64,000 nt of DNA, taken from contig CAVPHZ010000002.1 in NCBI GenBank assembly GCA_963704905.1, forward strand, positions 75,011-139,010, written 5' to 3'. The notes under the pieces were generated by a model. The model did no database searches and was not told the DNA's origin. It worked only from the letters and a program-made list of their open reading frames with translations. The translations under genes and the position numbers were made by a program. Shown here piece by piece: positions 1 to 64,000 of this stretch (within the stretch, counting starts at the first letter, position 1; each line of letters opens with the position of its first letter). The DNA comes from Candidatus Chisholmbacteria bacterium. GTDB lineage: Bacteria; Patescibacteriota; Microgenomatia; UBA1400; Chisholmbacteraceae.

Positions 1-1
1 G

Positions 2-928
2 TCAAAAAAGCAGTCGCTTACACAAATAACAACTCGAGTTCTGGAAAAGCTTCCGAGCATTCTGGCTAAATATAATCCATCTATGGTTGCAATCCCATCA
101 GATCCACCTTCTGATCTTGCTGCCGCACTCGTAGGTTACTATCTCAAGATTCCTGTCGCACATATCGAATCAGGGCTTCGCACATACGATAAACACCATC
201 CCTTTCCGGAAGAAGTAGTACGGTTGCTTGTGGACCACATATCTGATCTCCATTTTGCTCCTACCCAGGAGACGAAAGAGAACTTACTTAAAGAGAATTT
301 CAAATCAAAAACAATCACTATCACTGGAAACACAGGTATCGACGCGTTAGCTATCATGATGAAAAAGGAAAAGTTAAAGAGAAATAAACGCGTTTTTAAA
401 TCATCAATGAATGTTCTTCTGACAACACATCGTCGAGAAAGTTGGGGTAAGCATATTGGATTAATCTTGAAAGCTGTTGCTTCAATTTCGAAAAAATTTC
501 CAGTTAACATAACATACCTAGTCCATCCTAATCCTGTTATTCAAAGTCAAGTGGACCTAATATTTAAGAATAGAGAAAACGTCAAGCTTACCCCACCAGC
601 ATCATATTCAGAGATGGTGCATTTACTGGCAATGTCTGATCTAATCATTACTGATTCTGGAGGAATTCAAGAAGAGGCAACATATCTGGGTATTCCAACG
701 CTTGTTGTAAGGGAAAAAACAGAAAGAAAAGAAGGGGTTAGAGCTGGTGTGTTGAAAGTCATTGGAAGACAGAAACAGATGATAATAAAAGAAGTTACAA
801 AGCTACTGACAGATGAAAAGGTATACAAAAAGATGGCTAGACCAAGTAATGTATATGGAGATGGGCATGCAAGTAAAAAAATCATTAAAAAAATCAAATA
901 TTATTTGTATATTACTAAGAATGGCTGA
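2..928 (+). CDS. wecB: UDP-N-acetylglucosamine 2-epimerase (non-hydrolysing), 5'-truncated at the window edge
   Basis: The reading frame is open from position 2. The HIESGLRT motif matches the epimerase HVEAGLRT catalytic motif, and the C-terminal DSGG.QEEA/GIP region fits the same family. The ORF track starts at the internal Met at 83. Confidence 0.8.
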   Translation, partial: SKKQSLTQITTRVLEKLPSILAKYNPSMVAIPSDPPSDLAAALVGYYLKIPVAHIESGLRTYDKHHPFPEEVVRLLVDHISDLHFAPTQETKENLLKENFKSKTITITGNTGIDALAIMMKKEKLKRNKRVFKSSMNVLLTTHRRESWGKHIGLILKAVASISKKFPVNITYLVHPNPVIQSQVDLIFKNRENVKLTPPASYSEMVHLLAMSDLIITDSGGIQEEATYLGIPTLVVREKTERKEGVRAGVLKVIGRQKQMIIKEVTKLLTDEKVYKKMARPSNVYGDGHASKKIIKKIKYYLYITKNG

Positions 929-1749
929 TGCCGCAGACCAACCCAATTAAAACTAAATACTTTCACTTTGCCGATAAGATTATTGAGAAGCGTTTCTCGT
1001 CTCCATTTCATCAGCGAAGATATATCCATAAAAAAAGTTACGATTCATTTTTAAAGCATGTGACACCAAGGCAAATTGTTGCTGATATTGGTTCAGGAGA
1101 GGGTGTTTTGAGTGCGCTCATGGCCAAAAAGAATACTCAAGTAGTGGCTGTCGAGATTTCAAAATCAAACATCGTTGCCGCTAAACAGTTCGCAAAACAC
1201 CTGGGTGTAAACGAAAACATCCATTTTGTCCTCGGTGATGCCGAAAATATACCGCTTAAAACAAAAAGAATTGATCTTGTAGTTTCCAGCCATGTACTAG
1301 AGCATTTACCAAGCTTTGATAGAGGGTTGTCAGAGTTAAAACGTATCGCAAAAGGGTGGATAATAATAGGAGTACCAACCTGTCTAAATTGGTGTGCAAT
1401 ACCACTCCTAGGAGGAGGTAACTATTGGCAATTAAGCTTATTTACTCCTCTCCACATAGTTAGAGGACTGCTCAGAATTATTATTAGTTTAGGAAGTGAG
1501 GGGGTCAATGAGGGATATGCTGGAACAAATTTACCCCATATTTGGAGATATCCTTGGACGCTTAGTAAGAGATTAAAGAAAGCGAATCTGAAAATTGAAT
1601 CCATTGAGGCTCCTAGTTTAGTACCACCGTATTTACTAACATACATAACAGCAATACTTCCAATATACAAATTAATTGATTTGGGCACACGATTACCTTT
1701 ACTCAAGCATATGGGATATGGGACAACATTGATGCTAAAAAATGACTAA
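928..1749 (+). CDS. Class I SAM-dependent methyltransferase (Methyltransf_11-like) with a hydrophobic C-terminal extension
   Basis: Motif I reads VADIGSGEGVL, followed by an acidic-loop and motif II region (VVAVEIS...FVLGDAENIP...IDLVVSSHVLEHL). The start overlaps the wecB stop. Confidence 0.7.
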   Translation: MPQTNPIKTKYFHFADKIIEKRFSSPFHQRRYIHKKSYDSFLKHVTPRQIVADIGSGEGVLSALMAKKNTQVVAVEISKSNIVAAKQFAKHLGVNENIHFVLGDAENIPLKTKRIDLVVSSHVLEHLPSFDRGLSELKRIAKGWIIIGVPTCLNWCAIPLLGGGNYWQLSLFTPLHIVRGLLRIIISLGSEGVNEGYAGTNLPHIWRYPWTLSKRLKKANLKIESIEAPSLVPPYLLTYITAILPIYKLIDLGTRLPLLKHMGYGTTLMLKND

Positions 1750-1758
1750 TTAATCCTA

Positions 1759-3006
1759 CTAAGTTGTTTGTGAATCAATTTTTAAAAATTGATACCAAGC
1801 ATAAGTACTCATTGAAAATCTTGAAATTATACGAGCTAAAATTGCACCTAGAATACCATATGTTGGGGTAAGTATGAGCAAGAAGGATACCTGTAGTACT
1901 GAGTACAGTAAGTTTAAATTTAGCAGTTTTTTAGAAAATCCCTGCGCTTGAAAAAAACTAGTAATCAGATTCATAGGTAATGCTAGTAAAGAAACTGAAA
2001 AAAGACGCGACAGTGAGATAGATTCGGAATATTCAGGAAAAAGCAACTTAAAGAGAAAGGGAGCTACAATGATGTAACTTCCAACAAGCGGTAAGAGAAA
2101 TAGAGTATAGGTCAAATAATGTCTACGGATTGACAATCGAAAAACATCTTGTTTCTGCTCAGAAAGTTTTGGAAGAGATAGTGAGCTAATGTTTTTCAAG
2201 AAACCCTTAAGTAGCTCAGGAATAGCTACTGCAAATGAAAATATAGCCAAGTCTTCAACGGTAAGGAAAGCACCAATGAGCACTTTGTCAAAATGGAATG
2301 CTACCAGAGCTGGAATTTCAGTAATACTCAATTTCAATCCGTATAAAGCATCTTTCTTAATTCCTTTTAGGGAGAATTGGAGTGAATATCCTTGAATGAC
2401 TGTAAGAGTATAGAACGCTCGAAATAAGACCTCAGGAATAATTGAAACAGCTATGAGGACAAGGACAGAACGAATACCGATTGATAACAAAAGTACGAGT
2501 AAAACAGATGTAATAGTTGTTGGTATCAAATTAAGTAAATTTTCCCTGCGAAATTGTTTTTTACCTTGTAGATCTGAACTGTATAGCTTGAATCCATGAT
2601 AAAAAGGGAATACAAAAGCTAAAAGGAGTAAGGGTTTTGCAACAACTGTATCCACAATAAAAATTGCAAATATAACTAAAGTAATCATTCCAAAAATTGA
2701 ACTTAAAAAAGTCAATAAAATCATTTGAGGAAGTATAAAGGTTCGATTCCTTGACACTGCTCTAACGACAGCTACACCCATTCCAGATAAACCAAAAAAA
2801 CCAAATAACTGAAATAAAGATTGAGTATATGTATATTGTCCGAAAAGCTCTTTAGATAGAAAACGGCTGAATGCAACTGCCGTAACGAATGATGCAAGTG
2901 CAGATACACCCTGCCCGATGCTCATCCATGTAAAATTCTTACCGAAGTAACGGACATCTAACCCAAGCGTAGATTCAAGACGATGAACGATTGATGATTT
3001 ATTCAT
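1759..3006 (-). CDS. Polysaccharide biosynthesis protein / oligosaccharide flippase (MOP/Wzx-like)
   Basis: 415-aa polytopic membrane protein (about 12 predicted TM helices) with a basic N-terminus typical of the Wzx/MATE-like flippase family, sitting in a glycosylation cluster. Confidence 0.6.
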   Translation of the reverse strand: MNKSSIVHRLESTLGLDVRYFGKNFTWMSIGQGVSALASFVTAVAFSRFLSKELFGQYTYTQSLFQLFGFFGLSGMGVAVVRAVSRNRTFILPQMILLTFLSSIFGMITLVIFAIFIVDTVVAKPLLLLAFVFPFYHGFKLYSSDLQGKKQFRRENLLNLIPTTITSVLLVLLLSIGIRSVLVLIAVSIIPEVLFRAFYTLTVIQGYSLQFSLKGIKKDALYGLKLSITEIPALVAFHFDKVLIGAFLTVEDLAIFSFAVAIPELLKGFLKNISSLSLPKLSEQKQDVFRLSIRRHYLTYTLFLLPLVGSYIIVAPFLFKLLFPEYSESISLSRLFSVSLLALPMNLITSFFQAQGFSKKLLNLNLLYSVLQVSFLLILTPTYGILGAILARIISRFSMSTYAWYQFLKIDSQTT

Positions 3007-3042
3007 GACGAAGATATTATACGGGATAGTTGAACGTTAAAG

Positions 3043-3915
3043 GTGGTGATGATGATGAGGATGTATAATATCTTCACTGTGAATAAAGATGATCTGCTAT
3101 TTATCTTTTTCCCGTTCGTACTTGCTGGAGCCATTATCTTTGGACATTACCGCTTATTATTTGAGAACAATCCAGAGGCTCATATCGCTCCTGCATCATC
3201 GCAAAGTTTGGTTCAGCTGATTGAGAATAAAGATCTCGTACCGGTGACAATCTCAACTCCAATTCCACAAAAAATTATTAGTATTGCTCAGGAAATCCCT
3301 ACAAGTGATAAACAGCTAACCGAACTAATGAGTCAGGCAGAATCACAAGGAGCCAATACCATACTACTTTTTGTTGGATTGGCTATTGATTTGGATGGAA
3401 ATGTATACATGCCCAAGGCTGATGCCAGCTCTGAGGAAATGCTCATTCGCTGGACAAAAAAAACAGTGAGTGAAGCACACAAGTATGGACTTCACACCTA
3501 CGTCGCCTTAACCATTGTTGAGGAACCAAAAATACAGAACATCAATACTTTTATGAAACAGGTTAGCGGATACATCGATCGTTGGTCAAGCATGGCGCAT
3601 GAATATCATGTTTCCTTTTTTGATCCGGGATTAATTGTTGGTCATCCTACCTATCGAAGCCTTTCTCAAGCGGATCAAAATCTGCTGGGGGTCTTTTTTG
3701 AGAGAAAAACCAGAGAAACCTACACCGGCAGAATTGGCGTACAGGTATGTTGCGGAGCCTCAAGCTTGTTGCCCGGTGGTTATAATCATCTGCTCTTAAT
3801 TACTCGTTCGGGGAATGTTGAATATAGTCAGGAAGCCCTCGATCTATTGAAAAAGCCAGGTATTGAATATATTTTTCTCCTGGATCTGGAACATCAGCGA
3901 ATGACGTCGCTCTAG
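3043..3915 (+). CDS. Hypothetical membrane-anchored protein
   Basis: 290-aa ORF with an N-terminal TM segment (FIFFPFVLAGAIIFG) and no recognisable motif. The start may be the internal Met at 3055. Confidence 0.35.
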   Translation: MVMMMRMYNIFTVNKDDLLFIFFPFVLAGAIIFGHYRLLFENNPEAHIAPASSQSLVQLIENKDLVPVTISTPIPQKIISIAQEIPTSDKQLTELMSQAESQGANTILLFVGLAIDLDGNVYMPKADASSEEMLIRWTKKTVSEAHKYGLHTYVALTIVEEPKIQNINTFMKQVSGYIDRWSSMAHEYHVSFFDPGLIVGHPTYRSLSQADQNLLGVFFERKTRETYTGRIGVQVCCGASSLLPGGYNHLLLITRSGNVEYSQEALDLLKKPGIEYIFLLDLEHQRMTSL

Positions 3916-3945
3916 CAGTGGCGCAGATGAAGATAACTCAAGAAT

Positions 3946-4896
3946 TTAAATCTGTTTTTTAAAGTAATCAATGGTCGATTTGAGGCCATCATCGAGTGTT
4001 ACTTTCGCTTCATACTTAAGTATTTGCTTTGCCTTAGCCAATGCCGGTTTCCGTCTGGCAGGATCATCTTCCCGGGCCCTCGCATACACAATATTTGAAG
4101 ATGTATTGGTGAGTTTTTTAATCTGTAAAGCCAGGTCAAGCATCGTGAATTCTTTATCGGTACCAATGTTAATAGGAGTATTTCGAGCTTGAGGCGAATC
4201 CATAGCCCGGATGATAAATTCAACTAAGTCAGTCACATAACAAAAACTTCGTGTTTGCCTTCCATCTCCATGAACGGTAAGCGGTTCACCGCGCAATGCC
4301 TGCATGACAAAGTTCGGTATGACTCTGCCGTCACGGGGATCCATTCGTGGCCCGTACGTGTTGAAAATGCGCACATATCGAACGTCGAGGTTAAACTTCC
4401 GTGCAAATGTGGTCACCGCCATTTCACCAAACCGCTTTGAAACGTCATAACAGGCGCGTACACCAATGGGATTGACATTCCCCCAGTATTTCTCCTTCTG
4501 CGGGTGTTCCAGCGGATCACCATACACCTCAGAAGTTGAGGCATAGAGAAATTTGGCATTGCTTTTTTTGGCATACTCTAATAAGTAATGAGTGCCAAAT
4601 GAGTTAACCTTATATGTTGCAATCGGCTCATCCATATAACCCCGTGGACTTGCAGGACTGGCAAAATGAAACAGTTCATCAATCTGAAGATTGGAGCTGA
4701 GATAGCTTTTGACAGGCTCTGAAACATCTGCTTCGAGTAAAGTGAAAGATTCATTATGCTTCAGATGCTCAATATTCTTCTTGTTTCCCGTAATGTAATT
4801 ATCAACAGCAATAACCTTCTTTCCCTCTGAAAGAAGTCGTTCACAAAGATGCGATCCGATAAATCCAGCTCCGCCGGTAACCAATGCAGTTTTCAT
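3946..4896 (-). CDS. UDP-glucuronate decarboxylase (UDP-xylose synthase), SDR family
   Basis: Near-colinear match to UXS enzymes: GGAGFIGSH Rossmann motif, ASTSEVYGDP, the YDVSKR catalytic YxxxK, RIFNTYGPRM, and DGRQTRSFCYV. Confidence 0.85.
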   Translation of the reverse strand: MKTALVTGGAGFIGSHLCERLLSEGKKVIAVDNYITGNKKNIEHLKHNESFTLLEADVSEPVKSYLSSNLQIDELFHFASPASPRGYMDEPIATYKVNSFGTHYLLEYAKKSNAKFLYASTSEVYGDPLEHPQKEKYWGNVNPIGVRACYDVSKRFGEMAVTTFARKFNLDVRYVRIFNTYGPRMDPRDGRVIPNFVMQALRGEPLTVHGDGRQTRSFCYVTDLVEFIIRAMDSPQARNTPINIGTDKEFTMLDLALQIKKLTNTSSNIVYARAREDDPARRKPALAKAKQILKYEAKVTLDDGLKSTIDYFKKQI

Positions 4897-4924
4897 AACC
4901 CCACAGATTGTATACTATACAAGA

Positions 4925-6496
4925 ATGAAATCCACTGAAAAAACCTTACTTATTCTACTGCTGTTAGTAACCTTTTTCAAAGGTGTGGTATGGTCGGCGT
5001 TTATTCCCATATGGCATACACCCGACGAGCAAGCCCATTTTGCTCAGGTGCAATACTATGCTGAAACAAATAGCAGAACATTCGCGGGCAACGATCTTTC
5101 CAAAGAAGTGTACGAGTCGGAACGGCTGTTAGGCACCTTACGTGATGATATGGGAAATAACGCCTTCACCTACCACCCGGAGTACAACATTGACTTTGGT
5201 ACAACAACAACGGGAATTTATGAATATCAGCTTTCAACGCTTCCCCATAGTTTTCGTACAGAATTTGTCAAAAAAGAAGCAGCCAGATATCCACCGCTGT
5301 TCTATATCATTAGTAGTCTAGGGTATAGAGTTGGAATGAATTCAGACATATTCGTCCGCATATTTCTGACAAGATATATATCGATAATCATGGGCACAGC
5401 AACCGTATGGATAAGTTATCTTTTAGCCAAGGAGATATTTTCCCGGAATGGGTTGCTATCAATTTCTATCGCAGCGTTTGTTTCATTTCAGCCAATGTTT
5501 ACCTTCCTGAATGCAGGTATAAATAATGATAATTTAATGAATCTGCTAGCCACAATTTTGCTCTGGTTGATGGTCAGAAGCCTGCGAACAGGAATCACCC
5601 TTGCAAGCAGTATCGCTATGGGCCTGGTAATCGGTTTAGGTATCATCACCAAGCAATTACTCTATCCGTTTATTCCGCTTCCGATACTGGTTTTTGGTTA
5701 TGAAATCCTCTTTCGCAAGGACAGGCAATCTAGTGCAGTCAAGAAAGTTATTCCCTTTCTCTTTGCACTGGTTCTTTTTGGCGGGATGGTATTTATTCAG
5801 CAATGGATACGAGGCGGCAAGCTTCCTGCCTGGCCATCTGGATCTGCTTCAGCTGCATCGGCCGACCTAACGATAACCGACTATCTCTTACAAAAATTTC
5901 CCCAGCTCTATAGAGAGACTTTTCCTTGGTATTGGGGGGTTTTCAAATGGTTGGGGGTTGTCTTGCCACTTAATGTTCTTCGGGCAATTAAAGTGGCTAT
6001 TGCAATTTCATTCATCGGCTTAGTAAAATACATCGCGAGCCAATTTAAGTTGAGAAAGTTAACAACTCAAGATTGGCAATTTCTGCTACTCATATTTTCC
6101 TCTGCCTGGTATATATACTGGTTGTTGATGTGGGATTTCATGCTCATCCGTTCGATAGGATTTTCACACGGATTACAGGGAAGGTACTTTTTTCCCAACC
6201 TGGCAGCTCATCTCACCTTAATCGCATTTGGGTTTTGGAACATTTCAAATCGTTATAAAATTAATATTCTTAAAGTCATGACCATCGCTATGATTGCTCT
6301 CAACACCATTGGACTCTACACAGTAATACACAGCTATTACCAGGTGTTCCCCATCTCGGTTCTTATAACTCAGGCGAGTCAATATAAACCATTGGTATTT
6401 AAAGGTCTTGGTTTGGTTGCTTGGGTAGCAATATACATTGCGTTATCTGGACAATTTATATCTCAGTATCTGTCATATAAGAAAGAGGACGCATGA
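4925..6496 (+). CDS. Polytopic membrane protein, DUF2142-like (putative GT-C-type glycosyltransferase)
   Basis: 523 aa with a signal-anchor followed by IPIWHTPDEQAHF (the PDE...H motif I recall for DUF2142) and many TM helices. It is coupled to the downstream gene by an ATGA overlap. Confidence 0.45.
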   Translation: MKSTEKTLLILLLLVTFFKGVVWSAFIPIWHTPDEQAHFAQVQYYAETNSRTFAGNDLSKEVYESERLLGTLRDDMGNNAFTYHPEYNIDFGTTTTGIYEYQLSTLPHSFRTEFVKKEAARYPPLFYIISSLGYRVGMNSDIFVRIFLTRYISIIMGTATVWISYLLAKEIFSRNGLLSISIAAFVSFQPMFTFLNAGINNDNLMNLLATILLWLMVRSLRTGITLASSIAMGLVIGLGIITKQLLYPFIPLPILVFGYEILFRKDRQSSAVKKVIPFLFALVLFGGMVFIQQWIRGGKLPAWPSGSASAASADLTITDYLLQKFPQLYRETFPWYWGVFKWLGVVLPLNVLRAIKVAIAISFIGLVKYIASQFKLRKLTTQDWQFLLLIFSSAWYIYWLLMWDFMLIRSIGFSHGLQGRYFFPNLAAHLTLIAFGFWNISNRYKINILKVMTIAMIALNTIGLYTVIHSYYQVFPISVLITQASQYKPLVFKGLGLVAWVAIYIALSGQFISQYLSYKKEDA

Positions 6497-7236
6497 TAGT
6501 AGGTATTATCGGAATGGGAGAGGTCGGAGGCGCAATAAAAAAGCTGTGTGAGAAGAAGCATGAAGTCTACTGGAGAACTCGTTCGGAAGACACGCTCAGC
6601 GGAAAACAGATTGATATTCTTCATTTATGTTTTCCATTCAATGAGAATTTTAAGCAAACAGCAATCGATGCTATCAATGAATTACGCCCGAAGTTAGTTA
6701 TTAATGATTCATCTGTCGAGCCAGGAGTTACTGAAGATATTTATAGTGCAACCAACACGCTTATCGTGCACGCTCCAATTATTGGCAAACACCCAGATCT
6801 ATATAAATATTTGTTTGAACTTGACAAGATCATCGGCCCGATCAATGATGAAGCATTTCAGTTAGCCAAGCTGCACTTTGAAGACTTAGGAGTCAAAACA
6901 GTCAGATTTAATTCACCTAGAGAGTCTGAGCTAGCCAAGATTTTATCAACAACCTACTACGGATGGAATATCATATTTGAGAAATTTGTTCATCGACTTT
7001 GCAAAGAGCAAGGTCTGGAGTTTGACAATGTTTATACAAAATTAAATACACTCTACAACGAAGGCTATGCGAAAACTCTGCCATATGTACGAAGACCAGT
7101 GTTGAAACACGAAGATGGTGAAATCGGAGGGCATTGCATAGTTCCCAACGCCAGAATCATCAATAGCTGGATCAACGACGAGTTCACGCAATTCTTACTT
7201 GCCCAAAATGAAAAAGCCAAAGCAGCAAAAGAGTAG
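6493..7236 (+). CDS. Short UDP-sugar dehydrogenase-family-like NAD-binding protein (lacks the C-terminal UDP-binding domain)
   Basis: N-terminal GIIGMGEVGG Rossmann motif. A central-domain-like segment ends in GEIGGHCIVPN, resembling the catalytic GxGGxC(L/I)PxD of UDP-glucose/ManNAc dehydrogenases. It is only 247 aa and the next gene starts immediately. Confidence 0.4.
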   Translation: MIVGIIGMGEVGGAIKKLCEKKHEVYWRTRSEDTLSGKQIDILHLCFPFNENFKQTAIDAINELRPKLVINDSSVEPGVTEDIYSATNTLIVHAPIIGKHPDLYKYLFELDKIIGPINDEAFQLAKLHFEDLGVKTVRFNSPRESELAKILSTTYYGWNIIFEKFVHRLCKEQGLEFDNVYTKLNTLYNEGYAKTLPYVRRPVLKHEDGEIGGHCIVPNARIINSWINDEFTQFLLAQNEKAKAAKE

Positions 7237-8713
7237 TAGGAAACTCGTTTATAAACTTTTTCCGTTAATAGGTATTCTCCTTTTGGCCATTTTTTTTCGC
7301 TTCTACAAGCTCGGAGATCTCCTTCACTGGACGCTCGATGAGGAGTATTGGGCCTACGTTTCATATAATCTTTCTACGGGATATCACATTCCCTTGATTG
7401 GTGGTCCGGTTTCCGGAACCGGAATGCAATTAGGGCCTCTTTACGTCTGGCTCATGGCTTTGCCGTTTGCGATTTTCCACGGAGATCCTATTGGAGTGGG
7501 AGCATTGATGTCACTTCTGGGTGTGGTCACAACCGGTTTGTTGTACTTAGTCACAACAAAAATTTGGGATCGCAAAGTCGGTTTCATAGCTTCCCTCATG
7601 TGGGCGTGCTCCTTCTTGGTTACTATCTACGATAGAAAATTTTGGAACGCAAGCCCAATACCCTTGTTGAGTTTAATGGCATTCTTTTGCGTGTATCAAA
7701 TCTCAAAAGGAAAACTCCGCTGGACGTACCTGCTTGCGGTTACGTTGGCAATTGCCTTCCATGCTCACATGACATCAGCTGCATTATTTCTGTTTGTTTT
7801 TGTGAGTTGGTTGTTGCTGAAAATTCCGCTAAGGAAAAAACAAGCACTGCTGAGTATTACAGTATTTCTCCTGCTGCAAACGCCATTAGCACTCTTTGAG
7901 CTGCGACACGAGTATTTCAATACCAACGCAATAATATCATTCGTCTCGCAAAAGAAGCAGCGAACATCCATCATGCAGTCAGTACAAGACGTAGGGAGTC
8001 TCGCTCTCAACACCTCTTCAAGGCTCATCTATGTACACCCAAATAGAGATATCGCTGACGAATTAACACTTTGTAGAGACTATGCTCAGAAGAGAACCAT
8101 TCCTTCCGCAGTATTTTCAATACCTATCCTGATCTCGATAGCCTCTATGATAAAACGTCGTTCAGGAACAGGGGAGAAACTCGTACTCATACTAGTGCTG
8201 ACGAATCTTCTTGGTCTGCTCTGGTTTCGCATCAACGCAAATCAGCAGAGTTGGTATACAGGACAACTGAATGAATACTACTTACTACCAAGTTTCCCGG
8301 CATATTTCATGATCATCGCTTTGACTTTTCGAGACGTATCAAGACGAAGCGCAATATTAAAGTGGATTATTATTGGTGGATTGTTACTCTACGCACTGTC
8401 TAATACCCAAACTCTGCTTTCAGCCAGGCACTCAGGAGGTTTTCAAAAGAAAAAAGAAATAATCAATAAAGTATTGTTGGACGTTCACAACAGACCATTT
8501 ACATTTACAGTTAAAAGCAAAGATAAGTGCCGTTTGTATGGGTATCGTTATCTGCTAACGGTAAGAAATCAGGAACCAGTAAACAGTTATCTCGATGGAC
8601 AGTTTGGCTGGTTGTATGAAAAAAGACTCTCAGCAGTCAAACCTGAACTGCAAGTTACAGTGCAGTATGAAGACGGAAAGATGAGCTATGTAATCGAACC
8701 TTCGGAACAATAA
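7199..8713 (+). CDS. GT-C fold membrane glycosyltransferase (family 39/83, ArnT/PMT-like)
   Basis: 504 aa with a basic N-terminus, then a TM helix followed by WTLDEEYW (a DE-type GT-C loop motif), multiple TM helices and a soluble C-terminal domain. Confidence 0.6.
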   Translation: MPKMKKPKQQKSSRKLVYKLFPLIGILLLAIFFRFYKLGDLLHWTLDEEYWAYVSYNLSTGYHIPLIGGPVSGTGMQLGPLYVWLMALPFAIFHGDPIGVGALMSLLGVVTTGLLYLVTTKIWDRKVGFIASLMWACSFLVTIYDRKFWNASPIPLLSLMAFFCVYQISKGKLRWTYLLAVTLAIAFHAHMTSAALFLFVFVSWLLLKIPLRKKQALLSITVFLLLQTPLALFELRHEYFNTNAIISFVSQKKQRTSIMQSVQDVGSLALNTSSRLIYVHPNRDIADELTLCRDYAQKRTIPSAVFSIPILISIASMIKRRSGTGEKLVLILVLTNLLGLLWFRINANQQSWYTGQLNEYYLLPSFPAYFMIIALTFRDVSRRSAILKWIIIGGLLLYALSNTQTLLSARHSGGFQKKKEIINKVLLDVHNRPFTFTVKSKDKCRLYGYRYLLTVRNQEPVNSYLDGQFGWLYEKRLSAVKPELQVTVQYEDGKMSYVIEPSEQ

Positions 8714-8736
8714 CAAATAAAAATCAAAATAAGATA

Positions 8737-9147
8737 CTACTCTTCTTCAGTGATCCTACCCAGAATCTTATTTTGTACTCCATATGAAACCAGAAACGTA
8801 CCTATTAATATAAGAATCGAAACTATAAGATTATCCTGGAAAAACCATGAGATCGATGAATAAAAAAACGTTACAGCAATGAGCGCCGACATTGCTGCGA
8901 TTTTTAACCGCTCTAATTTATATTGCTGCTCATAGAAAAGGGCGTCTTTGGTGCGGTAGTTTTCCTGTATTTTTTCCCGATCTTTGAGACGAATAAGAAT
9001 AGTCATTCCCCACATCCAAATGACAAATCCGAGCCAAAACATCTGCCAGATATATTGGAAACCTCCTTGAGTAACCAAAATGTGTCCAGTACCAAGAAAA
9101 ATTGATAAAAAAAGGAGAACCCCAACCAATTGAAGAAATCTAAGCAT
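8737..9147 (-). CDS. Small hypothetical membrane protein
   Basis: 136 aa with 3-4 predicted TM helices. It is the only minus-strand ORF here and is transcribed divergently from the flippase at 9240. Confidence 0.35.
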   Translation of the reverse strand: MLRFLQLVGVLLFLSIFLGTGHILVTQGGFQYIWQMFWLGFVIWMWGMTILIRLKDREKIQENYRTKDALFYEQQYKLERLKIAAMSALIAVTFFYSSISWFFQDNLIVSILILIGTFLVSYGVQNKILGRITEEE

Positions 9148-9239
9148 ATCGAGTTCTTTCTATATCTACTCTGACATATTATGAGCCTCAATGCAAATAG
9201 GTTCTCTCGCTCACCTCTGATACAATTAATAAAGACACG

Positions 9240-10523
9240 ATGATACGCAAATTACTTAAACTCGCGAATACTCAAACGGCAATAGACGCTACCTATATGA
9301 CTGTAGCAACTGGGGTGTCGGCTGTTATAGCCGCTATTTTCTTCATTCTTGTAGCCAGATTGACCGGACCAGAAACGTTGGGGCTATTCTCTCTTGCAAC
9401 TGCTGCCAGTTTTATGTTTGCCGATATCTTCGATATCGCGATCAACAATACCCTTATTCGTCATGTAGCCAAAGAGCTAGAACGAAATGAACAAAAGGCA
9501 AGCCAGTTCCTGAAATTTACCCTAAAATTCAAACTTGTCATTGGTGTGGCAATTGTTATCGTTGTAACCTCGTTTGCAGGTATGCTGTCAAAGCTTCTCT
9601 TTGGTAACTCTTTGCCGTTCATTATGATGCTGGTAGGAATCGGAACAGCGTTACATCTTCTCTACACCTTTACAATTTCTCATCTGCAAGCCAGAAAGCA
9701 GTTTCTGAAAGCAGCATTCGGAATTATCCTCATTCCAATCTTACGATTAACAGGTCTTGCTCTTGTTGTAGCATACAAAATGCTCAGACTTACCAGCATT
9801 CTTTCAGCCTATTTCTTCTCACTCCCGGTTGCAGCAGCGATGCTTATCATGTCATCATCTCGAACGTTTTTAAAAGTGAAAAATGAAAATATGATCGCTA
9901 AGCAATTCTTGCGCTACAACATTCCACTTACAGCGGGGTTTGCGCTTGCTTCTATAGGTGGAAGAATTGATAATTTCATTCTTGCCAACCTCGCTGACCC
10001 AAAATCAGTTGGGTTCTATGCAGCGGCATTTCGATTATTTACACCAATTCAATTTTTAGCGGGATCACTCTCTACAGTATTTGCACCCAGGTTTGCAGGA
10101 TTCGAGTCATCTCAAAAGGCCAAGAAATATTTTACAAAATCACTCGTTGGAATAACTCTTCTGAGTATCGTACTTTTATTAGCTATTCCATTCTCATCGT
10201 TTATTGTCAATCTTTTTTACGGTTCAGCTTACATTCCATCTATTCCAGTGCTTCAGATTCTCTTTTTTGGGTTTGCCGCTCTTATGCTTCAGGCACCGTT
10301 TTCATCACTCATTCTCTACTTCTTTTCTAAACCGAAAGTATTTACATTTGTTTCTCTCATTCAACTGATATTTATCATTACTGCTGATTCCATTCTCATT
10401 CCCAAATTTCAGGAAATTGGCGCTTCAATCGCATTTGTCATTACTCAGGGTGTTGTCTTATTGATTTTTGCAACCTATGTATTCAGGGAATTTCAGAAAT
10501 CTGATAGACAGGTGAGAATATGA
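9240..10523 (+). CDS. Oligosaccharide flippase family protein (Wzx/MOP)
   Basis: 427-aa polytopic membrane protein with the topology and length of a Wzx flippase. It is translationally coupled to the downstream glycosyltransferase. Confidence 0.6.
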   Translation: MIRKLLKLANTQTAIDATYMTVATGVSAVIAAIFFILVARLTGPETLGLFSLATAASFMFADIFDIAINNTLIRHVAKELERNEQKASQFLKFTLKFKLVIGVAIVIVVTSFAGMLSKLLFGNSLPFIMMLVGIGTALHLLYTFTISHLQARKQFLKAAFGIILIPILRLTGLALVVAYKMLRLTSILSAYFFSLPVAAAMLIMSSSRTFLKVKNENMIAKQFLRYNIPLTAGFALASIGGRIDNFILANLADPKSVGFYAAAFRLFTPIQFLAGSLSTVFAPRFAGFESSQKAKKYFTKSLVGITLLSIVLLLAIPFSSFIVNLFYGSAYIPSIPVLQILFFGFAALMLQAPFSSLILYFFSKPKVFTFVSLIQLIFIITADSILIPKFQEIGASIAFVITQGVVLLIFATYVFREFQKSDRQVRI

Positions 10524-11314
10524 TAACAGCCCATATGATGATTAAAAATGAAGAGCAGTGGATTTGGTTTGCAATACAATCAATACTGCCTTCCGTTATT
10601 AAAATATTCATTTACGATACTGGATCAACAGACAAAACTAAGCAGATCATTCAATCGATTTCATCGCCCAAGATTGAGCTAAAAGAAAAAGTAGTTACAG
10701 ATAGAGGACAGCTGACGCAATTACGAAATCAAATGGTAAGCGAGACGGAGACAGATTGGTTTCTTCTCGTCGATGGAGATGAAATTTGGCCGGGGCCAGC
10801 GCTAACCAAAATGTCATCAGCGATTCACAACGCAAGTGTGAGTACCTTGGGAATCGTCGTGCGAACTCGGAATTGCGTAGGTGACATATGGCACTATCAA
10901 CCTGAGTCAGCGGGTAAGTATGAACTACTTGGTAGAAAAGGACATCTGACAATTCGAGCCTACCGGAAAGTGGATGGCTTTATGTGGAATGGTATTTATC
11001 CGAATGAAGCGTATTGCGACGCAAAGGGAAATAAAATCAATGAACTGGACGACAAATTGAAATTCGTTGATGTGGCCTACTGGCATGTGACCCATCTGAA
11101 ACGTACTTCCAACCCAGATGATGTTATTGATAGAACAAAAAAAAGAAAAATAGAAAAGGGAATTAAAGCCCACGATAAAGAGCTTCCGGAGGTGTTTTTT
11201 GAGGATCGGCCACACTTTGTCCCTTCTCCTTGGTTTGAACCAAGTAAATTTGAAAGAACTGCAGCTGTAGTACTTACTCCACTTCGTGAATTAAAACGAA
11301 GGTTCAAAAAATGA
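10520..11314 (+). CDS. Glycosyltransferase family 2-like protein
   Basis: MIKNEE start, IYDTGSTDKT (the DxGSxD nucleotide-sugar binding motif) and LLVDGDE (a DxD-like motif). Confidence 0.5.
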   Translation: MITAHMMIKNEEQWIWFAIQSILPSVIKIFIYDTGSTDKTKQIIQSISSPKIELKEKVVTDRGQLTQLRNQMVSETETDWFLLVDGDEIWPGPALTKMSSAIHNASVSTLGIVVRTRNCVGDIWHYQPESAGKYELLGRKGHLTIRAYRKVDGFMWNGIYPNEAYCDAKGNKINELDDKLKFVDVAYWHVTHLKRTSNPDDVIDRTKKRKIEKGIKAHDKELPEVFFEDRPHFVPSPWFEPSKFERTAAVVLTPLRELKRRFKK

Positions 11315-12414
11315 AAATCCTATTTCTGAATATCTATAGCGGTATTAACCGTAGGGGTGCAGAATCGTTCACGAATGAACTCGCAAACCGCTTAGGACGA
11401 AACAATAGCGTCACTTTATTTCAGGCCGGAAACCAGAGCAGCAAGCAGACCGTTGAGATAAAAACATTCAACATGAACGTGCAGCAACCTCAAGAGACAC
11501 TTCCTGACTCACGCATTGGAAAGGTTCAAAAGCGCCTGTTTCTTGATTCAGCAAACAGAAGTGTATTGCTCTTTACCTTAAAAACTATCCCCTTAATCTT
11601 ACGAAGCGCCTTTGAGCTGCTTATCCCGATAAATGGATTCTGGCAACTGCTTCTTTTAAAATTGTTTCAGCCCTTCAAGAGATACAAAATACTTGTTATA
11701 GGGAATTCTGGTCCAGGCTGGGACGAACGGTTTAATCTTTATCTAAAACCAGACGTATTTGTGGCAACGACAGAGCCTTCTGCAGCTTGGGCGAAAAAAA
11801 TCGCCCCCTGGACAAGTGTGGAATACATTCCATACGCTATTGATAAAAATATTTTCTCTGATGCAGAGAAGGTCAATCTCAATCTCTCTGAGCCAATCAT
11901 TCTTTGCCCTTCCGCCCTAGTTACCTATAAACGAGTGGAGTTAGCGATCAAGGCAGTTGCACACTTAAATCGAGGATCATTATTAGTTCTAGGTCAAGGC
12001 CCACTCAAAGAAGACTTAGAAAAAAAAGGAAAACAGCTTCTCGGAAAACGATTTAGGCTCATGAGCGTACCATATAACGAGATGCCCAAGTATTACAAAG
12101 CCTGTCAGCTGGTAACGCTTCCTTCTTCTCCTCAAGAAAATTCTCCCATGGTTTTTCTCGAAAGTTTAGCAGCAGGAAAACTAGTCGTCACCACGGATAA
12201 TCCAAGATCACGCTGGATGCTAGAAGGAGCTGGCTTCTATTGCAATCCAGAGGATGTTGATGACTATGCGCTCTCAATAGAGCGAGCGTTAAATGAAAAT
12301 AATTCTGTTGAAGCAAAACGAAATATCAAAGACGCAAGAATGAAGTTTAACTGGGAAAAAGTAGTATCCAAATACGAGTTTATTATAATCAAAGATAATG
12401 ATATTAAGAAATAG
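11311..12414 (+). CDS. Glycosyltransferase family 4 (GT-B)
   Basis: C-terminal SPMVFLESLAAGKLVVTTD matches the GT4 E(x7)E/GxPVV region. 367 aa, ATGA-coupled. Confidence 0.55.
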   Translation: MKILFLNIYSGINRRGAESFTNELANRLGRNNSVTLFQAGNQSSKQTVEIKTFNMNVQQPQETLPDSRIGKVQKRLFLDSANRSVLLFTLKTIPLILRSAFELLIPINGFWQLLLLKLFQPFKRYKILVIGNSGPGWDERFNLYLKPDVFVATTEPSAAWAKKIAPWTSVEYIPYAIDKNIFSDAEKVNLNLSEPIILCPSALVTYKRVELAIKAVAHLNRGSLLVLGQGPLKEDLEKKGKQLLGKRFRLMSVPYNEMPKYYKACQLVTLPSSPQENSPMVFLESLAAGKLVVTTDNPRSRWMLEGAGFYCNPEDVDDYALSIERALNENNSVEAKRNIKDARMKFNWEKVVSKYEFIIIKDNDIKK

Positions 12415-13249
12415 AGAACCTCTAATTTCAGTAATAATTCCAACCTTTAATGAGCAAGATTGCATCAGTGATTGTTTAGACTCTCTCAAGAAACAAACCT
12501 ACAAGAGTATTGAAATCATCGTAGTTGATGATGGTTCAAGAGATAAAACCAGGAAAATATTGAAAAATGTTAGAGGGATCAAAGTGCTCACTCAAGAACA
12601 TCGTGGCCCTGGAGCAGCCAGAAATAAGGGAGCAAAAAAAGCAAAAGGGAAAATACTTGTATTTGTTGATGCTGACATGACATTTAACCCAAAATTTATC
12701 CATCTACTGACAAAACCTATTCGAGAAGGAGATACTGTCGGTACATTTAGCAAGGAAGAGTATGTCGCAAATTTTGAGAATAAATGGGCTCGAAATTGGT
12801 CACTTAACCGTGGATGGAAAGAAGGAAGAATGCATCCAAAAGATCAACCAGATTCACAAAAGGTATATAGAGCGATAAGAAAGGATAAATTCGATGAATC
12901 TGGCGGATTTAATACCAAAATCGGTTATACGGATGACTGGAGCATAGCTGAAAAGCTCAACCAGCTAGCAACCCATGCACCCGGAGCCATATTCTTTCAC
13001 AAAAATCCCGAAACCTTGCATGAGGTATTCAATCAAGCAAAATGGATGGCAAAGCGTCCCTACAAACTCGGTATCATAGGCAGAACAATTGCACTTCTGA
13101 GAGTTTCATTTCCCATTTCATTTCTGTTAGGGCTATTGAAAGCAATCAAACACAATACTCCATCATTTCTCATCTTTAAGTTGGTGACAGATCTGGCACA
13201 ATTTGTAGGTATCTCGCAACTCTATGTTGGAGGGTCTCGTGCAAAGTAA
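12398..13249 (+). CDS. Glycosyltransferase family 2
   Basis: ISVIIPTFNEQDCISDCLDSLKKQTYKSIEIIVVDDGSRDKT is the classic GT2 N-terminus, followed by VFVDADM (DxD). Confidence 0.7.
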   Translation: MILRNREPLISVIIPTFNEQDCISDCLDSLKKQTYKSIEIIVVDDGSRDKTRKILKNVRGIKVLTQEHRGPGAARNKGAKKAKGKILVFVDADMTFNPKFIHLLTKPIREGDTVGTFSKEEYVANFENKWARNWSLNRGWKEGRMHPKDQPDSQKVYRAIRKDKFDESGGFNTKIGYTDDWSIAEKLNQLATHAPGAIFFHKNPETLHEVFNQAKWMAKRPYKLGIIGRTIALLRVSFPISFLLGLLKAIKHNTPSFLIFKLVTDLAQFVGISQLYVGGSRAK

Positions 13250-14645
13250 GAACAACAGCCATGTTCTAGCAAATAACTACATGATCATTGGATTAATTCT
13301 ACTGTGTGCAATAATTCTCAGACTGATCTCAATCCAACAGTCGTTTTGGCTAGATGAAGCAATCAATGTCTTAGCTGTTAACAAATATTCACTCACTCAA
13401 CTCCTTACAGTATATGCAGTTGGAGATTTTCACCCTCCACTTTTCCACCTCATGCTCTGGTCATGGTCAAAAGTGACTTCTTCGTCTGAGTTTTTTATGA
13501 GATTACCATCCGTCGTTTTTGGAGTGGCTACGGTGTATGTAATATTTTTAATTGGAAAGTTGATCGCTGCTAACCAGAAAGAGCGATTCATTCCGATAGT
13601 AAGTGCTGTACTTTTAGCCACATCAGGGTTGCATATCTATTATTCTCAAGAAGCCAGAATGTATTCGCTTGCTGCATTTCTCTCAACACTTACATTGTTA
13701 TTCCTTCTCCAGATAAAACAAAAACCCTCAAAAGTGACTAATACCATGTATATTGTTGTGCTTACTCTCATGCTCTATGCCGATTATCAACCATGGCTAC
13801 TCATTCCTCTTCTGATTTTTATTGTACCGATCCAAACAATAGTTAGCCTGTTTCTCACAGTACCTCTTTGGCCACTCATAGCCAGTCAGCTCAAAATCGG
13901 CCTTTCAACCGCTTCGGATTTTCCATTGTGGGGTGATGTCGTTGGAAAATTATCTGCAAAATCGCTTCTTCTTGTACCTGTGAAATTTCTGGTTGGACGG
14001 GTATCTGTAGAGAATAATATTGTGTTTGGAATATTGCTTCTTATCCCTATACTTATAGCTGCTGTAGCGATTTTCAGAGCCTTAAAACATAATCATCAAA
14101 CTACCAATATTCTGCTGGGATGGATACTTTTGCCGCTTACGCTTGGAGCTCTGATTGCGGTAAAAGTTCCGGTATTTTCTTACTTTCGATTTATTTTTCT
14201 TCTTCCTGCGGTGTATCTTCTCATCGCAGTCGGATTTTCTAGGCTTACAATTTCTTTCAGAAAACTAGCAATTGCAGGCCTCATCCTAACAAACATTATT
14301 TCATCGTCCGCATATCTTTTATTGACTCGATTCCATCGAGAGGACTGGAGAGGAGTCATGAACTATGCCAATTCATTGAACCAGAACTCACTCATTATGA
14401 TTCCCAACCTTGCGCAATCAGCCGGAGTTGAAATGTATAATTCAAAAAACATTAAAATTCAAGATAAAAATACAATTAACCTTTCAAGCAAGCCAACAGA
14501 GGTGCTCTTTATCAGATATGTTCAAGAAATATTTGATCCATATGAAACAATTAATACGAACCTTCAGAAGGATGGCTATGAAAAGGTACAGGAAAAAAGT
14601 TTTCAAGGTGTTTTAGTTTGGCATTACACGTACACTGGGAGCTAA
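13224..14645 (+). CDS. GT-C fold membrane glycosyltransferase (family 39/83-like)
   Basis: 473 aa and polytopic. A first periplasmic loop carrying WLDEAINV follows TM1, as in the PMT_2/ArnT family. Confidence 0.55.
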   Translation: MLEGLVQSKNNSHVLANNYMIIGLILLCAIILRLISIQQSFWLDEAINVLAVNKYSLTQLLTVYAVGDFHPPLFHLMLWSWSKVTSSSEFFMRLPSVVFGVATVYVIFLIGKLIAANQKERFIPIVSAVLLATSGLHIYYSQEARMYSLAAFLSTLTLLFLLQIKQKPSKVTNTMYIVVLTLMLYADYQPWLLIPLLIFIVPIQTIVSLFLTVPLWPLIASQLKIGLSTASDFPLWGDVVGKLSAKSLLLVPVKFLVGRVSVENNIVFGILLLIPILIAAVAIFRALKHNHQTTNILLGWILLPLTLGALIAVKVPVFSYFRFIFLLPAVYLLIAVGFSRLTISFRKLAIAGLILTNIISSSAYLLLTRFHREDWRGVMNYANSLNQNSLIMIPNLAQSAGVEMYNSKNIKIQDKNTINLSSKPTEVLFIRYVQEIFDPYETINTNLQKDGYEKVQEKSFQGVLVWHYTYTGS

Positions 14646-14648
14646 GGA

Positions 14649-15761
14649 ATGAAAATAGCAATTGATGTAACGGCCAGTATCTACGAGGGAACCGGGGTCG
14701 CAACCTACTACAACAATCTCATACCGAGATTGCTAAAACGTGCTCCTCATCACGAATTCATCCTCTTTGGATACTCGCTTCGTAGGCAAAAAGATCTGAA
14801 ACTTGCAAACAAAACCTTTCCATTTCCCCCAGGTCTCATGGAGATTATCTGGAACCGATTACATATCATACCTGTGGAAAGACTGGTAGGGGAGTGCGAT
14901 ATTCTCCATACCTGGGACTACATACAAGCACCGACAAGAAATGCAAAAGTCGTAACCACCATTCACGATCTAACACCTCTTAAATTTCCTAAACAGCAGC
15001 ATTCCAGAACCATAAAAGCATATAAACAAGGACTGAAGTGGGTGAAAAAAAGTGCTTCAGCGATCATTGCTGACTCACTCTCAACCAAACAAGATATTAT
15101 TGATTTGCTCAAAATTCCTAAGAACAAAATATTTACCGTGTATCTAGCCGCACCAGATCATTTTCATGACTTTTGTAAATTAAACCATAAAGATCAAGAA
15201 GTTCATATGAAGCAAGTAAAGAGTAAATACTCGATTGAGAATAAGTACCTCTTGTTTGTAGGTACTCAGGAGCCTAGAAAAAATCTTGAGAGAGTAATAA
15301 ACGCATTCAAGACACTCAACTCACAATTTCAATTAATCATTGCGGGAAATGTTGGCTGGGGAAAACGGATAAAGCCCGCAGAAAATGTGAAAACAATTGG
15401 ATTCGTAAGCGATCAGGATCTTCCAGCTCTGTTTGCAGGTGCTTCATGTTTTATTTACCCATCTCTCTATGAAGGTTTTGGGTTACCTGTCATAGAAGCT
15501 ATGGCTGTTGGCTGTCCAGTAGTTACCTCCGATAGAGGAAGTTTAGCTGAAATTTCCGGGGATGCTGCTGTATTGGTAAATCCTGAGAGTGTTGAGGCTA
15601 TATTATTTGGAATTGAATCAGCACTCAATAATAGTCAATCGCTTTCTGAAAAGGGCAAACAACGAGCAAAAGAATTTAGCTGGGATATGACTGCAGAGTA
15701 CACACTTGCAGTCTACGAGCGGATTGGTCAGCAGAGAAGTAGTATGGTTAAGAAACAGTAA
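14649..15761 (+). CDS. Glycosyltransferase family 4
   Basis: EGFGLPVIEAMAVGCPVVTSDRGSLAEI is the GT4 signature; 370 aa. Confidence 0.75.
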   Translation: MKIAIDVTASIYEGTGVATYYNNLIPRLLKRAPHHEFILFGYSLRRQKDLKLANKTFPFPPGLMEIIWNRLHIIPVERLVGECDILHTWDYIQAPTRNAKVVTTIHDLTPLKFPKQQHSRTIKAYKQGLKWVKKSASAIIADSLSTKQDIIDLLKIPKNKIFTVYLAAPDHFHDFCKLNHKDQEVHMKQVKSKYSIENKYLLFVGTQEPRKNLERVINAFKTLNSQFQLIIAGNVGWGKRIKPAENVKTIGFVSDQDLPALFAGASCFIYPSLYEGFGLPVIEAMAVGCPVVTSDRGSLAEISGDAAVLVNPESVEAILFGIESALNNSQSLSEKGKQRAKEFSWDMTAEYTLAVYERIGQQRSSMVKKQ

Positions 15762-15778
15762 AAACTTCAAGTTTGTTT

Positions 15779-16909
15779 TTATCCACGCTGATATTTATAA
15801 ATTACCATAACTGTTTGTGCAACCAGAACATACAATAAGGGAAGAGCAAGTAAAATGTATCGAGGAAATACCACATGAGTTGATTGAAACAGCAGGTAGA
15901 GCATCAGCCAGCCGAAGATCGTGCTAGCCTCTTTATTAACTTGTCGCTTTAAAGTCAGATACCCAAAAATGGGAAGTGCTAAAAAGGTACTAAGTGGCCA
16001 AGCAACCCAATACTCTTTAACTGGTTGGATGAGTGGATCTGTAAACCAGGTTCTCCATTCACCAATTAGTAAAATTCTCCAGATCTCAAACCATGGATAG
16101 TCGGGAAGATACGATCGATACAAACGGGCAATATCAACATGAAGCCACAGAAAATCAACAATCGAATGATTAATAAAAAACACAAGATAAGAAGTGAGGT
16201 ATACACCTAGACTCATAAGAGTTATTAGCAACATCGATTCAGCTTTCCCTTTAGCTTTTCTACTCCAGAGAATAAACATGGAATAGAGATAGAGCAATAC
16301 GCCAACAAATATTGCTTTGGATGCAATTGCCGCACCAACAACAATACCTAGAGCAATGAGTACTCTCCTGGTTTTTTTGGGTAACACCAATAACAAGATT
16401 GCAGTAAGAATAAAAAATAATTGTGGCATGTCAAGATTAACAGTCTGGCTGCGTTCAATGAACAATGGGTCAAATGCTAGAACTAGCGCTGGAATGAGGC
16501 TAAGAGACTGTGAAAGACCAATTTGCCTAGCAATGATAGAGGTGCACAAGAGTACGCCAAAGCTCAAAATAAATTGTATCAGCAGAATATTTCCACTGAG
16601 TAAATAAGAAATACCAAATAGATATTTTGCTAGCGGTGGATCCTCAAAATTGATTTCAGTGGGGTCTTTGCCCTGTACATATTCAAGCGCGGCATAGGTT
16701 CGCAGATCTTCATCGCTCATATTGCCAAAAAATTCATATTCCCCATTGAGGTTGTACTGCGAGTGGAGCCATATTTCGCGCAATTGACGAACATTGGTAT
16801 TTTGTCTTGGGGAATTATAAAAAGTTGAAAATGATCGAACGAGTATGAGTGTTGCAATTGTACTAATGAAAAGCATCTTCAGCAAATGCATGAATGGAGT
16901 ATACAACAA
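15779..16909 (-). CDS. GT-C fold membrane glycosyltransferase, protein-O-mannosyltransferase (PMT)-like
   Basis: 376 aa and polytopic. Loop 1 contains DEDLRTYAALEY and EDPPLAKYL, resembling the PMT DE and HPPLAK motifs. Confidence 0.55.
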   Translation of the reverse strand: MLYTPFMHLLKMLFISTIATLILVRSFSTFYNSPRQNTNVRQLREIWLHSQYNLNGEYEFFGNMSDEDLRTYAALEYVQGKDPTEINFEDPPLAKYLFGISYLLSGNILLIQFILSFGVLLCTSIIARQIGLSQSLSLIPALVLAFDPLFIERSQTVNLDMPQLFFILTAILLLVLPKKTRRVLIALGIVVGAAIASKAIFVGVLLYLYSMFILWSRKAKGKAESMLLITLMSLGVYLTSYLVFFINHSIVDFLWLHVDIARLYRSYLPDYPWFEIWRILLIGEWRTWFTDPLIQPVKEYWVAWPLSTFLALPIFGYLTLKRQVNKEASTIFGWLMLYLLFQSTHVVFPRYILLALPLLYVLVAQTVMVIYKYQRG

Positions 16910-16945
16910 GAGGTTTCAAGAGGTCTCCAATGATATACTGTCTCC

Positions 16946-18055
16946 ATGACTATCGGAATAGATGGGAATGAAGCAAATATAAACAGACGTGTTGGAAGCA
17001 ATATTTACGCGTATAAGTTGCTTGAAGGGTTTCAAAAGCTCGACAGTAGTAATAACTTCATAGTCTATCTCAAGTCTCAAGCTCGTGAGGAGATGCCTCC
17101 GACATCCATGAGATGGAAATACCACACACTTCAACCGAAAGCGTTCTGGACGAGATTTCGGCTTCCGTTAGAGCTATTTCTAAACCGCTCAAAAATATCA
17201 GTGTTTTTCACACCTGGACATTACGCGCCAAAATATAGTCCGGTTCCTTTGGCAGTTTCAGTGATGGATCTTTCATATTTATATTATCCAGAAATGTTTA
17301 AGAAAGGGGATTTATATAAATTAATGAATTGGACAGCAGATTCAATAAAAAGAGCAGATCACATTTTCACGATTTCGAATTTCAACAAAACTGAAATTGT
17401 AAAATACTATCAAGTACCAGAGGAAATAATTACAGTTACGTATCCTGGATTGGGTAAACCGGTTAGTTCAGCTAGGGGTGATGATGAATTTCTATCTTTG
17501 AAAGAAAAACTAAACATTCCAGATAAATATCTTCTGTATTTGGGGACTTTGCAGCCACGAAAAAACATCGTAAAAATGATCCAGGCATTTTCAATGCTTG
17601 ATCAACCAGACGTTTATCTTGTCATCGCAGGAAAAAAGGGCTGGCATTACAAAGATATCTTTGAAACTGCGAATAAATCTGGTGTTTCTGATAGAATCAT
17701 CTTTACTGGCTATGTAACTGATAATATAAAATGGGTGCTTTTAAAAAAGGCATCAGCTCTGGTTTTAGTGAGTTTATATGAAGGATTTGGAATACCAGTT
17801 GCCGAAGCGATGCAAGTTGGAACTCCAGTCGTGATATCAAATGCATCTAGTCTTCCAGAGATAACTGGAGAAGTTGGAATTCAAGTTGATCCAGGGTTGA
17901 GAGAAAGCATTGCATCAGGTTTATCCAAAGCAGTTCATTTAAATGAATCCCAGAGAAAACAATTAGCCATGAAAAGTAAAAAGATAGCAGAACGCTATTC
18001 ATGGGAGAATGCAACTAAAAAGACGTTGGAGGTACTCTATGAACTCGCCATTTAA
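16946..18055 (+). CDS. Glycosyltransferase family 4
   Basis: EGFGIPVAEAMQVGTPVVISNASSLPEI is the GT4 signature. Confidence 0.75.
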   Translation: MTIGIDGNEANINRRVGSNIYAYKLLEGFQKLDSSNNFIVYLKSQAREEMPPTSMRWKYHTLQPKAFWTRFRLPLELFLNRSKISVFFTPGHYAPKYSPVPLAVSVMDLSYLYYPEMFKKGDLYKLMNWTADSIKRADHIFTISNFNKTEIVKYYQVPEEIITVTYPGLGKPVSSARGDDEFLSLKEKLNIPDKYLLYLGTLQPRKNIVKMIQAFSMLDQPDVYLVIAGKKGWHYKDIFETANKSGVSDRIIFTGYVTDNIKWVLLKKASALVLVSLYEGFGIPVAEAMQVGTPVVISNASSLPEITGEVGIQVDPGLRESIASGLSKAVHLNESQRKQLAMKSKKIAERYSWENATKKTLEVLYELAI

Positions 18056-18644
18056 AGACAGAATGGGAAACCAACTAACTTGGAATGAAGCAAACAACAA
18101 AATAGCTTTCCGAATGAAAAGCTATTCAATAGAGATGACGACATCACTGTTGTGGTGGTTGAGTTTTTTACCCTCGCACACACTGCGCAAGATCTTGATC
18201 AAAGCTGCTGGTGTGAAAATCGGAATAAATTCCTATATCCACATCGGCTGCAGATTCTTTGAACCAACAAATATTTCTGTTGGAACGGGGACAATCATCG
18301 GTGACAATGTTGTACTAGATGGAAGAGACTCATTGGAAATAGGTGATCACGTCGACATCGCTTCTCATGTGATGATCTATAACGGAAGCCGAGACATACA
18401 TACCGAGGATTTTAAACTCGTTTTAAGACCTGTGAAGATTGGCAATTATGTGTTTATTGGACCACGTGCTGTGATTTTACCCGGAGTCACGATAGGAGAT
18501 GGAGCTGTTATTGGAGCTGGAGCGGTAGTTACAAAAGATATTCCACCCAACGTTCTGGCTGGAGGGGTTCCAGCAAGAGTGATAAAACAGCGAAATGTAA
18601 AACAACTGAAATACCGCCTTGGTAGAGCCCGTCTGTTTCTCTAA
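18039..18644 (+). CDS. Hexapeptide-repeat (LbH) acetyltransferase, WcaF/maltose O-acetyltransferase-like, with an N-terminal TM anchor
   Basis: Tandem hexapeptide repeats (IGDNVVLDG...IGDHVDIAS...IGNYVFIGP...IGDGAVIGAGAVV). A GGAGGT ribosome-binding site lies 5 nt before the ATG at 18039. The ORF track starts earlier at 18009. Confidence 0.7.
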   Translation: MNSPFKDRMGNQLTWNEANNKIAFRMKSYSIEMTTSLLWWLSFLPSHTLRKILIKAAGVKIGINSYIHIGCRFFEPTNISVGTGTIIGDNVVLDGRDSLEIGDHVDIASHVMIYNGSRDIHTEDFKLVLRPVKIGNYVFIGPRAVILPGVTIGDGAVIGAGAVVTKDIPPNVLAGGVPARVIKQRNVKQLKYRLGRARLFL

Positions 18645-18678
18645 TTGAAGCAGAAGATAGATTTATCTCCTCAAAGTC

Positions 18679-19563
18679 ATGAAACTTTCAATTATCATCA
18701 TCAGTCACAATACTCAGGAATTGCTCGCCCAGACAATAGCATCGATACCGATGAAATCTGACTGGGAGTTAATCATCGTGGACAATGCTTCGTCAGATGA
18801 TTCAGTAAAAATGATTAAGAAACGCTATCCAAAAGTAAAGCTTATAATCAACAATAATAATCTCGGATTCGCAAAAGCCAACAATCAAGGAATTGCGGTA
18901 GCAAATGGTGAGTTTATATTCCTGCTCAACTCAGATACATTGGTCCATGAACAAGCCATCGATGAATTAGTACGAATCATGCAAGCTAATACGGATGTTG
19001 GCATTGTCACCGGTCAGCTTCTAAATGCAGACGGTACAATTCAACCTCAAGGTGGATATCTTCCTACTCTAGTTCGTGTAATCCATTGGATGTTCTTTAT
19101 AGATGATATTCCCGGAGTGAAAAGATTGTTAAAGCCATATCAGCTTCGGGATCAATCACTGTTTAAGCAAGAGTTAAACCTTGGCTGGGTAAGTGGGACA
19201 GCAATGATGATACGCCGTCAAGTACTAGATCAGGTTGGTTACCTCAGTGAAGAGTTCTTCATGTATGGAGAAGATGTTGAATTTTGCATGAGAGTAAAAC
19301 GAGCTAATTGGATAATCGTTTCTGCACCGAGAGCAAAAATAACGCATTTATCCCATAAAAGTTCTGGAGGGTTACCTACGGCTGCATATGTAGGAGAATT
19401 CAAGGCGATAAAAATAATATTTGAGAAGAAAACCAAACTCGAATTCATTCTGGTAAGGGCAGTTCTTAAACTAGGTGCGCTCCTCCGAATGATAATCTTT
19501 GGTATACTGCAAGGCAGGAAAACCTCCTATGAAGCGTATAAAAAAGCTTTCAACCTGGCTTGA
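18679..19563 (+). CDS. Glycosyltransferase family 2
   Basis: MKLSIIIISHNT...IIVDNASSDDS followed by LLNSDT (DxD-like). Confidence 0.7.
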   Translation: MKLSIIIISHNTQELLAQTIASIPMKSDWELIIVDNASSDDSVKMIKKRYPKVKLIINNNNLGFAKANNQGIAVANGEFIFLLNSDTLVHEQAIDELVRIMQANTDVGIVTGQLLNADGTIQPQGGYLPTLVRVIHWMFFIDDIPGVKRLLKPYQLRDQSLFKQELNLGWVSGTAMMIRRQVLDQVGYLSEEFFMYGEDVEFCMRVKRANWIIVSAPRAKITHLSHKSSGGLPTAAYVGEFKAIKIIFEKKTKLEFILVRAVLKLGALLRMIIFGILQGRKTSYEAYKKAFNLA

Positions 19564-21127
19564 TTCCCACGCGCTAGATATTATTACCGGTTTTTTACTG
19601 GTATTTATTCCATTGTATCCAAAGTGGCCGTTGGCAGATGTGTTGCCAGGCTACATTGTTAGACTGAGATTAGAAGATCTCATTATCGCAGTGGTTGTCA
19701 TGTTCTGGCTAATTCAGCTAGCTCGAAAAAAAGTCAGTCTTAAAAAGAACCCTCTTACCATTCCAATCATGTTATATCTTAGTATCGGATTCATTTCATC
19801 GCTATCTGCGTTATTTATTACAAAAACCGTACCACTAGAGGGATCGCATGTCGCAAAACTCTTTCTCCACTGGGCCAGAAGAGTTGAATACATGTCTCTC
19901 GCATTTATTTTTTTCTCAGCAGTAAAGACATCAAAACAACTAAGAAGAATTGTCATAATCCTCTCTGTCGTAGTGGTTCTCACTTCTCTATACGGATTTG
20001 GCCAAAAGTACATGCAGTGGCCGGTATATTCAACCATGAATAGAGAATTCGCAAAGGGATGGCGTCTGGTTCTTACTGAGCATGCCCGGGTACCCTCAAC
20101 TTTTGCCGGGCATTACGATTTTGCTGCCTACTCGGTAATTGTGCTCTCAATATTGGTGAGTCTATTGTTTGCAGGTAGTAAAAAAAAGAGCGCAAAAATT
20201 CTTTTAGTAATGGTCTTTCTCGCTGGATTTGCTTCACTTCTACTGACCGCTTCAAGAACATCATTTATTGCATATCTAGCTGCAATCACAATAGTCGCAT
20301 ATTTATTCGCTATAAAAAAAGGATTTCTCTGGAGCCTATCACGTTGGTCTGCGATCGTCACTGTGAGTTTGGTTGGGATGCTTATGTTTGGTGATCTTTC
20401 AGAGAGATTTGCCCACGTCCTCAGGATTAATCAATTGAAGGAATATGTAAATACTGAACTTATCAGCTTGCTGAAAAGCGGGCAATCATCAAAACCACAG
20501 TTCAACCTCAATCAAGATCTCTCGCTGGTATATACCGATACAGACCAACCGCCCATAAGACCCGGAAATTTGCCTTTTGATGTGTTCGAACAAATTCCAG
20601 AAGCATTTCCGGAAGCAACACTTTCAGCAACTTCAGCAGCCGATCTAGAACGGATTGCATCACTTGCCGGTAAGCCTCGTAACTACTCGCCAGCAGCTTT
20701 CACATTTGGACTCTCATCAGCAATTCGATTTGATGCGCTGTGGCCCAGAGCGATTGCCGGTTTCAAAAGAAACCCTCTCCTTGGATCTGGCTACTCAACC
20801 TTGTTGAAAACCCAGCAGACAGAATTCACAGAAGCTGAGTCAACAGACAATGATTTTCTTAGAGCTTTAGGAGAAACGGGTATCTTAGGGTTTATAAGTT
20901 TCTTCGGAATTATGGCTTTTGCATTGTATAAAGTATGGACACAGAAACAAAAAATAAAAAGTTCATTCGACTATGCAATCATAGCTGGGATATCTGGTGC
21001 AATTATTGGTATGTTGGTAAACGGACTGTATATTGATGTTTTTGAGGCTTCAAAGGTTGCCTATACATTTTGGGCTCTAATCGGATTATTATTCGCAACA
21101 CTTAATATATCAAAGAGTAATAGATAA
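19529..21127 (+). CDS. O-antigen ligase / O-antigen polymerase-like (Wzy_C) membrane protein
   Basis: About 532 aa and polytopic. A large loop carries RFDALWPRAIAGFKRNPLLGSGY and NDFLRALGETGILGF, resembling the Wzy_C R...W...PxxGxG and H..L..L.E.G motifs. The start was chosen at the internal Met; the track gives 19499. Confidence 0.5.
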   Translation: MKRIKKLSTWLDSHALDIITGFLLVFIPLYPKWPLADVLPGYIVRLRLEDLIIAVVVMFWLIQLARKKVSLKKNPLTIPIMLYLSIGFISSLSALFITKTVPLEGSHVAKLFLHWARRVEYMSLAFIFFSAVKTSKQLRRIVIILSVVVVLTSLYGFGQKYMQWPVYSTMNREFAKGWRLVLTEHARVPSTFAGHYDFAAYSVIVLSILVSLLFAGSKKKSAKILLVMVFLAGFASLLLTASRTSFIAYLAAITIVAYLFAIKKGFLWSLSRWSAIVTVSLVGMLMFGDLSERFAHVLRINQLKEYVNTELISLLKSGQSSKPQFNLNQDLSLVYTDTDQPPIRPGNLPFDVFEQIPEAFPEATLSATSAADLERIASLAGKPRNYSPAAFTFGLSSAIRFDALWPRAIAGFKRNPLLGSGYSTLLKTQQTEFTEAESTDNDFLRALGETGILGFISFFGIMAFALYKVWTQKQKIKSSFDYAIIAGISGAIIGMLVNGLYIDVFEASKVAYTFWALIGLLFATLNISKSNR

Positions 21128-21128
21128 T

Positions 21129-22577
21129 ATGAGTAAGAATAATACACAATTCTCAAAAGAGTACATAATAGTTTCAATAATCATTATTATCGGCTTTGTA
21201 CTAAGACTTTATAAAATAACGAACCCTCTAGCAGACTGGCATTCGTGGCGACAGGCTGACACATCCGCCGTTACTAGACGTTATGTGCAAGAAGGGATAG
21301 ATCTATTACAACCAAAGTATGACGACATATCTAGTATCCCATCAGGAATAGACAATCCTTCTGGGTATCGTTTTGTTGAGTTTCCTTTCATCAATGCCTT
21401 GACTGCACTTGCCATACAAAAAATACCAGATACGGGAATTGAAATTTGGGGAAGGCTCATCTCAATTCTATTTTCACTCGGATCGATTCTCGCTGTCTAT
21501 GAAATTGCCAAATGGTATTTCAGCAAATCTGTGGGTTTCATATCTGCTGCGGTGTTTGCAATCCTGCCCTACAACCTCTACTACCATAGAACCATACTTC
21601 CAGAAGTACCAATGGTGTTTTTTGCACTTTTTGGATATTATTTTTTCTTGCGTTGGCTAAAAAATGAAGATAAATTAGACTTTCTAAGCTCTGTAATTAT
21701 AACCTCTCTTGGAGTTCTTCTCAAGCCATATATCCTTTTTCTTGCTTTACCATTAGGGTACGAGGCTGTTCGGAAATGGAGAGCATCGGTAGTGAAACAA
21801 TTCTCTTTATATATATTCCTTGTACTGATTCTAATCCCATTCATCATTTGGAGAATGTGGGCTTCGCAGTTTCCAGAAGGAATTCCTGCGTACGAATGGC
21901 TACTGAATGGAAGTGGAATACGATTTCGCCCTGCCTTCTTTCGCTGGATATTCGCCGAAAGAATTGGCAAGCTCATTCTCGGGTATTGGCTACTTATTCC
22001 GTTTGGGTTAGGGATTGTGAAAAGACCAACTAAAAAAAGTGGTTGGGCATTACATTGGTGGTTGTTGGCAATTCTCCTTTATCTTGTAACCTTCGCAACC
22101 GGAAACGTAACCCATGATTACTATCAGATAATAATCGTTCCTCCGATTGCAATTGCGGTTGGTGTTGGAATTGATTTTCTTATAAGCTCCAAATCGCGTG
22201 AAATACATCGATTGGTTGGCATACTTCTATGTATTCTAGTGTTAGGATTTGGTCTTGGCTTCTCTTGGTTTTATATCAGAGATTTTTACAACATCAATCA
22301 TCCAGAAATAGTTGCTGCTGGTGAAGCTGCTAACTTCATTCTTCCACCAGATGCAAAAGTAATAGCTCCCTATGGTGGCGATACTGCATTTCTATATCAG
22401 ATCAATCGTCTAGGTTGGCCGATCGGTGGAGATATACAGTCCAAGATTGAGAAAGGAGCGACAGATTACATTACCGTAAATTTTGATGAGGAAGCCAAAC
22501 TCCTCTCAGAAAAGTGTCAACCAGCAATCACAGTTGAAGAGACAACCATCATCAGTTTACGTAACTGTAACCTATGA
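21129..22577 (+). CDS. GT-C fold membrane glycosyltransferase (family 39/83, ArnT-like)
   Basis: TM1 is followed by ADWHSWRQADTSAVTRRY, matching the family 83/39 'SWRQADTA' loop motif. 482 aa, polytopic. Confidence 0.65.
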   Translation: MSKNNTQFSKEYIIVSIIIIIGFVLRLYKITNPLADWHSWRQADTSAVTRRYVQEGIDLLQPKYDDISSIPSGIDNPSGYRFVEFPFINALTALAIQKIPDTGIEIWGRLISILFSLGSILAVYEIAKWYFSKSVGFISAAVFAILPYNLYYHRTILPEVPMVFFALFGYYFFLRWLKNEDKLDFLSSVIITSLGVLLKPYILFLALPLGYEAVRKWRASVVKQFSLYIFLVLILIPFIIWRMWASQFPEGIPAYEWLLNGSGIRFRPAFFRWIFAERIGKLILGYWLLIPFGLGIVKRPTKKSGWALHWWLLAILLYLVTFATGNVTHDYYQIIIVPPIAIAVGVGIDFLISSKSREIHRLVGILLCILVLGFGLGFSWFYIRDFYNINHPEIVAAGEAANFILPPDAKVIAPYGGDTAFLYQINRLGWPIGGDIQSKIEKGATDYITVNFDEEAKLLSEKCQPAITVEETTIISLRNCNL

Positions 22578-23764
22578 AAATCCTCATGCTCACGCCGTAT
22601 CTTCCATACCCGCTACTTTCTGGTGGGCAGATACGAACCTATAATCTCTTAAAGAATCTCAAAGATAAACACGAGATCCATCTCTATTCACTCATTAAAG
22701 GTGAGGCGGAAAAAGAATACATCTCGCAGCTGAAGAAATTTTGCAAAACCGTAAATGTCTTTAAAAGAAGTAAAAGTCCTTTTACATTACGCAATGTCCT
22801 CATGGCAGGTATAACTCCATACCCTTTTCTTGTTACTCGAAATCTACCTCTACAAGCCAAATCTGTTCTTACAGAAGTATTAAAAAGTGGGAATTTCGAC
22901 CTCATACATGCAGAAACGTTCTATGTCATGCCAAACATTCCCAAGACGTCTGTACCAATTTTACTGGTAGAGCAGACTATAGAATATTTGGTGTATCAAG
23001 ATTTTGCCAATCAATTTAAATTTAAAGTATTAAAACCTTTTCTCACCTTTGATGTAAATAAAATCAAACATTGGGAAAAATATTATTGGAAGAAAGCTGA
23101 TCGTCTTGCCGCAATGTCAGAAGAAGACAAAGATTTCATTCATGAATTTGCACCAGAAAAGCAAATCGACGTAGTAGCCAATGGAGTGGATGCAAAGTTT
23201 TTTCAAGAAGTGAAGCGGATACCATCAGAGAAGCCAATTGTCTTGTTCGTTGGTCAATTCAAATGGCTCCCAAATCGAGACGCGGTTGACTATATCCACA
23301 ATGAAATCTGGCCGAAGATAAGGTCCAAGATCAACAATTGTGAGCTGCGGATAGTTGGACGACACCCAACCGACAATATCAAAGCAATCGCAAACGGAAA
23401 AGATATCATCGTTGATGAAGGAGTTGAGGATATTAGAGAAGCATATTCGGGGGCAAATGTACTTCTTGCTCCAATTCGAAGCGGTAGGGGAACAAAATAT
23501 AAAATTCTCGAAGCAATGGCTTCAGGTACCCCGGTAGTTGCCACACCCCTAGGTATAGAGGGAATAGATGCTCATGACGGTAAAGATGTTCTTATTGCAC
23601 AGACGGCAGACGGACTAGCAGAACGAACCGTGGAAGTGCTACAAAATCAAAAAAAAGCCAAAGCAATTGCACAGTCTGCGAAAAAGCTCATTCTCGAGCA
23701 GTACAATTGGAAAAAAATATCTTCTCACCTGGATACCATTTATAAGCAATTAGGGAAAGCATGA
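22574..23764 (+). CDS. Glycosyltransferase family 4
   Basis: GRGTKYKILEAMASGTPVVATPLGIEGI signature. ATGA overlap with the upstream gene. Confidence 0.7.
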   Translation: MKILMLTPYLPYPLLSGGQIRTYNLLKNLKDKHEIHLYSLIKGEAEKEYISQLKKFCKTVNVFKRSKSPFTLRNVLMAGITPYPFLVTRNLPLQAKSVLTEVLKSGNFDLIHAETFYVMPNIPKTSVPILLVEQTIEYLVYQDFANQFKFKVLKPFLTFDVNKIKHWEKYYWKKADRLAAMSEEDKDFIHEFAPEKQIDVVANGVDAKFFQEVKRIPSEKPIVLFVGQFKWLPNRDAVDYIHNEIWPKIRSKINNCELRIVGRHPTDNIKAIANGKDIIVDEGVEDIREAYSGANVLLAPIRSGRGTKYKILEAMASGTPVVATPLGIEGIDAHDGKDVLIAQTADGLAERTVEVLQNQKKAKAIAQSAKKLILEQYNWKKISSHLDTIYKQLGKA

Positions 23765-24657
23765 TTCTTACTATTATTGTCGTCAGCTACAATACTAAAG
23801 ACTACACTCTAAAATGCCTTAGATCCATAAAGGAGCAACATCACAGCCTTGATGATATCGAAGTGATCGTTGTTGATAATAGTTCTATCGATGGCTCAGT
23901 CGAAGCGATACAGAATGACTTTCCTTGGGTTATCCTGATCAAAAACAAAAATAATCTCGGTTTTGCAGCTGCCAATAATATTGGCCTTCAAAAAGCAAAA
24001 GGAAAACTCATTCTACTTCTGAATTCTGATACAGTACTTCTCTACGACACACTGGATGTCATGATTAACATCTTCGCTGAAAATAAAAATATTGGCGCAG
24101 CAACTGCTCGCCTTGAACTTCCTGACAAAAGCCTAGACTTAGCCAGTCATAGAGGCTTTCCCACCCCTTGGAATGCATTAACATACTTTTTAGGGTTAGA
24201 ACGAATTTTTCCCAACACCGCCATTTTTTCAGGATATCATCAAACGTTTAAGGATTTTAATCTTATTCACGAAGTTGATGCAATTTCAGGAGCATGTTTT
24301 TTCGTACGCAGTCAAGTGGTAAAGCAAGTCGGTTTATTAGACGAGCGATTCTTCATGTACGCTGAGGACATTGACTGGTGTATAAGAATAAAAGAGGCAG
24401 GGTGGAAAATTTACTTTAATCCAAATGCAAAAGTAGTACATTTTAAAAAACGCTCAGGGAGAGAAAAAGAGAATGAAATACGAGGCAACCTTAAAGCAAG
24501 TACTATTCGCATGAAAACAGAAAATCATTTCTATGAAACGATGAAGGTATTTTATGATAAACATTACAAAAATCGTTACCCAAAGATAGTCAACCAAGTT
24601 GTACTTTTTGGTATCTTCGTCAAGTCAAAAGTATCAAGACGTATGGAGAAATCATGA
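23761..24657 (+). CDS. Glycosyltransferase family 2
   Basis: MILTIIVVSYNT...VVDNSSIDGS...LLNSDT; it is a paralog of the GT2 at 18679. Confidence 0.7.
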   Translation: MILTIIVVSYNTKDYTLKCLRSIKEQHHSLDDIEVIVVDNSSIDGSVEAIQNDFPWVILIKNKNNLGFAAANNIGLQKAKGKLILLLNSDTVLLYDTLDVMINIFAENKNIGAATARLELPDKSLDLASHRGFPTPWNALTYFLGLERIFPNTAIFSGYHQTFKDFNLIHEVDAISGACFFVRSQVVKQVGLLDERFFMYAEDIDWCIRIKEAGWKIYFNPNAKVVHFKKRSGREKENEIRGNLKASTIRMKTENHFYETMKVFYDKHYKNRYPKIVNQVVLFGIFVKSKVSRRMEKS

Positions 24658-25778
24658 AAATTGGGATAGACGCAAGATTTTGGGGGCTTGAACATGCGGG
24701 TATTGGAAGATATGTCATGGAGCTTATTAGCGAGCTCCAACGTCTGGATAAAAAAAACTTCTACACATTATATGTGCGGAGAAAGTACAAAAACTTTTTC
24801 TCACTACCTCAGAACTTCGAAGTTGTTGTTGCAGATGTTCCACACTACTCTGTCGCGGAACAATGGCTGGCTGCAGAGATTTTCAACAAATCAAATCTCG
24901 ATCTTCTTCATGTACCTCACTTTAACGTACCGCTGTTATACAAGCGCCCTTTTGTTGTAACAATTCATGATCTGCTCTGGCATGAAGTAAAAGGCATGTC
25001 GGTCACCACTCAAAGTCCGCTCAGATACCTAGTCAAGCACGTCGGATATCGTTTTGTTGTTCGTAATGCCCTGAACAATGCCAAAGCTATTTTGGTTCCA
25101 AGTCAGACAATCAAAAATAAATTAACAGATTCTCACAATGTTCTTGCGGATAAAATTACTGTGACCTATGAAGCTCCAGGTAGAATATTTTTCATATCAA
25201 AAAAAGATCCCTATATCTTAAAAAAGTATCAGTTACCAGATCCGTACATCTTATACGTTGGTACAGCATATCCACATAAAAATATTCTCTCCGTCATCGA
25301 TGCGGTAATAAAACTCAACAAGGAAACGAAGAAGATTGCATTGGTTATTGTCAGCGCTCGGACTGTATTTCTCGACAGATTATTGTCTGAGATTGCCAAG
25401 AGAAATGCCACCAAACTGGTCAAAATCCTTGGATTCGTTCCTGACCGAGACCTGGCTCAACTGTATGCACACTCACTCGCTCTTATCCAGCCCTCACTAT
25501 CAGAAGGATTCGGACTTACAGGTCTGGAAGCAATGTCTGCAGGGACAGCTGTGATAGCTTCAGACATTGATATTTTCAAAGAGATTTATCAGGATGTAGC
25601 GCAATACTGTAATCCGACATCCCACAGCGATATAGCAAGCAATATTGACATCCTGTTAAGTGATGACAAACGAAGGATAAAACTTATTCAAAAAAGTATA
25701 AAAAGGGTACAATCCTTCAGCTGGAAAACATTAGCCAAACAAACACACGATATATATCTCACTTCAGGAAATAGGTAA
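24654..25778 (+). CDS. Glycosyltransferase family 4
   Basis: EGFGLTGLEAMSAGTAVIASDIDIFKEI signature. Confidence 0.7.
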   Translation: MKIGIDARFWGLEHAGIGRYVMELISELQRLDKKNFYTLYVRRKYKNFFSLPQNFEVVVADVPHYSVAEQWLAAEIFNKSNLDLLHVPHFNVPLLYKRPFVVTIHDLLWHEVKGMSVTTQSPLRYLVKHVGYRFVVRNALNNAKAILVPSQTIKNKLTDSHNVLADKITVTYEAPGRIFFISKKDPYILKKYQLPDPYILYVGTAYPHKNILSVIDAVIKLNKETKKIALVIVSARTVFLDRLLSEIAKRNATKLVKILGFVPDRDLAQLYAHSLALIQPSLSEGFGLTGLEAMSAGTAVIASDIDIFKEIYQDVAQYCNPTSHSDIASNIDILLSDDKRRIKLIQKSIKRVQSFSWKTLAKQTHDIYLTSGNR

Positions 25779-25796
25779 CTTTTCCGTGATAATGAC

Positions 25797-26942
25797 ATGA
25801 CCAAGTACGCCGATTCCAAAAGTAAAAAAACAGTATTGGTCTATGACCGAATTAATAAAATAGGCGGGGCTGAGCGAATTCTGGCAGCGTTATATGAACT
25901 CTATCCCAAGAGTCCTCTTTACTCAGCTGTATATCATAGTCAGAAAGCAACCTGGGCAAATGACTGGGATATTCATCCTTCTTTTGTAAATAAACTTCTA
26001 TTTGCGAAATCAACTCATGAACTTTATCCCTGGCTCATGCCCCTGGCATTTGAAAGTTTTGTCTTCAATGACGTTGACATGGTAGTAAGCGTAACCAGCG
26101 CTGAAGCCAAAGGAATAGTCTCAAAACCAGAAACACTCCATGTGTGCTACTGTCTAACGCCCACCAGATATTTATGGCATGATCATGCACGGCATATTGC
26201 GCTTCTTCCGAAATTACTTCAGCATGTTTCATATCCAGTGTTTCACTATCTTCGTAAATGGGACAGAATTGCTAGCCAACGTCCAGATTTCATGCTGGCA
26301 ATATCCAAAACAACTCAACAAAGAATTAGAAAATATTACCAAAGAGAATCAGATGTGATCTATCCTCCGGTAGATGTGGATAAATATTCGAAAAAAAGAA
26401 ACAGTAGGAAAAATCTGCCATTTGCAAAATACTATCTTGTGGTGTCAAGACTAGTTGCGTACAAAAACGTTGAACTTGCAATCAGAGCTTGTAATCAGTT
26501 GAAAAAACATTTAATCATTGTCGGAACTGGACTTCAAATGAGAATACTGAGAAGTATTGCCGGTCCAACCATTTACTTTGCTGGTCAATTGACAGATGAT
26601 GATCTTGTTTTGTACTATCAAAATTGCAGTGCCCTTTTATTCCCGCAACAAGAAGACTTTGGTATTACCGTAGTCGAAGCTCAGGCAGCTGGGAAACCAG
26701 TTATCGCTTACAATCAAGGAGGAGCAACTGAAACAATTATAGAGGGAAGAACCGGCATATTTTTTTCCCAACCAACGGTTAATTCACTTGTTGCAGCAAT
26801 TCAAATATTCGAAGACATCTCGTTTGACAGCAAAAACTGCAAAACCAATGCGAAGCGATTTAATAAAAGTCGGTTCATATTAGAATTTAAAGATAAAATG
26901 GAGGAACTATGGGAACAACACCAAGAAAAAAACGCGCTGTAA
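25797..26942 (+). CDS. Glycosyltransferase family 4
   Basis: EDFGITVVEAQAAGKPVIAYNQGGATETI signature. Confidence 0.65.
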   Translation: MTKYADSKSKKTVLVYDRINKIGGAERILAALYELYPKSPLYSAVYHSQKATWANDWDIHPSFVNKLLFAKSTHELYPWLMPLAFESFVFNDVDMVVSVTSAEAKGIVSKPETLHVCYCLTPTRYLWHDHARHIALLPKLLQHVSYPVFHYLRKWDRIASQRPDFMLAISKTTQQRIRKYYQRESDVIYPPVDVDKYSKKRNSRKNLPFAKYYLVVSRLVAYKNVELAIRACNQLKKHLIIVGTGLQMRILRSIAGPTIYFAGQLTDDDLVLYYQNCSALLFPQQEDFGITVVEAQAAGKPVIAYNQGGATETIIEGRTGIFFSQPTVNSLVAAIQIFEDISFDSKNCKTNAKRFNKSRFILEFKDKMEELWEQHQEKNAL

Positions 26943-28012
26943 TCTTTGCCGGGGGAGTAGGGACAAGAATGTGGCCACTTTCCCGAAAAAACTCTCCAAA
27001 ACAATTTGAAAAAATTATTGGATCAAAATCGACACTGCGGCTTGCTGTAGAGAGAATTGAACCGGTATTTGGATACGAAAATATCTACATATCGACCGGG
27101 AAAAAGTACATTTCACTTGTGGAAAAGCAACTTCCAGAAATTCCTAAAGAAAATATCATTGGTGAGCCAGAGATGCGTGATGTTGGACCTGCAGTGGGAT
27201 ATCTTATGTCAATCTTAGCAAAGTCAGATCCAGATGGTCCGGTTGCAATACTTTGGAGTGATCACGTAATGGAAAATACTGATACCTTTAGAAAAATTCT
27301 CACAATTGGGTGCGAGTATGTTGCCAAGGAAAAGGATGTCTTTCTTCTTATCGGACAGAAGCCGAGATTTGCAAGTCAAAACCTCGGCTGGATAGAATCT
27401 GGAAAAACCATTACTTCGATGAATGGCCTAGAAGTACATGAGTTTAAATCCTGGCATTACCGCCCGAAGTTAAAAATTGCTCAACAATATTTTGAGAGCC
27501 AGCACTATTCTTGGAATCCGGGATATTTTATTGTGACTCCCAACTTTGTGTTTAAACAATTTAAAAAGCACATGCCAAATATGTACGAAGGCTTACGAAA
27601 ATTACAATCTTCCTATGGTACATCAAGGCATGAAAAAATAATAAACGAGTACTATCCCAACTTTGAAAAAATAAGTTTTGACAACGCAATTATGGAGAAA
27701 ATTGATCCTCACGAAGCGGTGGTGGTCTCAGCAGATTTGGGCTGGAGCGATGTGGGTGCTTGGGAAGCCTTAAAAGAAGTACTGCAGAAGAAGGAGGGAG
27801 AAAACATCGTTAAGGGCAATGTTATACTTCGAAATACGAATGACTCATTAGTATATAGCTACACTGACCAGATGGTAACCGCAATTGACTTAGAAGGCAT
27901 TGTATTGGTGGTTACCGAGGATGTTATACTCGTTTGTCCACAGGATTCTATCCCTGAGGTAAAAAAACAACTCAAAGAGTTTGAAGGAACGGATTTCGAA
28001 AAATTCTCGTAA
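26909..28012 (+). CDS. manC: Mannose-1-phosphate guanylyltransferase / sugar-phosphate nucleotidyltransferase
   Basis: N-terminal RAVIFAGGVGTRMWPLSRKNSPKQF matches the ManC/GMP consensus (A.ILAGG.GTRLWPLSR); 367 aa. Confidence 0.75.
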   Translation: MGTTPRKKRAVIFAGGVGTRMWPLSRKNSPKQFEKIIGSKSTLRLAVERIEPVFGYENIYISTGKKYISLVEKQLPEIPKENIIGEPEMRDVGPAVGYLMSILAKSDPDGPVAILWSDHVMENTDTFRKILTIGCEYVAKEKDVFLLIGQKPRFASQNLGWIESGKTITSMNGLEVHEFKSWHYRPKLKIAQQYFESQHYSWNPGYFIVTPNFVFKQFKKHMPNMYEGLRKLQSSYGTSRHEKIINEYYPNFEKISFDNAIMEKIDPHEAVVVSADLGWSDVGAWEALKEVLQKKEGENIVKGNVILRNTNDSLVYSYTDQMVTAIDLEGIVLVVTEDVILVCPQDSIPEVKKQLKEFEGTDFEKFS

Positions 28013-28015
28013 GAA

Positions 28016-28657
28016 ATGATAACGATGAAAAGAAATTGGTACTACGAATACGTCAAACGACTCATGGATATTATCTTGAGTATAATACTCATGATCCTTT
28101 TTCTTCCAGTATGGATAATCATTCCAATCCTCATTGTTATTGACTCTCCTGGTCCAGTGATTTATAAACATCGGAGAGTTGGAAAAAACGGAAAAATGTT
28201 CTCGATGTATAAATTTCGAAGCATGGTGCATAATGCCGATGAAATATTATTTAAAAAAGACAAACGACTCCTTGCACAATTCAAAAATGGTGATTGGAAA
28301 CTCGAAAAGGATCCACGTATCACACCATTGGGAAGAATTATGCGGTCAATAACCATAGACGAATTTCCGCAATTGTTTAATGTACTAATTGGAGCTATGA
28401 GTTTGGTCGGACCCAGGGCATATGTGAAAGATGAACTGAAAGAACAAGGAAAAAAATATCCAGAAACAAAGCCATGGATAACTGCTATTTTATCGATAAA
28501 ACCTGGAATAACCGGCCCTTGGCAGACATCTGGTAGAAATATCGTCCCCTTTAATATTCGAGCAGAAATGGATGCAAAGTATGCAAAAAGGAAATCAATT
28601 TTCGAAGATATAAAAATTATCCTGAAAACGCCAACGGCAATGTTTAGCAAATGGTAA
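28016..28657 (+). CDS. Polyprenyl-phosphate sugar phosphotransferase (bacterial sugar transferase, WbaP/WcaJ C-terminal-domain type)
   Basis: TM helix, then GPVIYKHRRVGKNGKMFSMYKFRSM...DEFPQLFNVLIGAMSLVGPRA, the PF02397 signature. Confidence 0.8.
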   Translation: MITMKRNWYYEYVKRLMDIILSIILMILFLPVWIIIPILIVIDSPGPVIYKHRRVGKNGKMFSMYKFRSMVHNADEILFKKDKRLLAQFKNGDWKLEKDPRITPLGRIMRSITIDEFPQLFNVLIGAMSLVGPRAYVKDELKEQGKKYPETKPWITAILSIKPGITGPWQTSGRNIVPFNIRAEMDAKYAKRKSIFEDIKIILKTPTAMFSKW

Positions 28658-30654
28658 AAAAAAAGGAAAATAACACCAAAGATCAAGAAATAAACAAGAT
28701 TTCACTATCCGATGATTTGAACCATGACAATTCAGTAGAAATACCTAAACAAGATAGTGAAGAATCCAAACAAGTCATGCCTGAGCATAATCCGAAAAGT
28801 ACACATAGAGGGAAAATAGTAAAGAAAGTAGGAGTTATTCTCCTTATCCTACTTCTTCTGTTTATCGGGTTGGGAATATTTGCATATGTACAGGTTAAAG
28901 CGGTAATGAGCTCTGCGCATTCTACTCTAGATTCTGCCCAGGCTGTCTATGATGCCGGAAAAAACCAAGATCTAATTACTGCAAACAGCAGCCTTGAAGA
29001 AGTGAAAGTCAAACTCTCCCAGACACAAGGCAAATTCAAGGCAATGAGCTGGATAGGGTTCGTACCCGTCGCCGGACGCTATTGGCATGATGGAGACCAT
29101 GCATTGACTGCCGCTCAAGCAGGGGTTGAAGCAGCAGACATTTTCGTCGATGCTGTCGAACCCTACGCAGACGTTCTCGGATTTTCTGGGCAAGGAAGCT
29201 TTATGGGAGGAACAGCTGAGGATCGAATTGTCAAAGTTGTCGAAACGCTCGATAAAGTTACACCTCAACTTGACGAGGTTGGCAAGCGACTTGAAACAGT
29301 CACTCAGCAGCTGGATCAGATCGATCCAGAGCGTTATCAATTTACTTATCAAGGAAGACAGGTTGATGAGACGATCTCACAAGCACAAGAGGTAGCCCAT
29401 GGGGTGTTATTTGCCGTCACCACCGCCAAACCAGCATTTGAACAATTACCGAAAATGATGGGTGTTGAAGAGGAGCGAAAATACATGGTGATGTTTCAAA
29501 ACGACGCAGAATTGAGAGCAACCGGCGGATTCATGACCGCCTATGCCATCCTCCGCGTAGAGAAGGGGAAAGTGTTTCAAGAGAAGAGTGAAGATATCTA
29601 TACACTGGATAATAAATTTAATTCTTCTGTACCAGCTCCTGAGATCATTCGGAAATACTTACCGCTTGTGTATCGACAATATCTCAGGGATATCAACCTC
29701 TCCCCGGACTTTAAAATTTCAATGGATGCATTTTCTTTCTACTATAATGATTTGCCGGGTGAGCCGGATATCAATGGCATTATTGCTGTAGATACTCAAG
29801 TACTTCGGGACATTATTGAAGTGTTGGGACCGATTGAGGTTCCAGGCTATGGAACCTTTAGCGCTGAAATTGATGACCGGTGCGACTGCCCACAAGTTAT
29901 CTATGAATTAGAGCTTCTCGCCGATCGTCCTACTGCGACACTTCGAGAAAATAGAAAGGGTGTCTTAGCACCAATGTTTCAATCGATTCTATTTAAAGCC
30001 TATGGTTCACCAAAACAGCAGTGGCCAGATCTCTTAGAAGCAGTTATAAGTAATATCAATGAGAAGCATGTTCTCTTCTACATGTATGATGCTCAGCAGC
30101 AGGAAGCGGCAGAAAAGATCAACATCGCTGGAAGAATACGAAATTTTGATGGAGATTATTTCCACCTTAATGACACAAACTTTGCGGGGGCCAAATCAAA
30201 CATGTTCACAGATAACGAAGTTGAACACGTTTATGAAGTCCAGGATGATGGATCACTTGTCAAAACAGTCACTATAAAATATCAAAATCCTTTTCCACCT
30301 AGTAACTGCAATCTTGAAGCAGGAGAGCTCTGCTTAAATGGAACATTAAGAAATGTAGCCAGAGTATATGTACCAGAGGGAAGCGAATTGATAGAAGCAC
30401 TTGGATCAGAATTAGAAGTTGAGACCAAGGACGAACTTGGAAAGACTATGTTCGAGGCATTTTTTACTCTACAACCTGAAAGTCAAGCAAAACTTGTATT
30501 AAAGTACAAGCTCCCCATGAAAGCCGAGGATGAATTGAAGCTACTCATTCAGAAGCAACCTGGAAAACGCAATCCAAAACATACAATAGACACTTCCAAA
30601 TCCACACAGGTCTACGAACTCCTTTCCGATAAGGAAATAACAGTCGATCTCTAA
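28651..30654 (+). CDS. DUF4012 domain membrane-anchored protein
   Basis: 667 aa with an N-terminal TM anchor and a large extracytoplasmic domain carrying FQNDAELRATGGFMTAYAI, matching the DUF4012 'N.AElR.tGG' motif. It follows a priming sugar transferase, a pairing I recall as typical. Confidence 0.55.
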   Translation: MVKKKENNTKDQEINKISLSDDLNHDNSVEIPKQDSEESKQVMPEHNPKSTHRGKIVKKVGVILLILLLLFIGLGIFAYVQVKAVMSSAHSTLDSAQAVYDAGKNQDLITANSSLEEVKVKLSQTQGKFKAMSWIGFVPVAGRYWHDGDHALTAAQAGVEAADIFVDAVEPYADVLGFSGQGSFMGGTAEDRIVKVVETLDKVTPQLDEVGKRLETVTQQLDQIDPERYQFTYQGRQVDETISQAQEVAHGVLFAVTTAKPAFEQLPKMMGVEEERKYMVMFQNDAELRATGGFMTAYAILRVEKGKVFQEKSEDIYTLDNKFNSSVPAPEIIRKYLPLVYRQYLRDINLSPDFKISMDAFSFYYNDLPGEPDINGIIAVDTQVLRDIIEVLGPIEVPGYGTFSAEIDDRCDCPQVIYELELLADRPTATLRENRKGVLAPMFQSILFKAYGSPKQQWPDLLEAVISNINEKHVLFYMYDAQQQEAAEKINIAGRIRNFDGDYFHLNDTNFAGAKSNMFTDNEVEHVYEVQDDGSLVKTVTIKYQNPFPPSNCNLEAGELCLNGTLRNVARVYVPEGSELIEALGSELEVETKDELGKTMFEAFFTLQPESQAKLVLKYKLPMKAEDELKLLIQKQPGKRNPKHTIDTSKSTQVYELLSDKEITVDL

Positions 30655-30705
30655 GCAATCAAAAATCTAAACGATCACTGCCGAAGTGATACACTAGTAT
30701 CTCCT

Positions 30706-31251
30706 ATGCGCATTCGAACGTTCACTACAGAAGCAATCATTATCAATCGTTATAATTTTGCCGAAGCTGATCGACTACTTACCATTTTTAGTAAGGACTA
30801 TGGCAAAATTCGATGTATAGCCAAAGGTGTCAGACGTCCAACTTCAAGAAAATCCGGACATGTCGAGCTCTTTGACCGCACGAAACTCTATATTGCACGA
30901 GGAAAAAACATCGATATTATTACCCAAGCGCAGGTTCTTGAGCGTTTCACAACACTACATACATCTCTTAAAGCAGCCAAGGCAGCCTTTCATATCATTG
31001 AGCTCATCAATCTTCTATTTGCTGAAAAACAGGAAAGTCCAGGCATCTTTGAGGACGTCATCGAGACCCTCCGTGTAATTGATAGTCAGCAACATGCGAC
31101 CAGCGGACAAATTGCTAAACTTGAGGAGAAGATCCTTGCGGAACTCGGATTTGGCACTCCGCAACAAGCCTCTAAGGAAACTCTCCACCAACATATTGAA
31201 GAGATCGTAGAACAAAAATTAAAAACAGTTGAAATATTTAAAGATATCTAG
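30706..31251 (+). CDS. recO: DNA repair protein RecO (short form)
   Basis: N-terminal OB-fold pattern (EAIIINRYNFAEADRLLTIFSKDYGKIRCIAKGVRRPTSRKSG...FDRTKLYI) matches RecO, but the protein is only 181 aa. Confidence 0.6.
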   Translation: MRIRTFTTEAIIINRYNFAEADRLLTIFSKDYGKIRCIAKGVRRPTSRKSGHVELFDRTKLYIARGKNIDIITQAQVLERFTTLHTSLKAAKAAFHIIELINLLFAEKQESPGIFEDVIETLRVIDSQQHATSGQIAKLEEKILAELGFGTPQQASKETLHQHIEEIVEQKLKTVEIFKDI

Positions 31252-31285
31252 TGCTCAATTTCCCTCAATTTGGTAGGATATCGCT

Positions 31286-32641
31286 ATGGCAAATACGCTA
31301 GACAAGGTTATTTCACTCGCCAAACGAAGAGGTTTTGTATTTCCTGGATCTGAAATATATGGCGGACTAGCTAACACCTACGACTATGGACCGCTTGGAT
31401 CCCAGATGCTAAAAAACCTACGCGATTGGTGGTGGGAGCGATTTGTCGAAAGTCGAGCCAACGTCTTTCCTCTTGAAACCAGCATCATCATGAGTCCGCG
31501 AGTTTGGGAGGCTGCCGGTCACACAGAAAGTTTTACCGACGCACTCATCGATTGTCGAGCTTGTCATACACGAACTCGGGCCGATCATCTGATTGAAAGC
31601 AAGCTTAAAAATGTCAAGGTTGAAGGTAAGAGTGTACACGAGCTTGATGAGCTTATCAAAAACACCAACTAAAGTGCCCCAACTGCGGTAACTTTAATTG
31701 GACAAAAGCCCGAGAGTTTAATCTACTTTTTGAGACTAACATTGGCATCGTTCCTGAAAATCAATCGCGAGCTTACTTACGCGGCGAGACAGCTCAGGGG
31801 ATGTTCGTCGACTTCAAGCAAGTCCTAGACAGCATGCGACCCACCTTGCCATTCGGTATCGCTCAATCAGGCAAAGCCTTTCGTAATGAAATTACCAAGG
31901 GCAAGTTCACCTTCCGAACGTTGGAGTTTGATCTGGCTGAATTTGAGTATTTTGTTCGGGAAAATGAATGGGAAAAATGGTTCGAGTATTGGAAGAAAGA
32001 AGTTGAAGCCTGGGCAAAAGATCTTGGGGTAAAACAGGAAAAATTCCGTTGGCGACCTCACACTAAAGATGAACTTAGCCATTATTCAAAACACACCGAA
32101 GATCTAGAATATAAATATCCTTTTGGTTTTAAGGAATGGTTTGCGGTTGCCTACAGAACCGACTTTGACCTCAAAAATCACGCCCAACAATCCGGACAAG
32201 ATCTGCACTTCACCGATCATCACACTGGAGATAAATTTATTCCCCATGTCATTGAACCAACCTTTGGTTTAAGTCGAAGCATGGTCACCTTTCTCATCGA
32301 TGCCTATCACGAAGAAAAAGACAGAGTTGTTCTCAGGCTCCATCCCCGCATCGCACCAATTAAAGTCGCTGTCTTTCCGCTCTTAAAGAATAAAGAGAAG
32401 CTCGTCAAAAAAGCACAAACTGTTTCATCAATTGTCTAGTCACCTTCCAACAGCTTGGGACGATCGAGGAAATATCGGTAAACGCTATTTCAGCCAGGAT
32501 GAAATTGGCACTCCTTGGTGTGTGACTGTTGACTTTGACACGCTCAAAAATAACTCTGTTACAGTTCGAGATCGAGATTCAACGAAGCAGAACAGGATTA
32601 AAATCAGCAAATTGGAGGATTATTTTAATGAAAAACTCTAA
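31286..32641 (+). CDS. glyQS: Glycine--tRNA ligase (alpha2-type GlyRS) interrupted by two frameshifts (possible pseudogene or assembly error)
   Basis: GlyRS homology continues across three ORF-track pieces in frames 2, 1 and 2: GFVFPGSEIYGGLANTYDYGPLG... / ...CPNCGN...RGETAQGMFVDFK... / ...DDRGNIGKRY..DEIGTPWCVTVDF. The first shift is in the A5 run at 31658-31662; one extra A restores ..IKKHQLKCPNCG. The second shift is near 32425-32440. Confidence 0.8.
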
Positions 32642-33392
32642 ACTCATCATTGTCATCCTCTCAGTCATAGTTCTACTTGTGGGGGCCGTGATGGGTGTTA
32701 AATTTCTGAGAGGAAACTCATCAGAGTCACAAACTGAACAGTTAAACAAAAAAATAGAGCCTGTAAATCAGATTCCAGTCACTGAACGGCCATTTGCACA
32801 AATACTACCTCGCAGCGATGGCAGAGAAGTAACTATTATTGTCGATCAATACCAAACTTCCAGCGAAGTGGAATATGAACTCGAATATCAAGCAGGTACT
32901 TTACTTCAAGGAGCTTTTGGAACAATTGATTTCACTACAGAGAACCCGCCAGTAAAAAGAAACATCTTCTTGGGTCATGTAGTGCAGGCGGAAAATGCAG
33001 TTATCACGAAGATGTGAATGGAGGTTCCTTGGTACTTCGATACAAGAGCTCAACGACTACAAAGCTTAAAGGTGAGTGGAATTTTCAAACAATGAAGAAC
33101 AAAAAGGTCGTTTTTCATCTCGAGATGCAAAATTCACCTTTAATGTCGGAGAAAAAGGACTTCCATCATCAACCTTTGCAGTTGTGGCTCAGACAATGGG
33201 TCCGCCAGGTGTAGTCGATGGAGAAATTATTGCTGGACCATATCTTGTCAGTTTTCCCGATGGTGTAAGTCCAACGGGGAAAGAATTGCAGTTACGCTAC
33301 GTTTAAATGAATTAAATGCTGATGCAGTATTGCTCGGATGGTCTGAAGATGGTTGGGTGGAGTATGAGAGTGAAGTAACGACCAAATCTTAA
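32628..33392 (+). CDS. Hypothetical secreted/membrane-anchored protein, apparently frameshifted about 3 times
   Basis: A GGAGGA ribosome-binding site precedes the ATG at 32628, followed by a signal-anchor. Protein-like sequence continues through frames 3, 2, 1 and 3 (ORF-track pieces 32529.., 33014.., 33076.., then 33309-33392). Homopolymer runs sit near the junctions. Confidence 0.3.
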
Positions 33393-33495
33393 GCGCCACG
33401 GTGAACAAAGTAACGACCTTTGTAGCAGTGAGTAGTGTTCAATAGTCTCTTCAATCTTTTTCAGCGAAATACAAAAAAATACTGAAAACTAGCCC

Positions 33496-33567
33496 TTGAC
33501 AAACGGGATCAAAATAATCTTCAATGGTAATAGTGGTGAAAAGTGGTGAATAAACCTATATAAATAG
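33496..33567 (+). promoter_or_regulatory. Candidate dcw-cluster promoter with MraZ-box direct repeats
   Basis: TTGACA at 33496-33501. Three 10-bp-phased repeats caATGGTAAt / AGTGGTGAAa / AGTGGTGAAt lie at 33521-33550, with TATATAAAT at 33556-33564. GTGG(T/G) repeats with 10-bp spacing are the known MraZ operator arrangement. The site is about 40 bp upstream of the mraZ remnant. Confidence 0.45.
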
Positions 33568-33605
33568 TAGAACACATATCTCCTGCCCAGATTGGTAGGC
33601 AATAG

Positions 33606-34015
33606 TGTTCATAGGAATTTATTATCACACATTAGAATCAAAGGGCAGATTGGCAATTCCCGCCAAGTTTCGGACACAAATTGACAAAGGGAGTGTTGTA
33701 ACAAGGGGCCTTGATGGATGTCTTTTCCTCTTCCCTGCCAAGAATGGGAAAGACTCATACAAAAGCTCCATCATAGCCCCTTGACACAAAAGGACGCTCG
33801 AGAATTTGTTCGGTTCATGACTCATCATGCTGCGGAAGTTCAATTTGACAAGTCAGGGCAGAACCAAGATACCATAACATCTTCAAGAATTTGCAGGCTT
33901 GACAAAAGAAGTGGTCATAGCCGGAACATGACAAGAGTTGAAATTTGGGATAAGCGGATTTACCAACTATAGAGACGAATTGGAAAAGACTGGGGAGAAG
34001 TTAGCCGACGTATGA
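33606..34015 (+). pseudogene. mraZ: mraZ pseudogene (transcriptional regulator MraZ, multiple frameshifts plus an in-frame TAA)
   Basis: MraZ homology runs through frame 3 (MFIGIYYHTLESKGRLAIPAKFR...GCLFLFPAK), frame 1 (EWERLIQKL...AAEVQFDKSGQ), frame 2 (QGRTKIP-TAA-HLQEFAGLTKEVVIAG), frame 1 (NMTRVEIWDK) and frame 2 (YRDELEKTGEKLADV*). The TAA at 33875-33877 sits in frame between two conserved segments. Confidence 0.75.
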
Positions 34016-34098
34016 CCTGAATTAGGAATTTAATCTTGAAGAAACACATCTTGGTGGGATTAATATAATCTATTAAACGGACAGAGAAAGGAGCTAAC

Positions 34099-34269
34099 AT
34101 GGCGATGTTCAACGGTGACGAGATGCGCCGCCGGCTTGAAGAAAACCTTCGCCGCTTGAACTTCAAGCTCAAATTCAAGCGCAATCGCAGGAAGTTCAAG
34201 AACCACTCCAAGCTCAACCAATGGTCAGCAGCAATAAAATCAGATATCACGCACCTGTGTTGACTGAAG
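34099..34269 (+). CDS. Putative small basic protein (56 aa) in a locally GC-rich palindrome-containing island
   Basis: An AAGGAG ribosome-binding site lies 7 nt upstream of the ATG. Predicted product: MAMFNGDEMRRRLEENLRRLNFKLKFKRNRRKFKNHSKLNQWSAAIKSDITHLC. Local GC is about 50% (my count) against about 37% around it. Too short to appear in the supplied ORF track. Confidence 0.2.
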
Positions 34270-35135
34270 TTATTGAGGGTTTAGGATGTCGAGCTGGGAG
34301 AAGATATATAGACGCGACGGTTGGTGATGGAGGACACTCAAAAGAAATCATACTGAGGGGAGGAAGTGCTTGGAATTGATAGGGAGTAGATCAGATAAAG
34401 AGCCAAAAAACGACTTAGAAGAGTTGTCGAACAGGTTGGTAAAACAAACTTGATCAAACATTTAAAAACCCGAAACTGGTACACGGAAACTTTACCGATA
34501 TAAAACAAATTGCTCAAAAGCATGACTTTTTCACGCCAACTGGCATCCTGTTTGATCTCGGTGTATCATCTTATCAGCTTGACATCGATAACGGGTTTAA
34601 GTTTTCAAAGAAATCACGATCTCGACATGCGTCTGGATAAACAGACAAACTTACAGCAAAAAAATTATCAATTCTTATTCAGAGGAGGAGATTATATGAA
34701 CTTTTTACTCGAAATGCTCAGGAAAAGTTGGCTAGGCCAATTAGTAAAGCTATTGTCAATGCCCGTCGTCTGATGAAAATAAATACAACCAATCATCTTG
34801 CGAGAATCGTAGCCTCAGTTGCACTGCGAAAAAACTCAAAACTCCATCCAGCAACAAAAGTATTTCTCGCCTTGAGAATAGAAGTTAATCATGAAATTGA
34901 GAATCTTAAGCTCGGAATTGAAAACGCAATAAAGTTACTCAAACCAAATGGGAGACTCGCAGTCATAAGTTTCCATGAAACAGAGGACAGACTCGTAAAA
35001 CAATTAGTACGGAAAGCAAACAGAAGCGGACAGCTCAAAATAATCACAAAAAAACCACTAACATCATCGAGAAGTGAGAGAGAGGTAAATCCAAGAAGTA
35101 GAAGTGCAAAATTACGCATCGCCGAGAAAATATGA
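34221..35135 (+). pseudogene. rsmH: rsmH (16S rRNA m4C1402 methyltransferase) pseudogene: N-terminal two-thirds disrupted by about 5 frameshifts, C-terminal 135 codons intact
   Basis: RsmH-homologous segments occur in order but in alternating frames: MVSSNKIRYHAPVLLTEVIEG...YIDATVGDGGHS (f3), VLGIDRE (f1), SDKEPKNDLEELSNRL (f2), KLVHGNFTDI...GILFDLGVSSYQLD (f3), LDMRLD (f1), then LTAKK...ARPISKAIVNARR...FHETEDRLVK...RSAKLRIAEK (f3, the intact ORF 34728-35135). Confidence 0.75.
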
Positions 35136-35437
35136 CAGACCAGCATTCAAACCGATCACAAAAAAGGCTCATCTCATTTATGCTATTGTTTGTTGTTTTG
35201 CTGATTACAGCAAATCTTGTCGTCAGCAATACTCTTGCCACCACCGGTGAGCAGCTACGAAGTCTCCATACTAGGAGATCGAATCTCGAAAACCAAAACG
35301 ATCAACTCAAACAGCTCATTGTGAAGTACAGTACACTTGAAACAGTAGAAGAAAGAGCCTTTGAGTTAGGCATGGGAAAAGTAGAAGTGACGCGTAATCT
35401 CCAGCTTAACACCCCTGTAGCAATGAAACAATTATGA
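35132..35437 (+). CDS. ftsL: Cell division protein FtsL-like
   Basis: 101 aa with a single TM (LISFMLLFVVLLITANLVV) followed by a coiled-coil region (EQLRSLHTRRSNLENQNDQLKQLIVKY). It sits between rsmH and ftsI. Confidence 0.6.
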   Translation: MTDQHSNRSQKRLISFMLLFVVLLITANLVVSNTLATTGEQLRSLHTRRSNLENQNDQLKQLIVKYSTLETVEERAFELGMGKVEVTRNLQLNTPVAMKQL

Positions 35438-37177
35438 CTCTGAAGAGGTTAAACCTAACGGTCGGCATCTTCCTTGTTTTTGTTGGATTGATTATTGCCA
35501 GATTATTTTATTGGCAAGTCATCAGTGCTGAGGAATTAGCAGCAATTGGAGAAAGCCAGCATATCAGCAAGGTCGAAATACCCTCCAAACGTGGAGAGAT
35601 TCGAACAGCTGATGGTTTTCCTCTAGCCGCCAACCAGGAAACCTTTCTCATATTCGCATATTTACCACAACTTGAACAGTCCTCATCTGAGATCGTTGAT
35701 CAACTCATTCCAATTATTGGAAATAAAATCATTGAAAAAGATGCAACTTCCTCTGCCGAGAAAAGAGCAGTACTGAACCTGAAAGCAAGAGAAGTGCTCA
35801 AAGAAAAACTAGATAAAGACAGCGTGTCTTGGGTACCGCTTGTAAATAATGCTGATATCACTGAGAAAAAAGCAGTCGAAGCGCTTGATATTAGTGGAAT
35901 AGGTATTGAGCCATCATTTACCCGCGATTACCCAGAAGCGTCTATGGCAGCAAATATCTTGGGGTTTGTAGGGCGCGACACAGCCGGGAATCCTAAGGGG
36001 TACTTTGGGCTTGAAGGGTATTATGATCTTGAGCTCAGGGGGAGATCAGGGATGCTTCGGCAAGAAAAAGACGCTACGGGAAAACCAATTCTCATCGGAC
36101 GATACAATGAGCTCGAAGTCAAAGAAGGAAGGCATTTAGTTCTACACATTGATCGGGCGATACAGAAAAACGTAGAGGAAAAACTCAACAGATGGGCTGA
36201 GAAAATACGGAGCAAAGAGTGGCGAAGTAGTCATTATGGAGCCCAAAACTGGAAAGGTAACCGCAATAGCCTCATTACCAGGATATCATCCAGAGAGTTT
36301 CAGCGATTATGATCCATCGCTGTATAAAAATCCAGTGATATCTGAGTCGTACGAGCCTGGTTCTACGTTTAAAGTTTTAACCATGTCAGCGGCACTTGAC
36401 TCCGGAGCAGTAAATGTTGAAACCGAGTGCACGATCTGTGCCGGTCCGGTCAATATTGGTGCGTATACAATACGGACTTGGAACGATGAATACCATCCCA
36501 GTGCAACGATGAAAGAAGTTATTCAGTACTCCGATAACGTCGGGATGGTATTTGTTTCAAGGCAACTTGGAAAAGAAAAACTCTATGAGTATCTAACGAA
36601 TTTTGGAATCGGAAAAAAAACAGGTATAGACCTTGAAGAAGAATCAACCACCCCTATCCGAGATCTTGATGACTGGAAAGAAATCGATCTCGCTACAGCC
36701 TCATTTGGCCAAGGAGTGGCCGTTACGGGAATCCAAATGACTAGAGCAGTCGCGGCAATTGCAAATGATGGTCTTTTACCAACCCCTCAGATAGTTGACC
36801 AAGTGATAGGAGAAAATCGCTTAGATGTTAATCCACATGAACTAAAACGGGTGTTAAAAAAAACCACCGCAAGAGCAATGACGGATCTTATGGTAAACGC
36901 GGTAGACAACGGAGAATCAAAGTGGGCAAAGCCGAAAGGATTTAAAATTGCTGGAAAAACTGGAACAGCTCAAATTCCAGTTGCTGGTCATTATGATACT
37001 GATAAAACCATAGCCAGCTTCATTGGCTTTGCTCCGGCGGACAATCCAAAATTTGTGATGTTGGTAAAGCTTAGGGAGCCAGAGACTTCGCCTTGGGGCT
37101 CAGAGACAGCGGCCCCTCTTTGGTTTTCTATTGCGCAAGACTTATTTTATTACTATGGCATTCAACCTGAGGAATAA
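35434..37177 (+). CDS. ftsI: Peptidoglycan D,D-transpeptidase FtsI / PBP2-type (class B PBP), carrying one homopolymer frameshift
   Basis: N-terminal TM plus PBP dimerisation domain, then the transpeptidase STFK (..EPGSTFKVLT), SDN (YSDNVG) and KTG (KTGTAQ) motifs. The two ORF-track pieces (35434-36312, 36236-37177) join if the A4 run at 36202-36205 is A3, giving AEKYGAKSGEVVIMEPKTG. Confidence 0.8.
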
Positions 37178-37191
37178 ATCATTCTTCTCGA

Positions 37192-38484
37192 GTGAGGTAT
37201 AATTCACTCATGTCCGAGTCTCAATACAATCTAAGAAGTTCTCCGCTGGGAGAAGGAGTTCGAAGTCTCATCCCCAATGAAGTCGTGAACACTCTCTGGC
37301 ATCTTCCCCGGGCAATACTCGCCAATCTTCAATTCGGATTTCCTTCAAATAAATTAATAGTAATTGGGGTAACCGGTACCAAAGGAAAAACTTCAACTGC
37401 TCATTTGATCTATCACATATTAAGTAAATCCAAGAAGAAAGTTGCGCTCATCTCAACCGTAAGTGCTATGATCAATGGTCAAGAGATAGATACTGGTCTC
37501 CATGTTACAAATCCCAACCCCTACAAACTTCAAACATTGCTTAAGAAGATGGTTGATGAAGACGTTGAAATAGTAGTGTTGGAAGTTACAAGTCACGGTC
37601 TTGCTCAACATAGAAATTGGGGTATTCGATTTGAACTTGGTATCATCACCAATATCCAAGCTGACCATATTCAATATCACGGCGGGATTGATAAATATCG
37701 GTTGGCAAAAGCCAAACTTATCAGCCAGTCGTCCAAAGTGTTTCTCAACGCCGATGACCCGCAAAGAGAGTTCTTGACTTTGTTTGCCAAAAAGCACAAT
37801 GTACCGGTCATTCTCTACTCAGGAAATATCGATGATTTCCAGTCTCAAAACCAGCAAGCCGCAATTAAAGTTTCACAAGAATTTGGGGTTACAGAGAACA
37901 AAGCCAAGTCTTTACTCAGCACTTTTCCAGGAATTCCCGGAAGAATGGAAACAATTCAAGACACTCCTCTAATGGTCGTCATTGACTTTGCTCATACTCC
38001 CGATAGTCTTAAGGCCGCACTGCTCACTCTTCGGCGAAAAGTAGATAAGGGTAGCAGACTCATCGCGGTTTTTGGCTGTGCAGGACAACGAGATCCTGGA
38101 AGAAGAATGATGGGGGCTGTTGCAGCGAAGTATGCTGACCTGTTTATCATTACTGCTGAAGATCCGCGTACAGAGAGAGTTGAAAAAATAAGCAGCGACA
38201 TTGCCAAGCATGCGGTAAACGAAGGTGCGATCGAGATATCTCAAGAGAAGTTTCATTCCTATGAACGAAAGCAGAATAAGAGTTCAGCAATCTTTACCAG
38301 GATTCCTGATAGAAAAAAAGCTATAGCCAAAGCCATCCACATAGCCAGGCCTGGAGATGTGGTAGGATTATTTGGAAAAGGACATGAAAAGAGTATGTGC
38401 TTTGGCAAAACAGAATATCCGTGGTCAGAACACGAAGTTGTTCATCAGGCACTGAACATAACCAAAAGAAAGGAAGAGAAATGA
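37192..38484 (+). CDS. murE: UDP-N-acetylmuramoyl-L-alanyl-D-glutamate--2,6-diaminopimelate (or L-Lys) ligase MurE
   Basis: GVTGTKGKTST P-loop, VIDFAHTPDSLKAAL, ITAEDPRTE (a DNPR-like motif) and GKGHEKSMCFGKTEYPWSEHEVV, the MurE C-terminal signature. Confidence 0.8.
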   Translation: MRYNSLMSESQYNLRSSPLGEGVRSLIPNEVVNTLWHLPRAILANLQFGFPSNKLIVIGVTGTKGKTSTAHLIYHILSKSKKKVALISTVSAMINGQEIDTGLHVTNPNPYKLQTLLKKMVDEDVEIVVLEVTSHGLAQHRNWGIRFELGIITNIQADHIQYHGGIDKYRLAKAKLISQSSKVFLNADDPQREFLTLFAKKHNVPVILYSGNIDDFQSQNQQAAIKVSQEFGVTENKAKSLLSTFPGIPGRMETIQDTPLMVVIDFAHTPDSLKAALLTLRRKVDKGSRLIAVFGCAGQRDPGRRMMGAVAAKYADLFIITAEDPRTERVEKISSDIAKHAVNEGAIEISQEKFHSYERKQNKSSAIFTRIPDRKKAIAKAIHIARPGDVVGLFGKGHEKSMCFGKTEYPWSEHEVVHQALNITKRKEEK

Positions 38485-39734
38485 GCGTCACAGCAGTCAT
38501 TCTCGCGGCAGGGGAGGGAAAACGTTTTTTCCCGCTTGTGACGAGCAAACCACTTTTTCCATTTTTAAGTGTTCCCATCCTCAAACATACTCTGGATGCA
38601 TTAGACAAATCAGGCTTTAAGAAGATTGTAATCGTAACCAATCCTCAGGATGCAACTGAAGTAAAAAACCTGTCCCAAAAGCAAAGCAATATCAAATATG
38701 CAATTCAGAAATCTCCGACCGGAATGTCCGACGCTATTCTGTCAGCGCAAGTGTATTTGAAAGGCTCCTCAATCTTTATTCTCAACGCCCAAGATGTTGT
38801 TGATCAGCATCTGTTTGACCTCGCCTTCAAAGCGACAAACAAACAGAAAAACTTCATCATTGCTAAAAAGCAAAAAGAATATTTCGATGGTGGTTACCTA
38901 AGGGTTAAAAATAATAGGCTTCTAGAGATAATTGAAAAACCAGGTGAAAATAATCAGCCAAGTGATTTTATCAACCTTGTTTTTCATTTCTTTTCCCACC
39001 CAGATGAGTTTCTCAATCAGTTAAAACAAACAAAAAGTTCATCGGATGATGTCTACGAACGTGCATTTTCTTCATTTGCAAAAAAAGAGAATGTTGAAGT
39101 CATACCATACGAGGGATTTTGGCAGACCGTGAAATATTCTTGGCAAATTTTAAATATGACTGATGTAATGCTACAACATTTCCTTAAACCACAGAATAAC
39201 GCAACATTTATTGCCAAGTCGGCCCGGGTTGATCAAAATGTATATCTAGGAAAAGGAGTAAAAGTACTTGAAAATGTCGTCATCAAAGGTCCCAGTTACA
39301 TTGGTGATAACACACTCATCGGCACGAATACACTAGTCATTAACTCAATGATTGGCCAGCAAAGTGTCATCGGATATGGAAGTGAGGTTAGTAGAAGTTA
39401 CCTAGGCGACAATTGTTGGATCCACACAAACTATATCGGAGATTCTGTTTTGGAGGGTGGGAACTACTTCGGTGCAGGTGCCGTTACGGCCAACTTCCGT
39501 TTTGATGCTGGTCATATAAAGACTCATTTCAAAGGGGAGCGAATCAATACTCAGAGAAACAAATTTGGTGCAATTATTGCCAAAGATGCTCGCGTGGGGG
39601 TAAATGCGAGTATCATGCCCGGAGTAAAAATTGGTGGTAAAAGCACAGTCGGTCCAGGTGTGGTCCTGCTCCAGGATGTACCAGCACAAACTCGCACGTT
39701 TGTGAGTCAACAGCTTCAAGAACGGAAAGGATAA
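38481..39734 (+). CDS. GlmU-like bifunctional protein: sugar-1-P nucleotidyltransferase domain plus C-terminal hexapeptide acetyltransferase domain
   Basis: ILAAGEGKRF nucleotidyltransferase start. The C-terminal LbH region GAGAVTANFRFDAGHIKTHFKGERINTQRNKFGAIIAKDARVG resembles the GlmU acetyltransferase domain. The ATG overlaps the murE stop as ATGA. The ORF track begins earlier at 38397. Confidence 0.55.
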   Translation: MSVTAVILAAGEGKRFFPLVTSKPLFPFLSVPILKHTLDALDKSGFKKIVIVTNPQDATEVKNLSQKQSNIKYAIQKSPTGMSDAILSAQVYLKGSSIFILNAQDVVDQHLFDLAFKATNKQKNFIIAKKQKEYFDGGYLRVKNNRLLEIIEKPGENNQPSDFINLVFHFFSHPDEFLNQLKQTKSSSDDVYERAFSSFAKKENVEVIPYEGFWQTVKYSWQILNMTDVMLQHFLKPQNNATFIAKSARVDQNVYLGKGVKVLENVVIKGPSYIGDNTLIGTNTLVINSMIGQQSVIGYGSEVSRSYLGDNCWIHTNYIGDSVLEGGNYFGAGAVTANFRFDAGHIKTHFKGERINTQRNKFGAIIAKDARVGVNASIMPGVKIGGKSTVGPGVVLLQDVPAQTRTFVSQQLQERKG

Positions 39735-39741
39735 AACCAGA

Positions 39742-40488
39742 ATGAACTCAGTTGCGGCCATAATTCTCGCTGCCGGAAAAGGATCTCGGATAAATGCCCA
39801 GAACACGAATAAAGTACTCCTGACACTCGCTGGTAAACCAATGATTGGCTATACCGTTGACATACTAAACAAACTAAACATTTCAACCATCATTGTTGTT
39901 GTCGGGCATCAAAAACAACAAGTAAAAAAGTATTTAGGAAACAAAGTTGAGTATATGACTCAGAAACGTCAACTGGGAACCGGACACGCGGTAATGCAGG
40001 CAATGAAAGCTCTTCCTGAAAGTTGCAGTGAAGTGATAGTACTCTATGGTGATCATTCTTCGTTTTACACTCCTGACATGTTAAAAAACATCATTCGAAG
40101 TCACAAACAAAACAAGGCTGACATGACGTTTGTCACCGTGAGAAAAAAAGATCCAGCTGGATACGGTCGAATCCTACGCGACGATAAAGGCAATCTTCTT
40201 GGTATTCGTGAGCACAAAAACGCCTCTCCCGCGGAAAGGAAAATAAAGGAAATCAATGCCGGAGCCTATTGTTATTCACTCCCCTTTCTCAATACCTATT
40301 TGACAGAGATTAAGAAGGACCCAATCAAAGGAGAGTACTACCTTACTGATCTTCTTTCAATTGCTCTACTGAATAATTGCAGAGTAAATCCGTATCTCAT
40401 CAACGACGAGCTGATATCAGTTGGTGTAAATACTCTCCAAGAACTCGCACTTGCAGATACAATTATGAAAAAAAGGTTACCTCAATGA
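39742..40488 (+). CDS. UDP-GlcNAc pyrophosphorylase-like nucleotidyltransferase (GlmU N-terminal domain only)
   Basis: AAIILAAGKGSRINAQNTNKVLLTLAGKPM...QLGTGHAVMQAM...LYGDHS...DPAGYGRI...NAGAYCY...GEYYLTDL is colinear with the E. coli GlmU uridyltransferase domain. 248 aa with no LbH domain. Confidence 0.65.
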   Translation: MNSVAAIILAAGKGSRINAQNTNKVLLTLAGKPMIGYTVDILNKLNISTIIVVVGHQKQQVKKYLGNKVEYMTQKRQLGTGHAVMQAMKALPESCSEVIVLYGDHSSFYTPDMLKNIIRSHKQNKADMTFVTVRKKDPAGYGRILRDDKGNLLGIREHKNASPAERKIKEINAGAYCYSLPFLNTYLTEIKKDPIKGEYYLTDLLSIALLNNCRVNPYLINDELISVGVNTLQELALADTIMKKRLPQ

Positions 40489-41195
40489 GGTCTCTTTCAA
40501 AATCACCGAATCTTTCTATATTAGTTACCCAGGTTCCAGATGGCAATCTTGACTCACGGTTCGGTCCGGTAGATGAAGTCAAGAAAAAGTTAGACGCGAT
40601 CTCTAAAAAACATAATTTAAAGTCGAGCAACATCGTCCAAATGGAACAAGTTCACAATACAATTATCAAACCTGTCGGAAAAATCCAAAAAGGACAAACC
40701 ATTCGAAACACCGATGGGCTAATGACAGCCGATCCAGAGATTGTGCTGATGCTCCGTCTTGCTGATTGTGTTCCGGTTTGCATTTTTGACATCGAAAACA
40801 ACGCTATTGCTCTTGTTCACTCTGGGTGGAGAGGGACAATTGGAAAAATTACTCTGATCGCAATTCAGCACATGATGTCAGAATTCAATACTGATCCCAA
40901 AATGCTAAAAATTATCCTAGGACCATCAATTCAATCTTGCTGCAATGTATCCTCAACTCCGATTCAACTTCATTTGCCTGAATGGTCAGACTGCATTAAA
41001 GCAGAAAGAGACGCTTATGGTATCAATTTACAACGGTTTATAGTTAAAACTGCTCATCAAGCAGGTGTGTTGTCAAAGGACATTCAAGTAGATCAGACCT
41101 GCACAGTAATGGATCGTAATTATTTTTCACACCAACGATCAAAACAAACGGGAGAAAAAGAAGGTCGATTTGCTGTACTCATGAGCTTGAAATAA
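40485..41195 (+). CDS. pgeF: Peptidoglycan editing factor PgeF / YfiH (DUF152, laccase-domain) family
   Basis: DGLMTADPEIVLMLRLADCVPVCIFD...ALVHSGWRGT and a C-terminal HQRS..G match the YfiH family. ATGA overlap with the upstream gene. Confidence 0.65.
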   Translation: MRSLSKSPNLSILVTQVPDGNLDSRFGPVDEVKKKLDAISKKHNLKSSNIVQMEQVHNTIIKPVGKIQKGQTIRNTDGLMTADPEIVLMLRLADCVPVCIFDIENNAIALVHSGWRGTIGKITLIAIQHMMSEFNTDPKMLKIILGPSIQSCCNVSSTPIQLHLPEWSDCIKAERDAYGINLQRFIVKTAHQAGVLSKDIQVDQTCTVMDRNYFSHQRSKQTGEKEGRFAVLMSLK

Positions 41196-41263
41196 ATCGT
41201 TATATAAACTTCACGTCCGCCTGCAATTAGAGGGATCGTGAGCGAGAATGAACATTCGAAGAT

Positions 41264-42670
41264 ATGCAGCTAAATAAAGCTAAAAACATCCACTTTTCCG
41301 GTATAAAAGGTGTAGGAATGACAGCGCTAGCGCTCTACGCTCAAGATCTGGGCATTCATGTTACTGGTTCAGATGTAAAAGATGAGTTTGTTACCCAAGA
41401 TATATTGAATAGAAGAAAAATCTCCATAACGACCAGTTTTTCACAGCGAAACGTTCCCAAAGATACGGACGCACTGATATTTTCAGCGGCTCGACCAAAG
41501 AACCCTCAAGTAAAATTAGCCAAAGCGAACAATATTCCAACACTAAGTTATGCTCAAGCTTTAGCAAATATGATTAGCGGTAAGCAAGCCATTGCAGTTT
41601 GCGGAGTAGGTGGGAAGACAACAACCGCAGCCATGACGGCAGCCATCTTATCCGAGTGCGGTTTTGAGCCTAGTTTTGTGATTGGTGTTGGAAATGTAAC
41701 GTCTTTGGGGGTTCCTGGAAAAGCAGGAAAAGGGAAACATGTTGTTGTAGAGGCCGATGATTACGCATCTGTGCCGCAAATTGATCAACAACCAAAATTT
41801 CTTTATCTTTCACCAAATGTAATTGTTGTTACCAATATCGAGCACGACCATCCAGATATTTACAAAAACCTCGATCAAATGATTCAGGTGTTCGTTAAGT
41901 TTTTTTTAAAACTGCCTCAGGATGGAACACTTATCGCAAATAGCGATAATCAAAATGTGCTTCAAGCTATTTCGCTGTTTCAAAGACAAAGATCAACAGC
42001 GAAGGTTATTTCCTACGGAACTGGACAACATGCTGATTGGAAAATTTCAAATGTCAGGATGATTAATCAGCGAACAACCTTTTCCCTAACAACTGGTACG
42101 CTGAGAAAAAACGTCGCCTTAAACGTACCAGGAGATCTCAATGCGCAAAACGCTTGCGCTGCACTCATAGCTAGCTCAGTGGTAGGAGTTCCTGTAAACT
42201 GTTCTCTCTCTGCACTTCAAACATTTTCTGGTACCAAGCGGCGTTTTGAAAAAGTAGCGATAAAGGATGGGATAGAAGTCTGGGATGACTATGCTCATCA
42301 TCCCATTGAAATTATCGCGACACTCAAAGCGGCAAAAAAGTGGTTCCCGTCCAAGAGAATTATTGCGGTTTTTCAACCTCACACCTACTCGAGAACCAAA
42401 ACGCTACTTGATGGTTTCTCCAAGTCTTTCAGTAGAGCTGATCTAGTTATCATCACCGACATCTATAGCTCGGCTAGAGAAAAGAAAGACAGTAGTATTT
42501 CAGCTTCAATGCTTGTCAAACAAACTAGTTGTTATCATGAAAATGTGAAGTATATTCCCAAACCAAGCATGTTAAAATACCTACGCAAAATCACTAAAAG
42601 AGGGGATCTGATTCTCACACTTGGAGCTGGAGATATCTACAAAATAGCGGAATTATTTGCCAAAGAATGA
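41264..42670 (+). CDS. murC: UDP-N-acetylmuramate--L-alanine ligase MurC
   Basis: HFSGIKGVGMTALALYAQDLGIHVTGSD MurC N-terminus, GVGGKTTTAAM P-loop, and a Mur ligase C-terminal domain. Confidence 0.8.
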   Translation: MQLNKAKNIHFSGIKGVGMTALALYAQDLGIHVTGSDVKDEFVTQDILNRRKISITTSFSQRNVPKDTDALIFSAARPKNPQVKLAKANNIPTLSYAQALANMISGKQAIAVCGVGGKTTTAAMTAAILSECGFEPSFVIGVGNVTSLGVPGKAGKGKHVVVEADDYASVPQIDQQPKFLYLSPNVIVVTNIEHDHPDIYKNLDQMIQVFVKFFLKLPQDGTLIANSDNQNVLQAISLFQRQRSTAKVISYGTGQHADWKISNVRMINQRTTFSLTTGTLRKNVALNVPGDLNAQNACAALIASSVVGVPVNCSLSALQTFSGTKRRFEKVAIKDGIEVWDDYAHHPIEIIATLKAAKKWFPSKRIIAVFQPHTYSRTKTLLDGFSKSFSRADLVIITDIYSSAREKKDSSISASMLVKQTSCYHENVKYIPKPSMLKYLRKITKRGDLILTLGAGDIYKIAELFAKE

Positions 42671-43647
42671 AAAATAATTTCAATACGATCATTGAAAAAT
42701 TGGGAAATAAACGGGTTCTCCGCAATGAACCACTTTCCCGCCATACATACATGAAAGTCGGCGGACCAGCCGATCTTTTTTTCGTAGCCCACAATGCCGA
42801 CGATATCATGCTTGCAACTCAATATGCCATCGAGCAACATATTCCGTACTTCATACTTGGAGGGGGATCAAACATTTTAGTTGGTGATAAAGGAATTCGA
42901 GGATTAGTAATAAAAAATCGTGCAGATACTATCAAAATCATAAAGCGAAAGGGGAAAATCAAGGAAAACAGAGTTGATCTTAAGACGGCTCATGTCGTGG
43001 TGGAGAGTGGTGTGATTACCAATTTATTAGTGCGAAGAACGATAGATGAAAGTTTGGCTGGACTAGAGTATTTTCTTGGTGTCCCTGGAACGATAGGCGG
43101 AGCCATTTACAACAATTCACATTTTAAAACAGAGCTCATTGGTAATTATGTTGAATGCGTGGAGGTTATTGGTCATACTGGAAAGAGAAAAGTATATTCA
43201 AAGAGTCAAATGAAGTTTCAATACGATTCTTCAGTACTTCAAAAAACTCATGAAGCAATTCTTTCAGTAACATTTCTTTTAAAAGGTGGAGACAAAAAAA
43301 TACTCTGGAAAAAAGCTGAAGAATATGCCCGGTACCGATCTGACTCCCAACCGCTCAACTTTCCCAGCTCTGGATGTATGTTTAAAAATGTGGATACTTA
43401 CAAGGGAAAATACGGACAAGATAGAGATGGCTTAACCTCTGCTGGGTATTTAATCGACAAAGCAGGTCTCAAGGGAACCCGGGTCGGTAAAGCAGAAGTA
43501 AGTCAAAAACACGCCAGCTTCATCATCAATCGTGGCGGGGCAACAGCCAGAGAAGTTGCTAATCTCATTGAACTTGTTCAAGCGAAAGTAAAAGACAAGC
43601 ATGGAGTTCAATTAGAAATGGAAGTCTTTAAAGTAGGAGAATTTTAA
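42667..43647 (+). CDS. murB: UDP-N-acetylenolpyruvoylglucosamine reductase MurB
   Basis: FAD-binding PCMH-type N-terminus (HTYMKVGGPADLFFVAHNADD...ILGGGSNILVGD) and the C-terminal MurB domain (SGCMFKN...SQKHASFIIN). Confidence 0.8.
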   Translation: MKNNFNTIIEKLGNKRVLRNEPLSRHTYMKVGGPADLFFVAHNADDIMLATQYAIEQHIPYFILGGGSNILVGDKGIRGLVIKNRADTIKIIKRKGKIKENRVDLKTAHVVVESGVITNLLVRRTIDESLAGLEYFLGVPGTIGGAIYNNSHFKTELIGNYVECVEVIGHTGKRKVYSKSQMKFQYDSSVLQKTHEAILSVTFLLKGGDKKILWKKAEEYARYRSDSQPLNFPSSGCMFKNVDTYKGKYGQDRDGLTSAGYLIDKAGLKGTRVGKAEVSQKHASFIINRGGATAREVANLIELVQAKVKDKHGVQLEMEVFKVGEF

Positions 43648-43657
43648 AGGGAGAAGT

Positions 43658-44977
43658 ATGGAGAAGTTCATTATCACTGGAGGAAAGAAATTATCCGGAT
43701 CGATTCGATTAGGTGGAGCCAAAAATGCGAGCTTCAAGCTCATGATAGCAAGTCTTCTTGCCAGTGGGGAATCTCGACTTCTAAATTCACCCCATATCAA
43801 CGATGTTGAGGTGACCAGGAACATCATTACCCAACTTGGAGGAATTATAAAGGGTTCCGGGGAAAGAATGCTCTGCATAGACACAGCTCCTCTGAAGTCT
43901 CATATCATCCCAGCTCATTTTGGCAAACTGTCCCGCGCATCAACCATGTTCGCCGGACCTCTTCTTGCCCGTTTCGGAAAAGCTACACTCCCTTTGCCCG
44001 GAGGAGATAAAATTGGTGCCCGTCCACTGGAACGCCACTTTGAAGGCCTCATTTCTATGGGTGTAAAAGTACAACAACAAGGAGCAACTGTTCAAATGAC
44101 GGCACAAAAGCTGAAAGCGACGACCTACGCGTTTAAAAAAAACACCCACACAGGCACTGAGACGTTAATTTTGGCTGCAGTACTTGCAGAAGGAAGGTCT
44201 ATGTTAGAAAATGCCGCACTCGAACCAGAGATCGATGATCTGATTTCTATGTTGAACAGCATGGGAGCAAAAATTCGAAGGAAATTGGATCGAAAAATTG
44301 AAATTATCGGAGTCAAAAAACTCTCTCCAACGATTCACAAAATCATGCCGGATCGGAATGAGGCTGTTTCATACGCATGTGCAGCGCTTGCTACCAGAGG
44401 AGATGTGATCGTCGAAAACGCACAAAAAGATCATCTAGAAGCATTTTTAGAAAAGCTTGAAGAAGTTGGAGGAGGATTCGAAGTCGGTAATTTTGGCATT
44501 CGTTTTTACTACAAAGGAAAGTTGACTGCAACTGATGTCATTACTCAACCTCATCCGGGATTTATGACCGACTGGCAACCACTTTGGGCAGTTCTCATGA
44601 CGCAGGCTGAGGGCACCTCAATAATCCATGAAGCCGTACACAACAACCGATTTCAATATGTAAAAGACTTAAATAGTATGTGTATAAAAAAAATATCGCT
44701 TTACAATCCAAAAGTGAAAAATCCTGAAAGTTACTACAACTTCAACATTCAAGATGATAATAAAGATTATTATCATGCAATAAAAATTCGCGGAAAGTCA
44801 AAACTGTGTGCGTCAATCTTAAAAGTACATGATCTAAGAGCTGGAGCTACGCTGGTTCTGGCATCACTCATAGCTAATGGACAAAGTGTCATTCATGGTG
44901 TCGATCACATCGATAGGGGTTACGAAAACCTTGATGGACGGCTTATTGATCTTGGTGCTAAAATTAAGAGAGCATAG
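43658..44977 (+). CDS. murA: UDP-N-acetylglucosamine 1-carboxyvinyltransferase MurA
   Basis: GGKKLSGSIRLGGAKNASFKLMIASLLASGESRL MurA N-terminus and the catalytic-loop region (..PGGDKIGARP..); 439 aa. Confidence 0.85.
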   Translation: MEKFIITGGKKLSGSIRLGGAKNASFKLMIASLLASGESRLLNSPHINDVEVTRNIITQLGGIIKGSGERMLCIDTAPLKSHIIPAHFGKLSRASTMFAGPLLARFGKATLPLPGGDKIGARPLERHFEGLISMGVKVQQQGATVQMTAQKLKATTYAFKKNTHTGTETLILAAVLAEGRSMLENAALEPEIDDLISMLNSMGAKIRRKLDRKIEIIGVKKLSPTIHKIMPDRNEAVSYACAALATRGDVIVENAQKDHLEAFLEKLEEVGGGFEVGNFGIRFYYKGKLTATDVITQPHPGFMTDWQPLWAVLMTQAEGTSIIHEAVHNNRFQYVKDLNSMCIKKISLYNPKVKNPESYYNFNIQDDNKDYYHAIKIRGKSKLCASILKVHDLRAGATLVLASLIANGQSVIHGVDHIDRGYENLDGRLIDLGAKIKRA

Positions 44978-45004
44978 CAAAGGAGGTGTTGAAGAAAAAA
45001 CAGG

Positions 45005-45200
45005 ATAGAGCGTGTGGTCCAGCCACAATAGAGATGTGGCTGGAAGACGAGGATGAGGGATACCAATTTCTTGGTGATCGGACCTCCCATGTTATATGGG
45101 AGAGTATCTACGGAGACCCTCTGGGTGAGCGAACATCCACAAGAGAATACATCAACATCAAAAAGAAATTATTGAGACAAAGTGTATTCCCAATTCGTTT
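45005..45200 (+). ncRNA. glmS ribozyme: glmS ribozyme (GlcN6P-responsive self-cleaving riboswitch) in the glmS leader
   Basis: UAGAGCG...GACGAGGAUGAGGGAUACCAAUUUCUUGGUGAUCGGACCUCCC aligns closely with the Bacillus glmS ribozyme core as I recall it (AGCGCC...GACGAGGAUGGAGGUUAUCGAAUUUUCGGCGGAUGCCUCCC). P3/P4-like downstream sequence is present (..GAGAAUACAUCAACAUC..). It lies 90 nt upstream of glmS. The 78-aa ORF at 44986-45222 in the supplied track is therefore probably spurious. Confidence 0.75.
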
Positions 45201-45290
45201 AGGTCAACTTCGGCCGATATGATTTTCATGAAATAAATATAGTAAAGTCACGACATCATCGTGGCTAAACTTGCCCGCAGGAGGTTGAAA

Positions 45291-47066
45291 ATGTGTGGAA
45301 TATTTGCTTATACAGGTATCGATATCAATGGTGCTCAAATAGTGCTTGATGGTCTAAAAAGTCTCGAGTATCGTGGCTACGACTCTTGGGGTATTGCCGT
45401 AATGAATGAAAATAAAGCAAGTTTCAGGATAAAAAAGAAAGTGGGTAAGATTGGAAACGCAACTATCAAGGGATTGCCACTCATGAGTGCATTTGGGTTT
45501 GGACATACACGATGGGCGACCCATGGTGGTGTCACAGTGAACAACGCTCACCCCCTGGCTGATTGCACAGGCAAGGTGGTGGTTATTCATAATGGAATAA
45601 TCGAAAATTACGAAAAAATCAAACAAGAATTAGTAAAAAAGGGTCATCGTTTTACTTCCGAAACCGACACTGAAGTAGCGGTACATCTCATTGAAGAGCT
45701 GAAAAAAAGATACTCATTTCAGGTGTCAGTGCAACGAGCCTTCGAGCGATTCGAGGGGTTAAACGCCTTGATTGTTGCAGATGTGGCCAGTCAAACATTT
45801 ATTGCAGTTCGTAACGGATCACCATTAGTAATCGGTTTTGGAAAAGACAGCAACTTCCTATCTTCTGATGCAGCTGCTCTGCTTCAGCATACTCGGAAAG
45901 TATATTTTCTCCAGGACCACGATTTTGTTGAAGTGACGAAGAGCAACGTAAAAGCAAGGAATTTAAAAACAGGAAGAACATTGCGCATAAAGCCACTCAA
46001 ACTCAATTGGGAGTTCAAGCAGGCAGAAAAAGGACGATTTCATCATTTTATGCTTAAAGAAATCATGGAACAGCCAACAATCTTAGAAAATATCAGCTCT
46101 ACAGGATTATCTGGCGCCAAACAACTTGCAGCTGTAATAAAGAACGCTAGAGAGATACATATTGTTGGTTGTGGGACAGCTGCATACGCAAGTATTGCAG
46201 GATCATATCTATTTTCAAAAATTGCCAAGCAACAGATGAGCTGGGATGTAGGAAGTGAGTTCAACTACAAGCTTGAATTTTTATCACCGAAAAGTTTAGT
46301 CATTGCCTTATCTCAATCAGGAGAAACCATAGATACTCTAGAAGCAGTTAAAAAAGCGAAACAAAAGGGGGTAAAAATCGCTGCTCTTGTAAATGTACTT
46401 GGCTCAACATTGTACCGAGGAGCTGATCTAAAGATACTCATTGGTGCCGGACCAGAGAAAGCTGTAGCCTCAACCAAAGCATTTACCAGTAAAATCGGCC
46501 ATCTTATTCTCACGGCATTTGCACAAAGTGGAAAAGAGCAGGAAGGACAATACATACTACGTAGGGCAGCCAAAGCAAGTAAGACTGTTCTCCGCGGTCA
46601 ATCTATAAAAAACATTAGAAAGCTCGTTCTGAAAATCAAAAATGTAAATCACATCTATGTTATCGGAAGAGGACTTTCATACCCAGCATCACTAGAGACG
46701 GCACTGAAAATAAAAGAGATCAGCTACATCCACGCTGAAGGATTTGCAGCAGGTGAGCTGAAACATGGTGTCATTGCACTCGTTGAAGAAGGGACACCCT
46801 GCATCGTCTTTGCTCCCAATGATGAAACATACGGAGCGAATCTTGCTGGAGCTATGGAGATGAAAGCCAGAGGTGGAATGATCATCGGTATATCTCACAT
46901 ACCGCATAGCGTATTCGATCATTACATACCTGTTCAAGATGCCAAGCAAGCGACAATCATTCCAAATGTTATTGTCGCTCAGTTACTCGCCTATGAACTA
47001 GCACTTGCGCGAGGGTTGGACCCGGACATGCCCCGCAACTTAGCAAAATCGGTGACTGTCAAATAG
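45291..47066 (+). CDS. glmS: Glutamine--fructose-6-phosphate aminotransferase GlmS
   Basis: Begins MCGIFAY (the N-terminal catalytic Cys), followed by two SIS domains; an AGGAGG ribosome-binding site lies 8 nt upstream. The ORF track starts 30 nt earlier at 45261. Confidence 0.9.
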   Translation: MCGIFAYTGIDINGAQIVLDGLKSLEYRGYDSWGIAVMNENKASFRIKKKVGKIGNATIKGLPLMSAFGFGHTRWATHGGVTVNNAHPLADCTGKVVVIHNGIIENYEKIKQELVKKGHRFTSETDTEVAVHLIEELKKRYSFQVSVQRAFERFEGLNALIVADVASQTFIAVRNGSPLVIGFGKDSNFLSSDAAALLQHTRKVYFLQDHDFVEVTKSNVKARNLKTGRTLRIKPLKLNWEFKQAEKGRFHHFMLKEIMEQPTILENISSTGLSGAKQLAAVIKNAREIHIVGCGTAAYASIAGSYLFSKIAKQQMSWDVGSEFNYKLEFLSPKSLVIALSQSGETIDTLEAVKKAKQKGVKIAALVNVLGSTLYRGADLKILIGAGPEKAVASTKAFTSKIGHLILTAFAQSGKEQEGQYILRRAAKASKTVLRGQSIKNIRKLVLKIKNVNHIYVIGRGLSYPASLETALKIKEISYIHAEGFAAGELKHGVIALVEEGTPCIVFAPNDETYGANLAGAMEMKARGGMIIGISHIPHSVFDHYIPVQDAKQATIIPNVIVAQLLAYELALARGLDPDMPRNLAKSVTVK

Positions 47067-47118
47067 TTAGCCTGGAAATGGGATAGAGCGAGAACAAATC
47101 TGCTATACTTGACCGGTC

Positions 47119-47469
47119 ATGAGAAGACATGTAGTTTCATTTGGACTAGCATTTTCCGGGATATGGTATGCGCTCAAAACGCAGCCCAATTTCCGCTTTC
47201 ATTTACTCGCATCAATAGTTGCAATCTTTGCTGGCATCTCTCTGAAGATTAGTCACATAGAGTGGGTAGTCATTGCACTGACAGCGGTACTTGTCATCAC
47301 CTCTGAAATGATCAACACTGCAATCGAATCAATGACTAACCTTATTACAACAGAGCATCGGTTATCAGCTAAGATAGCAAAAGATGTTTCTGCAGGAGTG
47401 GTTCTGGTATCAGCTATTGGATCTCTGATCGTAGCGGCAATAATTTTTCTTCCAAAACTATTCGGATAG
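47119..47469 (+). CDS. dgkA: Diacylglycerol kinase / undecaprenol kinase family protein (DgkA)
   Basis: 116 aa with 3 TM helices and the EMINTAIE motif of prokaryotic DAGK. Confidence 0.65.
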   Translation: MRRHVVSFGLAFSGIWYALKTQPNFRFHLLASIVAIFAGISLKISHIEWVVIALTAVLVITSEMINTAIESMTNLITTEHRLSAKIAKDVSAGVVLVSAIGSLIVAAIIFLPKLFG

Positions 47470-47541
47470 GTGGATGTTCTGTCAGAGAATTGAATATAAT
47501 GGTCACTAGTAAGTTAAAAGCTCATCGTTGGTAATAACAGT

Positions 47542-48573
47542 ATGGCGCTTCTACTCGGATTATTGATATTTTCATTCATCATCACGAGTCTGCTAATAAT
47601 TCCTTTTATAAATATTCTCTATACCTTGAAATTTCAGCGGCAACGCCAAACGACCAGGGATGCATTTGGAAAATTGACACCTATCTTTGATCGTTTTCAT
47701 GGAAATAAAGTCGGTACTCCAGTCGGTGGGGGATTACTCGTAATTATCGTAGTAAGTGTATTATTTTCTATCCTGCTTCCCTTGCTTCAGTATCTCGGAA
47801 TTGAAATCACTCGAGTATATCCACTCCAAGATGAGCTGAATATTATATTCTTTACGTTTATCTCATTTGGACTCTTAGGATTATATGACGATAGTATGAA
47901 GTTTTTTGGGTATAAAAAAAACCAATTCTTTGGACTTCGCCTTCGACATAAGTTCATCATTCAATGGATACTTGCATTCATCATTGCCGCACTTCTGTAC
48001 TTTAATTTATCCATCGATATTTTATATGTACCGTTTTTTGGTGTGATGAAGCTATCATGGGTGTATGTTCCATTCGCAGCATTTACGATTGTCTCCTTCA
48101 CGAATGCGTTTAATATCTCAGATGGACTGGATGGTCTAGCTGGCGGCCTACTCATGATTGCTTTATTTGCATTCTGGGGACTTTCTGCCTCGATTCTAGA
48201 TACGCCACTTTCAGTATTTGTAGCACTATGGTTAGGTTCCCTAATCGCATTTTTATATTTCAACGTTTATCCGGCTCGAATATTTTTAGGCGACGTAGGT
48301 GCATTATCATTTGGAGCAACACTAGCAGTAGTTGGACTACTGCTCGGCAAAATTCTTGCATTAGTAATAATTGGTGGAGTATTCGTTGTCGAAATAACCT
48401 CGAGTTTTATTCAACTTACTTCAAAAAAGGTATTCAAGAAAAAAATATTTGCTGTTGCACCAGCTCATTTATGGCTTCAGAATTTGGGTTGGGAAGAGCC
48501 AAAAATTGTTATGCGAGCTTGGCTTGCGGCAGTCATGTTAGCGGTGTTTGGGACCTGGCTTGCGTTGATTTAA
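47542..48573 (+). CDS. mraY: Phospho-N-acetylmuramoyl-pentapeptide transferase MraY
   Basis: NAFNISDGLDGLAGG, ARIFLGDVGALSFGATLAV and 10 TM helices, in dcw-cluster context. Confidence 0.85.
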   Translation: MALLLGLLIFSFIITSLLIIPFINILYTLKFQRQRQTTRDAFGKLTPIFDRFHGNKVGTPVGGGLLVIIVVSVLFSILLPLLQYLGIEITRVYPLQDELNIIFFTFISFGLLGLYDDSMKFFGYKKNQFFGLRLRHKFIIQWILAFIIAALLYFNLSIDILYVPFFGVMKLSWVYVPFAAFTIVSFTNAFNISDGLDGLAGGLLMIALFAFWGLSASILDTPLSVFVALWLGSLIAFLYFNVYPARIFLGDVGALSFGATLAVVGLLLGKILALVIIGGVFVVEITSSFIQLTSKKVFKKKIFAVAPAHLWLQNLGWEEPKIVMRAWLAAVMLAVFGTWLALI

Positions 48574-48620
48574 TTCCAAACTGTAGGAAACAATCTCCAG
48601 AGGTTGATATAATCTAAATC

Positions 48621-49409
48621 ATGAAACAAGATGTCATCGGGTTTTTTGACTCGGGAGTGGGTGGACTTTCAATCTGGAGAGCAGTAATTGCAAAGCTATC
48701 ACATGTAGATACGATGTATATAGCCGACCAAAAATATCTCCCTTACGGTGAGAAAAGTGAAAAGGAAATTCAGCAAAGAGCGCTTCTACTTACTCAATAT
48801 CTTATATCAAAAGGAGCCACACTCATTGTAGTTGCTTGTAATAGTGCGACAGTTGCTGCAATCACGATGCTGAGAAATAATTTCGACGTTCCGTTTGTGG
48901 GTGTTGAACCGGCAATCAAAACTGCAGTCAAACTCACAAAGACAAATGAGATTACAGTGTTATCAACCAGCACTACAAAAAAAAGTAAACGCCAAACAAC
49001 ACTGTTAACTTCCTATGCCAAAAATACAAAAGTGTATCTTCACGCTGCCCCAGAATTTGTAGAACTTGTCGAAAATGGTGAATTAGATACCAAAGAGGCG
49101 CAACGAGTTATTGATAAATATTTTCACAATACTTATCGGGGAAATAGCGATATCCTCGTATTGGGGTGCACCCATTATCCCTTTTTAGAAAAGGGCATAA
49201 GGAAGTCGTTGGGTAATGGAATGAAAATAATTGAATCCTCACGTCCAGTAGCAAGACAAGTGGCGCGAATAAAACAGATAAAAATATCTGATGTTGCCAG
49301 AAACATCGGTAGGCATCATTTTTACTCAACTGGAGATCCATCCTCATTGAGTGACATCCTGCAAAAACTTACCAGTAGAAAAGAAAAAGCTGAGCAGCTT
49401 TTCATATGA
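48621..49409 (+). CDS. murI: Glutamate racemase MurI
   Basis: IGFFDSGVGGLSI...VVACNSATVAA...LGCTHYPF racemase signatures. Confidence 0.8.
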   Translation: MKQDVIGFFDSGVGGLSIWRAVIAKLSHVDTMYIADQKYLPYGEKSEKEIQQRALLLTQYLISKGATLIVVACNSATVAAITMLRNNFDVPFVGVEPAIKTAVKLTKTNEITVLSTSTTKKSKRQTTLLTSYAKNTKVYLHAAPEFVELVENGELDTKEAQRVIDKYFHNTYRGNSDILVLGCTHYPFLEKGIRKSLGNGMKIIESSRPVARQVARIKQIKISDVARNIGRHHFYSTGDPSSLSDILQKLTSRKEKAEQLFI

Positions 49410-50755
49410 CACCTTTTAATCAGTTCAAACATGATTTTGAAGGCAGAAGAGTACTGATATTTGGTCTCGGACTCCTTGGAAGAGGTGTAAGTGTTGCAAA
49501 ACTCTTCTGCGAAATTGGCTGTACAGTTACAGTAACGGATAAGAAAAACTCTACTCAATTAAGAACATCACTTCAAAATCTCAGCAAGTACAACATTCGA
49601 TACACGCTAGGTGAACACAAAAGAGAGGACATCGATCAATCAGAAGTGATCATCCGAAACCCTGATGTTGTATGGCATCATCCTCTATTAGAGAGAGCTA
49701 GGAAGAAAAACATTCCTATAAATATGGACACGTCACTATTTGCGAAGTATTTTCCGGGATTGTTAATCGGGATTACTGGAACTAGAGGGAAAACCACAAC
49801 CACTGTTCTCATTTATGAGATGCTAAAGTCGACATATAAAAACGAGGTTATATTAGCTGGAAATGCAACTGAAAAAGCAAATTGTGCCTTACTCAAAGAA
49901 ACTACAATCAAGACCATTGCTGTTGCCGAATTATCTTCTTGGGAGTTAGAAGGTTTTGAAGCGGAGCAGATCAGTCCGAGTATCTCCATCGTCACCAATA
50001 TTTATCGCGATCATCTAGATCATCATAGGAGTTTTAGTGAATATGTAAGGCGAAAACAAGCGATTTTCTCAAATCAAAAGAAAAACGACACCATCATTTT
50101 AAACAGAAATAACAAATGGACTAAAGACATGTCAAAAAAAGTGAATTCAAATATCATCTGGTTTGATGAACAAACCCTACCTGAAAACTGGCAATTAAAA
50201 CTCATAGGATTGCATAACCGAGAAAATGCTTCAGCAGCCTATTGTGTTGGAAAGAAATTGAAAGTAAAAATAAGCTCAATAAGAAATGTTTTTGAACAAT
50301 TCAAAGGCGTTCCTCACAGACTTGAATCTATTGGATATGTAAACAAAGTAGAATTCATAAACGATACAACATCAACAACACCGATAGCGACTATTAAAGC
50401 TCTTCAGTCCATGTCAAATCCAACCATTCTGCTGGTTGGTGGGAATACGAAAAATCTTCCACTGAGAGAACTCACCTCCCAACTAGGAAAAAGAACGAAA
50501 GCAATTGCACTATTACGAGGAAGCGGATCAGCAGAGCTGTACGAACTCATTAAAAGCGATAACAACATTACAATTATTTCAGAAGATCGTGATTTTGATG
50601 AAACAGTATGGACTGCTTTCAAGCACGCCGACCCTGGAGATTCTATACTGCTGAGTCCTGGTTTTACTTCTTTTTCAGAATTCAATAATATCTTTGAAAG
50701 AGGTAAGAGATTTAGAGAAGTTGTAAAAAAACTAAGATCAACGCATGGTAAATAA
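49406..50755 (+). CDS. murD: UDP-N-acetylmuramoylalanine--D-glutamate ligase MurD
   Basis: Rossmann-like N-terminus (VLIFGLGLLGRGV), GITGTRGKTTTT P-loop and the Mur ligase domains. ATGA overlap with murI. Confidence 0.8.
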   Translation: MTPFNQFKHDFEGRRVLIFGLGLLGRGVSVAKLFCEIGCTVTVTDKKNSTQLRTSLQNLSKYNIRYTLGEHKREDIDQSEVIIRNPDVVWHHPLLERARKKNIPINMDTSLFAKYFPGLLIGITGTRGKTTTTVLIYEMLKSTYKNEVILAGNATEKANCALLKETTIKTIAVAELSSWELEGFEAEQISPSISIVTNIYRDHLDHHRSFSEYVRRKQAIFSNQKKNDTIILNRNNKWTKDMSKKVNSNIIWFDEQTLPENWQLKLIGLHNRENASAAYCVGKKLKVKISSIRNVFEQFKGVPHRLESIGYVNKVEFINDTTSTTPIATIKALQSMSNPTILLVGGNTKNLPLRELTSQLGKRTKAIALLRGSGSAELYELIKSDNNITIISEDRDFDETVWTAFKHADPGDSILLSPGFTSFSEFNNIFERGKRFREVVKKLRSTHGK

Positions 50756-51883
50756 AAAAACGAAAAGAAAAAAACGGCAAAAAGCGAAAACAATCCGCCT
50801 ACGCTTTAAAGGGAGAGAGGCAAAAACTGATGTTATCCTGGTAGCTGTCGTTGCAGCACTTTCATTATTCGGAATACTAATAGTCTATGATGCATCTGTA
50901 ATAGAAGCCTATCGTAGTTTTTCAGATAAATTTTTCTTTGTTAAGCAGCAGTTGATCTGGACTGCAATTGGTTTAACCCTGGCAGCGGTGATGTCCGTTA
51001 TACCGTATCATGTGTACAAAAAACTCGGATTTTGGGCTTTTGCAGCATCTCTATTACTTTTGTTTTTTGTATTGCTTCCCGGCATAGGGTCCAAGACTTT
51101 TGGAGCGAGAAGATGGATTGCGTTAGGCAGTCTTTCCCTTCAACCAGCCGAGTTTACAAAACTAACTCTGATTATGTATCTCGCTTCATTCTTAGAAAAA
51201 AAGGTCGCATCCTTCAATTTCTGGTAATACTTGGTGTAGTAGCAGGGCTTATCATGCTTCAGCCAGATTTGGGAACTACTGTGGTGATGAGTAGCATAGC
51301 GGCGGGCATGTACTTCATTTCTGGCGCACCCATACTCAGCTTTACACTCCTTGGATTTGGGGGGATCGTCACTGGAGCCATGTTTATACTCACCTCACCA
51401 TATCGTAGAGCCAGAGTAGCCACATTTCTCAATCCTACAGAAGATCCGCTCGGTGCATCCTACCACATTCGACAGGTGCTCATTGCCCTAGGCTCAGGTG
51501 GATTGTTCGGGTTGGGTATTGGAAAATCCAGGCAAAAATACGAGTATATTCCTGCGGCGACAACCGACTCAATATTTGCAATCATTGCTGAAGAAATTGG
51601 CTTTTTTGGATCGATTGTAATAATTTCCCTATTCACGATATTCATTTTTCGGGCCTTTAAGATTGCAAAACAGGCACCGGATCAATTTACTCAACTGCTT
51701 GCGGGTGGAGTAGCGGTTTGGATAAGCAGCCAAACTGTGCTGAATCTTGCAACCATGGTCGCACTTGTACCATTAACTGGTGTTCCTCTTCCATTCATTT
51801 CATATGGAGGGTCTTCAACGGTAGCAAACCTCGCTGGTGTCGGTTTGCTCTTAAGTGTGAGTCGTTATGCAAAAAAAAGATAG
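50745..51883 (+). CDS. ftsW: Peptidoglycan glycosyltransferase FtsW (SEDS family), carrying one homopolymer frameshift
   Basis: SEDS signatures (QPAEFTKL, LQPDLGT, PLPFISYGGSS). The ORF-track pieces 50745-51227 and 51032-51883 join as ..LASFLEKKGRILQFLVILG.. if the A7 run at 51196-51202 is A8. Confidence 0.75.
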
Positions 51884-53043
51884 AAAGAAACACAAAACAT
51901 ATAAAGTACTTATTACTGGGGGTCATCTCACACCTGCAATTGCGGTTATTGAACATTTGCGAAAACAGCACAATCAGTGGGAGGTGGTTTTTATAGGCAG
52001 AAAATCAGCTACTGAGAGAAGTAGCGCACCTTCAAAAGAATCATTGGAAATTCCAAAGTGGGGAATACCATTTTATTCAATACAGGCAGGGAAAATCCCT
52101 CGTCACGTAAATCTTGAAACGGTCACTGCAAGCTTAAAAATACCAATCGGCATTACGCAAGCATTTTTGAAGGTGAGAAATATACAACCTGATGTGGTAC
52201 TAAGTTTTGGTGGGTATGTTGCAGTCCCGGTGGCGATCGCGGCAAAAATATTACGTATCCCAATAGTGACGCATGAGCAAACTACAGCCAAAGGACTGGG
52301 AACAGCACTCATTGAACACCTTGCAGCAAAAATCGCTATTTCTTGGGATATCAGCAAGAAAGATTTTCGACATAAGGTAGTTCTTACTGGTAATCCAATA
52401 CGCGAAACCTTTTTTGCAAAAAATCATAAAATATCTTCGCTTCCATCACCAACACTTCCAACGATCTATATCACCGGCGGTAATCTTGGATCACAAGCAA
52501 TAAATCTTGCAGTACTAAATGCGCTTAAGGTGCTTACAAAACATTTCATGATCATTCACCAGAGCGGTACAGGAAAAGCAGGAGCTGATAGTAAACAGCT
52601 TACTCTACTAAGAGAAGAGCTACCTATCAATCAACAGAATAATTATCTCGTTCGACCTTGGTTTGAAGATATAGAGGTTGCTTGGCTGATGAGACATGCA
52701 AGGCTTATTGTATCCCGTGCCGGAGCCAACAGTATTACCGAGATAGCACTGAGTGGAACCCCCGCAATTCTTATCCCTCTACCAAAAGCTGGTCGAAATG
52801 AGCAATTATGGAATGCCCAAATGCTAAAAGATACTGGTATTGCTGAGATTCTTCCTCAGGATTCACTTGAGCAAAGATTCTCTGCTCAAGCTGATTAGAA
52901 AAATGAACACCAATTATCAATTATACAAACAACACAGCTCCAGAGCTCAATCTCTTGTAAGAAGAGATTCAGCAGCTGCGATTGGACAACTGTTACTCGA
53001 TGCGATTCAAGAAAAGAAGACCAAAACCACAACCAATAACTAA
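51867..53043 (+). CDS. murG: Undecaprenyldiphospho-muramoylpentapeptide beta-N-acetylglucosaminyltransferase MurG (C-terminus probably continues past a frameshift near 52885-52900)
   Basis: ITGGHLTPAIAV is the MurG G-loop. The intact ORF ends at 52898, only 16 residues after the conserved GIA; the +1 frame continues with MurG-like C-terminal helix sequence (..RRDSAAAIGQLLLDAI..) to 53043. Confidence 0.7.
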
Positions 53044-53779
53044 CACAACTCCGCCCAGGAAATCAAAGTATTTGATTCTAACGCGCTTCCAAATTGGCTG
53101 GATTGGAATATTTTCAATAAGTGTCCTATTGCTCTCTTGGGTAGTATTTGGTGACATATTTTCAATAAAAAAAGTAACCTGCACACGAGATGATAGCAAT
53201 TGCGATGAGCAAATTATTGCAGAGATGGAAAGACTTCTTGGTTTTTCACTTCTTCGATTCAGCCCAGTGAGTCTTGAAAGTAAACTTCAATCTGCGGATC
53301 CAACAATAGGAGAAATTTCAATCGAAGCAGTCTTTCCTGATAGGTTGAATGCTACGATTGTTAGCAAGCAAGTGTCATTTGCAATTCGAGATCCGCAATC
53401 AAGTGAGGTGTATCTGGTGGATGATCAATTGAAAATATATTCTCGAGCAAATGCTGAGAATATTTCTGTTCCTGAAATTATTATTACAGAGCTAGGAGAA
53501 TATTCGATTGGAGAGAATCTAAATGACAACAATGTTTCTCAAGCAATAGAGCTATCCAAAACACTTTCTTCTCAATTTGTTCCTTTCGCAACAATGAATG
53601 TCGATGGAGAAGTAGTAACAGTAATGTTAAAAAATGATGCAAAAGGAATTTTTACCCTCAGACGGGATCTTTTAAAGCAGGTTACCTCTTTACAACAAAT
53701 TCTCTCTCAAGCTACAATAGAGTCCAAGCCGATAACAATTGATGTTCGGTATGATAAACCAGTGGTTAAAGGTGAATGA
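53000..53779 (+). CDS. ftsQ: Cell division protein FtsQ/DivIB-like
   Basis: Basic cytoplasmic N-terminus, a single TM (IGWIGIFSISVLLLSWVV), then a POTRA-like extracytoplasmic domain. It sits between murG and ftsA. The start was chosen at Met 53000; the track gives 52982. Confidence 0.5.
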   Translation: MRFKKRRPKPQPITNTTPPRKSKYLILTRFQIGWIGIFSISVLLLSWVVFGDIFSIKKVTCTRDDSNCDEQIIAEMERLLGFSLLRFSPVSLESKLQSADPTIGEISIEAVFPDRLNATIVSKQVSFAIRDPQSSEVYLVDDQLKIYSRANAENISVPEIIITELGEYSIGENLNDNNVSQAIELSKTLSSQFVPFATMNVDGEVVTVMLKNDAKGIFTLRRDLLKQVTSLQQILSQATIESKPITIDVRYDKPVVKGE

Positions 53780-53816
53780 GCGTGTAAGAAGCCACATCTA
53801 TTCACACACCTGATGT

Positions 53817-55103
53817 ATGCAAAAAAGTAAGATGCACGCGGCGATTGACGTCGGAACAGAAAAAATCACAACCATTATCGCATCCGAAAATGTAGAGGAT
53901 AGAAAAATCAATGTAATGGGTGTTGCTGCAACACCCTCAAATGGTATACGAAAAAGTCAAATTGTCGATATCGATGAGGCCACAGATGCCATTACTGAGA
54001 GTGTTGAAGCAGCTGAGCGTATGGCTGGTTACAGCATAACCCAGGCGGTTATTTCCGTTGGAGGAGCTCATATCACATCACAGAATTCAAAAGGGGTTGT
54101 AGCAGTGTCTGAACCAGAGGGAGAGATAATTGACGAAGATGTCGAGCGCGTGATAGAAGCTGCGCGTGCTGTGTCTCTGCCATCTGCAAGGGAGATCATC
54201 CATGTTATCCCCAGAAATTTCACCGTAGACTCACAAGATGGAATAAAAGATCCTGTTGGAATGAGTGGTGTTCGATTAGAAGCTGCTGCACATTTGATCA
54301 CTGCCTCTCAGACGGCGATGAGAAATCTTGCCAAATGCGTTGGTGAAATCGGCATTGACGTTAGCAGCATGGTGTTTAGTGGCATTGCGGCGGCAGAAGT
54401 GGTTTTAAGCGAAACGGAAAAAGAGCTCGGAGTCGTTCTCGTAGATGTCGGTGGGGGAAGTACGAATATTATCGTTTATGTTGAAGGTACGCTTTCCTAC
54501 TCGTCCGTGTTACCAATAGGTGCGAAGAATATCACAAATGATCTTGCAATTGGTATGAGAATTAGCTCAGAAAGTGCTGAGAAAATAAAACGATATCTAT
54601 CTCTTCCTAAAAAGAAGTCAACACAAGAAGATGAGGAGAAAGAAAAGAAAGATGAGATTGATCTCATCCGTCTTGACTTGAAAGAGGAAATAAAAACTGC
54701 TTCGAAGAAAACCTTAGTCGAAGGTATTATAAAGCCAAGATTGAATGAGATATTTACCATGGTTGGAATTGAACTAAAAAAATCTGGAACAGCTAGTCAA
54801 ACGCCGGCTGGGCTCGTTATTACTGGAGGTGGTGCCAATACTGTCGGTGTGGTCGAATCTGCGAAACGAACGCTTTCAATGCCTACCAGAGTAGGTGTAC
54901 CCAAAGGATTGCATGGTCTCATTGAAGAAATTCAATCACCAGAGTATGCAGTAGCAAGTGGTTTGATCCTATACAGTTCGAGAAGACTTCCCGCTTCGAA
55001 AGGGAATATGTCTATCCCAGGAATTGGTAACGTAATGAAAAACCTTCCCGGAAGGGGGCTTGCAAGCAAAATTGGTGATTTCATAAAGTCATTTCTGCCA
55101 TAA
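53817..55103 (+). CDS. ftsA: Cell division protein FtsA
   Basis: Actin-like ATPase motifs: AAIDVGTEKI phosphate-1, VLVDVGGGSTNI phosphate-2, and LVITGGGAN adenosine. It contains a Lys/Glu-rich insertion. Confidence 0.8.
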   Translation: MQKSKMHAAIDVGTEKITTIIASENVEDRKINVMGVAATPSNGIRKSQIVDIDEATDAITESVEAAERMAGYSITQAVISVGGAHITSQNSKGVVAVSEPEGEIIDEDVERVIEAARAVSLPSAREIIHVIPRNFTVDSQDGIKDPVGMSGVRLEAAAHLITASQTAMRNLAKCVGEIGIDVSSMVFSGIAAAEVVLSETEKELGVVLVDVGGGSTNIIVYVEGTLSYSSVLPIGAKNITNDLAIGMRISSESAEKIKRYLSLPKKKSTQEDEEKEKKDEIDLIRLDLKEEIKTASKKTLVEGIIKPRLNEIFTMVGIELKKSGTASQTPAGLVITGGGANTVGVVESAKRTLSMPTRVGVPKGLHGLIEEIQSPEYAVASGLILYSSRRLPASKGNMSIPGIGNVMKNLPGRGLASKIGDFIKSFLP

Positions 55104-55187
55104 TTTTATATCTGCTCCTCAAATATTGTATCCCGCAAAGACAGACATAAATCATGTTAAGAAATACATTTTTCTCCAGAAAAATGC

Positions 55188-55215
55188 TTGAAAAAACGTA
55201 CGAATAGTGTATAGT
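55188..55215 (+). promoter_or_regulatory. Candidate ftsZ promoter (TTGAAA-N16-TGTATAGT, extended -10)
   Basis: TTGAAA at 55188-55193, a 16-nt spacer, then tgTATAGT at 55208-55215, about 35 nt upstream of ftsZ. Confidence 0.35.
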
Positions 55216-55217
55216 GA

Positions 55218-55238
55218 GGCCCGCTTCGGGTTTTATAT
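55218..55238 (+). terminator. Small GC hairpin plus U-run between ftsA and ftsZ (weak intrinsic terminator or attenuator)
   Basis: GGCCCG-cuu-CGGGUUUUAUAUUA lies immediately after the putative -10 element. Confidence 0.25.
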
Positions 55239-55244
55239 TAAATT

Positions 55245-56393
55245 TTGATTATGGGTCTTGTAAAGCCAGAAATAAATACATTCGCGAAAATAAAAGTTCT
55301 TGGAATCGGTGGTGGTGGTGGTAATGCTCTGAACTCCATGATCAAAACCCAACAAATCCAAGGAGTTGAGTTTGTTGCTGTTAATACCGACGCCCAGGCT
55401 TTGCTTACCTGTCAGGCTGATACAAAACTTCAAATTGGAGATAGTCTCACCCGAGGATTAGGTTCTGGAGCCGATCCTGATATTGGTAAAAAAGCTGCCG
55501 ATGAATCCAACGAAAAAATTAAAAACCTCCTCTTAGACACCGATATGGTCTTTATTACCGCTGGAATGGGTGGAGGGACGGGGACAGGTGGTTCACCGAT
55601 TGTTGCGGAGATAGCCAAAGAATCAGGTGCGCTTACGGTGGCTGTGGTGACCAAGCCATTTGCTTTCGAAGGTACCAGACGAATGGTTGTAGCAGAGGAG
55701 GGAATAGAAAATCTAAAAGAAAAAGTCGACACACTCATCGTGATTCCAAACGAGAGAATTTTAGATGTGGTCGACAAAAAAATGTCACTACTCGAGGCAT
55801 TTAAGGTAGCAGATTCTGTGCTCGGAGAAGGTGTTCAAGGAATTTCGGACCTTATTACAACGCCCGGGCTTATTAATGTTGACTTTGCCGACGTCCGCTC
55901 AATTATGACCAATGCTGGTTCAGCGCTTATGGGTATCGGTCACGGTGTAGGAGAAAATCGATCTGCTACAGCAGCTAGAATGGCCATTGCGAGCCCTTTA
56001 CTGGAGCTTTCCATTGACGGGGCCAAGGGTATTCTCTTTAACATTACCGGAGGCGCTGATTTGACGATGAACGAAGTAAATGAAGCTGCCAAGATCATCA
56101 GTCAGAGCGCCGATGCCGATGCCAACATCATTTTTGGAACCACAATTGATGAGGGTATGGTCGACCAGGTAAAAATTTCGGTAATTGCAACCGGGTTTGA
56201 TGAAAGTAGACAACGATTGCAACAATTTAACGTTCCTGGATTCCAGAAGCCAAAAGAAGAAGATAGAGAAGATATAGAAAAAGAGGCGGATGGTGAAGAG
56301 CAGAAAAGTGAAGATCCACCTGTAAAGAACGGTGAATTTGATCAAGTTGAAGATGAGCTAGACATCCCAGCCTTTCTCAGACAAGGGAGATAA
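55245..56393 (+). CDS. ftsZ: Cell division GTPase FtsZ
   Basis: [13 protein letters not shown] (G-box) plus the tubulin signature T7 loop (NVDFADV). The acidic C-terminal tail ends DIPAFLR, the conserved FtsA-binding peptide. The start may be TTG 55245 or ATG 55251. Confidence 0.9.
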
Positions 56394-56398
56394 TTAGT

Positions 56399-57064
56399 TC
56401 ACTCTTTAAGTAAATTCATGCACATCCAATTCTCAACTTGTTGCATTTGATCTGAAAATCGCAGAATACCTTCTTCACTCCCAACGGCTAACGCTTCAGC
56501 ATCAACAAAAAACAATCGATCTAATTCTGGGTGATAGACAATATTATTTGGTGCTCCTTGTTGAAGAACATCACCGTGGATCATCTGATGGTGAGTGGCA
56601 AATGCCCGATGACCATTTTCAAGTTGACATAATAGACGAGTTATATTATCTCTTGAAAATCCATGAAACAAAACTTCAGAGGAGTCAATTTCTCCATATT
56701 CTATCAGGTCCAACACTGTACCGAGTTCATTAAGACTAGAACCAAGGTAAGCCATATCAAAGACTAGGTAAGATGAGTCTGGTAGAGAAAGTAAATTAAC
56801 ACTCGGAAAGTGTCCTCCGGAAAATCGATAGGAGGCAAACAAGAGTTGCAGTTTTTTCCACTCACGACGCCCATGTTCATTATCAGGTCGTATTTTAAGT
56901 ACTTTTGAGTTATAGTGAGCGTCTCTTATTCGAACTACTCTTCTCTCTTGAGGAAAATAAGTGGAATATATTTGTTCGACTGAATCAGTATCAAGGGAAA
57001 ACCCTATCCGTTGAGTAAAGAGTAAAATATCATCTTTAGATGGATGAAGTAATTCTGCAGACAT
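56399..57064 (-). CDS. Protein-kinase-like fold protein (APH/Kdo-kinase/RIO-like)
   Basis: HGDVLQQGAPNNIVY resembles the catalytic loop HGDlhpgNil, and FFVDAE resembles the DFG-like metal-binding motif of small-molecule/atypical kinases. It is the only minus-strand gene in 23 kb. Confidence 0.4.
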   Translation of the reverse strand: MSAELLHPSKDDILLFTQRIGFSLDTDSVEQIYSTYFPQERRVVRIRDAHYNSKVLKIRPDNEHGRREWKKLQLLFASYRFSGGHFPSVNLLSLPDSSYLVFDMAYLGSSLNELGTVLDLIEYGEIDSSEVLFHGFSRDNITRLLCQLENGHRAFATHHQMIHGDVLQQGAPNNIVYHPELDRLFFVDAEALAVGSEEGILRFSDQMQQVENWMCMNLLKE

Positions 57065-57112
57065 ATCAGGGGATTATAGCGGGTTTATATTTCTGAACAA
57101 TTGCATTTGATC
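56442..57112. repeat. 12-bp direct repeat TTGCATTTGATC (56442-56453 and 57101-57112) bracketing the opposite-strand kinase-like gene
   Basis: Exact 12-mer at both positions with partially matching flanks (caacttgTTGCATTTGATCtg versus gaacaaTTGCATTTGATCaa). Confidence 0.4.
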
Positions 57113-57152
57113 AAACTCTTATCTCCAGGGTAAAATACCAAGTGTTAACAAA

Positions 57153-60074
57153 ATGAGATCAAAATTGCTGCACACACCAAAAACAGTTGAAGCCAATCCA
57201 GATTTTCCGAAGTTGGAACGAGAACTCTTGAATTACTGGTACAAATCAGGAGTGGTGAATGACTATCTCACTAAAAACAAATCTTCAAAGAAATGCTTCA
57301 GTTTCCTTGATGGACCAATTACTGCCAACAATCCCATGGGTGTCCACCATGCTTGGGGGAGAACCTACAAAGATCTTTGGCAACGCTTCTACAACATGCT
57401 TGGGTACAAGCAAAGATTTCAGAGCGGATTTGACGCCCAAGGATTATGGGTAGAAGTTGAGGTCGAAAAAGAGCTCGGTTTCAAAACCAAAAAGGATATT
57501 GAAAAGTACGGCGTTGCAAAATTTGTCCAAAAATGCAAAGACCGGGTGATCAAATACTCCAAAATTCAAACTGATCAATCCATCCGACTTGGGTATTTCA
57601 TGGACTGGGATCATAGTTATTTCACCATGAGTGATGAGAACAATTACATGATCTGGCACTTCATAAAAGTTTGTCACGAAAACGGCTGGCTTTATAAAGG
57701 AAAAGACTCATGTCCTTGGTGTCCCCGCTGCGAAACCGCCATCAGCCAACATGAAATGCTCACCGAAGATTATAAAGAAGTCACCCATGAGTCCATTTAT
57801 TTTGTACTCCCGATTGTAGGTAAAAAGAGAGAATTCTTACTCGTTTGGACTACAACTCCCTGGACTATTCCAGCCAATATCGCTGTAGCAGTTGACGCCA
57901 AGCTCGATTACTCCCTGGTAGAAGGAACAACGGGTGATAAATATTGGATCGCTAAAGAAGCAGTAGACCGTGTATTTGGTAAGGAGTACAAGAACATTAT
58001 AAAAACAGTAAAAGGAAGAGCAATAGTTGGTTCAAAATACACTGCACCGTTTGACCATTTACCTGCAGTGAAGAAAATCTCAGTTCACTCTAAATTTCAT
58101 ACAGTCATTGCAACGGATCCAATGATCCTGCCTGTGACCACAGATGAAGGTACGGGTTTTGTCCATACGGCTGTCAGCGCTGGAACGGAAGACTTCAGGC
58201 TCGGTCAAAAGCTTGGGCTTCCTATGGTACCAGTCATTGCTGATAATGCCGATTACCTGGGAGGCTTAGGATTTCTAACTGGTAAAAATGCCAAGAAAAA
58301 TCCTCGCTTGATACTTGATTACCTGGAAGCTGAAGATAAAAAAGATGGGGTTGACTGGGTGTTTAATATTCACAAATATAAGCATCGTTATCCAGGTTGC
58401 TGGAGATGTAAAACAGAACTCGTTTGGAAAGTCACAGATGAATGGTACATCGCCATGGACAAAGGGAGTCCGTCCCTTCGAGACAAAATGATAAACGTTG
58501 CGAAAAAGATAACTTGGCATCCTTCATTTGGATTAGATCGTGAGCTTGATTGGCTCAATAACATGCACGATTGGCTAATTAGTAAAAAGAACAGATACTG
58601 GGGATTGTGCTTGCCAATCTGGGAATGCACATCTTGCGGAACATTCGAAGTCATCGGCTCAAAAGAGGAGCTGAAAAAACGAGCTGTAGATGGATGGAAA
58701 GAATTCTCTGGAAAAAGTCCTCACAAACCATATATCGACAGAATCAAGATACAATGTAAAACCTGCGGAGTGCCTATCTCACGCGTTGAACCAGTTGGAA
58801 ATCCTTGGTTAGATGCTGGAATCGTTCCCTTCTCAACGATTTCCAAGGACAACAAGGGCAAGCCGTTCTATAAAACTGACAAGGCCCAATGGAAAAACTG
58901 GTTTCCAGCAGATTTCATCACCGAAAGCTTTCCGGGTCAGTTTAAAAATTGGTTCTACTCAATGATCGCTATGAGCTCTGTATTGGAAAATACCAACCCA
59001 TTCAAAACCGTTCTCGGGTTCGCGACTCTTCTTGGGGAAGATGGGCGGCCAATGCACAAGAGCTGGGGAAACGCAATCGAATTCAATGAAGGCGCCGATA
59101 ACATCGGAGTAGACGTCATGCGATGGATGTACGCTCGTCATGATCCGGGTCAGAATCTCCTCTTCGGAGAAAAAACAGCTAATCTAGTTAGAAGACAATT
59201 CCATCTTATGCTCTGGAACTGTTATCGATTTATCGTAAATAATCTCGACTCAGATAATACTACAAAGCCTAGCAAAAAAAGAAGTGATCATATACTCGAT
59301 CGATGGATTCTTTCAAGATTATATAGTCTTATTGATCAAGTAACCGAGGAATTAAAAAGCTATCGACCACATAAAGCAAGTGAGCAGATAGAATATTTCG
59401 TGCAAGATTTTTCAACCTGGTACATTCGACGAAGTCGAGATAGAGTGAGCCCATTTTCTACCGATCAATCAATCAAGCACGCCTTCTACAATACCGGACT
59501 TCAAGTATTAACAACCTTGTCGCAAATACTCGCCCCATTCACGCCGTACCTGGCTGATCTCATGTTCAAAAACATCACCGGGGAGCGATCCGTCCACCTT
59601 ACAAGTTGGCCAAAATCAAATGGAGATATGATCAATAAAAAGCTTGAGCATGAGATGATAAGTATTCGTGAAATCGTTGAACTTGGTCACGCGAGTCGCA
59701 AAGCGGCTGGCGTAAAGGTCCGGCAACCGCTTTCGGAGCTGAAAGTAGAAGGCGGACAAGCAAAACTGTCTCTAGATCATATTCAATTAATTAAAGACGA
59801 ATTAAATGTAAAAAACGTAATTATGAAGTATGGAAAAGATGAGCTTCGCGTGAGTCTGGATACAAAACTTACCAAAGATCTTCAGCTGGAAGGAGAGGCA
59901 AGGGAGTTCATAAGAACAATCCAAAATGAAAGAAAGAAATTAGGATTATCTGTGAAAGATAAGATTAGAATAATGTCTCCAACAATTCCCAGCGGATATG
60001 AAAAAGAAATCACAACACGAACGCTAGCAAACGTATTGGTAAAAGGCTCAAAGTTCAAAATTGAAAAAATCTAG
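57153..60074 (+). CDS. ileS: Isoleucine--tRNA ligase
   Basis: 973 aa. HIGH-region equivalent (PMGVHHAWG...), class I editing CP1 domain, KMSKS equivalent (KSWGN), and Zn-finger-like CPWCPRCETAI/CTSCG/CKTCG motifs. Confidence 0.9.
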   Translation: MRSKLLHTPKTVEANPDFPKLERELLNYWYKSGVVNDYLTKNKSSKKCFSFLDGPITANNPMGVHHAWGRTYKDLWQRFYNMLGYKQRFQSGFDAQGLWVEVEVEKELGFKTKKDIEKYGVAKFVQKCKDRVIKYSKIQTDQSIRLGYFMDWDHSYFTMSDENNYMIWHFIKVCHENGWLYKGKDSCPWCPRCETAISQHEMLTEDYKEVTHESIYFVLPIVGKKREFLLVWTTTPWTIPANIAVAVDAKLDYSLVEGTTGDKYWIAKEAVDRVFGKEYKNIIKTVKGRAIVGSKYTAPFDHLPAVKKISVHSKFHTVIATDPMILPVTTDEGTGFVHTAVSAGTEDFRLGQKLGLPMVPVIADNADYLGGLGFLTGKNAKKNPRLILDYLEAEDKKDGVDWVFNIHKYKHRYPGCWRCKTELVWKVTDEWYIAMDKGSPSLRDKMINVAKKITWHPSFGLDRELDWLNNMHDWLISKKNRYWGLCLPIWECTSCGTFEVIGSKEELKKRAVDGWKEFSGKSPHKPYIDRIKIQCKTCGVPISRVEPVGNPWLDAGIVPFSTISKDNKGKPFYKTDKAQWKNWFPADFITESFPGQFKNWFYSMIAMSSVLENTNPFKTVLGFATLLGEDGRPMHKSWGNAIEFNEGADNIGVDVMRWMYARHDPGQNLLFGEKTANLVRRQFHLMLWNCYRFIVNNLDSDNTTKPSKKRSDHILDRWILSRLYSLIDQVTEELKSYRPHKASEQIEYFVQDFSTWYIRRSRDRVSPFSTDQSIKHAFYNTGLQVLTTLSQILAPFTPYLADLMFKNITGERSVHLTSWPKSNGDMINKKLEHEMISIREIVELGHASRKAAGVKVRQPLSELKVEGGQAKLSLDHIQLIKDELNVKNVIMKYGKDELRVSLDTKLTKDLQLEGEAREFIRTIQNERKKLGLSVKDKIRIMSPTIPSGYEKEITTRTLANVLVKGSKFKIEKI

Positions 60075-60105
60075 TCTCTTCTCGCTATGATACAATGCCT
60101 CCGCA

Positions 60106-61182
60106 ATGGGTAAGCCAACAACTATAGACCTCTGGATTATCGGTCCAATCATCATACTCCAACTGTTCTCTATCATCATTCTCCGAAGTGTGATACCAGG
60201 AGAAATAGGTAAGCATCTCATTGTTTCACTTGCCGCATTAGGAGCATATGGGCTTATGTCGCAAATTGATTACAGAACCTATATACCACTCGCAAAATTT
60301 CTGTATATACTAAGCATCGTTCTACTGATTGCCACATTTGTTTTTGGTGAACCAACTAGAGGATCCACGCGCTGGATAAATGTTGGCTCGTTTACTATTC
60401 AACCTTCAGAATTCATTAAACCGCTCATGATTGTAGCACTCTCGAGCATTGCACATACTCTTGAGTTACGCAGACTAACGCATTCTCTAATCTACTTTTT
60501 GCTATTACTTCTTCCAGTGACGTTGATATTTCTCCAACCGGATTTAGGCAGTGCCATAATATTAACGGTAATAGGGGTAGCTATTGCTTTTTTTGCAGGA
60601 ACACAATACCGCGTGTTTATTTCCACTATCGCTATTTTTCTCGTTTCATTCCCGCTGATTGTAAATCTGCTCAAACCATATCAGAAAGACCGGATAGAAG
60701 TATTTCTCAATCCGTTCTCAGATCCACTTGGAAGCGGATACAGTGTAATACAGTCAATGATCGCAGTGGGTTCAGGAAAATTATTTGGTCGGGGATTGGG
60801 ACATGGAACGCAGTCGCAACTACAATTTCTCCCCGAGCGCCATAGTGACTTCATATTTGCCTCAATCGCCGAGGAATTGGGATTCATGGGTGTCATGATG
60901 GTGCTGGCAAGCTATATAGTTTTGCTCAATTACTTACTGAAAATTGCCAAAGATTCTCAAGACACCATCGGAAGTCTCATTGTAATAGGAGTGTTTTCCA
61001 TGCTCCTGTTTCAGGTCGTAATAAATATAGGCATGAATCTGGGATTACTTCCTGTTACTGGCATCACATTACCATTGATATCGTCTGGTGGAAGTTCTTT
61101 GCTTACCACTCTAATAAGCTTGGGTTTGGTTCAATCAATTTCAAGAAGAAAAAAACGGATAGAAACGATTGAAATACAATAA
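60106..61182 (+). CDS. SEDS family peptidoglycan polymerase (RodA/FtsW paralog)
   Basis: 358 aa. QPSEFIKP, LQPDLGS and PLISSGGSS SEDS motifs; it is a second copy in addition to the dcw-cluster ftsW. Confidence 0.75.
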   Translation: MGKPTTIDLWIIGPIIILQLFSIIILRSVIPGEIGKHLIVSLAALGAYGLMSQIDYRTYIPLAKFLYILSIVLLIATFVFGEPTRGSTRWINVGSFTIQPSEFIKPLMIVALSSIAHTLELRRLTHSLIYFLLLLLPVTLIFLQPDLGSAIILTVIGVAIAFFAGTQYRVFISTIAIFLVSFPLIVNLLKPYQKDRIEVFLNPFSDPLGSGYSVIQSMIAVGSGKLFGRGLGHGTQSQLQFLPERHSDFIFASIAEELGFMGVMMVLASYIVLLNYLLKIAKDSQDTIGSLIVIGVFSMLLFQVVINIGMNLGLLPVTGITLPLISSGGSSLLTTLISLGLVQSISRRKKRIETIEIQ

Positions 61183-61228
61183 CTCTGCAAGTATAATCAG
61201 CTAATTCGTAACAGGAGGAACACAAAAT

Positions 61229-61588
61229 ATGAAATATGCAGTTATTCGAACTGGATCAAAACAATACAAAGTAAAAGAAGGACAGCAGATTAGTGTGGAA
61301 AAATTGGTTGGGAAAGAAGGATCAACGATAAAATTGGAAGAGGTACTCCTAGTAGTTGATGGAGAAAATCGAAACGTAGGTTCTCCGTTAGTGAAAAATG
61401 CATTCGTTTCTGCGCAGATTCTAGCTCAAGCAAAAGGGGAAAAGATTAGAGTAGCAACCTTCAAAGCAAAATCTCGCTACCGTAGAGCAAAAGGTCATAG
61501 ACAAAAGCTCACTTTGCTTCAGATAGAAAAAATCGCTCTGAAATCTGGTCGGAAAGCTACAAAAATCCAAACTTCAAAAGCAGCGTAA
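61229..61588 (+). CDS. rplU: 50S ribosomal protein L21
   Basis: MKYAVIRTGSKQYKVKEGQ matches the bL21 N-terminus; an AGGAGGA ribosome-binding site and an upstream TATAAT are present. Confidence 0.85.
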   Translation: MKYAVIRTGSKQYKVKEGQQISVEKLVGKEGSTIKLEEVLLVVDGENRNVGSPLVKNAFVSAQILAQAKGEKIRVATFKAKSRYRRAKGHRQKLTLLQIEKIALKSGRKATKIQTSKAA

Positions 61589-61594
61589 AAAAGA

Positions 61595-62749
61595 ATGGCC
61601 AATTATCTCTTCATTTTGGGGAGGAAAGACGATCTTGCATACTATGAACTTCAAACGGTCCTATCACGACTGCTTCCAAGCGACTCGTATATAAGCAAAA
61701 AAACCAAGCACACTGCGACGGTAAACACTTCAGAAAAAATAAACCCAAATGAGCTTATAGCCCAACTTGGGGGAACTATAAAAATTGCCAAATTGGGAAA
61801 ATCTGTGTCTCAAAGTAGTCTATTAAGCCAACTGGTAAAGATATTTCGAAATGAAAGTATGGGTAAATCAAGGCTGACTTTTGGATTAAGCATCATAAAC
61901 CCACCACAGCCAGGACTCCACATTGAGCTATCAAACGAAGTCAAGTCAGCCTTAAAACAAGAATCTATTAACTCAAGGTATCTTCTCTCAAAACAATCAT
62001 CAGAGCTTTCAAGTGCTCAAGTTTCGCTGAGTCAAATGATCGAACTCTACTTGATCTTTGCAAATGGAAAGATCATGATCGCCAAAACATTAGCCATACA
62101 AGATTTTGCGAGTTTCTCAATGAGGGATTACGGTCGCCCATTCAGCGATCCAAAAGCAGGAATGCTTCCTCCAAAAGTCGCACGGATGATGATTAACATT
62201 GCCTTAACCAAGAAACAGAGAAACAATACCTGGATTTTGGATCCATTTTGTGGAACCGGAACTATTGGAATGGAAGCCTACGGTCTGGGTATAAATTGTC
62301 TAAACTCGGATGTGAATCTGAGGAAGGTAAGCGGGACAAAGCAAAACCTCAATTGGTTATCAAATCAAATAAAAACGGAAGCTAATTGGAAAGTTTTCCT
62401 TGCGGATGCAACTCAAGTGTCAAATCAAGTGAAAATTGAGGTGAATGCAATAGTAACAGAACCATATCTAGGTCCGCCAGTAATAAACGAAAACGAAATT
62501 CACAATATGGTTAAAGGGCTGAATAAGTTATATCTTGGTGCTCTTAAGAATTGGAAAAAATGTCTTATAAATAGAGGCAGAGTAGTCATGATTGTACCTG
62601 AGATAAGAGTTGGGAGAATGAGAAAAGCCGCAACCCTCGCCATTGACATGCGTGAAAACGTCGGATATACTCTGGTCGCCGGACCGCTTGAATATGATAG
62701 GCAACATTCAAGAGTGAAAAGATTAATATACGTTTTAGAAAAAAAATAA
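61595..62749 (+). CDS. Putative RNA (guanine/adenine-N) methyltransferase, THUMP-like N-domain plus class I MTase
   Basis: LDPFCGTGTIGMEA (motif I) and VTEPYLGPP (a variant of the (D/N)PPY motif IV). Inserted between rplU and rpmA. Confidence 0.5.
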   Translation: MANYLFILGRKDDLAYYELQTVLSRLLPSDSYISKKTKHTATVNTSEKINPNELIAQLGGTIKIAKLGKSVSQSSLLSQLVKIFRNESMGKSRLTFGLSIINPPQPGLHIELSNEVKSALKQESINSRYLLSKQSSELSSAQVSLSQMIELYLIFANGKIMIAKTLAIQDFASFSMRDYGRPFSDPKAGMLPPKVARMMINIALTKKQRNNTWILDPFCGTGTIGMEAYGLGINCLNSDVNLRKVSGTKQNLNWLSNQIKTEANWKVFLADATQVSNQVKIEVNAIVTEPYLGPPVINENEIHNMVKGLNKLYLGALKNWKKCLINRGRVVMIVPEIRVGRMRKAATLAIDMRENVGYTLVAGPLEYDRQHSRVKRLIYVLEKK

Positions 62750-62750
62750 C

Positions 62751-62996
62751 ATGGCAAAAACAAAACAATCAGGAAAGACAGCTCAAGGAACCACTCGTCC
62801 AGGGAAGCGGCTTGGAGTAAAAATATTTGGTGGACAACAAGTGAAACCAGGAATGATTATCGTTCGACAGCGTGGGAGTAAGTTTCACCCATCCGATGGT
62901 GTAAAAATGGGCCGAGATCACACGCTTTATGCAATTAAAGAAGGAATAGTCGAATTTAAAAAAAGACTAGGTAAACAAATAGTTGCAGTCAATTAA
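62751..62996 (+). CDS. rpmA: 50S ribosomal protein L27
   Basis: MAKTKQSGKTAQGTTRPGKRLGVKIFGGQQV...IIVRQRGSKFHP matches bL27. There is no N-terminal propeptide extension. Confidence 0.9.
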   Translation: MAKTKQSGKTAQGTTRPGKRLGVKIFGGQQVKPGMIIVRQRGSKFHPSDGVKMGRDHTLYAIKEGIVEFKKRLGKQIVAVN

Positions 62997-63003
62997 CTCA
63001 ACC

Positions 63004-63816
63004 ATGGAAAAACACGACACTCAAACAGAGTTAGAAATTGATATGCTCGAGCCCAATCCACTTCAGCCAAGAGGTGCGATAACTTCAGATTCCCTAGAAG
63101 ATTTGGTTGATTCTGTCAAAGAGCATGGCGTACTCGAGCCTCTTGTGGTTGCTCACACCCCCGCAGGTTATCAGATCATAGCTGGAGAACGACGCTGGAG
63201 AGCTGCCAAGTTAGCAGGGTTAGCCAAAGTTCCCGTAATCATCAAGGAAACGACTCCACAGGGAATGCTGGAAATGGCATTGGTTGAGAATGTCCAGCGG
63301 AGTGATCTAAACCCAATCGAAAGAGGAAAAGCCTTTCAGCGGCTTATCACCGAGTTTAATCTAACGACAGGGGAAATCTCAAAACGCATCGGAAAAAGTG
63401 CATCGTTTGTTTCAAATTCACTACGGCTTCTCAATCTCCCTGACGCCTTGAAAGATGGATTACTCACAGGGATGATTACCGAGGGACACGCACGCGCACT
63501 TGCTGCAATTCAAGATGAATCAGTTATGATAGAAGCATATAAAATTGTGCTTCGTGAATCTGGGTCAGTTCGTCGCGCAGAAGAGCTTGCACGTCGAATG
63601 AAAAAAGGGCAAAAGCGAAAACAAACGGACGACTCTTTGATTATCAATGAGAAGATTGATCAAATGCAAGAACAGATGACCAAATCACTCGGGGATCGCT
63701 CAAAAGTATTCCTAAAAAGATCAAGAGTCGAGACAAAACTGTCATTTTCATTGAAAGGTTCACCCGAAGAAACAGAAGATACTCTCCAAAAGATCTATAC
63801 TGCAATCGTTTCTTAA
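63004..63816 (+). CDS. parB: ParB/Spo0J-like partition or nucleoid-occlusion family protein
   Basis: ParB box II GERRWRAAKLAG and the HTH region (ISKRIGKSASFVSNSLRLL). The start was chosen at ATG 63004 just after the rpmA stop; the track gives 62983. Confidence 0.7.
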   Translation: MEKHDTQTELEIDMLEPNPLQPRGAITSDSLEDLVDSVKEHGVLEPLVVAHTPAGYQIIAGERRWRAAKLAGLAKVPVIIKETTPQGMLEMALVENVQRSDLNPIERGKAFQRLITEFNLTTGEISKRIGKSASFVSNSLRLLNLPDALKDGLLTGMITEGHARALAAIQDESVMIEAYKIVLRESGSVRRAEELARRMKKGQKRKQTDDSLIINEKIDQMQEQMTKSLGDRSKVFLKRSRVETKLSFSLKGSPEETEDTLQKIYTAIVS

Positions 63817-63827
63817 GTCCTTGATTT

Positions 63828-64000
63828 TCAATTATTTTGAGTTGAATATTGAGCTTCAGCTATAAAGCCTGCACGCTGAGGGGGCCAGTAACGTATCCAA
63901 GCTCTACCAACAATGCTTTCCTTTGTAGTAGGTCCCCATGCCCGTGAATCACTTGAGTGAGATCGATTATCACCCAACACGAAGTACTCATCCGATTTGA
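63828..64000 (-). CDS. lepB: Signal peptidase I (LepB), 3' end only; the gene continues beyond the window
   Basis: The reverse strand encodes ..SDEYFVLGDNRSHSSDSRAWGPTTKESIVGRAWIRYWPP..*, the conserved SPase I box D/E region. Confidence 0.65.
   Translation of the reverse strand, partial: KSDEYFVLGDNRSHSSDSRAWGPTTKESIVGRAWIRYWPPQRAGFIAEAQYSTQNN

Follow-up and report, generated by a model that had tools for sequence, protein, structure and literature searches.

What kind of surface glycan does an uncultured Microgenomates-type (CPR) bacterium close to Chisholmbacteria build with five membrane glycosyltransferases of the GT-C class encoded in one locus? A first-pass annotation of the window (the whole 64-kb stretch of DNA analysed) had placed five or more GT-Cs and a Wzy_C-like protein at positions 4925-22577. 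Pfam recovers all six membrane proteins at these places, and the DE, HPPLAK-like and SWRQADT-like loop motifs described for them are present in the translations: TPDEQ and YPPLFY in 4925, TLDEEY in 7199, WLDEA and HPPLFH in 13224, SDEDL and EDPPLAKY in 15779, and DWHSWRQADT in 21129 (genes named by start coordinate; Table 1). Neither Pfam matches to unrelated transporter families nor hydrophobic segments inconsistent with GT-C topology were found. The interval was, however, drawn too narrowly: the genes for the priming transferase, GDP-mannose supply and the DUF4012 protein fall beyond it. The locus spans positions ~83-30654 (about 30 kb, 28 genes) and encodes five GT-Cs (PMT_2/DUF2142-type), one Wzy_C protein, six GT4 and four GT2 enzymes, two Wzx (Polysacc_synt) flippases, a hexapeptide acetyltransferase and a methyltransferase; the earlier gene counts hold, but the interval 4925-22577 leaves out the methyltransferase, one of the flippases, three of the GT4 enzymes and one GT2. 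The Pfam and NCBIfam assignments over the 28-gene set support a cell-surface glycan locus with several transferases predicted to use lipid-linked sugars outside the membrane, and count towards an envelope glycoconjugate pathway. Every part belongs to an already known family, and no published description of such a system was found. No GC anomaly was seen in the island, and WecB alone exceeds an NCBIfam equivalog cut-off for sugar specificity.

Table 1. Genes of the glycan locus (presence refers to full-flank loci; TM, transmembrane)
Feature	Positions	Strand	Evidence
WecB-type UDP-GlcNAc 2-epimerase, left accessory arm	83..928	+	Pfam Epimerase_2 283 bits (profile positions 71-347; N-terminus cut by window edge); NCBIfam wecB 297 bits, exceeding cut-off 210
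SAM-dependent methyltransferase	928..1749	+	Pfam Methyltransf_11/25/31
MOP-family (Wzx-type) flippase 1	1759..3006	-	Pfam Polysacc_synt 77.7 bits; ~7+ hydrophobic segments
Uncharacterised protein, one N-terminal membrane helix	3043..3915	+	Conserved in relatives
NAD-dependent NDP-sugar epimerase/dehydratase	3946..4896	-	Pfam Epimerase 196.7 bits; NCBIfam below equivalog cut-offs
GT-C, DUF2142/PMT_2 type	4925..6496	+	Pfam DUF2142 89.1, PMT_2 44.5 bits; ~8+ TM segments
Short (247 aa) NDP-sugar-dehydrogenase-like Rossmann protein	6493..7236	+	NCBIfam TIGR03026 36 bits, far below cut-off
GT-C, PMT_2 type, lineage-restricted	7199..8713	+	Pfam PMT_2 40.4 bits
Small 136-aa membrane protein, 4 TM	8737..9147	-	4 hydrophobic segments
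MOP-family (Wzx-type) flippase 2	9240..10523	+	Pfam Polysacc_synt 72.4 bits; weak NCBIfam matches to MOP flippase and Wzx_EPS
GT2, last of five-gene module	10520..11314	+	Pfam Glycos_transf_2 50.4 bits
GT4	11311..12414	+	Pfam Glycos_transf_1 72 bits; presence 23%, a lower bound because at flank edge
GT2, hydrophobic C-terminus	12398..13249	+	Pfam Glycos_transf_2 130 bits; hydrophobic segment 231-249
GT-C, widespread	13224..14645	+	Pfam PMT_2 23.4 bits (cut-off 26.1, not reached)
GT4, first core gene	14649..15761	+	Pfam Glycos_transf_1 113.6 bits; presence 93%
Short GT-C (PMT/PMT_2)	15779..16909	-	Pfam PMT 32.7 (cut-off 22.7), PMT_2 30.2 bits
GT4, core	16946..18055	+	Pfam 109.4 bits; presence 0.98
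WcaF/LacA-type hexapeptide O-acetyltransferase, core	18009..18644	+	Pfam Hexapep; NCBIfam WcaF family 110.8 bits; presence 1.0
GT2, core	18679..19563	+	Pfam 90.1 bits; presence 0.81; paralog of GT2 23761 (36% identity)
WaaL-like Wzy_C-family membrane transferase, core	19529..21127	+	Pfam Wzy_C 53.7 bits; presence 1.0
Core GT-C, ArnT/STT3-like fold, C-terminal soluble domain	21129..22577	+	Pfam PMT_2 54.0, PMT 33.6 bits
GT4, core	22574..23764	+	Pfam Glyco_trans_1_4 92.4 bits; NCBIfam TIGR03087 225 bits, below cut-off; presence 1.0
GT2, core	23761..24657	+	Pfam 94 bits; presence 0.95
GT4, core	24654..25778	+	Pfam 100 bits; presence 0.98
GT4, core	25797..26942	+	Pfam 98.5 bits; presence 0.98
Mannose-1-phosphate guanylyltransferase-like (putative GDP-mannose supply)	26909..28012	+	Pfam NTP_transferase + ManC_GMP_beta-helix; NCBIfam GMP_PMI 234.6 bits across GMP part; presence 0.91
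Small monotopic polyprenyl-phosphate phosphoglycosyltransferase (priming)	28016..28657	+	Pfam Bac_transf 200.8 bits; catalytic domain NCBIfam EPS_sugtrans 240, WbaP 221 bits; presence 0.95
DUF4012 protein, last operon gene	28651..30654	+	Pfam DUF4012 91.7 bits; presence 0.91

The locus is organised around a core of 13-15 genes, GT4 14649 through DUF4012, which includes the Wzy_C protein, GT-C 21129, the GDP-mannose gene and the priming phosphoglycosyltransferase. Its gene order is syntenic in nearly all of 80 related loci, with each gene present in 0.81-1.0 of the 43 loci with full flanks, and its position is always upstream of recO-glyS, the two genes that come after DUF4012 in 49 loci. Median identity to relatives is 36-52% for the core genes versus 33% for RecO; RecO is no better conserved than the core, whose conservation across Microgenomates is housekeeping-like. 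Since gene order is kept across this group, the product is probably not a variable O-antigen but a fundamental part of the envelope in these little-studied bacteria, in line with the original view that this is no simple O-antigen locus. The proposal of a large surface-glycan system with several extracytoplasmic transferases likewise draws support from the Pfam families and from recurrence in relatives. On balance, the locus probably represents a cell-envelope glycoconjugate pathway, with a core inherited vertically across Microgenomates and accessory decoration modules specific to sub-lineages.

Two adjacent core genes encode the Wzy_C protein and GT-C 21129. The Wzy_C gene likely starts at 19529, not 19499, given an identical 532-aa database protein (P0121). 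Its AlphaFold2 model (pLDDT 76.6, pTM 0.80) has WaaL (7tpg, E 6.7e-5) as its sole significant PDB fold match. In a manual motif alignment, an invariant Asp appears to stand where WaaL has the His of its H(x10)G motif, and the family reaches an hhalign probability of only 2.6% against Escherichia coli WaaL; its chemistry may therefore differ from that of WaaL. For 21129, structure prediction, proposed as a check by the first-pass annotation, yielded a model (AlphaFold2; pLDDT 89.3, pTM 0.90) whose PDB matches are all GT-Cs, among them STT3, ArnT, AglB, PglB, ALG9/12, DPY19, AftA/B and Pmt4, with a TM-score of 0.67-0.68 to ArnT. Residues D36, W37, H38, S39, W40, R41, Q42, D44 and E84 are invariant in its family, and the enzyme is encoded in at least 574 of 599 matched stretches of species-representative genomes. 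The two genes lie 1 nt apart in the window and form a single ORF (about 1009-1061 aa) in 11 of the 80 loci, from independent MAGs, joined by a linker of ~35 aa without an additional TM segment; in the three fusions tested in Pfam, Wzy_C and PMT_2 both exceed their cut-offs. The two proteins are best read as a coupled pair that finishes a glycoconjugate outside the membrane. The DUF4012 protein, encoded by the last core gene, comprises an N-terminal membrane anchor (one TM segment, residues 60-78), a helical stretch and, outside the cytoplasm, a large domain under strong conservation. About 60 of its residues are invariant in 30 orthologs; a search for a sequence relative in the PDB found none.

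The five GT-Cs are not a single unit but differ in reach: 21129 is core, 13224 is widespread, and 4925, 7199 and 15779 are accessories confined to a sub-lineage. These paralogs have diverged so far (pairwise BLASTP E >= 0.004) that they are not recent duplicates, while recurrence of the multi-GT-C arrangement in independent relatives means that it is not chance clustering. Profile comparisons with the 21129 family indicate homology for 13224 (hhalign 98.9%, 402 columns, E 2.7e-17) and the 7199 family (92.9%, 422 columns). The value for 15779 is only 15.7%, and its putative GT-C status leans on modest Pfam scores; homologs are confined to the sub-lineage (L001, L004, L006, L012, L036, L080, L081 and L082), and L084 probably has another, a 372-aa gene in the corresponding place that carries no annotation. 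The 13224 family (presence 0.60) has invariant W42, D44, E45, P71 and P72. Its gene overlaps GT2 12398, and the pair, found in about 60% of loci, is directly adjacent in many. No polyprenyl-phosphate-sugar synthase of the Dpm1/GtrB/ArnC type was recognised within the window, and a ~230-aa Dpm1-like GT2 present in relatives is absent from it; 12398, a generic GT2 not specifically GtrB/DPMS/ArnC-like, is a candidate for this role.

Gene 4925 opens a conserved five-gene module (DUF2142-X-PMT_2-Wzx-GT2) that is found again in four independent contigs, only within the sub-lineage. L081, L082, L084 and L085 all carry a DUF2142-type gene in the same place (in L084, 521 aa and no recorded Pfam match), a 9240-type flippase always after the 7199-type GT-C, and a GT2 gene of 266-275 aa at the 10520 position. 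The reading frame of 6493 overlaps the GT-C genes on both sides; its best PDB match is a UDP-ManNAcA dehydrogenase (4r16, E 0.011), it shares 66% identity with an L081 ORF, and genes of similar length occupy its position in L081 (250 aa), L082 (243 aa) and L084 (248 aa). The 7199 family has only 41 homologs in a search of 5.8 billion proteins and includes a GT2+GT-C fusion (P0278). The 8737 protein, with an ortholog in the same place in L081 and no match to GtrA or any other Pfam family even at E<10, is possibly a lipid-sugar flippase or activator. In the left arm, the methyltransferase (weak NCBIfam match to the MftM oligosaccharide methyltransferase) is a candidate for sugar O-methylation. 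Protein 3043, which has no match in Pfam or NCBIfam, is 48% identical to an L081 ORF, presumably a gene of 281 aa, without annotation, that lies upstream of the epimerase; genes of 296 aa (L082) and 289 aa (L084) occupy the same place.

These components are best read as a pathway that builds an envelope glycoconjugate on undecaprenyl phosphate; the coupled pair would complete it outside the membrane, and the other GT-Cs would decorate it. Families, folds, synteny, the gene fusion and conservation levels were observed, whereas the order of steps, donors and acceptor are inferred. At the cytoplasmic face, 28016 would prime undecaprenyl phosphate, and five GT4 and two GT2 enzymes would lengthen this to about 8 sugars, a large oligosaccharide, with GDP-mannose supplied by 26909 and O-acetylation by the WcaF-type enzyme 18009. 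A Wzx-type flippase would carry the glycan, still on its lipid, across to the outside, where the WaaL-like protein would move it from its diphosphate carrier to an acceptor. Acting with it as one physical unit, 21129 would use a polyprenyl-monophosphate donor to place a sugar on the product or, in a priming step, on that same acceptor. Extra branches may be added outside the membrane by 13224 with GT2 12398, by the module 4925-6493-7199-9240-10520 and by 15779, and the DUF4012 protein would be a part of the system outside the cytoplasm, linked with the priming enzyme. The window yielded no Wzz/PCP, LCP or sortase-linked gene and no candidate for an acceptor; a membrane glycolipid, peptidoglycan or a protein may serve in that role. 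One-step transfer of the whole glycan seems slightly better than an even prospect, with polymerisation a sizeable minority one.

The Wzy_C protein may indeed act as a polymerase. Were it a repeat-unit polymerase, the locus would specify a Wzx/Wzy-dependent wall polysaccharide or capsule, with DUF4012 as co-polymerase or chain-length/attachment factor and GT-Cs adding side chains, as in the rhamnose-rich wall polysaccharides of lactococci and streptococci. This alternative, unlikely but the strongest of those considered, fits the joint presence of Wzx, a Wzy_C protein and a priming enzyme, a weak NCBIfam match (24 bits) to TIGR04370, a family of repeat-unit polymerases, and the cell-wall/division gene cluster that adjoins the operon. 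In the Bifidobacterium longum EPS cluster, DUF4012 adjoins the priming transferase and a Wzz gene (PMC5412050), and the conserved and variable parts, GT-C side-chain enzymes and DUF2142 mirror rgp/cwps loci (PMC9574508, PMC9746298). However, the window lacks tyrosine kinase, LCP ligase, ABC exporter and rhamnose genes as well as Wzz/PCP, and seven to nine cytoplasmic transferases are many for a repeat unit. Wzy polymerases are usually hypervariable, whereas the Wzy_C protein has >100 invariant positions among 41 sequences, and its only fold match is a ligase.

The large number of cytoplasmic transferases (~8) is better suited to one large defined oligosaccharide, which, like the lack of Wzz, would accord with general protein O-glycosylation. 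Here the Wzy_C protein would be a PglL/WsaB-type O-oligosaccharyltransferase that transfers the undecaprenyl-diphosphate-linked glycan to Ser/Thr residues in surface proteins such as S-layer proteins or pilins, and PMT-like GT-Cs would O-mannosylate these or trim/extend the glycan. The Wzy_C family includes bacterial O-oligosaccharyltransferases, the PMT/PMT_2 matches in Pfam count in favour, and in its group-wide conservation the core is similar to an O-glycosylation locus shared throughout the phylum Bacteroidetes. Yet these matches do not prove protein acceptors, as ArnT, Aft and Emb share the fold; Pfam detects no MIR domain, neither an acceptor protein nor a sequon was identified, and the motif His apparently replaced here by Asp is essential in WaaL/PglL-type enzymes, leaving this a somewhat fainter prospect than a polymerised glycan. 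Least probable is a membrane-anchored lipoglycan (LM/LAM- or LOS-like), ligated to a glycolipid by the WaaL-like enzyme and extended by GT-C mannosyltransferases with polyprenyl-phosphate-mannose: the core contains a GDP-mannose gene, mycobacterial PIM/LM/LAM synthesis similarly combines GT4 and GT-C enzymes, lipids are the acceptors of WaaL-type ligases and the fusion to an ArnT-like enzyme suggests that both share one, but anchor-lipid synthesis genes were not found in the window, LM/LAM synthesis involves no phosphoglycosyltransferase or WaaL-like step, and the NCBIfam match of 13224 to the mycobacterial mannosyltransferase MT1671 (46 bits versus a cut-off of 900) falls far short.

In the preferred pathway, completed by the Wzy_C/GT-C pair, the proposed external branching by several GT-Cs resembles multicomponent systems of the Gtr/Csd/Gac type. 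For Gram-positive cell-wall polysaccharides, glycosylation by multicomponent GT-C systems together with Wzx-type flippases is an established mechanism (PMC9574508).

Open reading frame (ORF) calling with Pfam and NCBIfam scans places 28 glycan-related genes in a near-continuous run at window positions 83-30654. Of these, 24 are on the plus strand, and their reading frames mostly overlap or almost abut. The six membrane proteins at 4925-22577 on which the first-pass annotation based a multi-GT-C island (five GT-C glycosyltransferases and one Wzy_C protein; genes are named here by their start) are all real by Pfam score, with 13224 recognized via a family profile, and the DE, HPPL/PPLAK and SWRQADT loop motifs it had listed lie directly past the first hydrophobic helix of each protein. 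Its tally of six GT4, four GT2, two MOP/Wzx flippases, one hexapeptide acetyltransferase and one methyltransferase is right, but several of these genes lie beyond 4925-22577, as do a priming phosphoglycosyltransferase, a mannose-1-phosphate guanylyltransferase-like gene and a DUF4012 gene. By sequence match, every island component falls in a known family, with NCBIfam giving no equivalog-level name for any island glycosyltransferase. Pfam assigned none of the six to unrelated transporters, and topology was not at odds with GT-C enzymes, as judged by Pfam, loop motifs and fold match. The observation is thus confirmed and its interpretation partly supported: the evidence favors a surface-glycan system with serial extracytoplasmic steps, other than a simple O-antigen, for which protein O-glycosylation would be only one of several possibilities.

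Features of the glycan island, its relatives and the adjoining cell-wall region (window positions unless a locus is named)
Feature	Position	Strand	Evidence
GT-C	4925-6496	+	Pfam DUF2142 89.1 bits, PMT_2 44.5 bits
~250-aa protein	6493-7236		
~250-aa protein, relatives	L081:6236-6988; L082:9064-9795; L084:7078-7824		
GT-C	7199-8713	+	Pfam PMT_2 40.4 bits
136-aa protein	8737-9147		
GT-C	13224-14645	+	Pfam PMT_2 23.4 bits, slightly below 26.1 cut-off
GT-C	15779-16909	-	Pfam PMT 32.7 bits, PMT_2 30.2 bits
Wzy_C protein	19499-21127 (start probably 19529)	+	Pfam Wzy_C 53.7 bits, cut-off 31.7
GT-C	21129-22577	+	Pfam PMT_2 54.0 bits, PMT 33.6 bits
Mannose-1-phosphate guanylyltransferase-like	26909-28012	+	Pfam/NCBIfam
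Priming phosphoglycosyltransferase	28016-28657	+	Pfam Bac_transf 200.8 bits
DUF4012 protein	28651-30654	+	Pfam
Wzy_C-GT-C fusions	L014:8348-11461; L020:8312-11437; L073:8354-11500		
DUF6798 and DUF2079 proteins	L085:15000-16607 and 21141-21536		
glyS, frame-split	31277-32638		
mraW, frame-split	34510-35135		
ftsI-type PBP, frame-split	35434-37177		
glmU-like	38397-39734		TIGR03992, 262 bits
glmU-like	39742-40488		
glmS ribozyme/riboswitch	44998-45200		Rfam 68.8 bits, E 1e-13
glmS	45261-47066		
ftsW (SEDS), frame-split	50745-51883		
FtsW/RodA (SEDS), intact	60106-61182		

The core of the island, extending from GT4 14649 to the DUF4012 gene, was surveyed by using two conserved peptides from GT-C 21129 to scan GTDB genomes, a single one for each species. 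At least 599 stretches matched, at least 574 of which encode a 21129 protein; 80 loci were kept, each with a 10-kb flank on either side, and all island proteins were compared with their ORFs. Among the loci kept, 100% of those with an informative title are from a Microgenomates lineage. Homologs of 21129 are named as GT39 proteins from Patescibacteria, Chisholmbacteria, Shapirobacteria and Collierbacteria, and the closest genomes among the matches listed are Chisholmbacteria (57-58% identity). These matches place the window in a CPR bacterium of Microgenomates type. Core gene order is kept in nearly all of the 80 loci: GT4 14649, GT4 16946, acetyltransferase 18009, GT2 18679, Wzy_C 19499, GT-C 21129, GT4 22574, GT2 23761, GT4 24654, GT4 25797, the GDP-mannose gene 26909, the priming transferase 28016 and DUF4012 28651. 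Each core gene occurs in 81-100% of the 43 loci with full flanks, and 21129 in 88% of them (~100% with fusions included). As recO and glyS follow DUF4012 in 49 loci, chromosomal position is conserved as well. Recent horizontal acquisition of the island is ruled out by this conserved position, by the absence of any GC anomaly at the island (GC is even throughout the 64-kb window) and by RecO-like divergence, with median identities to orthologs of 36-52% for core proteins vs 33% for RecO. On these sequence comparisons, the core looks like a housekeeping pathway passed down vertically, and is the reverse of what a hypervariable O-antigen or capsule island would show. No prior description of the operon or of its conservation in Microgenomates was found in the literature searched, coverage of which falls short of most subscription journals. 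The records of many loci (including L004, L007, L008 and L011-L013) bear the title 'uncultured Gammaproteobacteria' or 'Pseudomonadales' bacterium but hold a Microgenomates-type operon; these submitter labels on metagenome-assembled genomes are evidently placeholders or wrong.

The Pfam PMT/PMT_2 gathering threshold is passed by 4925, 7199, 15779 and 21129 and failed by 13224. For 21129, with a family alignment of 43 homologs, the AF2 model is confident (pLDDT 89.3, pTM 0.90), and all 33 of its PDB matches at E<=0.001 are GT-C enzymes: STT3 (E 2e-10), ArnT (TM-score 0.67-0.68; 5ezm/5f15), then AglB, PglB, ALG9/12, DPY19, AftA/B and Pmt4. The model thus assigns 21129 to the GT-C fold glycosyltransferase superfamily. 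The first outer loop of 21129 is long and strongly conserved (invariant D36, W37, H38, S39, W40, R41, Q42, D44 and E84), and a C-terminal alpha/beta domain follows, as in ArnT. No WWD of a WWDXG motif occurs in the 21129 sequence or family consensus, though STT3, PglB and AglB are top fold matches. PDB sequence searches returned nothing for 21129, 4925, 19499 or the family profiles A1, A2 and A3. A protein O-mannosyltransferase (GT39) in the functional sense transfers to protein Ser/Thr, and eukaryotic members have a MIR domain; Pfam found no MIR domain in any of the five GT-C proteins.

All five proteins carry an acidic motif after the first hydrophobic segment (DE in 4925, DEE in 7199, DE in 13224, DED in 15779 and D36/D44 in 21129), placed outside the membrane on the basis of positively charged N-termini; the DE is invariant in the 13224 family, as are D36/D44 in that of 21129. 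When aligned with the 21129 family (hhalign), the 13224 family profile matched over 402 columns (98.9%, E 2.7e-17) and that of 7199 over 422 columns (92.9%), while single sequences of 4925, 7199 and 15779 matched weakly (10-62%). The GT-C assignment of 4925 is based on Pfam scores well over threshold; because the profile comparison for the 15779 family gave 15.7%, that of 15779 comes solely from its modest Pfam scores. The five proteins hardly find one another by BLASTP and are therefore likely old, functionally distinct paralogs, a result that also rules out their origin by recent tandem duplication.

The Wzy_C gene is separated from that of 21129 by 1 nt, and its start was revised because an identical database protein has 532 aa. 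Its AF2 model (pLDDT 76.6, pTM 0.80) has a sole significant PDB fold match, WaaL 7tpg_B (Foldseek E 6.7e-5, probability 1.00, TM 0.60 on target), so the product is predicted to combine a Wzy_C domain with a WaaL-like fold. A ~190-aa extracytoplasmic insert is partly disordered in the model. The protein scores 24 bits against TIGR04370 (NCBIfam; repeat-unit polymerases), below cut-off. Catalytic residues were mapped onto WaaL by hand, as hhalign matched the family to E. coli WaaL with a probability of just 2.6%. In this manual motif alignment of E. coli WaaL (HNEIIEAGSLKG) with the Wzy_C family (DNDFLRALGETG), an Asp stands at the position of H337, the essential His of the WaaL H(x10)G motif. 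All 41 sequences aligned carry this Asp (D440 of the 532-aa protein), and the motif His is provisionally regarded as absent from the family. An invariant R243 (SRTS) faces R215 (TQTRAT), the essential Arg of E. coli WaaL, in the hhalign alignment of only 2.6% probability. The enzyme would thus be WaaL-like in fold, and its chemistry may differ.

In 11 of the 80 loci, the Wzy_C protein and a 21129-type GT-C form one ORF of ~1009-1061 aa (three in the table, plus eight more loci). These fusions are mainly from Gottesmanbacteria and come from independent studies; the linker of ~35 residues is cytoplasmic and adds no membrane helix, and in the three run through Pfam both Wzy_C and PMT_2 are over threshold in a single protein. 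Because the genes are fused, the two enzymes likely cooperate at the outer face of the membrane, gene fusion being strong evidence that they work together. Wzy_C/WaaL-type enzymes typically use diphosphate-linked oligosaccharides and those of GT-C type monophosphate-linked sugars. Nothing relevant on Wzy_C/PMT_2 fusions was found in the literature, within the same limits of journal coverage.

Apart from 21129, the GT-C genes of the island are accessory and modular. The reading frames of GT2 12398 and GT-C 13224 overlap, and relatives again have the two together ahead of the core; among loci with full flanks, 60% have 13224 and at least 35% have 12398. Only loci resembling Chisholmbacteria have 15779. 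Homologs of 7199 are scarce, at 41 vs >4367 for 21129. No relatives came up when metagenomes were scanned with 7199, and contigs encoding its homologs supplied the left-arm context instead. In four independent contigs (L081, L082, L084 and L085), 7199 is part of a fixed five-gene module in the order DUF2142 GT-C, ~250-aa protein, PMT_2 GT-C, Wzx flippase and GT2; L082 holds a sixth PMT_2 gene. The conserved ~250-aa protein (355 aa in L085) sits between the DUF2142 and PMT_2 GT-C genes every time, with overlapping frames in the window, L081 and L084. The window copy bears a distant likeness to NDP-sugar dehydrogenases over their N-terminal and central parts, and a possible role of the protein is to modify a lipid-linked sugar donor. 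L085, a more distant relative, also encodes polytopic DUF6798 and DUF2079 proteins that may be additional GT-C-type enzymes. In P0278, a database protein of the 7199 family (711 aa, from a 6714-bp Logan contig), a Dpm1-like GT2 domain is naturally fused to a PMT_2 GT-C of 7199 type; by its domain content, this protein would connect a lipid-sugar synthase straight with the GT-C that consumes its product.

No Dpm1/GtrB/ArnC-type polyprenyl-phosphate-sugar synthase was recognized in the 64-kb window, and the ~230-aa Dpm1-like GT2 of relatives has no ortholog there. GtrB/Dpm1 identity is unsupported for 12398, which best matches generic GT2 enzymes (EpsD 99 bits; GtrB 5ekp 37 bits). The 136-aa protein with four transmembrane segments is ruled out as GtrA, having no Pfam match at E<10. 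Wzx/Wzy-pathway parts identified in the window by Pfam/NCBIfam are the priming enzyme and two Wzx; LCP, Wzz/PCP, S-layer and pilin genes were not found in it. The rml genes, RgpA/B/F rhamnosyltransferases, an RgpCD ABC exporter and an LCP ligase were likewise absent from Pfam/NCBIfam scans of window ORFs of >=100-120 aa, a set leaving out a few overlapping or embedded ORFs. Two GT2 paralogs gave weak 'rhamnosyltran' subfamily matches far below cut-off.

The DUF4012 protein comprises an N-terminal anchor, a helical stretch and an extracytoplasmic domain with ~60 residues invariant in the window protein and 29 orthologs (alignment A6), including several Asp, Arg, His and Lys and two Cys; two further Cys are nearly invariant. 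This number of invariant residues suggests an enzyme, a role that the sequence pattern appears to fit better than that of a scaffold. Its profile gave only insignificant coiled-coil matches against the PDB, with no solved relative. Méheust et al. 2019 (PMC6744442) count DUF4012 as one of the families for which CPR and Gram-positive bacteria are enriched, and point out its place in the exopolysaccharide (EPS) cluster of Bifidobacterium longum (PMC5412050).

The island is followed by recO, glyS and then a complete division and cell-wall cluster (mraW, ftsI, murE, two glmU-like genes, murC/B/A, the glmS ribozyme and glmS, mraY, murI, murD, ftsW, murG, ftsA and ftsZ). Four essential genes in this region are frame-split (glyS, mraW, the ftsI-type PBP gene and ftsW). 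GlyRS passes through frames 2, 1 and 2 (tblastn with intact orthologs), and a Logan assembly encoding the same 21129 protein has an unbroken GlyRS of 452 aa; the splits may thus be indel errors of the record, or else the genes are real pseudogenes. The island glycan genes are free of such breaks. The glmS ribozyme/riboswitch lies directly upstream of glmS. The first glmU-like gene encodes an archaeal-type bifunctional sugar-1-phosphate nucleotidylyltransferase/acetyltransferase, and the product of the adjacent one (248 aa) resembles bacterial GlmU in the N-terminal uridylyltransferase half alone. The window has two FtsW/RodA (SEDS) genes, the split copy in the division cluster and an intact one.

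These components are consistent with a pathway in which the priming enzyme would load undecaprenyl phosphate, five GT4 and two GT2 enzymes would build a large, probably mannose-containing, O-acetylated oligosaccharide, and Wzx would flip it. The WaaL-like enzyme, coupled to GT-C 21129, would then pass the glycan to an acceptor, itself primed or decorated by this GT-C, with accessory GT-Cs adding lineage-specific branches. By analogy with their superfamily, the GT-Cs would draw on polyprenyl-phosphate-linked sugars; possible acceptors are a membrane glycolipid, a surface protein or peptidoglycan. Transfer of the whole glycan in one step is given somewhat better than an even chance, and polymerization by the Wzy_C enzyme roughly one in three, since there are seven to nine cytoplasmic transferases and no Wzz/PCP, the fold match is to a ligase only and the Wzy_C protein is strongly conserved.

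To our knowledge, hardly any experiments have addressed the cell envelope in Microgenomates or in most other CPR lineages. These bacteria account for much of bacterial diversity, with a presumed lifestyle of attachment to other cells. A ~17-kb operon with group-wide gene order and housekeeping-like conservation, beside cell-wall and division genes, suggests that the surface molecule made is a defined one and probably important. It offers concrete targets for study in the WaaL-like/GT-C pair, in DUF4012 and in the accessory GT-C modules, and the natural Wzy_C-GT-C and GT2-GT-C fusions inform how lipid-linked-sugar enzymes cooperate at the outer face of the membrane. A more ambitious joint reading is speculative, and we think it has perhaps one chance in four. 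It would make the product an envelope glycoconjugate of ancient origin in Microgenomates, possibly also in other CPR, that is passed on vertically, is probably indispensable and is finished by an undescribed two-enzyme machine in which a WaaL-fold transferase with Asp for the catalytic His is physically joined to an ArnT/PMT-fold GT-C (fused in some lineages). One enzyme would prime the acceptor from a monophosphate carrier and the other ligate a pre-assembled glycan of ~8 sugars from a diphosphate carrier, with DUF4012 as a new extracytoplasmic enzyme of the pathway. If this were true, the surface structure by which these ultra-small episymbionts attach to their hosts would have a prime candidate in this glycan.

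Several elements have partial counterparts in known systems. Like WaaL of Cupriavidus metallidurans (7tpg) and E. coli, the Wzy_C protein has the Wzy_C domain, the fold and, in a low-confidence alignment, an Arg in an S/T-R-T/A motif facing R215; unlike WaaL, it has no sequence-level PDB match, a ~190-aa insert, Asp for the motif His (manual alignment) and, in some lineages, fusion to a GT-C. As the organism lacks LPS, its acceptor must differ from that of WaaL. GT-C 21129 shares its fold, polytopic domain with C-terminal soluble domain and acidic first outer loop with ArnT (GT83) and STT3/PglB/AglB (GT-C class A), but is only 11-15% identical to them, lacks WWDXG and has its own invariant loop motif, ADWHSWRQxDT. 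In the EPS/CPS locus of B. longum 105-A, a DUF4012 gene likewise directly follows the priming phosphoglycosyltransferase, with the GT genes coming after it; unlike the island, that locus has a Wzz gene, varies by strain and has no GT-Cs as a reported feature (PMC5412050).

The closest parallels are the multicomponent systems of Gram-positive bacteria (CsdAB/CflA and WpsA-J of Lactococcus lactis; GacI-L of Streptococcus pyogenes), in which sequence-unrelated GT-Cs, GT2 partners and Wzx-type flippases add wall-polysaccharide side chains outside the membrane (PMC9574508). DUF2142 proteins also occur in Gram-positive wall-polysaccharide loci (PMC9746298). Shared features are a monoderm envelope, the pairing of a cytoplasmic GT2 with a GT-C from an adjacent or overlapping gene, Wzx-type flippases in the cluster, GT-Cs of common fold with little shared sequence, and a conserved part (there the backbone, here the core) combined with a variable one (there the side chain, here the arms with GT2/GT-C pairs and Wzx; PMC9574508). 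In contrast, the island has no rhamnose genes, ABC exporter or LCP ligase, primes by a Bac_transf phosphoglycosyltransferase, has a WaaL-like Wzy_C fused or coupled to a GT-C and five GT-Cs in one locus, and its GT2 partners are not recognizably GtrB/GacI-type. Its core is conserved over a class-level group rather than a genus, and this conservation in a poorly understood radiation sets the system apart, together with the coupling of a WaaL-like enzyme to a GT-C and the modular build of the GT-C arms.

Follow-up and report, generated by a model that had tools for sequence, protein, structure and literature searches.

A cluster of broken genes around glyS, mraZ and rsmH in a Patescibacteria contig is best explained by local consensus errors

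Introduction

Clusters of genuine pseudogenes are known from reductive evolution, for example in Mycobacterium leprae and in recent endosymbionts. The locus described here resembles such clusters in its multiple frameshifts and stops within recognisable genes that keep their syntenic order. Real decay, however, comes with many substitutions, leaves essential single-copy genes untouched and reappears in separate assemblies, and the present locus does none of this. Errors in which indels fragment genes are, on the other hand, well described as a general problem of long-read and hybrid assemblies (PMC9262707, PMC12007338), and they share with this locus truncated and frameshifted ORFs, pieces that are collinear with intact homologues, a dominance of indels and a disappearance of the lesions in an independent assembly. 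Unlike those errors, the lesions studied here form one 3-kb concentration instead of being genome-wide and have no significant homopolymer association, which together suggest a locally under-supported segment rather than a systematic base-calling bias.

The window analysed is a 64-kb stretch of a deposited contig (508,777 bp) from a Microgenomates-group (Patescibacteria) bacterium. Its part from 31.66 to 34.70 kb is interpreted, with a probability of roughly 0.92, as a local deletion-biased stretch of poor consensus and not as a trait of the bacterium, because all the affected genes are intact in a separate assembly of the same strain.

Methods

Gene identities and breaks were taken from an ORF listing, Pfam and frameshift-aware protein-to-DNA alignment against intact homologues. 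The twin assembly consisted of two Logan contigs (21,903 and 12,173 bp) from run ERR12037370, for which a literature search returned no paper, and was compared with the window through its gene table and by exact-match look-ups, while the base-level nature of each lesion was deduced from lengths and homologues.

Results and discussion

A dense patch of 3,030 bases (31,662-34,691; Table 1) carries at least 17 frameshifts and two in-frame stops, as found by the ORF listing, Pfam and the frameshift-aware alignments, so that the lesion cluster over glyS, a hypothetical gene, mraZ and rsmH proposed in an earlier sequence-only reading is confirmed. That reading placed 14 of 17 lesions in the cluster, a count which is too low, as 17 of the 20 frameshifts detected fall within 4.7% of the window (binomial P ~3e-20). 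The two frameshifts claimed for glyS (found at ~31662 and ~32417) and the four of mraZ with an in-frame TAA were recovered, together with an additional TGA that makes both in-frame stops of the patch belong to MraZ, while the hypothetical gene and rsmH proved to contain four and seven frameshifts instead of about three and about five. The only three lesions found in the rest of the 64 kb are located in ftsI/PBP (~36190), ftsW (~51200) and murG (~52870), the first of which lies beyond the limit originally drawn for the disturbed zone. Peptide segments across the patch show normal similarity to homologues and are collinear with them, in the right order as had been stated. Three overlapping ORF pairs (6493/7199, 12398/13224 and 39742/40377) were considered as frameshifts and rejected, since Pfam and the gene table of the twin identify them as separate intact genes.

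Table 1. Coordinates of the genes and sequence elements discussed (window numbering)
Feature	Position	Strand	Remarks
glyS, glycine--tRNA ligase (class II dimeric GlyRS)	31286..32641	+	3 ORF pieces, 2 frameshifts
conserved hypothetical, membrane-anchored, motif GSCSAGGKCSYHE	32628..33445	+	by alignment to L001 orthologue
direct repeat AATAGTGGTG / AAAAGTGGTG, 10-nt period	33529..33548	+	upstream of mraZ; candidate MraZ operator
mraZ	33605..34033	+	4 frameshifts (~33740, ~33850, ~33929, ~33964); stops TAA 33875, TGA 34013
short ORF between mraZ and rsmH	34099..34263	+	54 aa here, 46 aa in twin
rsmH, 16S rRNA m4C1402 methyltransferase	34221..35135	+	7 frameshifts
ftsL	35180..35437	+	intact, identical to twin (exact look-up); 3' boundary of dense patch
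ftsI/PBP	35434..37177	+	in two parts, owing to one additional base near 36186-36191 (~36190)
ftsW	50745..51883	+	split at A7 run 51196-51202 (~51200)
murG	51867..53043	+	343 aa here, 391 aa in twin

The proteins flanking the patch are exact matches in the twin, namely a DUF4012 protein (667 aa), RecO (181 aa), FtsL (85 aa), MurE (424 aa), a 417-aa nucleotidyltransferase and MurD (449 aa), which amount to 2,223 residues with zero differences, a comparison still compatible with synonymous differences in the DNA. The broken genes are unbroken there, encoding GlyRS (452 aa), the hypothetical protein (273 aa), MraZ (143 aa), RsmH (308 aa) and FtsI/PBP (580 aa), and a minimal repair at each junction of the window sequence restores exactly the twin lengths of the first four. 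Eight genes in the 10 kb upstream of the patch all show a coordinate offset of 20,705 between twin and window, which then changes by -3 in GlyRS, -4 in the hypothetical gene, -1 in the spacer, -6 from mraZ to the start of rsmH and -12 in rsmH (net -26 nt over 31.3-35.1 kb), followed by +1 in ftsI and a constant value beyond it. Frame-breaking indels thus stand against an otherwise identical independent assembly, and the strain's real genome very probably has unbroken copies of glyS, the hypothetical gene, mraZ, rsmH and ftsI. No gene of the twin corresponds to the 212-aa GlyRS fragment of the window (exact look-up), and a 36-mer from ftsL gave no match in a scan of metagenome contigs. The twin does share the ftsW frameshift with its out-of-frame tail, which indicates that its assembly does not simply hide frameshifts.

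The glyS gene lacks one base near the A5 run at 31658-31662 and two near the CAAA at 32416-32419, in agreement with the 3 nt by which the gene is shorter in the window than in the twin, and changing A5 to A6 and A3 to A5 yields the 452-aa protein. Among 123 alignment columns with a conservation of 95% or more, this repaired GlyRS departs from the conserved residue at four, and 20% of 80 intact homologues depart as much. The enzyme is unbroken in all 80 relatives retrieved, and tblastn found only one GlyRS locus within the 64-kb window. Nine repaired GlyRS variants had no exact match in a protein collection from which, judging by the RecO control, the Logan copy is absent. The downstream hypothetical gene contains four single-base deletions (~32970, ~33093, ~33296 and ~33391), the filling of which with 4 x 1 nt gives 273 aa, and its orthologues P0156, P0166 and P0215 are intact.

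Both spacers have lost bases as well, judged from the coordinate offsets. The spacer upstream of mraZ (33446-33604) is 1 nt shorter than that of the twin and includes the repeat core AGTGGTGA, which occurs twice, 10 nt apart, at 33531-33548. The same core occurs twice with the same spacing in the relative L001 (11785-11802), and we take the repeat to be a putative MraZ operator by its likeness to MraZ-box repeats; the retained operator noted earlier is therefore present, as a candidate. The mraZ gene is net 3 nt shorter than its counterpart and can be stitched into 143 aa, about three further bases are missing from 34034-34220, and the short ORF between mraZ and rsmH has no Pfam match. Aligned with a 308-aa homologue (P0125), rsmH shows frameshifts at 34365, 34387, 34398, 34468, 34584, 34651 and 34691 and is stitched into 308 aa. 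The gene falls 12 nt short of its length in the twin, and for this all of its lesions must be deletions (five of 2 nt and two of 1 nt, or more of 1 nt). The stitched RsmH departs at two of 53 conserved columns, as do 21% of 104 homologues, so that the repaired GlyRS and RsmH both fall within the range of intact homologues at conserved residues and carry indels without substitution decay. A chimeric query of 259 aa joining pieces of MraZ, the hypothetical protein and RsmH found no near-identical protein among those of about 0.55-1.75 times its length, the best matches reaching 76%, 69% and 66% identity.

Real pseudogenisation was the other alternative put forward beside a low-quality assembly patch. 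The deposited contig would then represent a strain variant with decayed glyS, hypothetical gene, mraZ and rsmH, which coexists with or descends from the intact twin strain and obtains its GlyRS function from elsewhere; we regard this as extremely improbable. The lesions do exist in the deposited sequence, model bacteria can do without mraZ and rsmH, and another lesion of the window, that of ftsW, can be called genuine insofar as it is reproducible. However, about 20 indels in 3 kb, nearly all of them deletions, stand against zero amino-acid changes in the 2,223 flanking residues, and natural decay consists of far more substitutions than indels, while no excess of substitutions was found at conserved residues and only two stop-creating substitutions, both in MraZ, were present. 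The damage also reaches an essential single-copy GlyRS, the spacers and ftsI and is thus not limited to dispensable genes, and data from the same strain do not reproduce it, the genes being intact in the Logan twin. The assembly-patch alternative is strongly supported, that of mraZ/rsmH decay spilling into an aminoacyl-tRNA synthetase is not, and with the genes intact in the twin the need for a second GlyRS drops away. An alternative genetic code or programmed recoding was also rejected for the patch, as the approximately 20 shifts run in both directions and share no motif, and as the reading frames of the twin are simply open.

A homopolymer run of at least 3 nt lies within 5 nt of 13 of the 17 lesions, against a background of 63% (P=0.19), with A5 at 31658, A5 at 34463 and G3 at 32971 as the obvious run-associated cases. 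The absence of significant enrichment speaks against classic systematic homopolymer error and calls for an explanation by low coverage. It also counts in favour of another artefact, a mis-join or the consensus collapse of two co-occurring strain haplotypes, in which conflicting alignments rather than simple low coverage would have produced spurious deletions during polishing. Strain mixtures are frequent in metagenome assemblies, and the patch is narrowly confined, its flanks being clean. In contrast, the unbroken 21.9-kb contig of the Logan assembly through this region makes a repeat or a strong divergence of strains less likely, at least in that sample, and the collinear peptide segments of normal similarity, the ordinary GC content and the lack of any sign of a junction or foreign sequence also speak against this second artefact, which we regard as very unlikely.

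Under the preferred reading of a consensus-error patch, the window would have lost about 26-28 bases as scattered deletions of 1-2 nt, and would besides have gained one or two insertions and no fewer than two substitutions. The error density is about 0.9% over the patch and about 1.5-2% over mraZ-rsmH. The patch is probably poorly supported long-read sequence, which may derive from a part of a metagenome assembly, long-read or hybrid, that was backed by one or few error-prone reads, or alternatively from a gap filled with long reads beyond the reach of short-read polishing, so that random deletion-biased read errors would not have been averaged out. It is scarcely credible, by comparison, that a sub-population or a single DNA molecule truly carries the deletions, as the outcome of a localised burst that removed bases at about 20 sites within 3 kb. 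Such a burst might arise, for instance, when a DNA break is repaired by synthesis that is error-prone and liable to -1 frameshifts, with the long-read assembly following that molecule. If true, glyS, mraZ and rsmH would have been inactivated by a natural mutation shower in a dead or dependent Patescibacteria cell.

Outside the dense patch, ftsI/PBP is 1 nt longer in the window and a single gene in the twin, and one extra base near 52870 moves the C-terminus of murG into the frame of the ORF at 52840-53043. The ftsW lesion is common to both assemblies, as the exact 160-aa truncated product is encoded in the twin too. The split lies within TTA GAA AAA AAG GTC (51192-51206), where an in-phase slippery heptamer of the X_XXY_YYZ type (A_AAA_AAG, 51196-51202, zero frame) coincides with the frame change, as in dnaX-type -1 frameshifting or poly(A) slippage, and a -1 slip would lead to a full-length FtsW of 379 aa collinear with its homologues. 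Unlike a dnaX-type site, it showed no upstream Shine-Dalgarno-like element and no stable downstream structure (fold z-score +0.9), and it is not conserved, four relatives (L038, L037, L027 and L011) having an unbroken ftsW without the poly-A run. The loss of 1 nt from an A8 run, whether real or shared, may be all that lies behind the lesion. The sequence of the slippage site is TTAGAAAAAAAGGTC, and the peptide predicted across the -1 junction is ...ASFLEKKGRILQF...

Implications

Searching independent assemblies for exact copies of the flanking proteins and comparing gene-coordinate offsets provides a cheap test of artefact versus decay that works without reads. Here it assigned 20 lesions to the one assembly and showed a single lesion (ftsW) to be reproducible. 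Gene fragments from the patch have already been deposited as separate proteins (P0001), and the patch, if uncorrected, would skew the number of pseudogenes, completeness scores, conclusions on metabolism and essential genes, and protein databases. Read literally, the contig describes a Microgenomates-group bacterium seemingly without GlyRS, MraZ, RsmH and FtsI; the significance of the locus lies in curation and annotation and not in biology, as an artefact to repair.

Lesion cluster in the dcw region

The window comes from a Patescibacteria genome of the Microgenomates group and spans a division/cell-wall (dcw) region, in which lesions were located by a frameshift-aware dynamic programme aligning intact homologues to the window DNA. 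Of 20 frameshifts, 17 fall within 4.7% of the window (P ~3e-20), in a patch (31,662–34,691) running from the glycine--tRNA ligase (GlyRS) gene to rsmH, and only three lesions were found outside it in 64 kb (see table). The cluster proposed by the sequence-only reading is thus real, and slightly larger than described (17 frameshifts against 14 frame-disrupting lesions claimed): the two in glyS recur as stated, the hypothetical gene carries four instead of about three, and rsmH seven instead of about five, while the four mraZ frameshifts and the in-frame TAA are joined by a second stop, TGA. P0125, an intact 308-aa homologue, served best as guide for RsmH; against it, what look like two in-frame stops at about 34387 and 34396 turn out to be frameshifts. 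The remaining overlapping ORF pairs in the window were rejected as frameshifts, being separate genes.

Features and lesions of the window (frameshift positions approximate)
Gene	Position	Strand	Frameshifts	In-frame stops	Remark
Class II glycine--tRNA ligase	First gene in 31,286–35,135	+	2 (~31662, ~32417)	None	Pfam on fragments
Conserved hypothetical membrane protein	Second, 32628–33445	+	4 (~32970, ~33093, ~33296, ~33391)	None	
mraZ	Third	+	4 (~33740, ~33850, ~33929, ~33964)	TAA 33875, TGA 34013	After 10-nt-period direct repeat (AGTGGTGA x2)
Short ORF	Fourth, between mraZ and rsmH	+			
rsmH	Fifth, last gene in 31,286–35,135	+	7 (~34365, ~34387, ~34398, ~34468, ~34584, ~34651, ~34691)	None	
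ftsI/PBP	35434–37177		~36190		Outside patch
ftsW	50745–51883		~51200		Outside patch
murG	51867–53043		~52870		Outside patch

The identities assigned to the gene fragments of the patch are supported by Pfam. Comparison with a sister genome, as the earlier reading had advised, showed that the best syntenic relative, the Candidatus Chisholmbacteria MAG L001 (GlyRS core identity 77%), has the identical gene order with each gene unbroken. In both, a pair of AGTGGTGA boxes spaced 10 nt apart precedes mraZ (window 33529–33548; L001 11785–11802), and this pair is probably the MraZ operator of the Chisholmbacteria lineage, presumably akin to the AAAGTG[T/G] boxes known from Mollicutes. The hypothetical protein, which matches no Pfam family, is conserved among Microgenomates relatives (273–281 aa), both in location and in sequence, with a hydrophobic helix at the N-terminus and an invariant GSCSAGGKCSYHE[DN]VNGG motif.

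An intact twin of the locus

Exact-sequence look-up of window proteins identified the same locus, treated as the same strain, in an independently built Logan assembly (run ERR12037370), on two contigs of 21,903 and 12,173 bp, which were read through gene tables and exact matches; a metagenome scan with an ftsL 36-mer gave no match, and a literature search on the run yielded nothing. The DUF4012 protein (667 aa), RecO (181), FtsL (85), MurE (424), nucleotidyltransferase (417) and MurD (449) are letter-for-letter the same in this twin, and zero differences occur over the 2,223 residues that flank the patch on either side. In the RecO–FtsL interval, the twin encodes single unbroken genes for GlyRS (452 aa), the hypothetical protein (273), MraZ (143), a 46-aa ORF and RsmH (308), followed past FtsL by one PBP gene of 580 aa; for the 212-aa GlyRS fragment of the window, the twin has no entry.

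Coordinates of twin and window are offset by 20,705 at eight consecutive genes in the 10 kb upstream, which therefore hold no net indel. Relative to the twin, the window is shorter by 3 nt in GlyRS, 4 nt in the hypothetical gene, 1 nt in the spacer ahead of mraZ, 6 nt between the starts of mraZ and rsmH and 12 nt in rsmH, and longer by 1 nt in ftsI, from where the offset stays at 20,680 through MurE and three further genes. As five rsmH junctions skip 1 nt and two skip 2 nt, the net loss of 12 nt implies that each rsmH lesion must be a deletion. Minimal base addition at every junction restores proteins of exactly 452, 273, 143 and 308 aa, the twin lengths, where MraZ requires the ~33850 junction to be a 1-nt insertion, consistent with homologues that have no extra residue there. 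The locally low-quality assembly patch, one of two explanations offered by the sequence-only reading, is thus upheld by the intact twin, the confinement of net missing bases to the patch and the repaired lengths.

Lesions outside the patch

The ftsI/PBP gene is split into ORFs of 292 and 313 aa by one extra base at ~36186–36191, 1.5 kb past the end of the interval reported for the cluster; the low-quality zone therefore trails off into ftsI. The murG product is 343 aa in the window and 391 aa in the twin, whose murG end is that of an alternative-frame ORF at 53043; the window therefore has one extra base near CTTGAGCAAAGATTC, an isolated insertion error.

The ftsW frameshift, in contrast to the patch lesions, is exactly reproduced in the twin, where the truncated product has the same 160 residues, out-of-frame tail included, and the twin assembly is therefore not simply smoothing frameshifts away. 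The gene is split into 160 aa and 209/283 aa at TTA GAA AAA AAG GTC (junction 51192–51206), which places the heptamer A_AAA_AAG, the classic dnaX-type -1 slippery site, in the zero frame. Full-length FtsW of 379 aa (...ASFLEKK|GRILQF...) is predicted to result from a slip of -1 or from slippage in the transcript (A7->A8). No stimulatory structure was found at the junction, and the unbroken ftsW genes of relatives have no poly-A at the corresponding site. This could be a genuine split or rescued essential gene, or a homopolymer miscall common to both assemblies.

Decay or assembly error

In natural decay, substitutions far outnumber indels. The patch contains ~20 indels, almost all deletions, with at most a few substitutions, and the flanking proteins show none. 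In repaired GlyRS, 4 of the 123 columns with at least 95% conservation in 80 homologues deviate from the consensus, and 20% of these homologues, all intact, deviate at least as often; for RsmH the figure is 2 of 53 such columns, and 21% of 104 homologues are equally bad. GlyRS is essential, and is unbroken in all 80 relatives retrieved though hit here. Real pseudogenisation, the other explanation first offered, is thus very improbable given the intact twin with identical flanks, the scarcity of substitutions, the ftsW control and the retention of GlyRS. The lesions are neither reproduced nor accompanied by substitutional decay, and the patch does not belong among real pseudogene clusters; it is almost certainly an assembly artefact and no real feature.

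Error density is ~0.9% over 3 kb, rising to 1.5–2% over mraZ–rsmH and falling to one lesion in ftsI, and the errors are skewed to deletions. Thirteen of the 17 patch lesions lie near a run of at least three identical bases, against a 63% background (P = 0.19), an association that is not significant and that points away from systematic homopolymer error of the kind persisting at high coverage. Deletion bias, local density and the lack of a significant homopolymer link fit a segment whose consensus may be backed by just one long read or a handful, or a gap that may have been closed with long reads and passed over by short-read polishing, and we infer one of these as the cause; artefactual strain collapse is an alternative of low probability. 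Gene-fragmenting indels in long-read assemblies are documented in PMC9262707 and PMC12007338, and the patch is an instance of this well-known kind, unusual solely in being so local. The deposited record needs polishing, and the fragment proteins from the patch are spurious, yet already in public protein sets (e.g. P0001, a window gene fragment deposited as a separate protein).

Follow-up and report, generated by a model that had tools for sequence, protein, structure and literature searches.

What does the stretch between murA and glmS encode in this genome, a small protein or a regulatory RNA? In the supplied track, this part of the window (by which we mean the whole 64-kb stretch of DNA that was analysed) carries a 78-aa ORF starting with GTG (44986-45222, + strand), which the first-pass annotation considered to be wrongly drawn over a glmS ribozyme preceding the glmS coding region. 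An Infernal search of the whole window against 4227 Rfam families gave a sole match, RF00234, the glmS ribozyme (44998-45200, + strand; E 1e-13). At 68.8 bits (gathering score 37), the match is far above chance expectation, and its alignment covers model positions 1 to 167 of 167 without truncation. The ribozyme is on the same strand as glmS, and its 3' end is located 91 nt before the ATG at 45291, close to the distance of about 90 nt that had been estimated. This ATG is the true start of glmS (45291-47066, + strand; protein starting with MCGI), whose product, glutamine--fructose-6-phosphate transaminase, matches NCBIfam TIGR01135 over residues 2-590 with 611 bits (cut-off 418). We are therefore highly confident that the 5' UTR of glmS contains a glmS ribozyme at 45009-45199 (+ strand), that it belongs to a subclass shared by Microgenomates (Patescibacteria/CPR) bacteria, and that it most likely works by the feedback mechanism described below. 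It is a new lineage subclass member of a known ribozyme class.

The contrary view, that 44986-45222 encodes a 78-aa protein and that the resemblance to an RNA is incidental, can appeal to the uninterrupted GTG frame and to an AAGGAGG immediately 5' of it, and it has next to no chance of being right. The Shine-Dalgarno (SD)-like AAGGAGG (44980-44986) overlaps the GTG at 44986 with zero spacing, and no start codon is found at a usable distance from the motif in the window. The ORF has no match in Pfam or NCBIfam, and a tblastn search against 147 loci returned a single marginal match (E 0.005). Moreover, in 24 of 26 relatives the frame runs into a stop before codon 70 has been passed, whereas the RNA motifs are invariant, and what is conserved shows helix covariation and is not codon-like. 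The ORF is not conserved among the relatives and is an annotation artefact overlying the ribozyme.

All eight canonical helices, P1 to P4.1, can be placed by hand with standard pairs, and the core strands A↓GCG, GACGAGG, AUCG and CGGA (the arrow marks the cut) are all found in the window, as is the string quoted in the first-pass annotation (AGCG at 45009-45012; GACGAGGAUGAGGGAUACCAAUUUCUUGGUGAUCGGACCUCCC at 45046-45088). The MFE fold of 45010-45200 (-61.9 kcal/mol, z -3.6) recovers both P1 and P2, together with P3, P4, P4.1 and the second of two inserted hairpins. Helix registers and roles of core residues were taken from PMC7125110, PMC11602151 and PMC1635283. The predicted scissile bond, A(-1)↓G1 (45009-45010, + strand), is positioned by the alignment of AGA↓GCGUGUGG (45007-45017) to the Rfam consensus aA↓GCGCC, and lies 281 nt before the glmS ATG. 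Directly 3' of the cut, GCGUGUGG is identical in all 27 parsed members of the lineage; at position -1, the G of relative L012 is the sole exception among the 27.

The cut is followed by the P1 hairpin (45018-45027/45035-45044, + strand; 10 bp, -17.6 kcal/mol, z -5.6), whose six basal pairs all covary in the lineage, changing on both sides. The next core strand, GACGAGG (45046-45052, + strand), aligns to the Rfam consensus GACGAGGA, and its ACGAGG is invariant across the lineage. G45049 in this strand is position-equivalent to B. subtilis G39, which we take to correspond to T. tengcongensis G40 and B. anthracis G33. This nucleotide, A45047 (A37-like), and G45113 and A45114 (G67/A68-like) are catalytic or pocket residues, all present at aligned positions, with nucleotide roles according to PMC11602151. 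C45048, G45049 and A45050 would form the 5' strand of P2.1, and U45078, C45079 and G45080, read within the almost invariant AUCGRA (AUCGGA in the window, 45077-45082, + strand), would form its 3' strand; the published register of this helix is C38-G55, G39-C54 (PMC11602151). The two strands of P2.1 (45048-50/45078-80) are complementary and 98.6% paired in the lineage, and they show no covariation since the pairs are invariant, so that the sequence is compatible with this predicted helix and lends it no independent support.

P2 is formed by GAGGG (45055-45059, + strand) and CCCUC (45117-45121, + strand), the latter placed by Rfam alignment and lineage covariation. Six distinct sequences of this helix occur in the lineage, with 3 of 5 pairs changed on both sides in relatives and 100% of cells paired, a result that is favoured by the way in which alignment A2 was made, namely from trimmed sequences in which the 5' strand of P2 was placed in register by complementarity. 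The first-pass annotation had closed P2 with CCUCCC (45083-45088), a strand that instead is part of an inserted hairpin. This closure was dropped, and CCCUC was preferred because it covaries in relatives and keeps the P2.2/active-site strand CUACGGAGA in the family register.

In P2.2, this subclass departs from the canonical helix, for which the register in the T. tengcongensis core is C2-G56, G3-C55, 4-54, 5-53 and 7-52 (PMC7125110). Read in this register, the 5' strand C2 G3 U4 G5 U6 G7 (45011-45016, + strand) pairs through 45011-45014 and 45016 with CUACG (45108-45112) as C-G, G-C, U-A, G·U and G-C, leaving U45015 (position 6) bulged; the active-site residues G45113 and A45114 follow within the same segment (45108-45116, + strand; sequence and Rfam). 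With respect to the canonical C4-G54 and C5-G53 (CGCC/GGCG), both pairs are altered on both sides and pairing is kept. Within the lineage, the 4-54 pair is U·G in 21 members and U-A in 2, which is one-sided variation only, and covariation there weighs neither for nor against P2.1 and P2.2. The region of the 3' strand has the lineage consensus AUCUGCGG, from which the window and L066 deviate by UACGG, so that their U4-A pair is Watson-Crick.

These departures might be taken as signs of decay, that is, of a relic that has kept the fold and has lost metabolite switching or has become independent of glucosamine-6-phosphate (GlcN6P). Core positions 4, 5, 53 and 54 deviate from the consensus, the core loops are broken by inserts of 17 and 23 nt, and in the T. 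tengcongensis core mutating position 5 alone lowers the rate about 1000-fold (PMC7125110). According to the same study, natural ribozymes conserve the 5-53 pair poorly, despite the strong effects of position 5 mutations. We regard a relic as very unlikely, since the altered core is unchanged across dozens of species that have diverged to 55-69% GlmS identity, which indicates purifying selection on it; furthermore, the changes in P2.2 preserve pairing and the bulged nucleotide, P1, P2 and P3 covary, and both the inserts and the accessory domain are well formed.

The inserts occupy the P2-P2.1 and P2.1-P2.2 linkers (17 and 23 nt, respectively); the two linkers together comprise 13 nt in the Rfam consensus. 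The first contains hairpin 1 (45061-45066/45071-45076, + strand; -4.0 kcal/mol, z -3.0), which is without counterpart in the Rfam consensus, and the second contains hairpin 2 (45084-45091/45095-45102, + strand; -10.9 kcal/mol, z -3.6). In the lineage, inserts of at least 12 nt are present at site 1 in 20 of 27 members and at site 2 in 23 of 27; all 20 of the former and 22 of the latter fold as closed hairpins, and it is this recurrence at the same two sites, nearly always as closed hairpins, that speaks against decay. In the T. tengcongensis core, the loop of residues 47-50 makes tertiary contact with P1 (PMC7125110), and it is one of the two loops interrupted here. The accessory domain is intact. 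The P3 hairpin (GGGUG/CAUCC, 45123-27/45134-38, + strand), placed by Rfam alignment and folding, covaries in 3 of 5 pairs, and its loop AGCGAA (45128-45133) is the 5' strand of the P3.1 pseudoknot, in which it forms six pairs with UUCGUU (45194-45199, + strand); the partner segment is complementary in most relatives. P4 (45144-45150/45184-45190) and P4.1 (45158-45164/45169-45175) together span 45144-45190 (+ strand; z -3.9), with one non-standard pair apiece in the Rfam structural alignment. P4.1 is capped by a GAAA tetraloop (45165-45168), which is a GNRA loop, and P4 has an A-rich internal loop with strands AUCAACA and GACAAAGU.

The closest GlmS proteins have at most 69% identity and all come from Patescibacteria/Microgenomates MAGs, in agreement with the CPR-like host proposed earlier; searches for closer relatives gave none whose GlmS exceeded 69% identity in genomes or 64% in metagenomes. 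A search for the exact GACGAGG motif had made the ribozyme seem rare among these relatives, which was misleading, as the strand reads UACGAGG in most of the lineage. The same subclass is in fact present at related glmS loci in 28 of 60 genomes (one per species) and in 36 of 70 contigs from metagenomes. With roughly every second glmS locus of the related Microgenomates carrying it, the ribozyme is not unusual for this lineage, a setting that the first-pass annotation did not regard as typical. The subclass is marked by the invariant GCGUGUGG, the altered yet paired P2.2 and the two variable core-loop hairpins. In an alignment of 23 sequences, 94.6% of cells are paired, versus 30-50% when the partners are slid, 12 of 24 pairs are changed in both partners, and none of 500 shuffles scores as high as the real alignment. 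Eighteen of the ribozymes in related genomes and contigs reach the Rfam threshold. Standard Rfam annotation would detect the ribozyme of the window.

Which genes does the ribozyme control? The neighbourhood is as the first-pass annotation described it, a cluster with GlmU-like, MurA, MurB and MurC functions: the ribozyme is preceded, in this order, by genes for a Mur ligase, a glmU-like protein, an NTP-transferase and a Cu-oxidase_4 family protein, and by murC, murB and murA (43658-44977), and it is followed by glmS, dgkA, mraY, murI, murD, ftsW, murG, ftsA and ftsZ. The further suggestion that the syntheses of UDP-GlcNAc and UDP-MurNAc may be under one RNA switch is not supported. The ribozyme acts in cis, on downstream RNA only, glmS is solitary in most relatives, lying alone between opposite-strand genes, and the 3' end of murA contains a promoter-like site (44935-44964, + strand; TGGACG, 18 nt, TG-n-TAAAAT; TG-extended, 9 of 12 matches). 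It should be noted that promoter-like sites in this region are no commoner than in shuffled sequence. Nevertheless, the -10 box of the window ends at -46 from the cleavage site, within the modal range of -36 to -50 in which the best promoter match falls for 29 of the 46 unique sequences, which are those of 45 relatives and of the window itself. We infer that transcription starts near 44971, from a dedicated glmS promoter inside the end of murA. As the promoter-like site is at the position of the relatives' promoter, the upstream mur genes are probably outside the control of this ribozyme.

In Bacillus, a 5'-OH end is the signal for decay by RNase J1. In the mechanism that we propose, transcription would start near 44971, at the promoter buried in the end of murA, and the RNA would fold into a double-pseudoknot core (P1, P2, P2.1 and P2.2) braced by P3/P3.1 and P4/P4.1, with the two additional hairpins protruding from the core loops. 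GlcN6P, the product of GlmS, would on accumulating occupy a preformed pocket and serve as cofactor for the cut between A45009 and G45010. The cut would strip off a leader of about 39 nt, carrying the 2',3'-cyclic phosphate expected of this ribozyme class, and leave a glmS mRNA with a 5'-hydroxyl end, which would then be degraded by RNase J, giving negative feedback on the GlcN6P supply as in Bacillus. GlcN6P is known to be a cofactor of glmS ribozymes, and cleavage to result in mRNA decay (PMC5473149); the cleavage activity and GlcN6P dependence of the present ribozyme would follow from its family membership. Bacillus-like feedback is most likely to operate here too, because RNase J is retained in this group: rnj is kept in at least 90% of CPR genomes (PMC12641178). 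No rnj was found among the scanned window proteins, which represent part of the genes in the 64 kb.

The fragment released by the predicted cut, the leader (44971-45009, + strand), contains the SD-like AAGGAGG and a candidate helix strand, and the tail or expression platform (45200-45290, + strand) contains a candidate leader-tail strand, a complement of the ribosome-binding site (RBS), a hairpin (45246-45266) and the SD GGAGG (45280-45284); no terminator-like site was found on the + strand of this tail region. In relatives, a covarying leader-tail helix commonly encloses the ribozyme, formed between the leader 10-16 nt 5' of the cut and the nucleotides just 3' of P3.1; L029 has a strong one, AAAAAGCGG/CCGCUUUUU. 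Support for this helix comes from permutation tests of cognate versus non-cognate duplex energies. A column-wise covariation count was dropped, as the MAFFT alignment (A3) misregistered 7 of 18 sequences. The candidate strands in the window, GUUGAAG (44988-44994) and CUUCGGC (45208-45214), form a weak and degenerate version (7 bp, -6.8 kcal/mol, displaced by 7 nt). The SD-like GGAGG near the 5' end of the leader is kept in most relatives. It is possible, and we propose it tentatively, that the Microgenomates subclass, with its two core-loop hairpins, rewired P2.2, enclosing leader-tail helix and SD-like GGAGG, uses the leader as a detachable 5' protective cap. If this is true, the cap would consist of a paired 5' end, possibly with a bound 30S subunit, the GlcN6P-triggered cut would remove it and expose the mRNA to RNase J, and stabiliser and ribozyme would form a single integrated device.

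Cleavage might also act by a route beyond RNase J decay of the glmS mRNA alone, which we consider improbable in either of the two forms that it could take. Release of the leader could free the tail UCAACUUC (45204-45211) to pair with the RBS GAGGUUGA (45281-45288) and block translation. In the window, the 8-bp complementarity of tail and RBS amounts to -12.4 kcal/mol, the leader resembles the RBS (GGAGGUGUUGAAGAAAA versus GGAGGUUGAAAA), and the modelled unpaired probability of the SD falls from 0.63 to 0.52 after cleavage. Across relatives, however, cognate tail-RBS pairs are no better than non-cognate ones (permutation p 0.92), and mean SD accessibility barely shifts (0.39 versus 0.33), with a drop exceeding 0.1 in no more than 5 of 17; sequestration was thus set aside as a principal mechanism and kept as a low-confidence rival. 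Alternatively, the ribozyme could be a processing site in a long dcw/mur transcript, also setting the fate of dgkA, mraY, murI and murD. This would fit the arrangement of the cluster, whose genes are all on one strand with short gaps and with no terminator-like site between glmS and dgkA. However, glmS is monocistronic in most relatives, with convergent downstream genes, so that operon control is not the conserved role, and the promoter-like site at the modal position favours a dedicated glmS transcript. Decay of the glmS mRNA by RNase J remains the preferred reading.

In summary, the annotation of this stretch is corrected from a hypothetical protein to an RNA gene-control element, and a metabolite-dependent ribozyme class is now placed in the cell-wall gene cluster of an ultra-small CPR bacterium. 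To our knowledge, regulators recognised in CPR bacteria are very few and riboswitches have hardly been described from them, and no papers linking glmS ribozymes with CPR names were found in the searchable literature. How glmS ribozymes work is understood no differently after this finding. The lineage does provide natural experiments on the ribozyme core, such as hairpins at two fixed loop sites, a wobble-pair P2.2 and a leader-tail clamp, and its variants could inform folding studies and the engineering of ribozymes. Genetic work on Patescibacteria might in turn gain a tool from a native switch that responds to GlcN6P.

Three known systems invite comparison. In Enterobacteriaceae, glmS is controlled by the trans-acting sRNAs GlmY and GlmZ, with RapZ as adaptor and RNase E. 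The likeness is in the feedback of GlcN6P on GlmS synthesis at the level of the mRNA, whereas that system has no cis ribozyme and is unrelated to the window element in sequence and structure, and no sign of such a system was noticed here. Gram-positive bacteria have 5' mRNA stabilisers, SD-like STAB-SD elements as well as stem-loops at the 5' end, which block RNase J1. The leader resembles these in its SD-like GGAGG, which lies close to the predicted 5' end without a usable start codon, and, in relatives, in its pairing with RNA just 3' of the ribozyme; only as a lead, we note that either feature would shield a 5' end from a 5'-dependent exonuclease. These stabilisers are constitutive, whereas the protective module here would be lost upon ribozyme cleavage. 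The closest likeness is to the glmS ribozymes of B. subtilis, B. cereus, B. anthracis and Thermoanaerobacter tengcongensis, with which the window element shares its location in the glmS 5' UTR. P1, P2, P2.1 (as a predicted helix), P2.2, P3, P3.1, P4 and P4.1 can be placed in it as in the RF00234 family, and it has the A↓GCG site context and the GACGAGG and AUCG...CGGA strands. Nucleotide 6 is likewise bulged, P4.1 ends in a GNRA loop, and the internal loop of P4 is rich in A. It differs in being longer (191 nt versus 142 nt in B. cereus; PMC1635283), in having U-G/U-A instead of C-C/G-G at P2.2 positions 4-5/53-54, and in the two hairpins inserted, relative to the Rfam consensus, in the P2-P2.1 and P2.1-P2.2 linkers. 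Most members of the lineage have UACGAGG as core strand where the family has GACGAGG, of which the window retains the G, and the leader-tail helix outside the canonical boundaries is an addition of the relatives to the known glmS ribozymes. Finally, it differs from these four in its host, which is a Patescibacteria/Microgenomates genome.

An Rfam scan of the entire window, with all 4227 families at curated thresholds, gave a single match, to RF00234 (the glmS GlcN6P-activated ribozyme), at positions 44998-45200 of the + strand. The match scores 68.8 bits, where the gathering score is 37 (E 1e-13), and is an untruncated alignment to the full model (positions 1-167); it confirms the glmS ribozyme called in the first-pass annotation, whose quoted sequence was also found in the window by direct reading. 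Chance is far exceeded, and the standard model detects this copy easily. The 78-aa ORF drawn over the element (GTG start, 44986-45222) has no family match in Pfam or NCBIfam. Moreover, in 24 of 26 relatives its frame, counted from the first nucleotide after the predicted cleavage site, runs into a stop codon before 70 codons are read, and a tblastn search of the peptide against all 147 glmS loci gathered from relatives returned one marginal match (E 0.005). The ORF is therefore not a conserved protein; conservation of the ORF was an outcome that the first-pass annotation had named as fatal to its call, and the ribozyme reading stands.

Based on the Rfam alignment, direct reading and the published registers of the Thermoanaerobacter tengcongensis (PMC7125110) and Bacillus subtilis (PMC11602151) ribozymes, a position can be assigned to each of the eight canonical helices. 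The predicted cleavage site on the + strand is the A45009/G45010 bond, followed by P2.2 (45011-14 plus 45016 with 45108-12; C-G, G-C, U-A, G.U, a bulged U45015, G-C), P1 (45018-27 with 45035-44) and the GACGAGG core strand (45046-52), whose nucleotides 45048-50 would pair with 45078-80 as P2.1. The remaining helices are P2 (45055-59 with 45117-21), P3 (45123-27 with 45134-38), P3.1 (45128-33 with 45194-99), P4 (45144-50 with 45184-90) and P4.1 (45158-64 with 45169-75, capped by GAAA). The Rfam alignment bypasses 49 nt where the consensus has 13, and this stretch contains a conserved AUCGGA and two extra hairpins in core loops, hairpin 1 (45061-76) and hairpin 2 (45084-102), each of which folds by itself. 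The CCUCCC previously proposed as the closing strand of P2 instead lies in hairpin 2. The minimum free energy fold of 45010-45200 (-61.9 kcal/mol, z -3.6) contains P1, P2, hairpin 2, P3, P4 and P4.1. Downstream of the ribozyme, and ahead of the RBS of glmS, lies a separate stable hairpin (45246-45266; 8 bp, -10.1 kcal/mol, z -4.7); as no U-tract follows, this hairpin is no terminator.

Comparison of 27 parsed members from Microgenomates shows that the window copy belongs to a subclass with the consensus A, cleavage site, GCGUGUGG - P1 - RAU ACGAGG - A(N) - P2 - (hairpin 1) - AUCGRA - (hairpin 2) - AUCUGCGG RNR - P2' - P3. In these members, GCGUGUGG, directly after the cleavage site, is invariant, and the canonical G of GACGAGG is kept by the window alone. 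The window and one relative (L066) have UACGG where the lineage has UGCGG, so that U-A replaces the U4.G wobble. At site 1, 20 members carry inserts of 12 nt or more, as do 23 at site 2, and these form closed hairpins in 20/20 (mean z -4.6) and 22/23 (mean z -4.1) cases, respectively, with sequences unrelated between members; the core keeps its canonical length in L007 and L009 alone. Covariation was scored on 24 pairs of P1 (base), P2, P2.1, P2.2 and P3 in an alignment of 23 sequences from which the inserts and the P1 apex had been excised. Standard pairs occupy 94.6% of cells; column shuffling lowers this to 84.4%, and shifting the partners by 1-3 columns lowers it to 30-50%. Of the 24 pairs, 12 show two-sided changes. 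The covariation score was 0.295 versus 0.112, and was reached by none of 500 shuffles. The signal is carried by P1 (6/6 pairs), P3 (3/5) and P2 (3/5), the last favoured by the test because the register of its 5' strand was picked by complementarity, while P2.1 and P2.2 are uninformative because they hardly vary within the lineage.

The GlmS protein search of species-representative genomes retrieved 67 loci (best 69% identical), essentially all from Patescibacteria/Microgenomates MAGs, so the window organism belongs to the CPR, as had been guessed. Gottesmanbacteria and Woesebacteria are among the relatives, as are several TPA records whose titles are evidently generic. Many TPA MAG records entitled "uncultured Gammaproteobacteria bacterium" (e.g. 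L003, L005, L007, L008) carry the same GlmS and ribozyme subclass as Gottesmanbacteria and Woesebacteria, and appear to be generically titled or mislabelled. The RF00234 threshold was reached in 18 of 59 scanned loci, and motif parsing identified ribozymes in 28 of 60 genome loci with enough upstream sequence; at the others, glmS abuts its neighbour, leaving no space for a ribozyme. An independent metagenome scan added 80 loci (each at most 64% identical), with motifs in 36 of the 70 having at least 300 nt upstream. On these counts, the ribozyme is common in the lineage but patchily distributed.

The element lies in a cell-wall and division cluster, all genes of which are on the + strand (Pfam, NCBIfam). 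Upstream are a split PBP gene, genes for a Mur ligase, a GlmU-like protein, an NTP-transferase and a Cu-oxidase_4 family protein, murC, murB and murA (43658-44977); downstream follow glmS, dgkA, mraY, murI, murD, ftsW (split), murG, ftsA and ftsZ. GlmS (TIGR01135, 611 bits) aligns from model position 1 when started at ATG 45291 (MCGI...), which gives the canonical MCG... N-terminus and is the true start, unlike that of the longest ORF, GTG 45261. The ftsW gene consists of two overlapping ORFs (50745-51227 and 51032-51883) that match the N-terminal and C-terminal portions of the FtsW model, respectively; the frame shifts at a stretch of nine consecutive A residues (~51194-51203), which points to slippage or a sequencing error in the homopolymer. 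The FtsI-like penicillin-binding protein is likewise split into overlapping PBP_dimer and Transpeptidase ORFs in different frames (35434-36312 and 36236-37177). Of the adjacent nucleotidyl-transferase genes (38397-39734 and 39742-40488), one is glmU-like with hexapeptide repeats and the other is shorter, with NTP_transferase only.

The distance from the murA stop codon to the cleavage site is just 32 nt. Inside murA lies a promoter-like site of the TG-extended type (44935-44964; TGGACG, 18 nt, TAAAAT), which is not significant when taken alone. Among 46 unique sequences (the window and 45 relatives), 29 have a best promoter match, typically TTGACA, 17 nt, TAGCAT, whose -10 box ends 36-50 nt upstream of the cut; that of the window ends at -46. 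From this shared position we infer a dedicated glmS promoter with a leader of ~39 nt. In most relatives, opposite-strand genes flank glmS, and the conserved target is thus glmS alone; the proposal of a switch shared with the upstream mur genes is unsupported. No terminator-like site was found after glmS in the window, and the genes from dgkA onward could be affected if co-transcribed.

The relatives share two elements beyond the canonical boundaries, an SD-like GGAGG and a leader-tail helix. In the latter, a leader strand ending 10-16 nt before the cut pairs with the nucleotides immediately 3' of P3.1, enclosing the whole ribozyme. Its sequence varies between members (e.g. L029, L054, L074 and L015) in a covarying manner, examples being AAAGCGG/CCGCUUU, GAAGUGGUU/AACCACUUC, GGGAGUAA/UUACUCCC, GGAGCGAU/AUCGCUCU and AGAAGCAA/UUGCUUCU. 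Cognate leader-tail duplexes exceed non-cognate ones in stability in each of two independent sets, 26 genome loci (-14.65 vs -12.27 kcal/mol, permutation p 5e-5) and 36 metagenome loci (-14.87 vs -12.56 kcal/mol, 0/20000 permutations). The window counterpart, GUUGAAG (44988-94) with CUUCGGC (45208-14), is weak (-6.8 kcal/mol) and shifted by 7 nt. Speculatively, the helix serves as a clamp or as a module protecting the 5' end, which cleavage severs. The SD-like (A)AGGAGG(U), conserved near the predicted leader 5' end in most relatives (window 44980-44986), lacks a suitably spaced start codon, and could act as a 5' stabiliser or pair with the conserved CUUC(A) of the tail.

The glmS ribozymes use GlcN6P as cofactor for cleavage, after which the downstream RNA decays (PMC5473149). 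By family membership, GlcN6P would here bind a preformed core and act as cleavage cofactor, and decay of the downstream RNA would follow. The decay nuclease in Bacillus is RNase J1. The canonical RNase J route is plausible in this lineage, since rnj is among the ribonucleases that at least 90% of CPR genomes retain (PMC12641178). Alternatively, the post-cleavage tail might sequester the glmS RBS, to which it is complementary in the window (8 bp, -12.4 kcal/mol), but this is not supported across relatives, either by tail-RBS pairing (permutation p 0.92) or by modelled SD accessibility (0.39 vs 0.33). In many relatives (L005, L007, L015, L017, L028, L029, L037, L039), a tight mini-hairpin, UCUCC-GAA-GGAGG, within the 20 nt preceding the glmS ATG, buries the Shine-Dalgarno sequence; it is absent from the window.

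The ribozyme class, its mechanism and its tie to glmS are textbook knowledge. The host lineage is new as far as checked, no paper in the literature searched linking glmS ribozymes with CPR names, and so are the subclass decorations, for which an earlier mention of such insertions is possible. Relative to the canonical family, P2.2 pairs 4-54 and 5-53 are altered on both sides in the lineage with pairing kept, and the window element measures 191 nt, whereas the Bacillus cereus ribozyme has 142 nt (PMC1635283).
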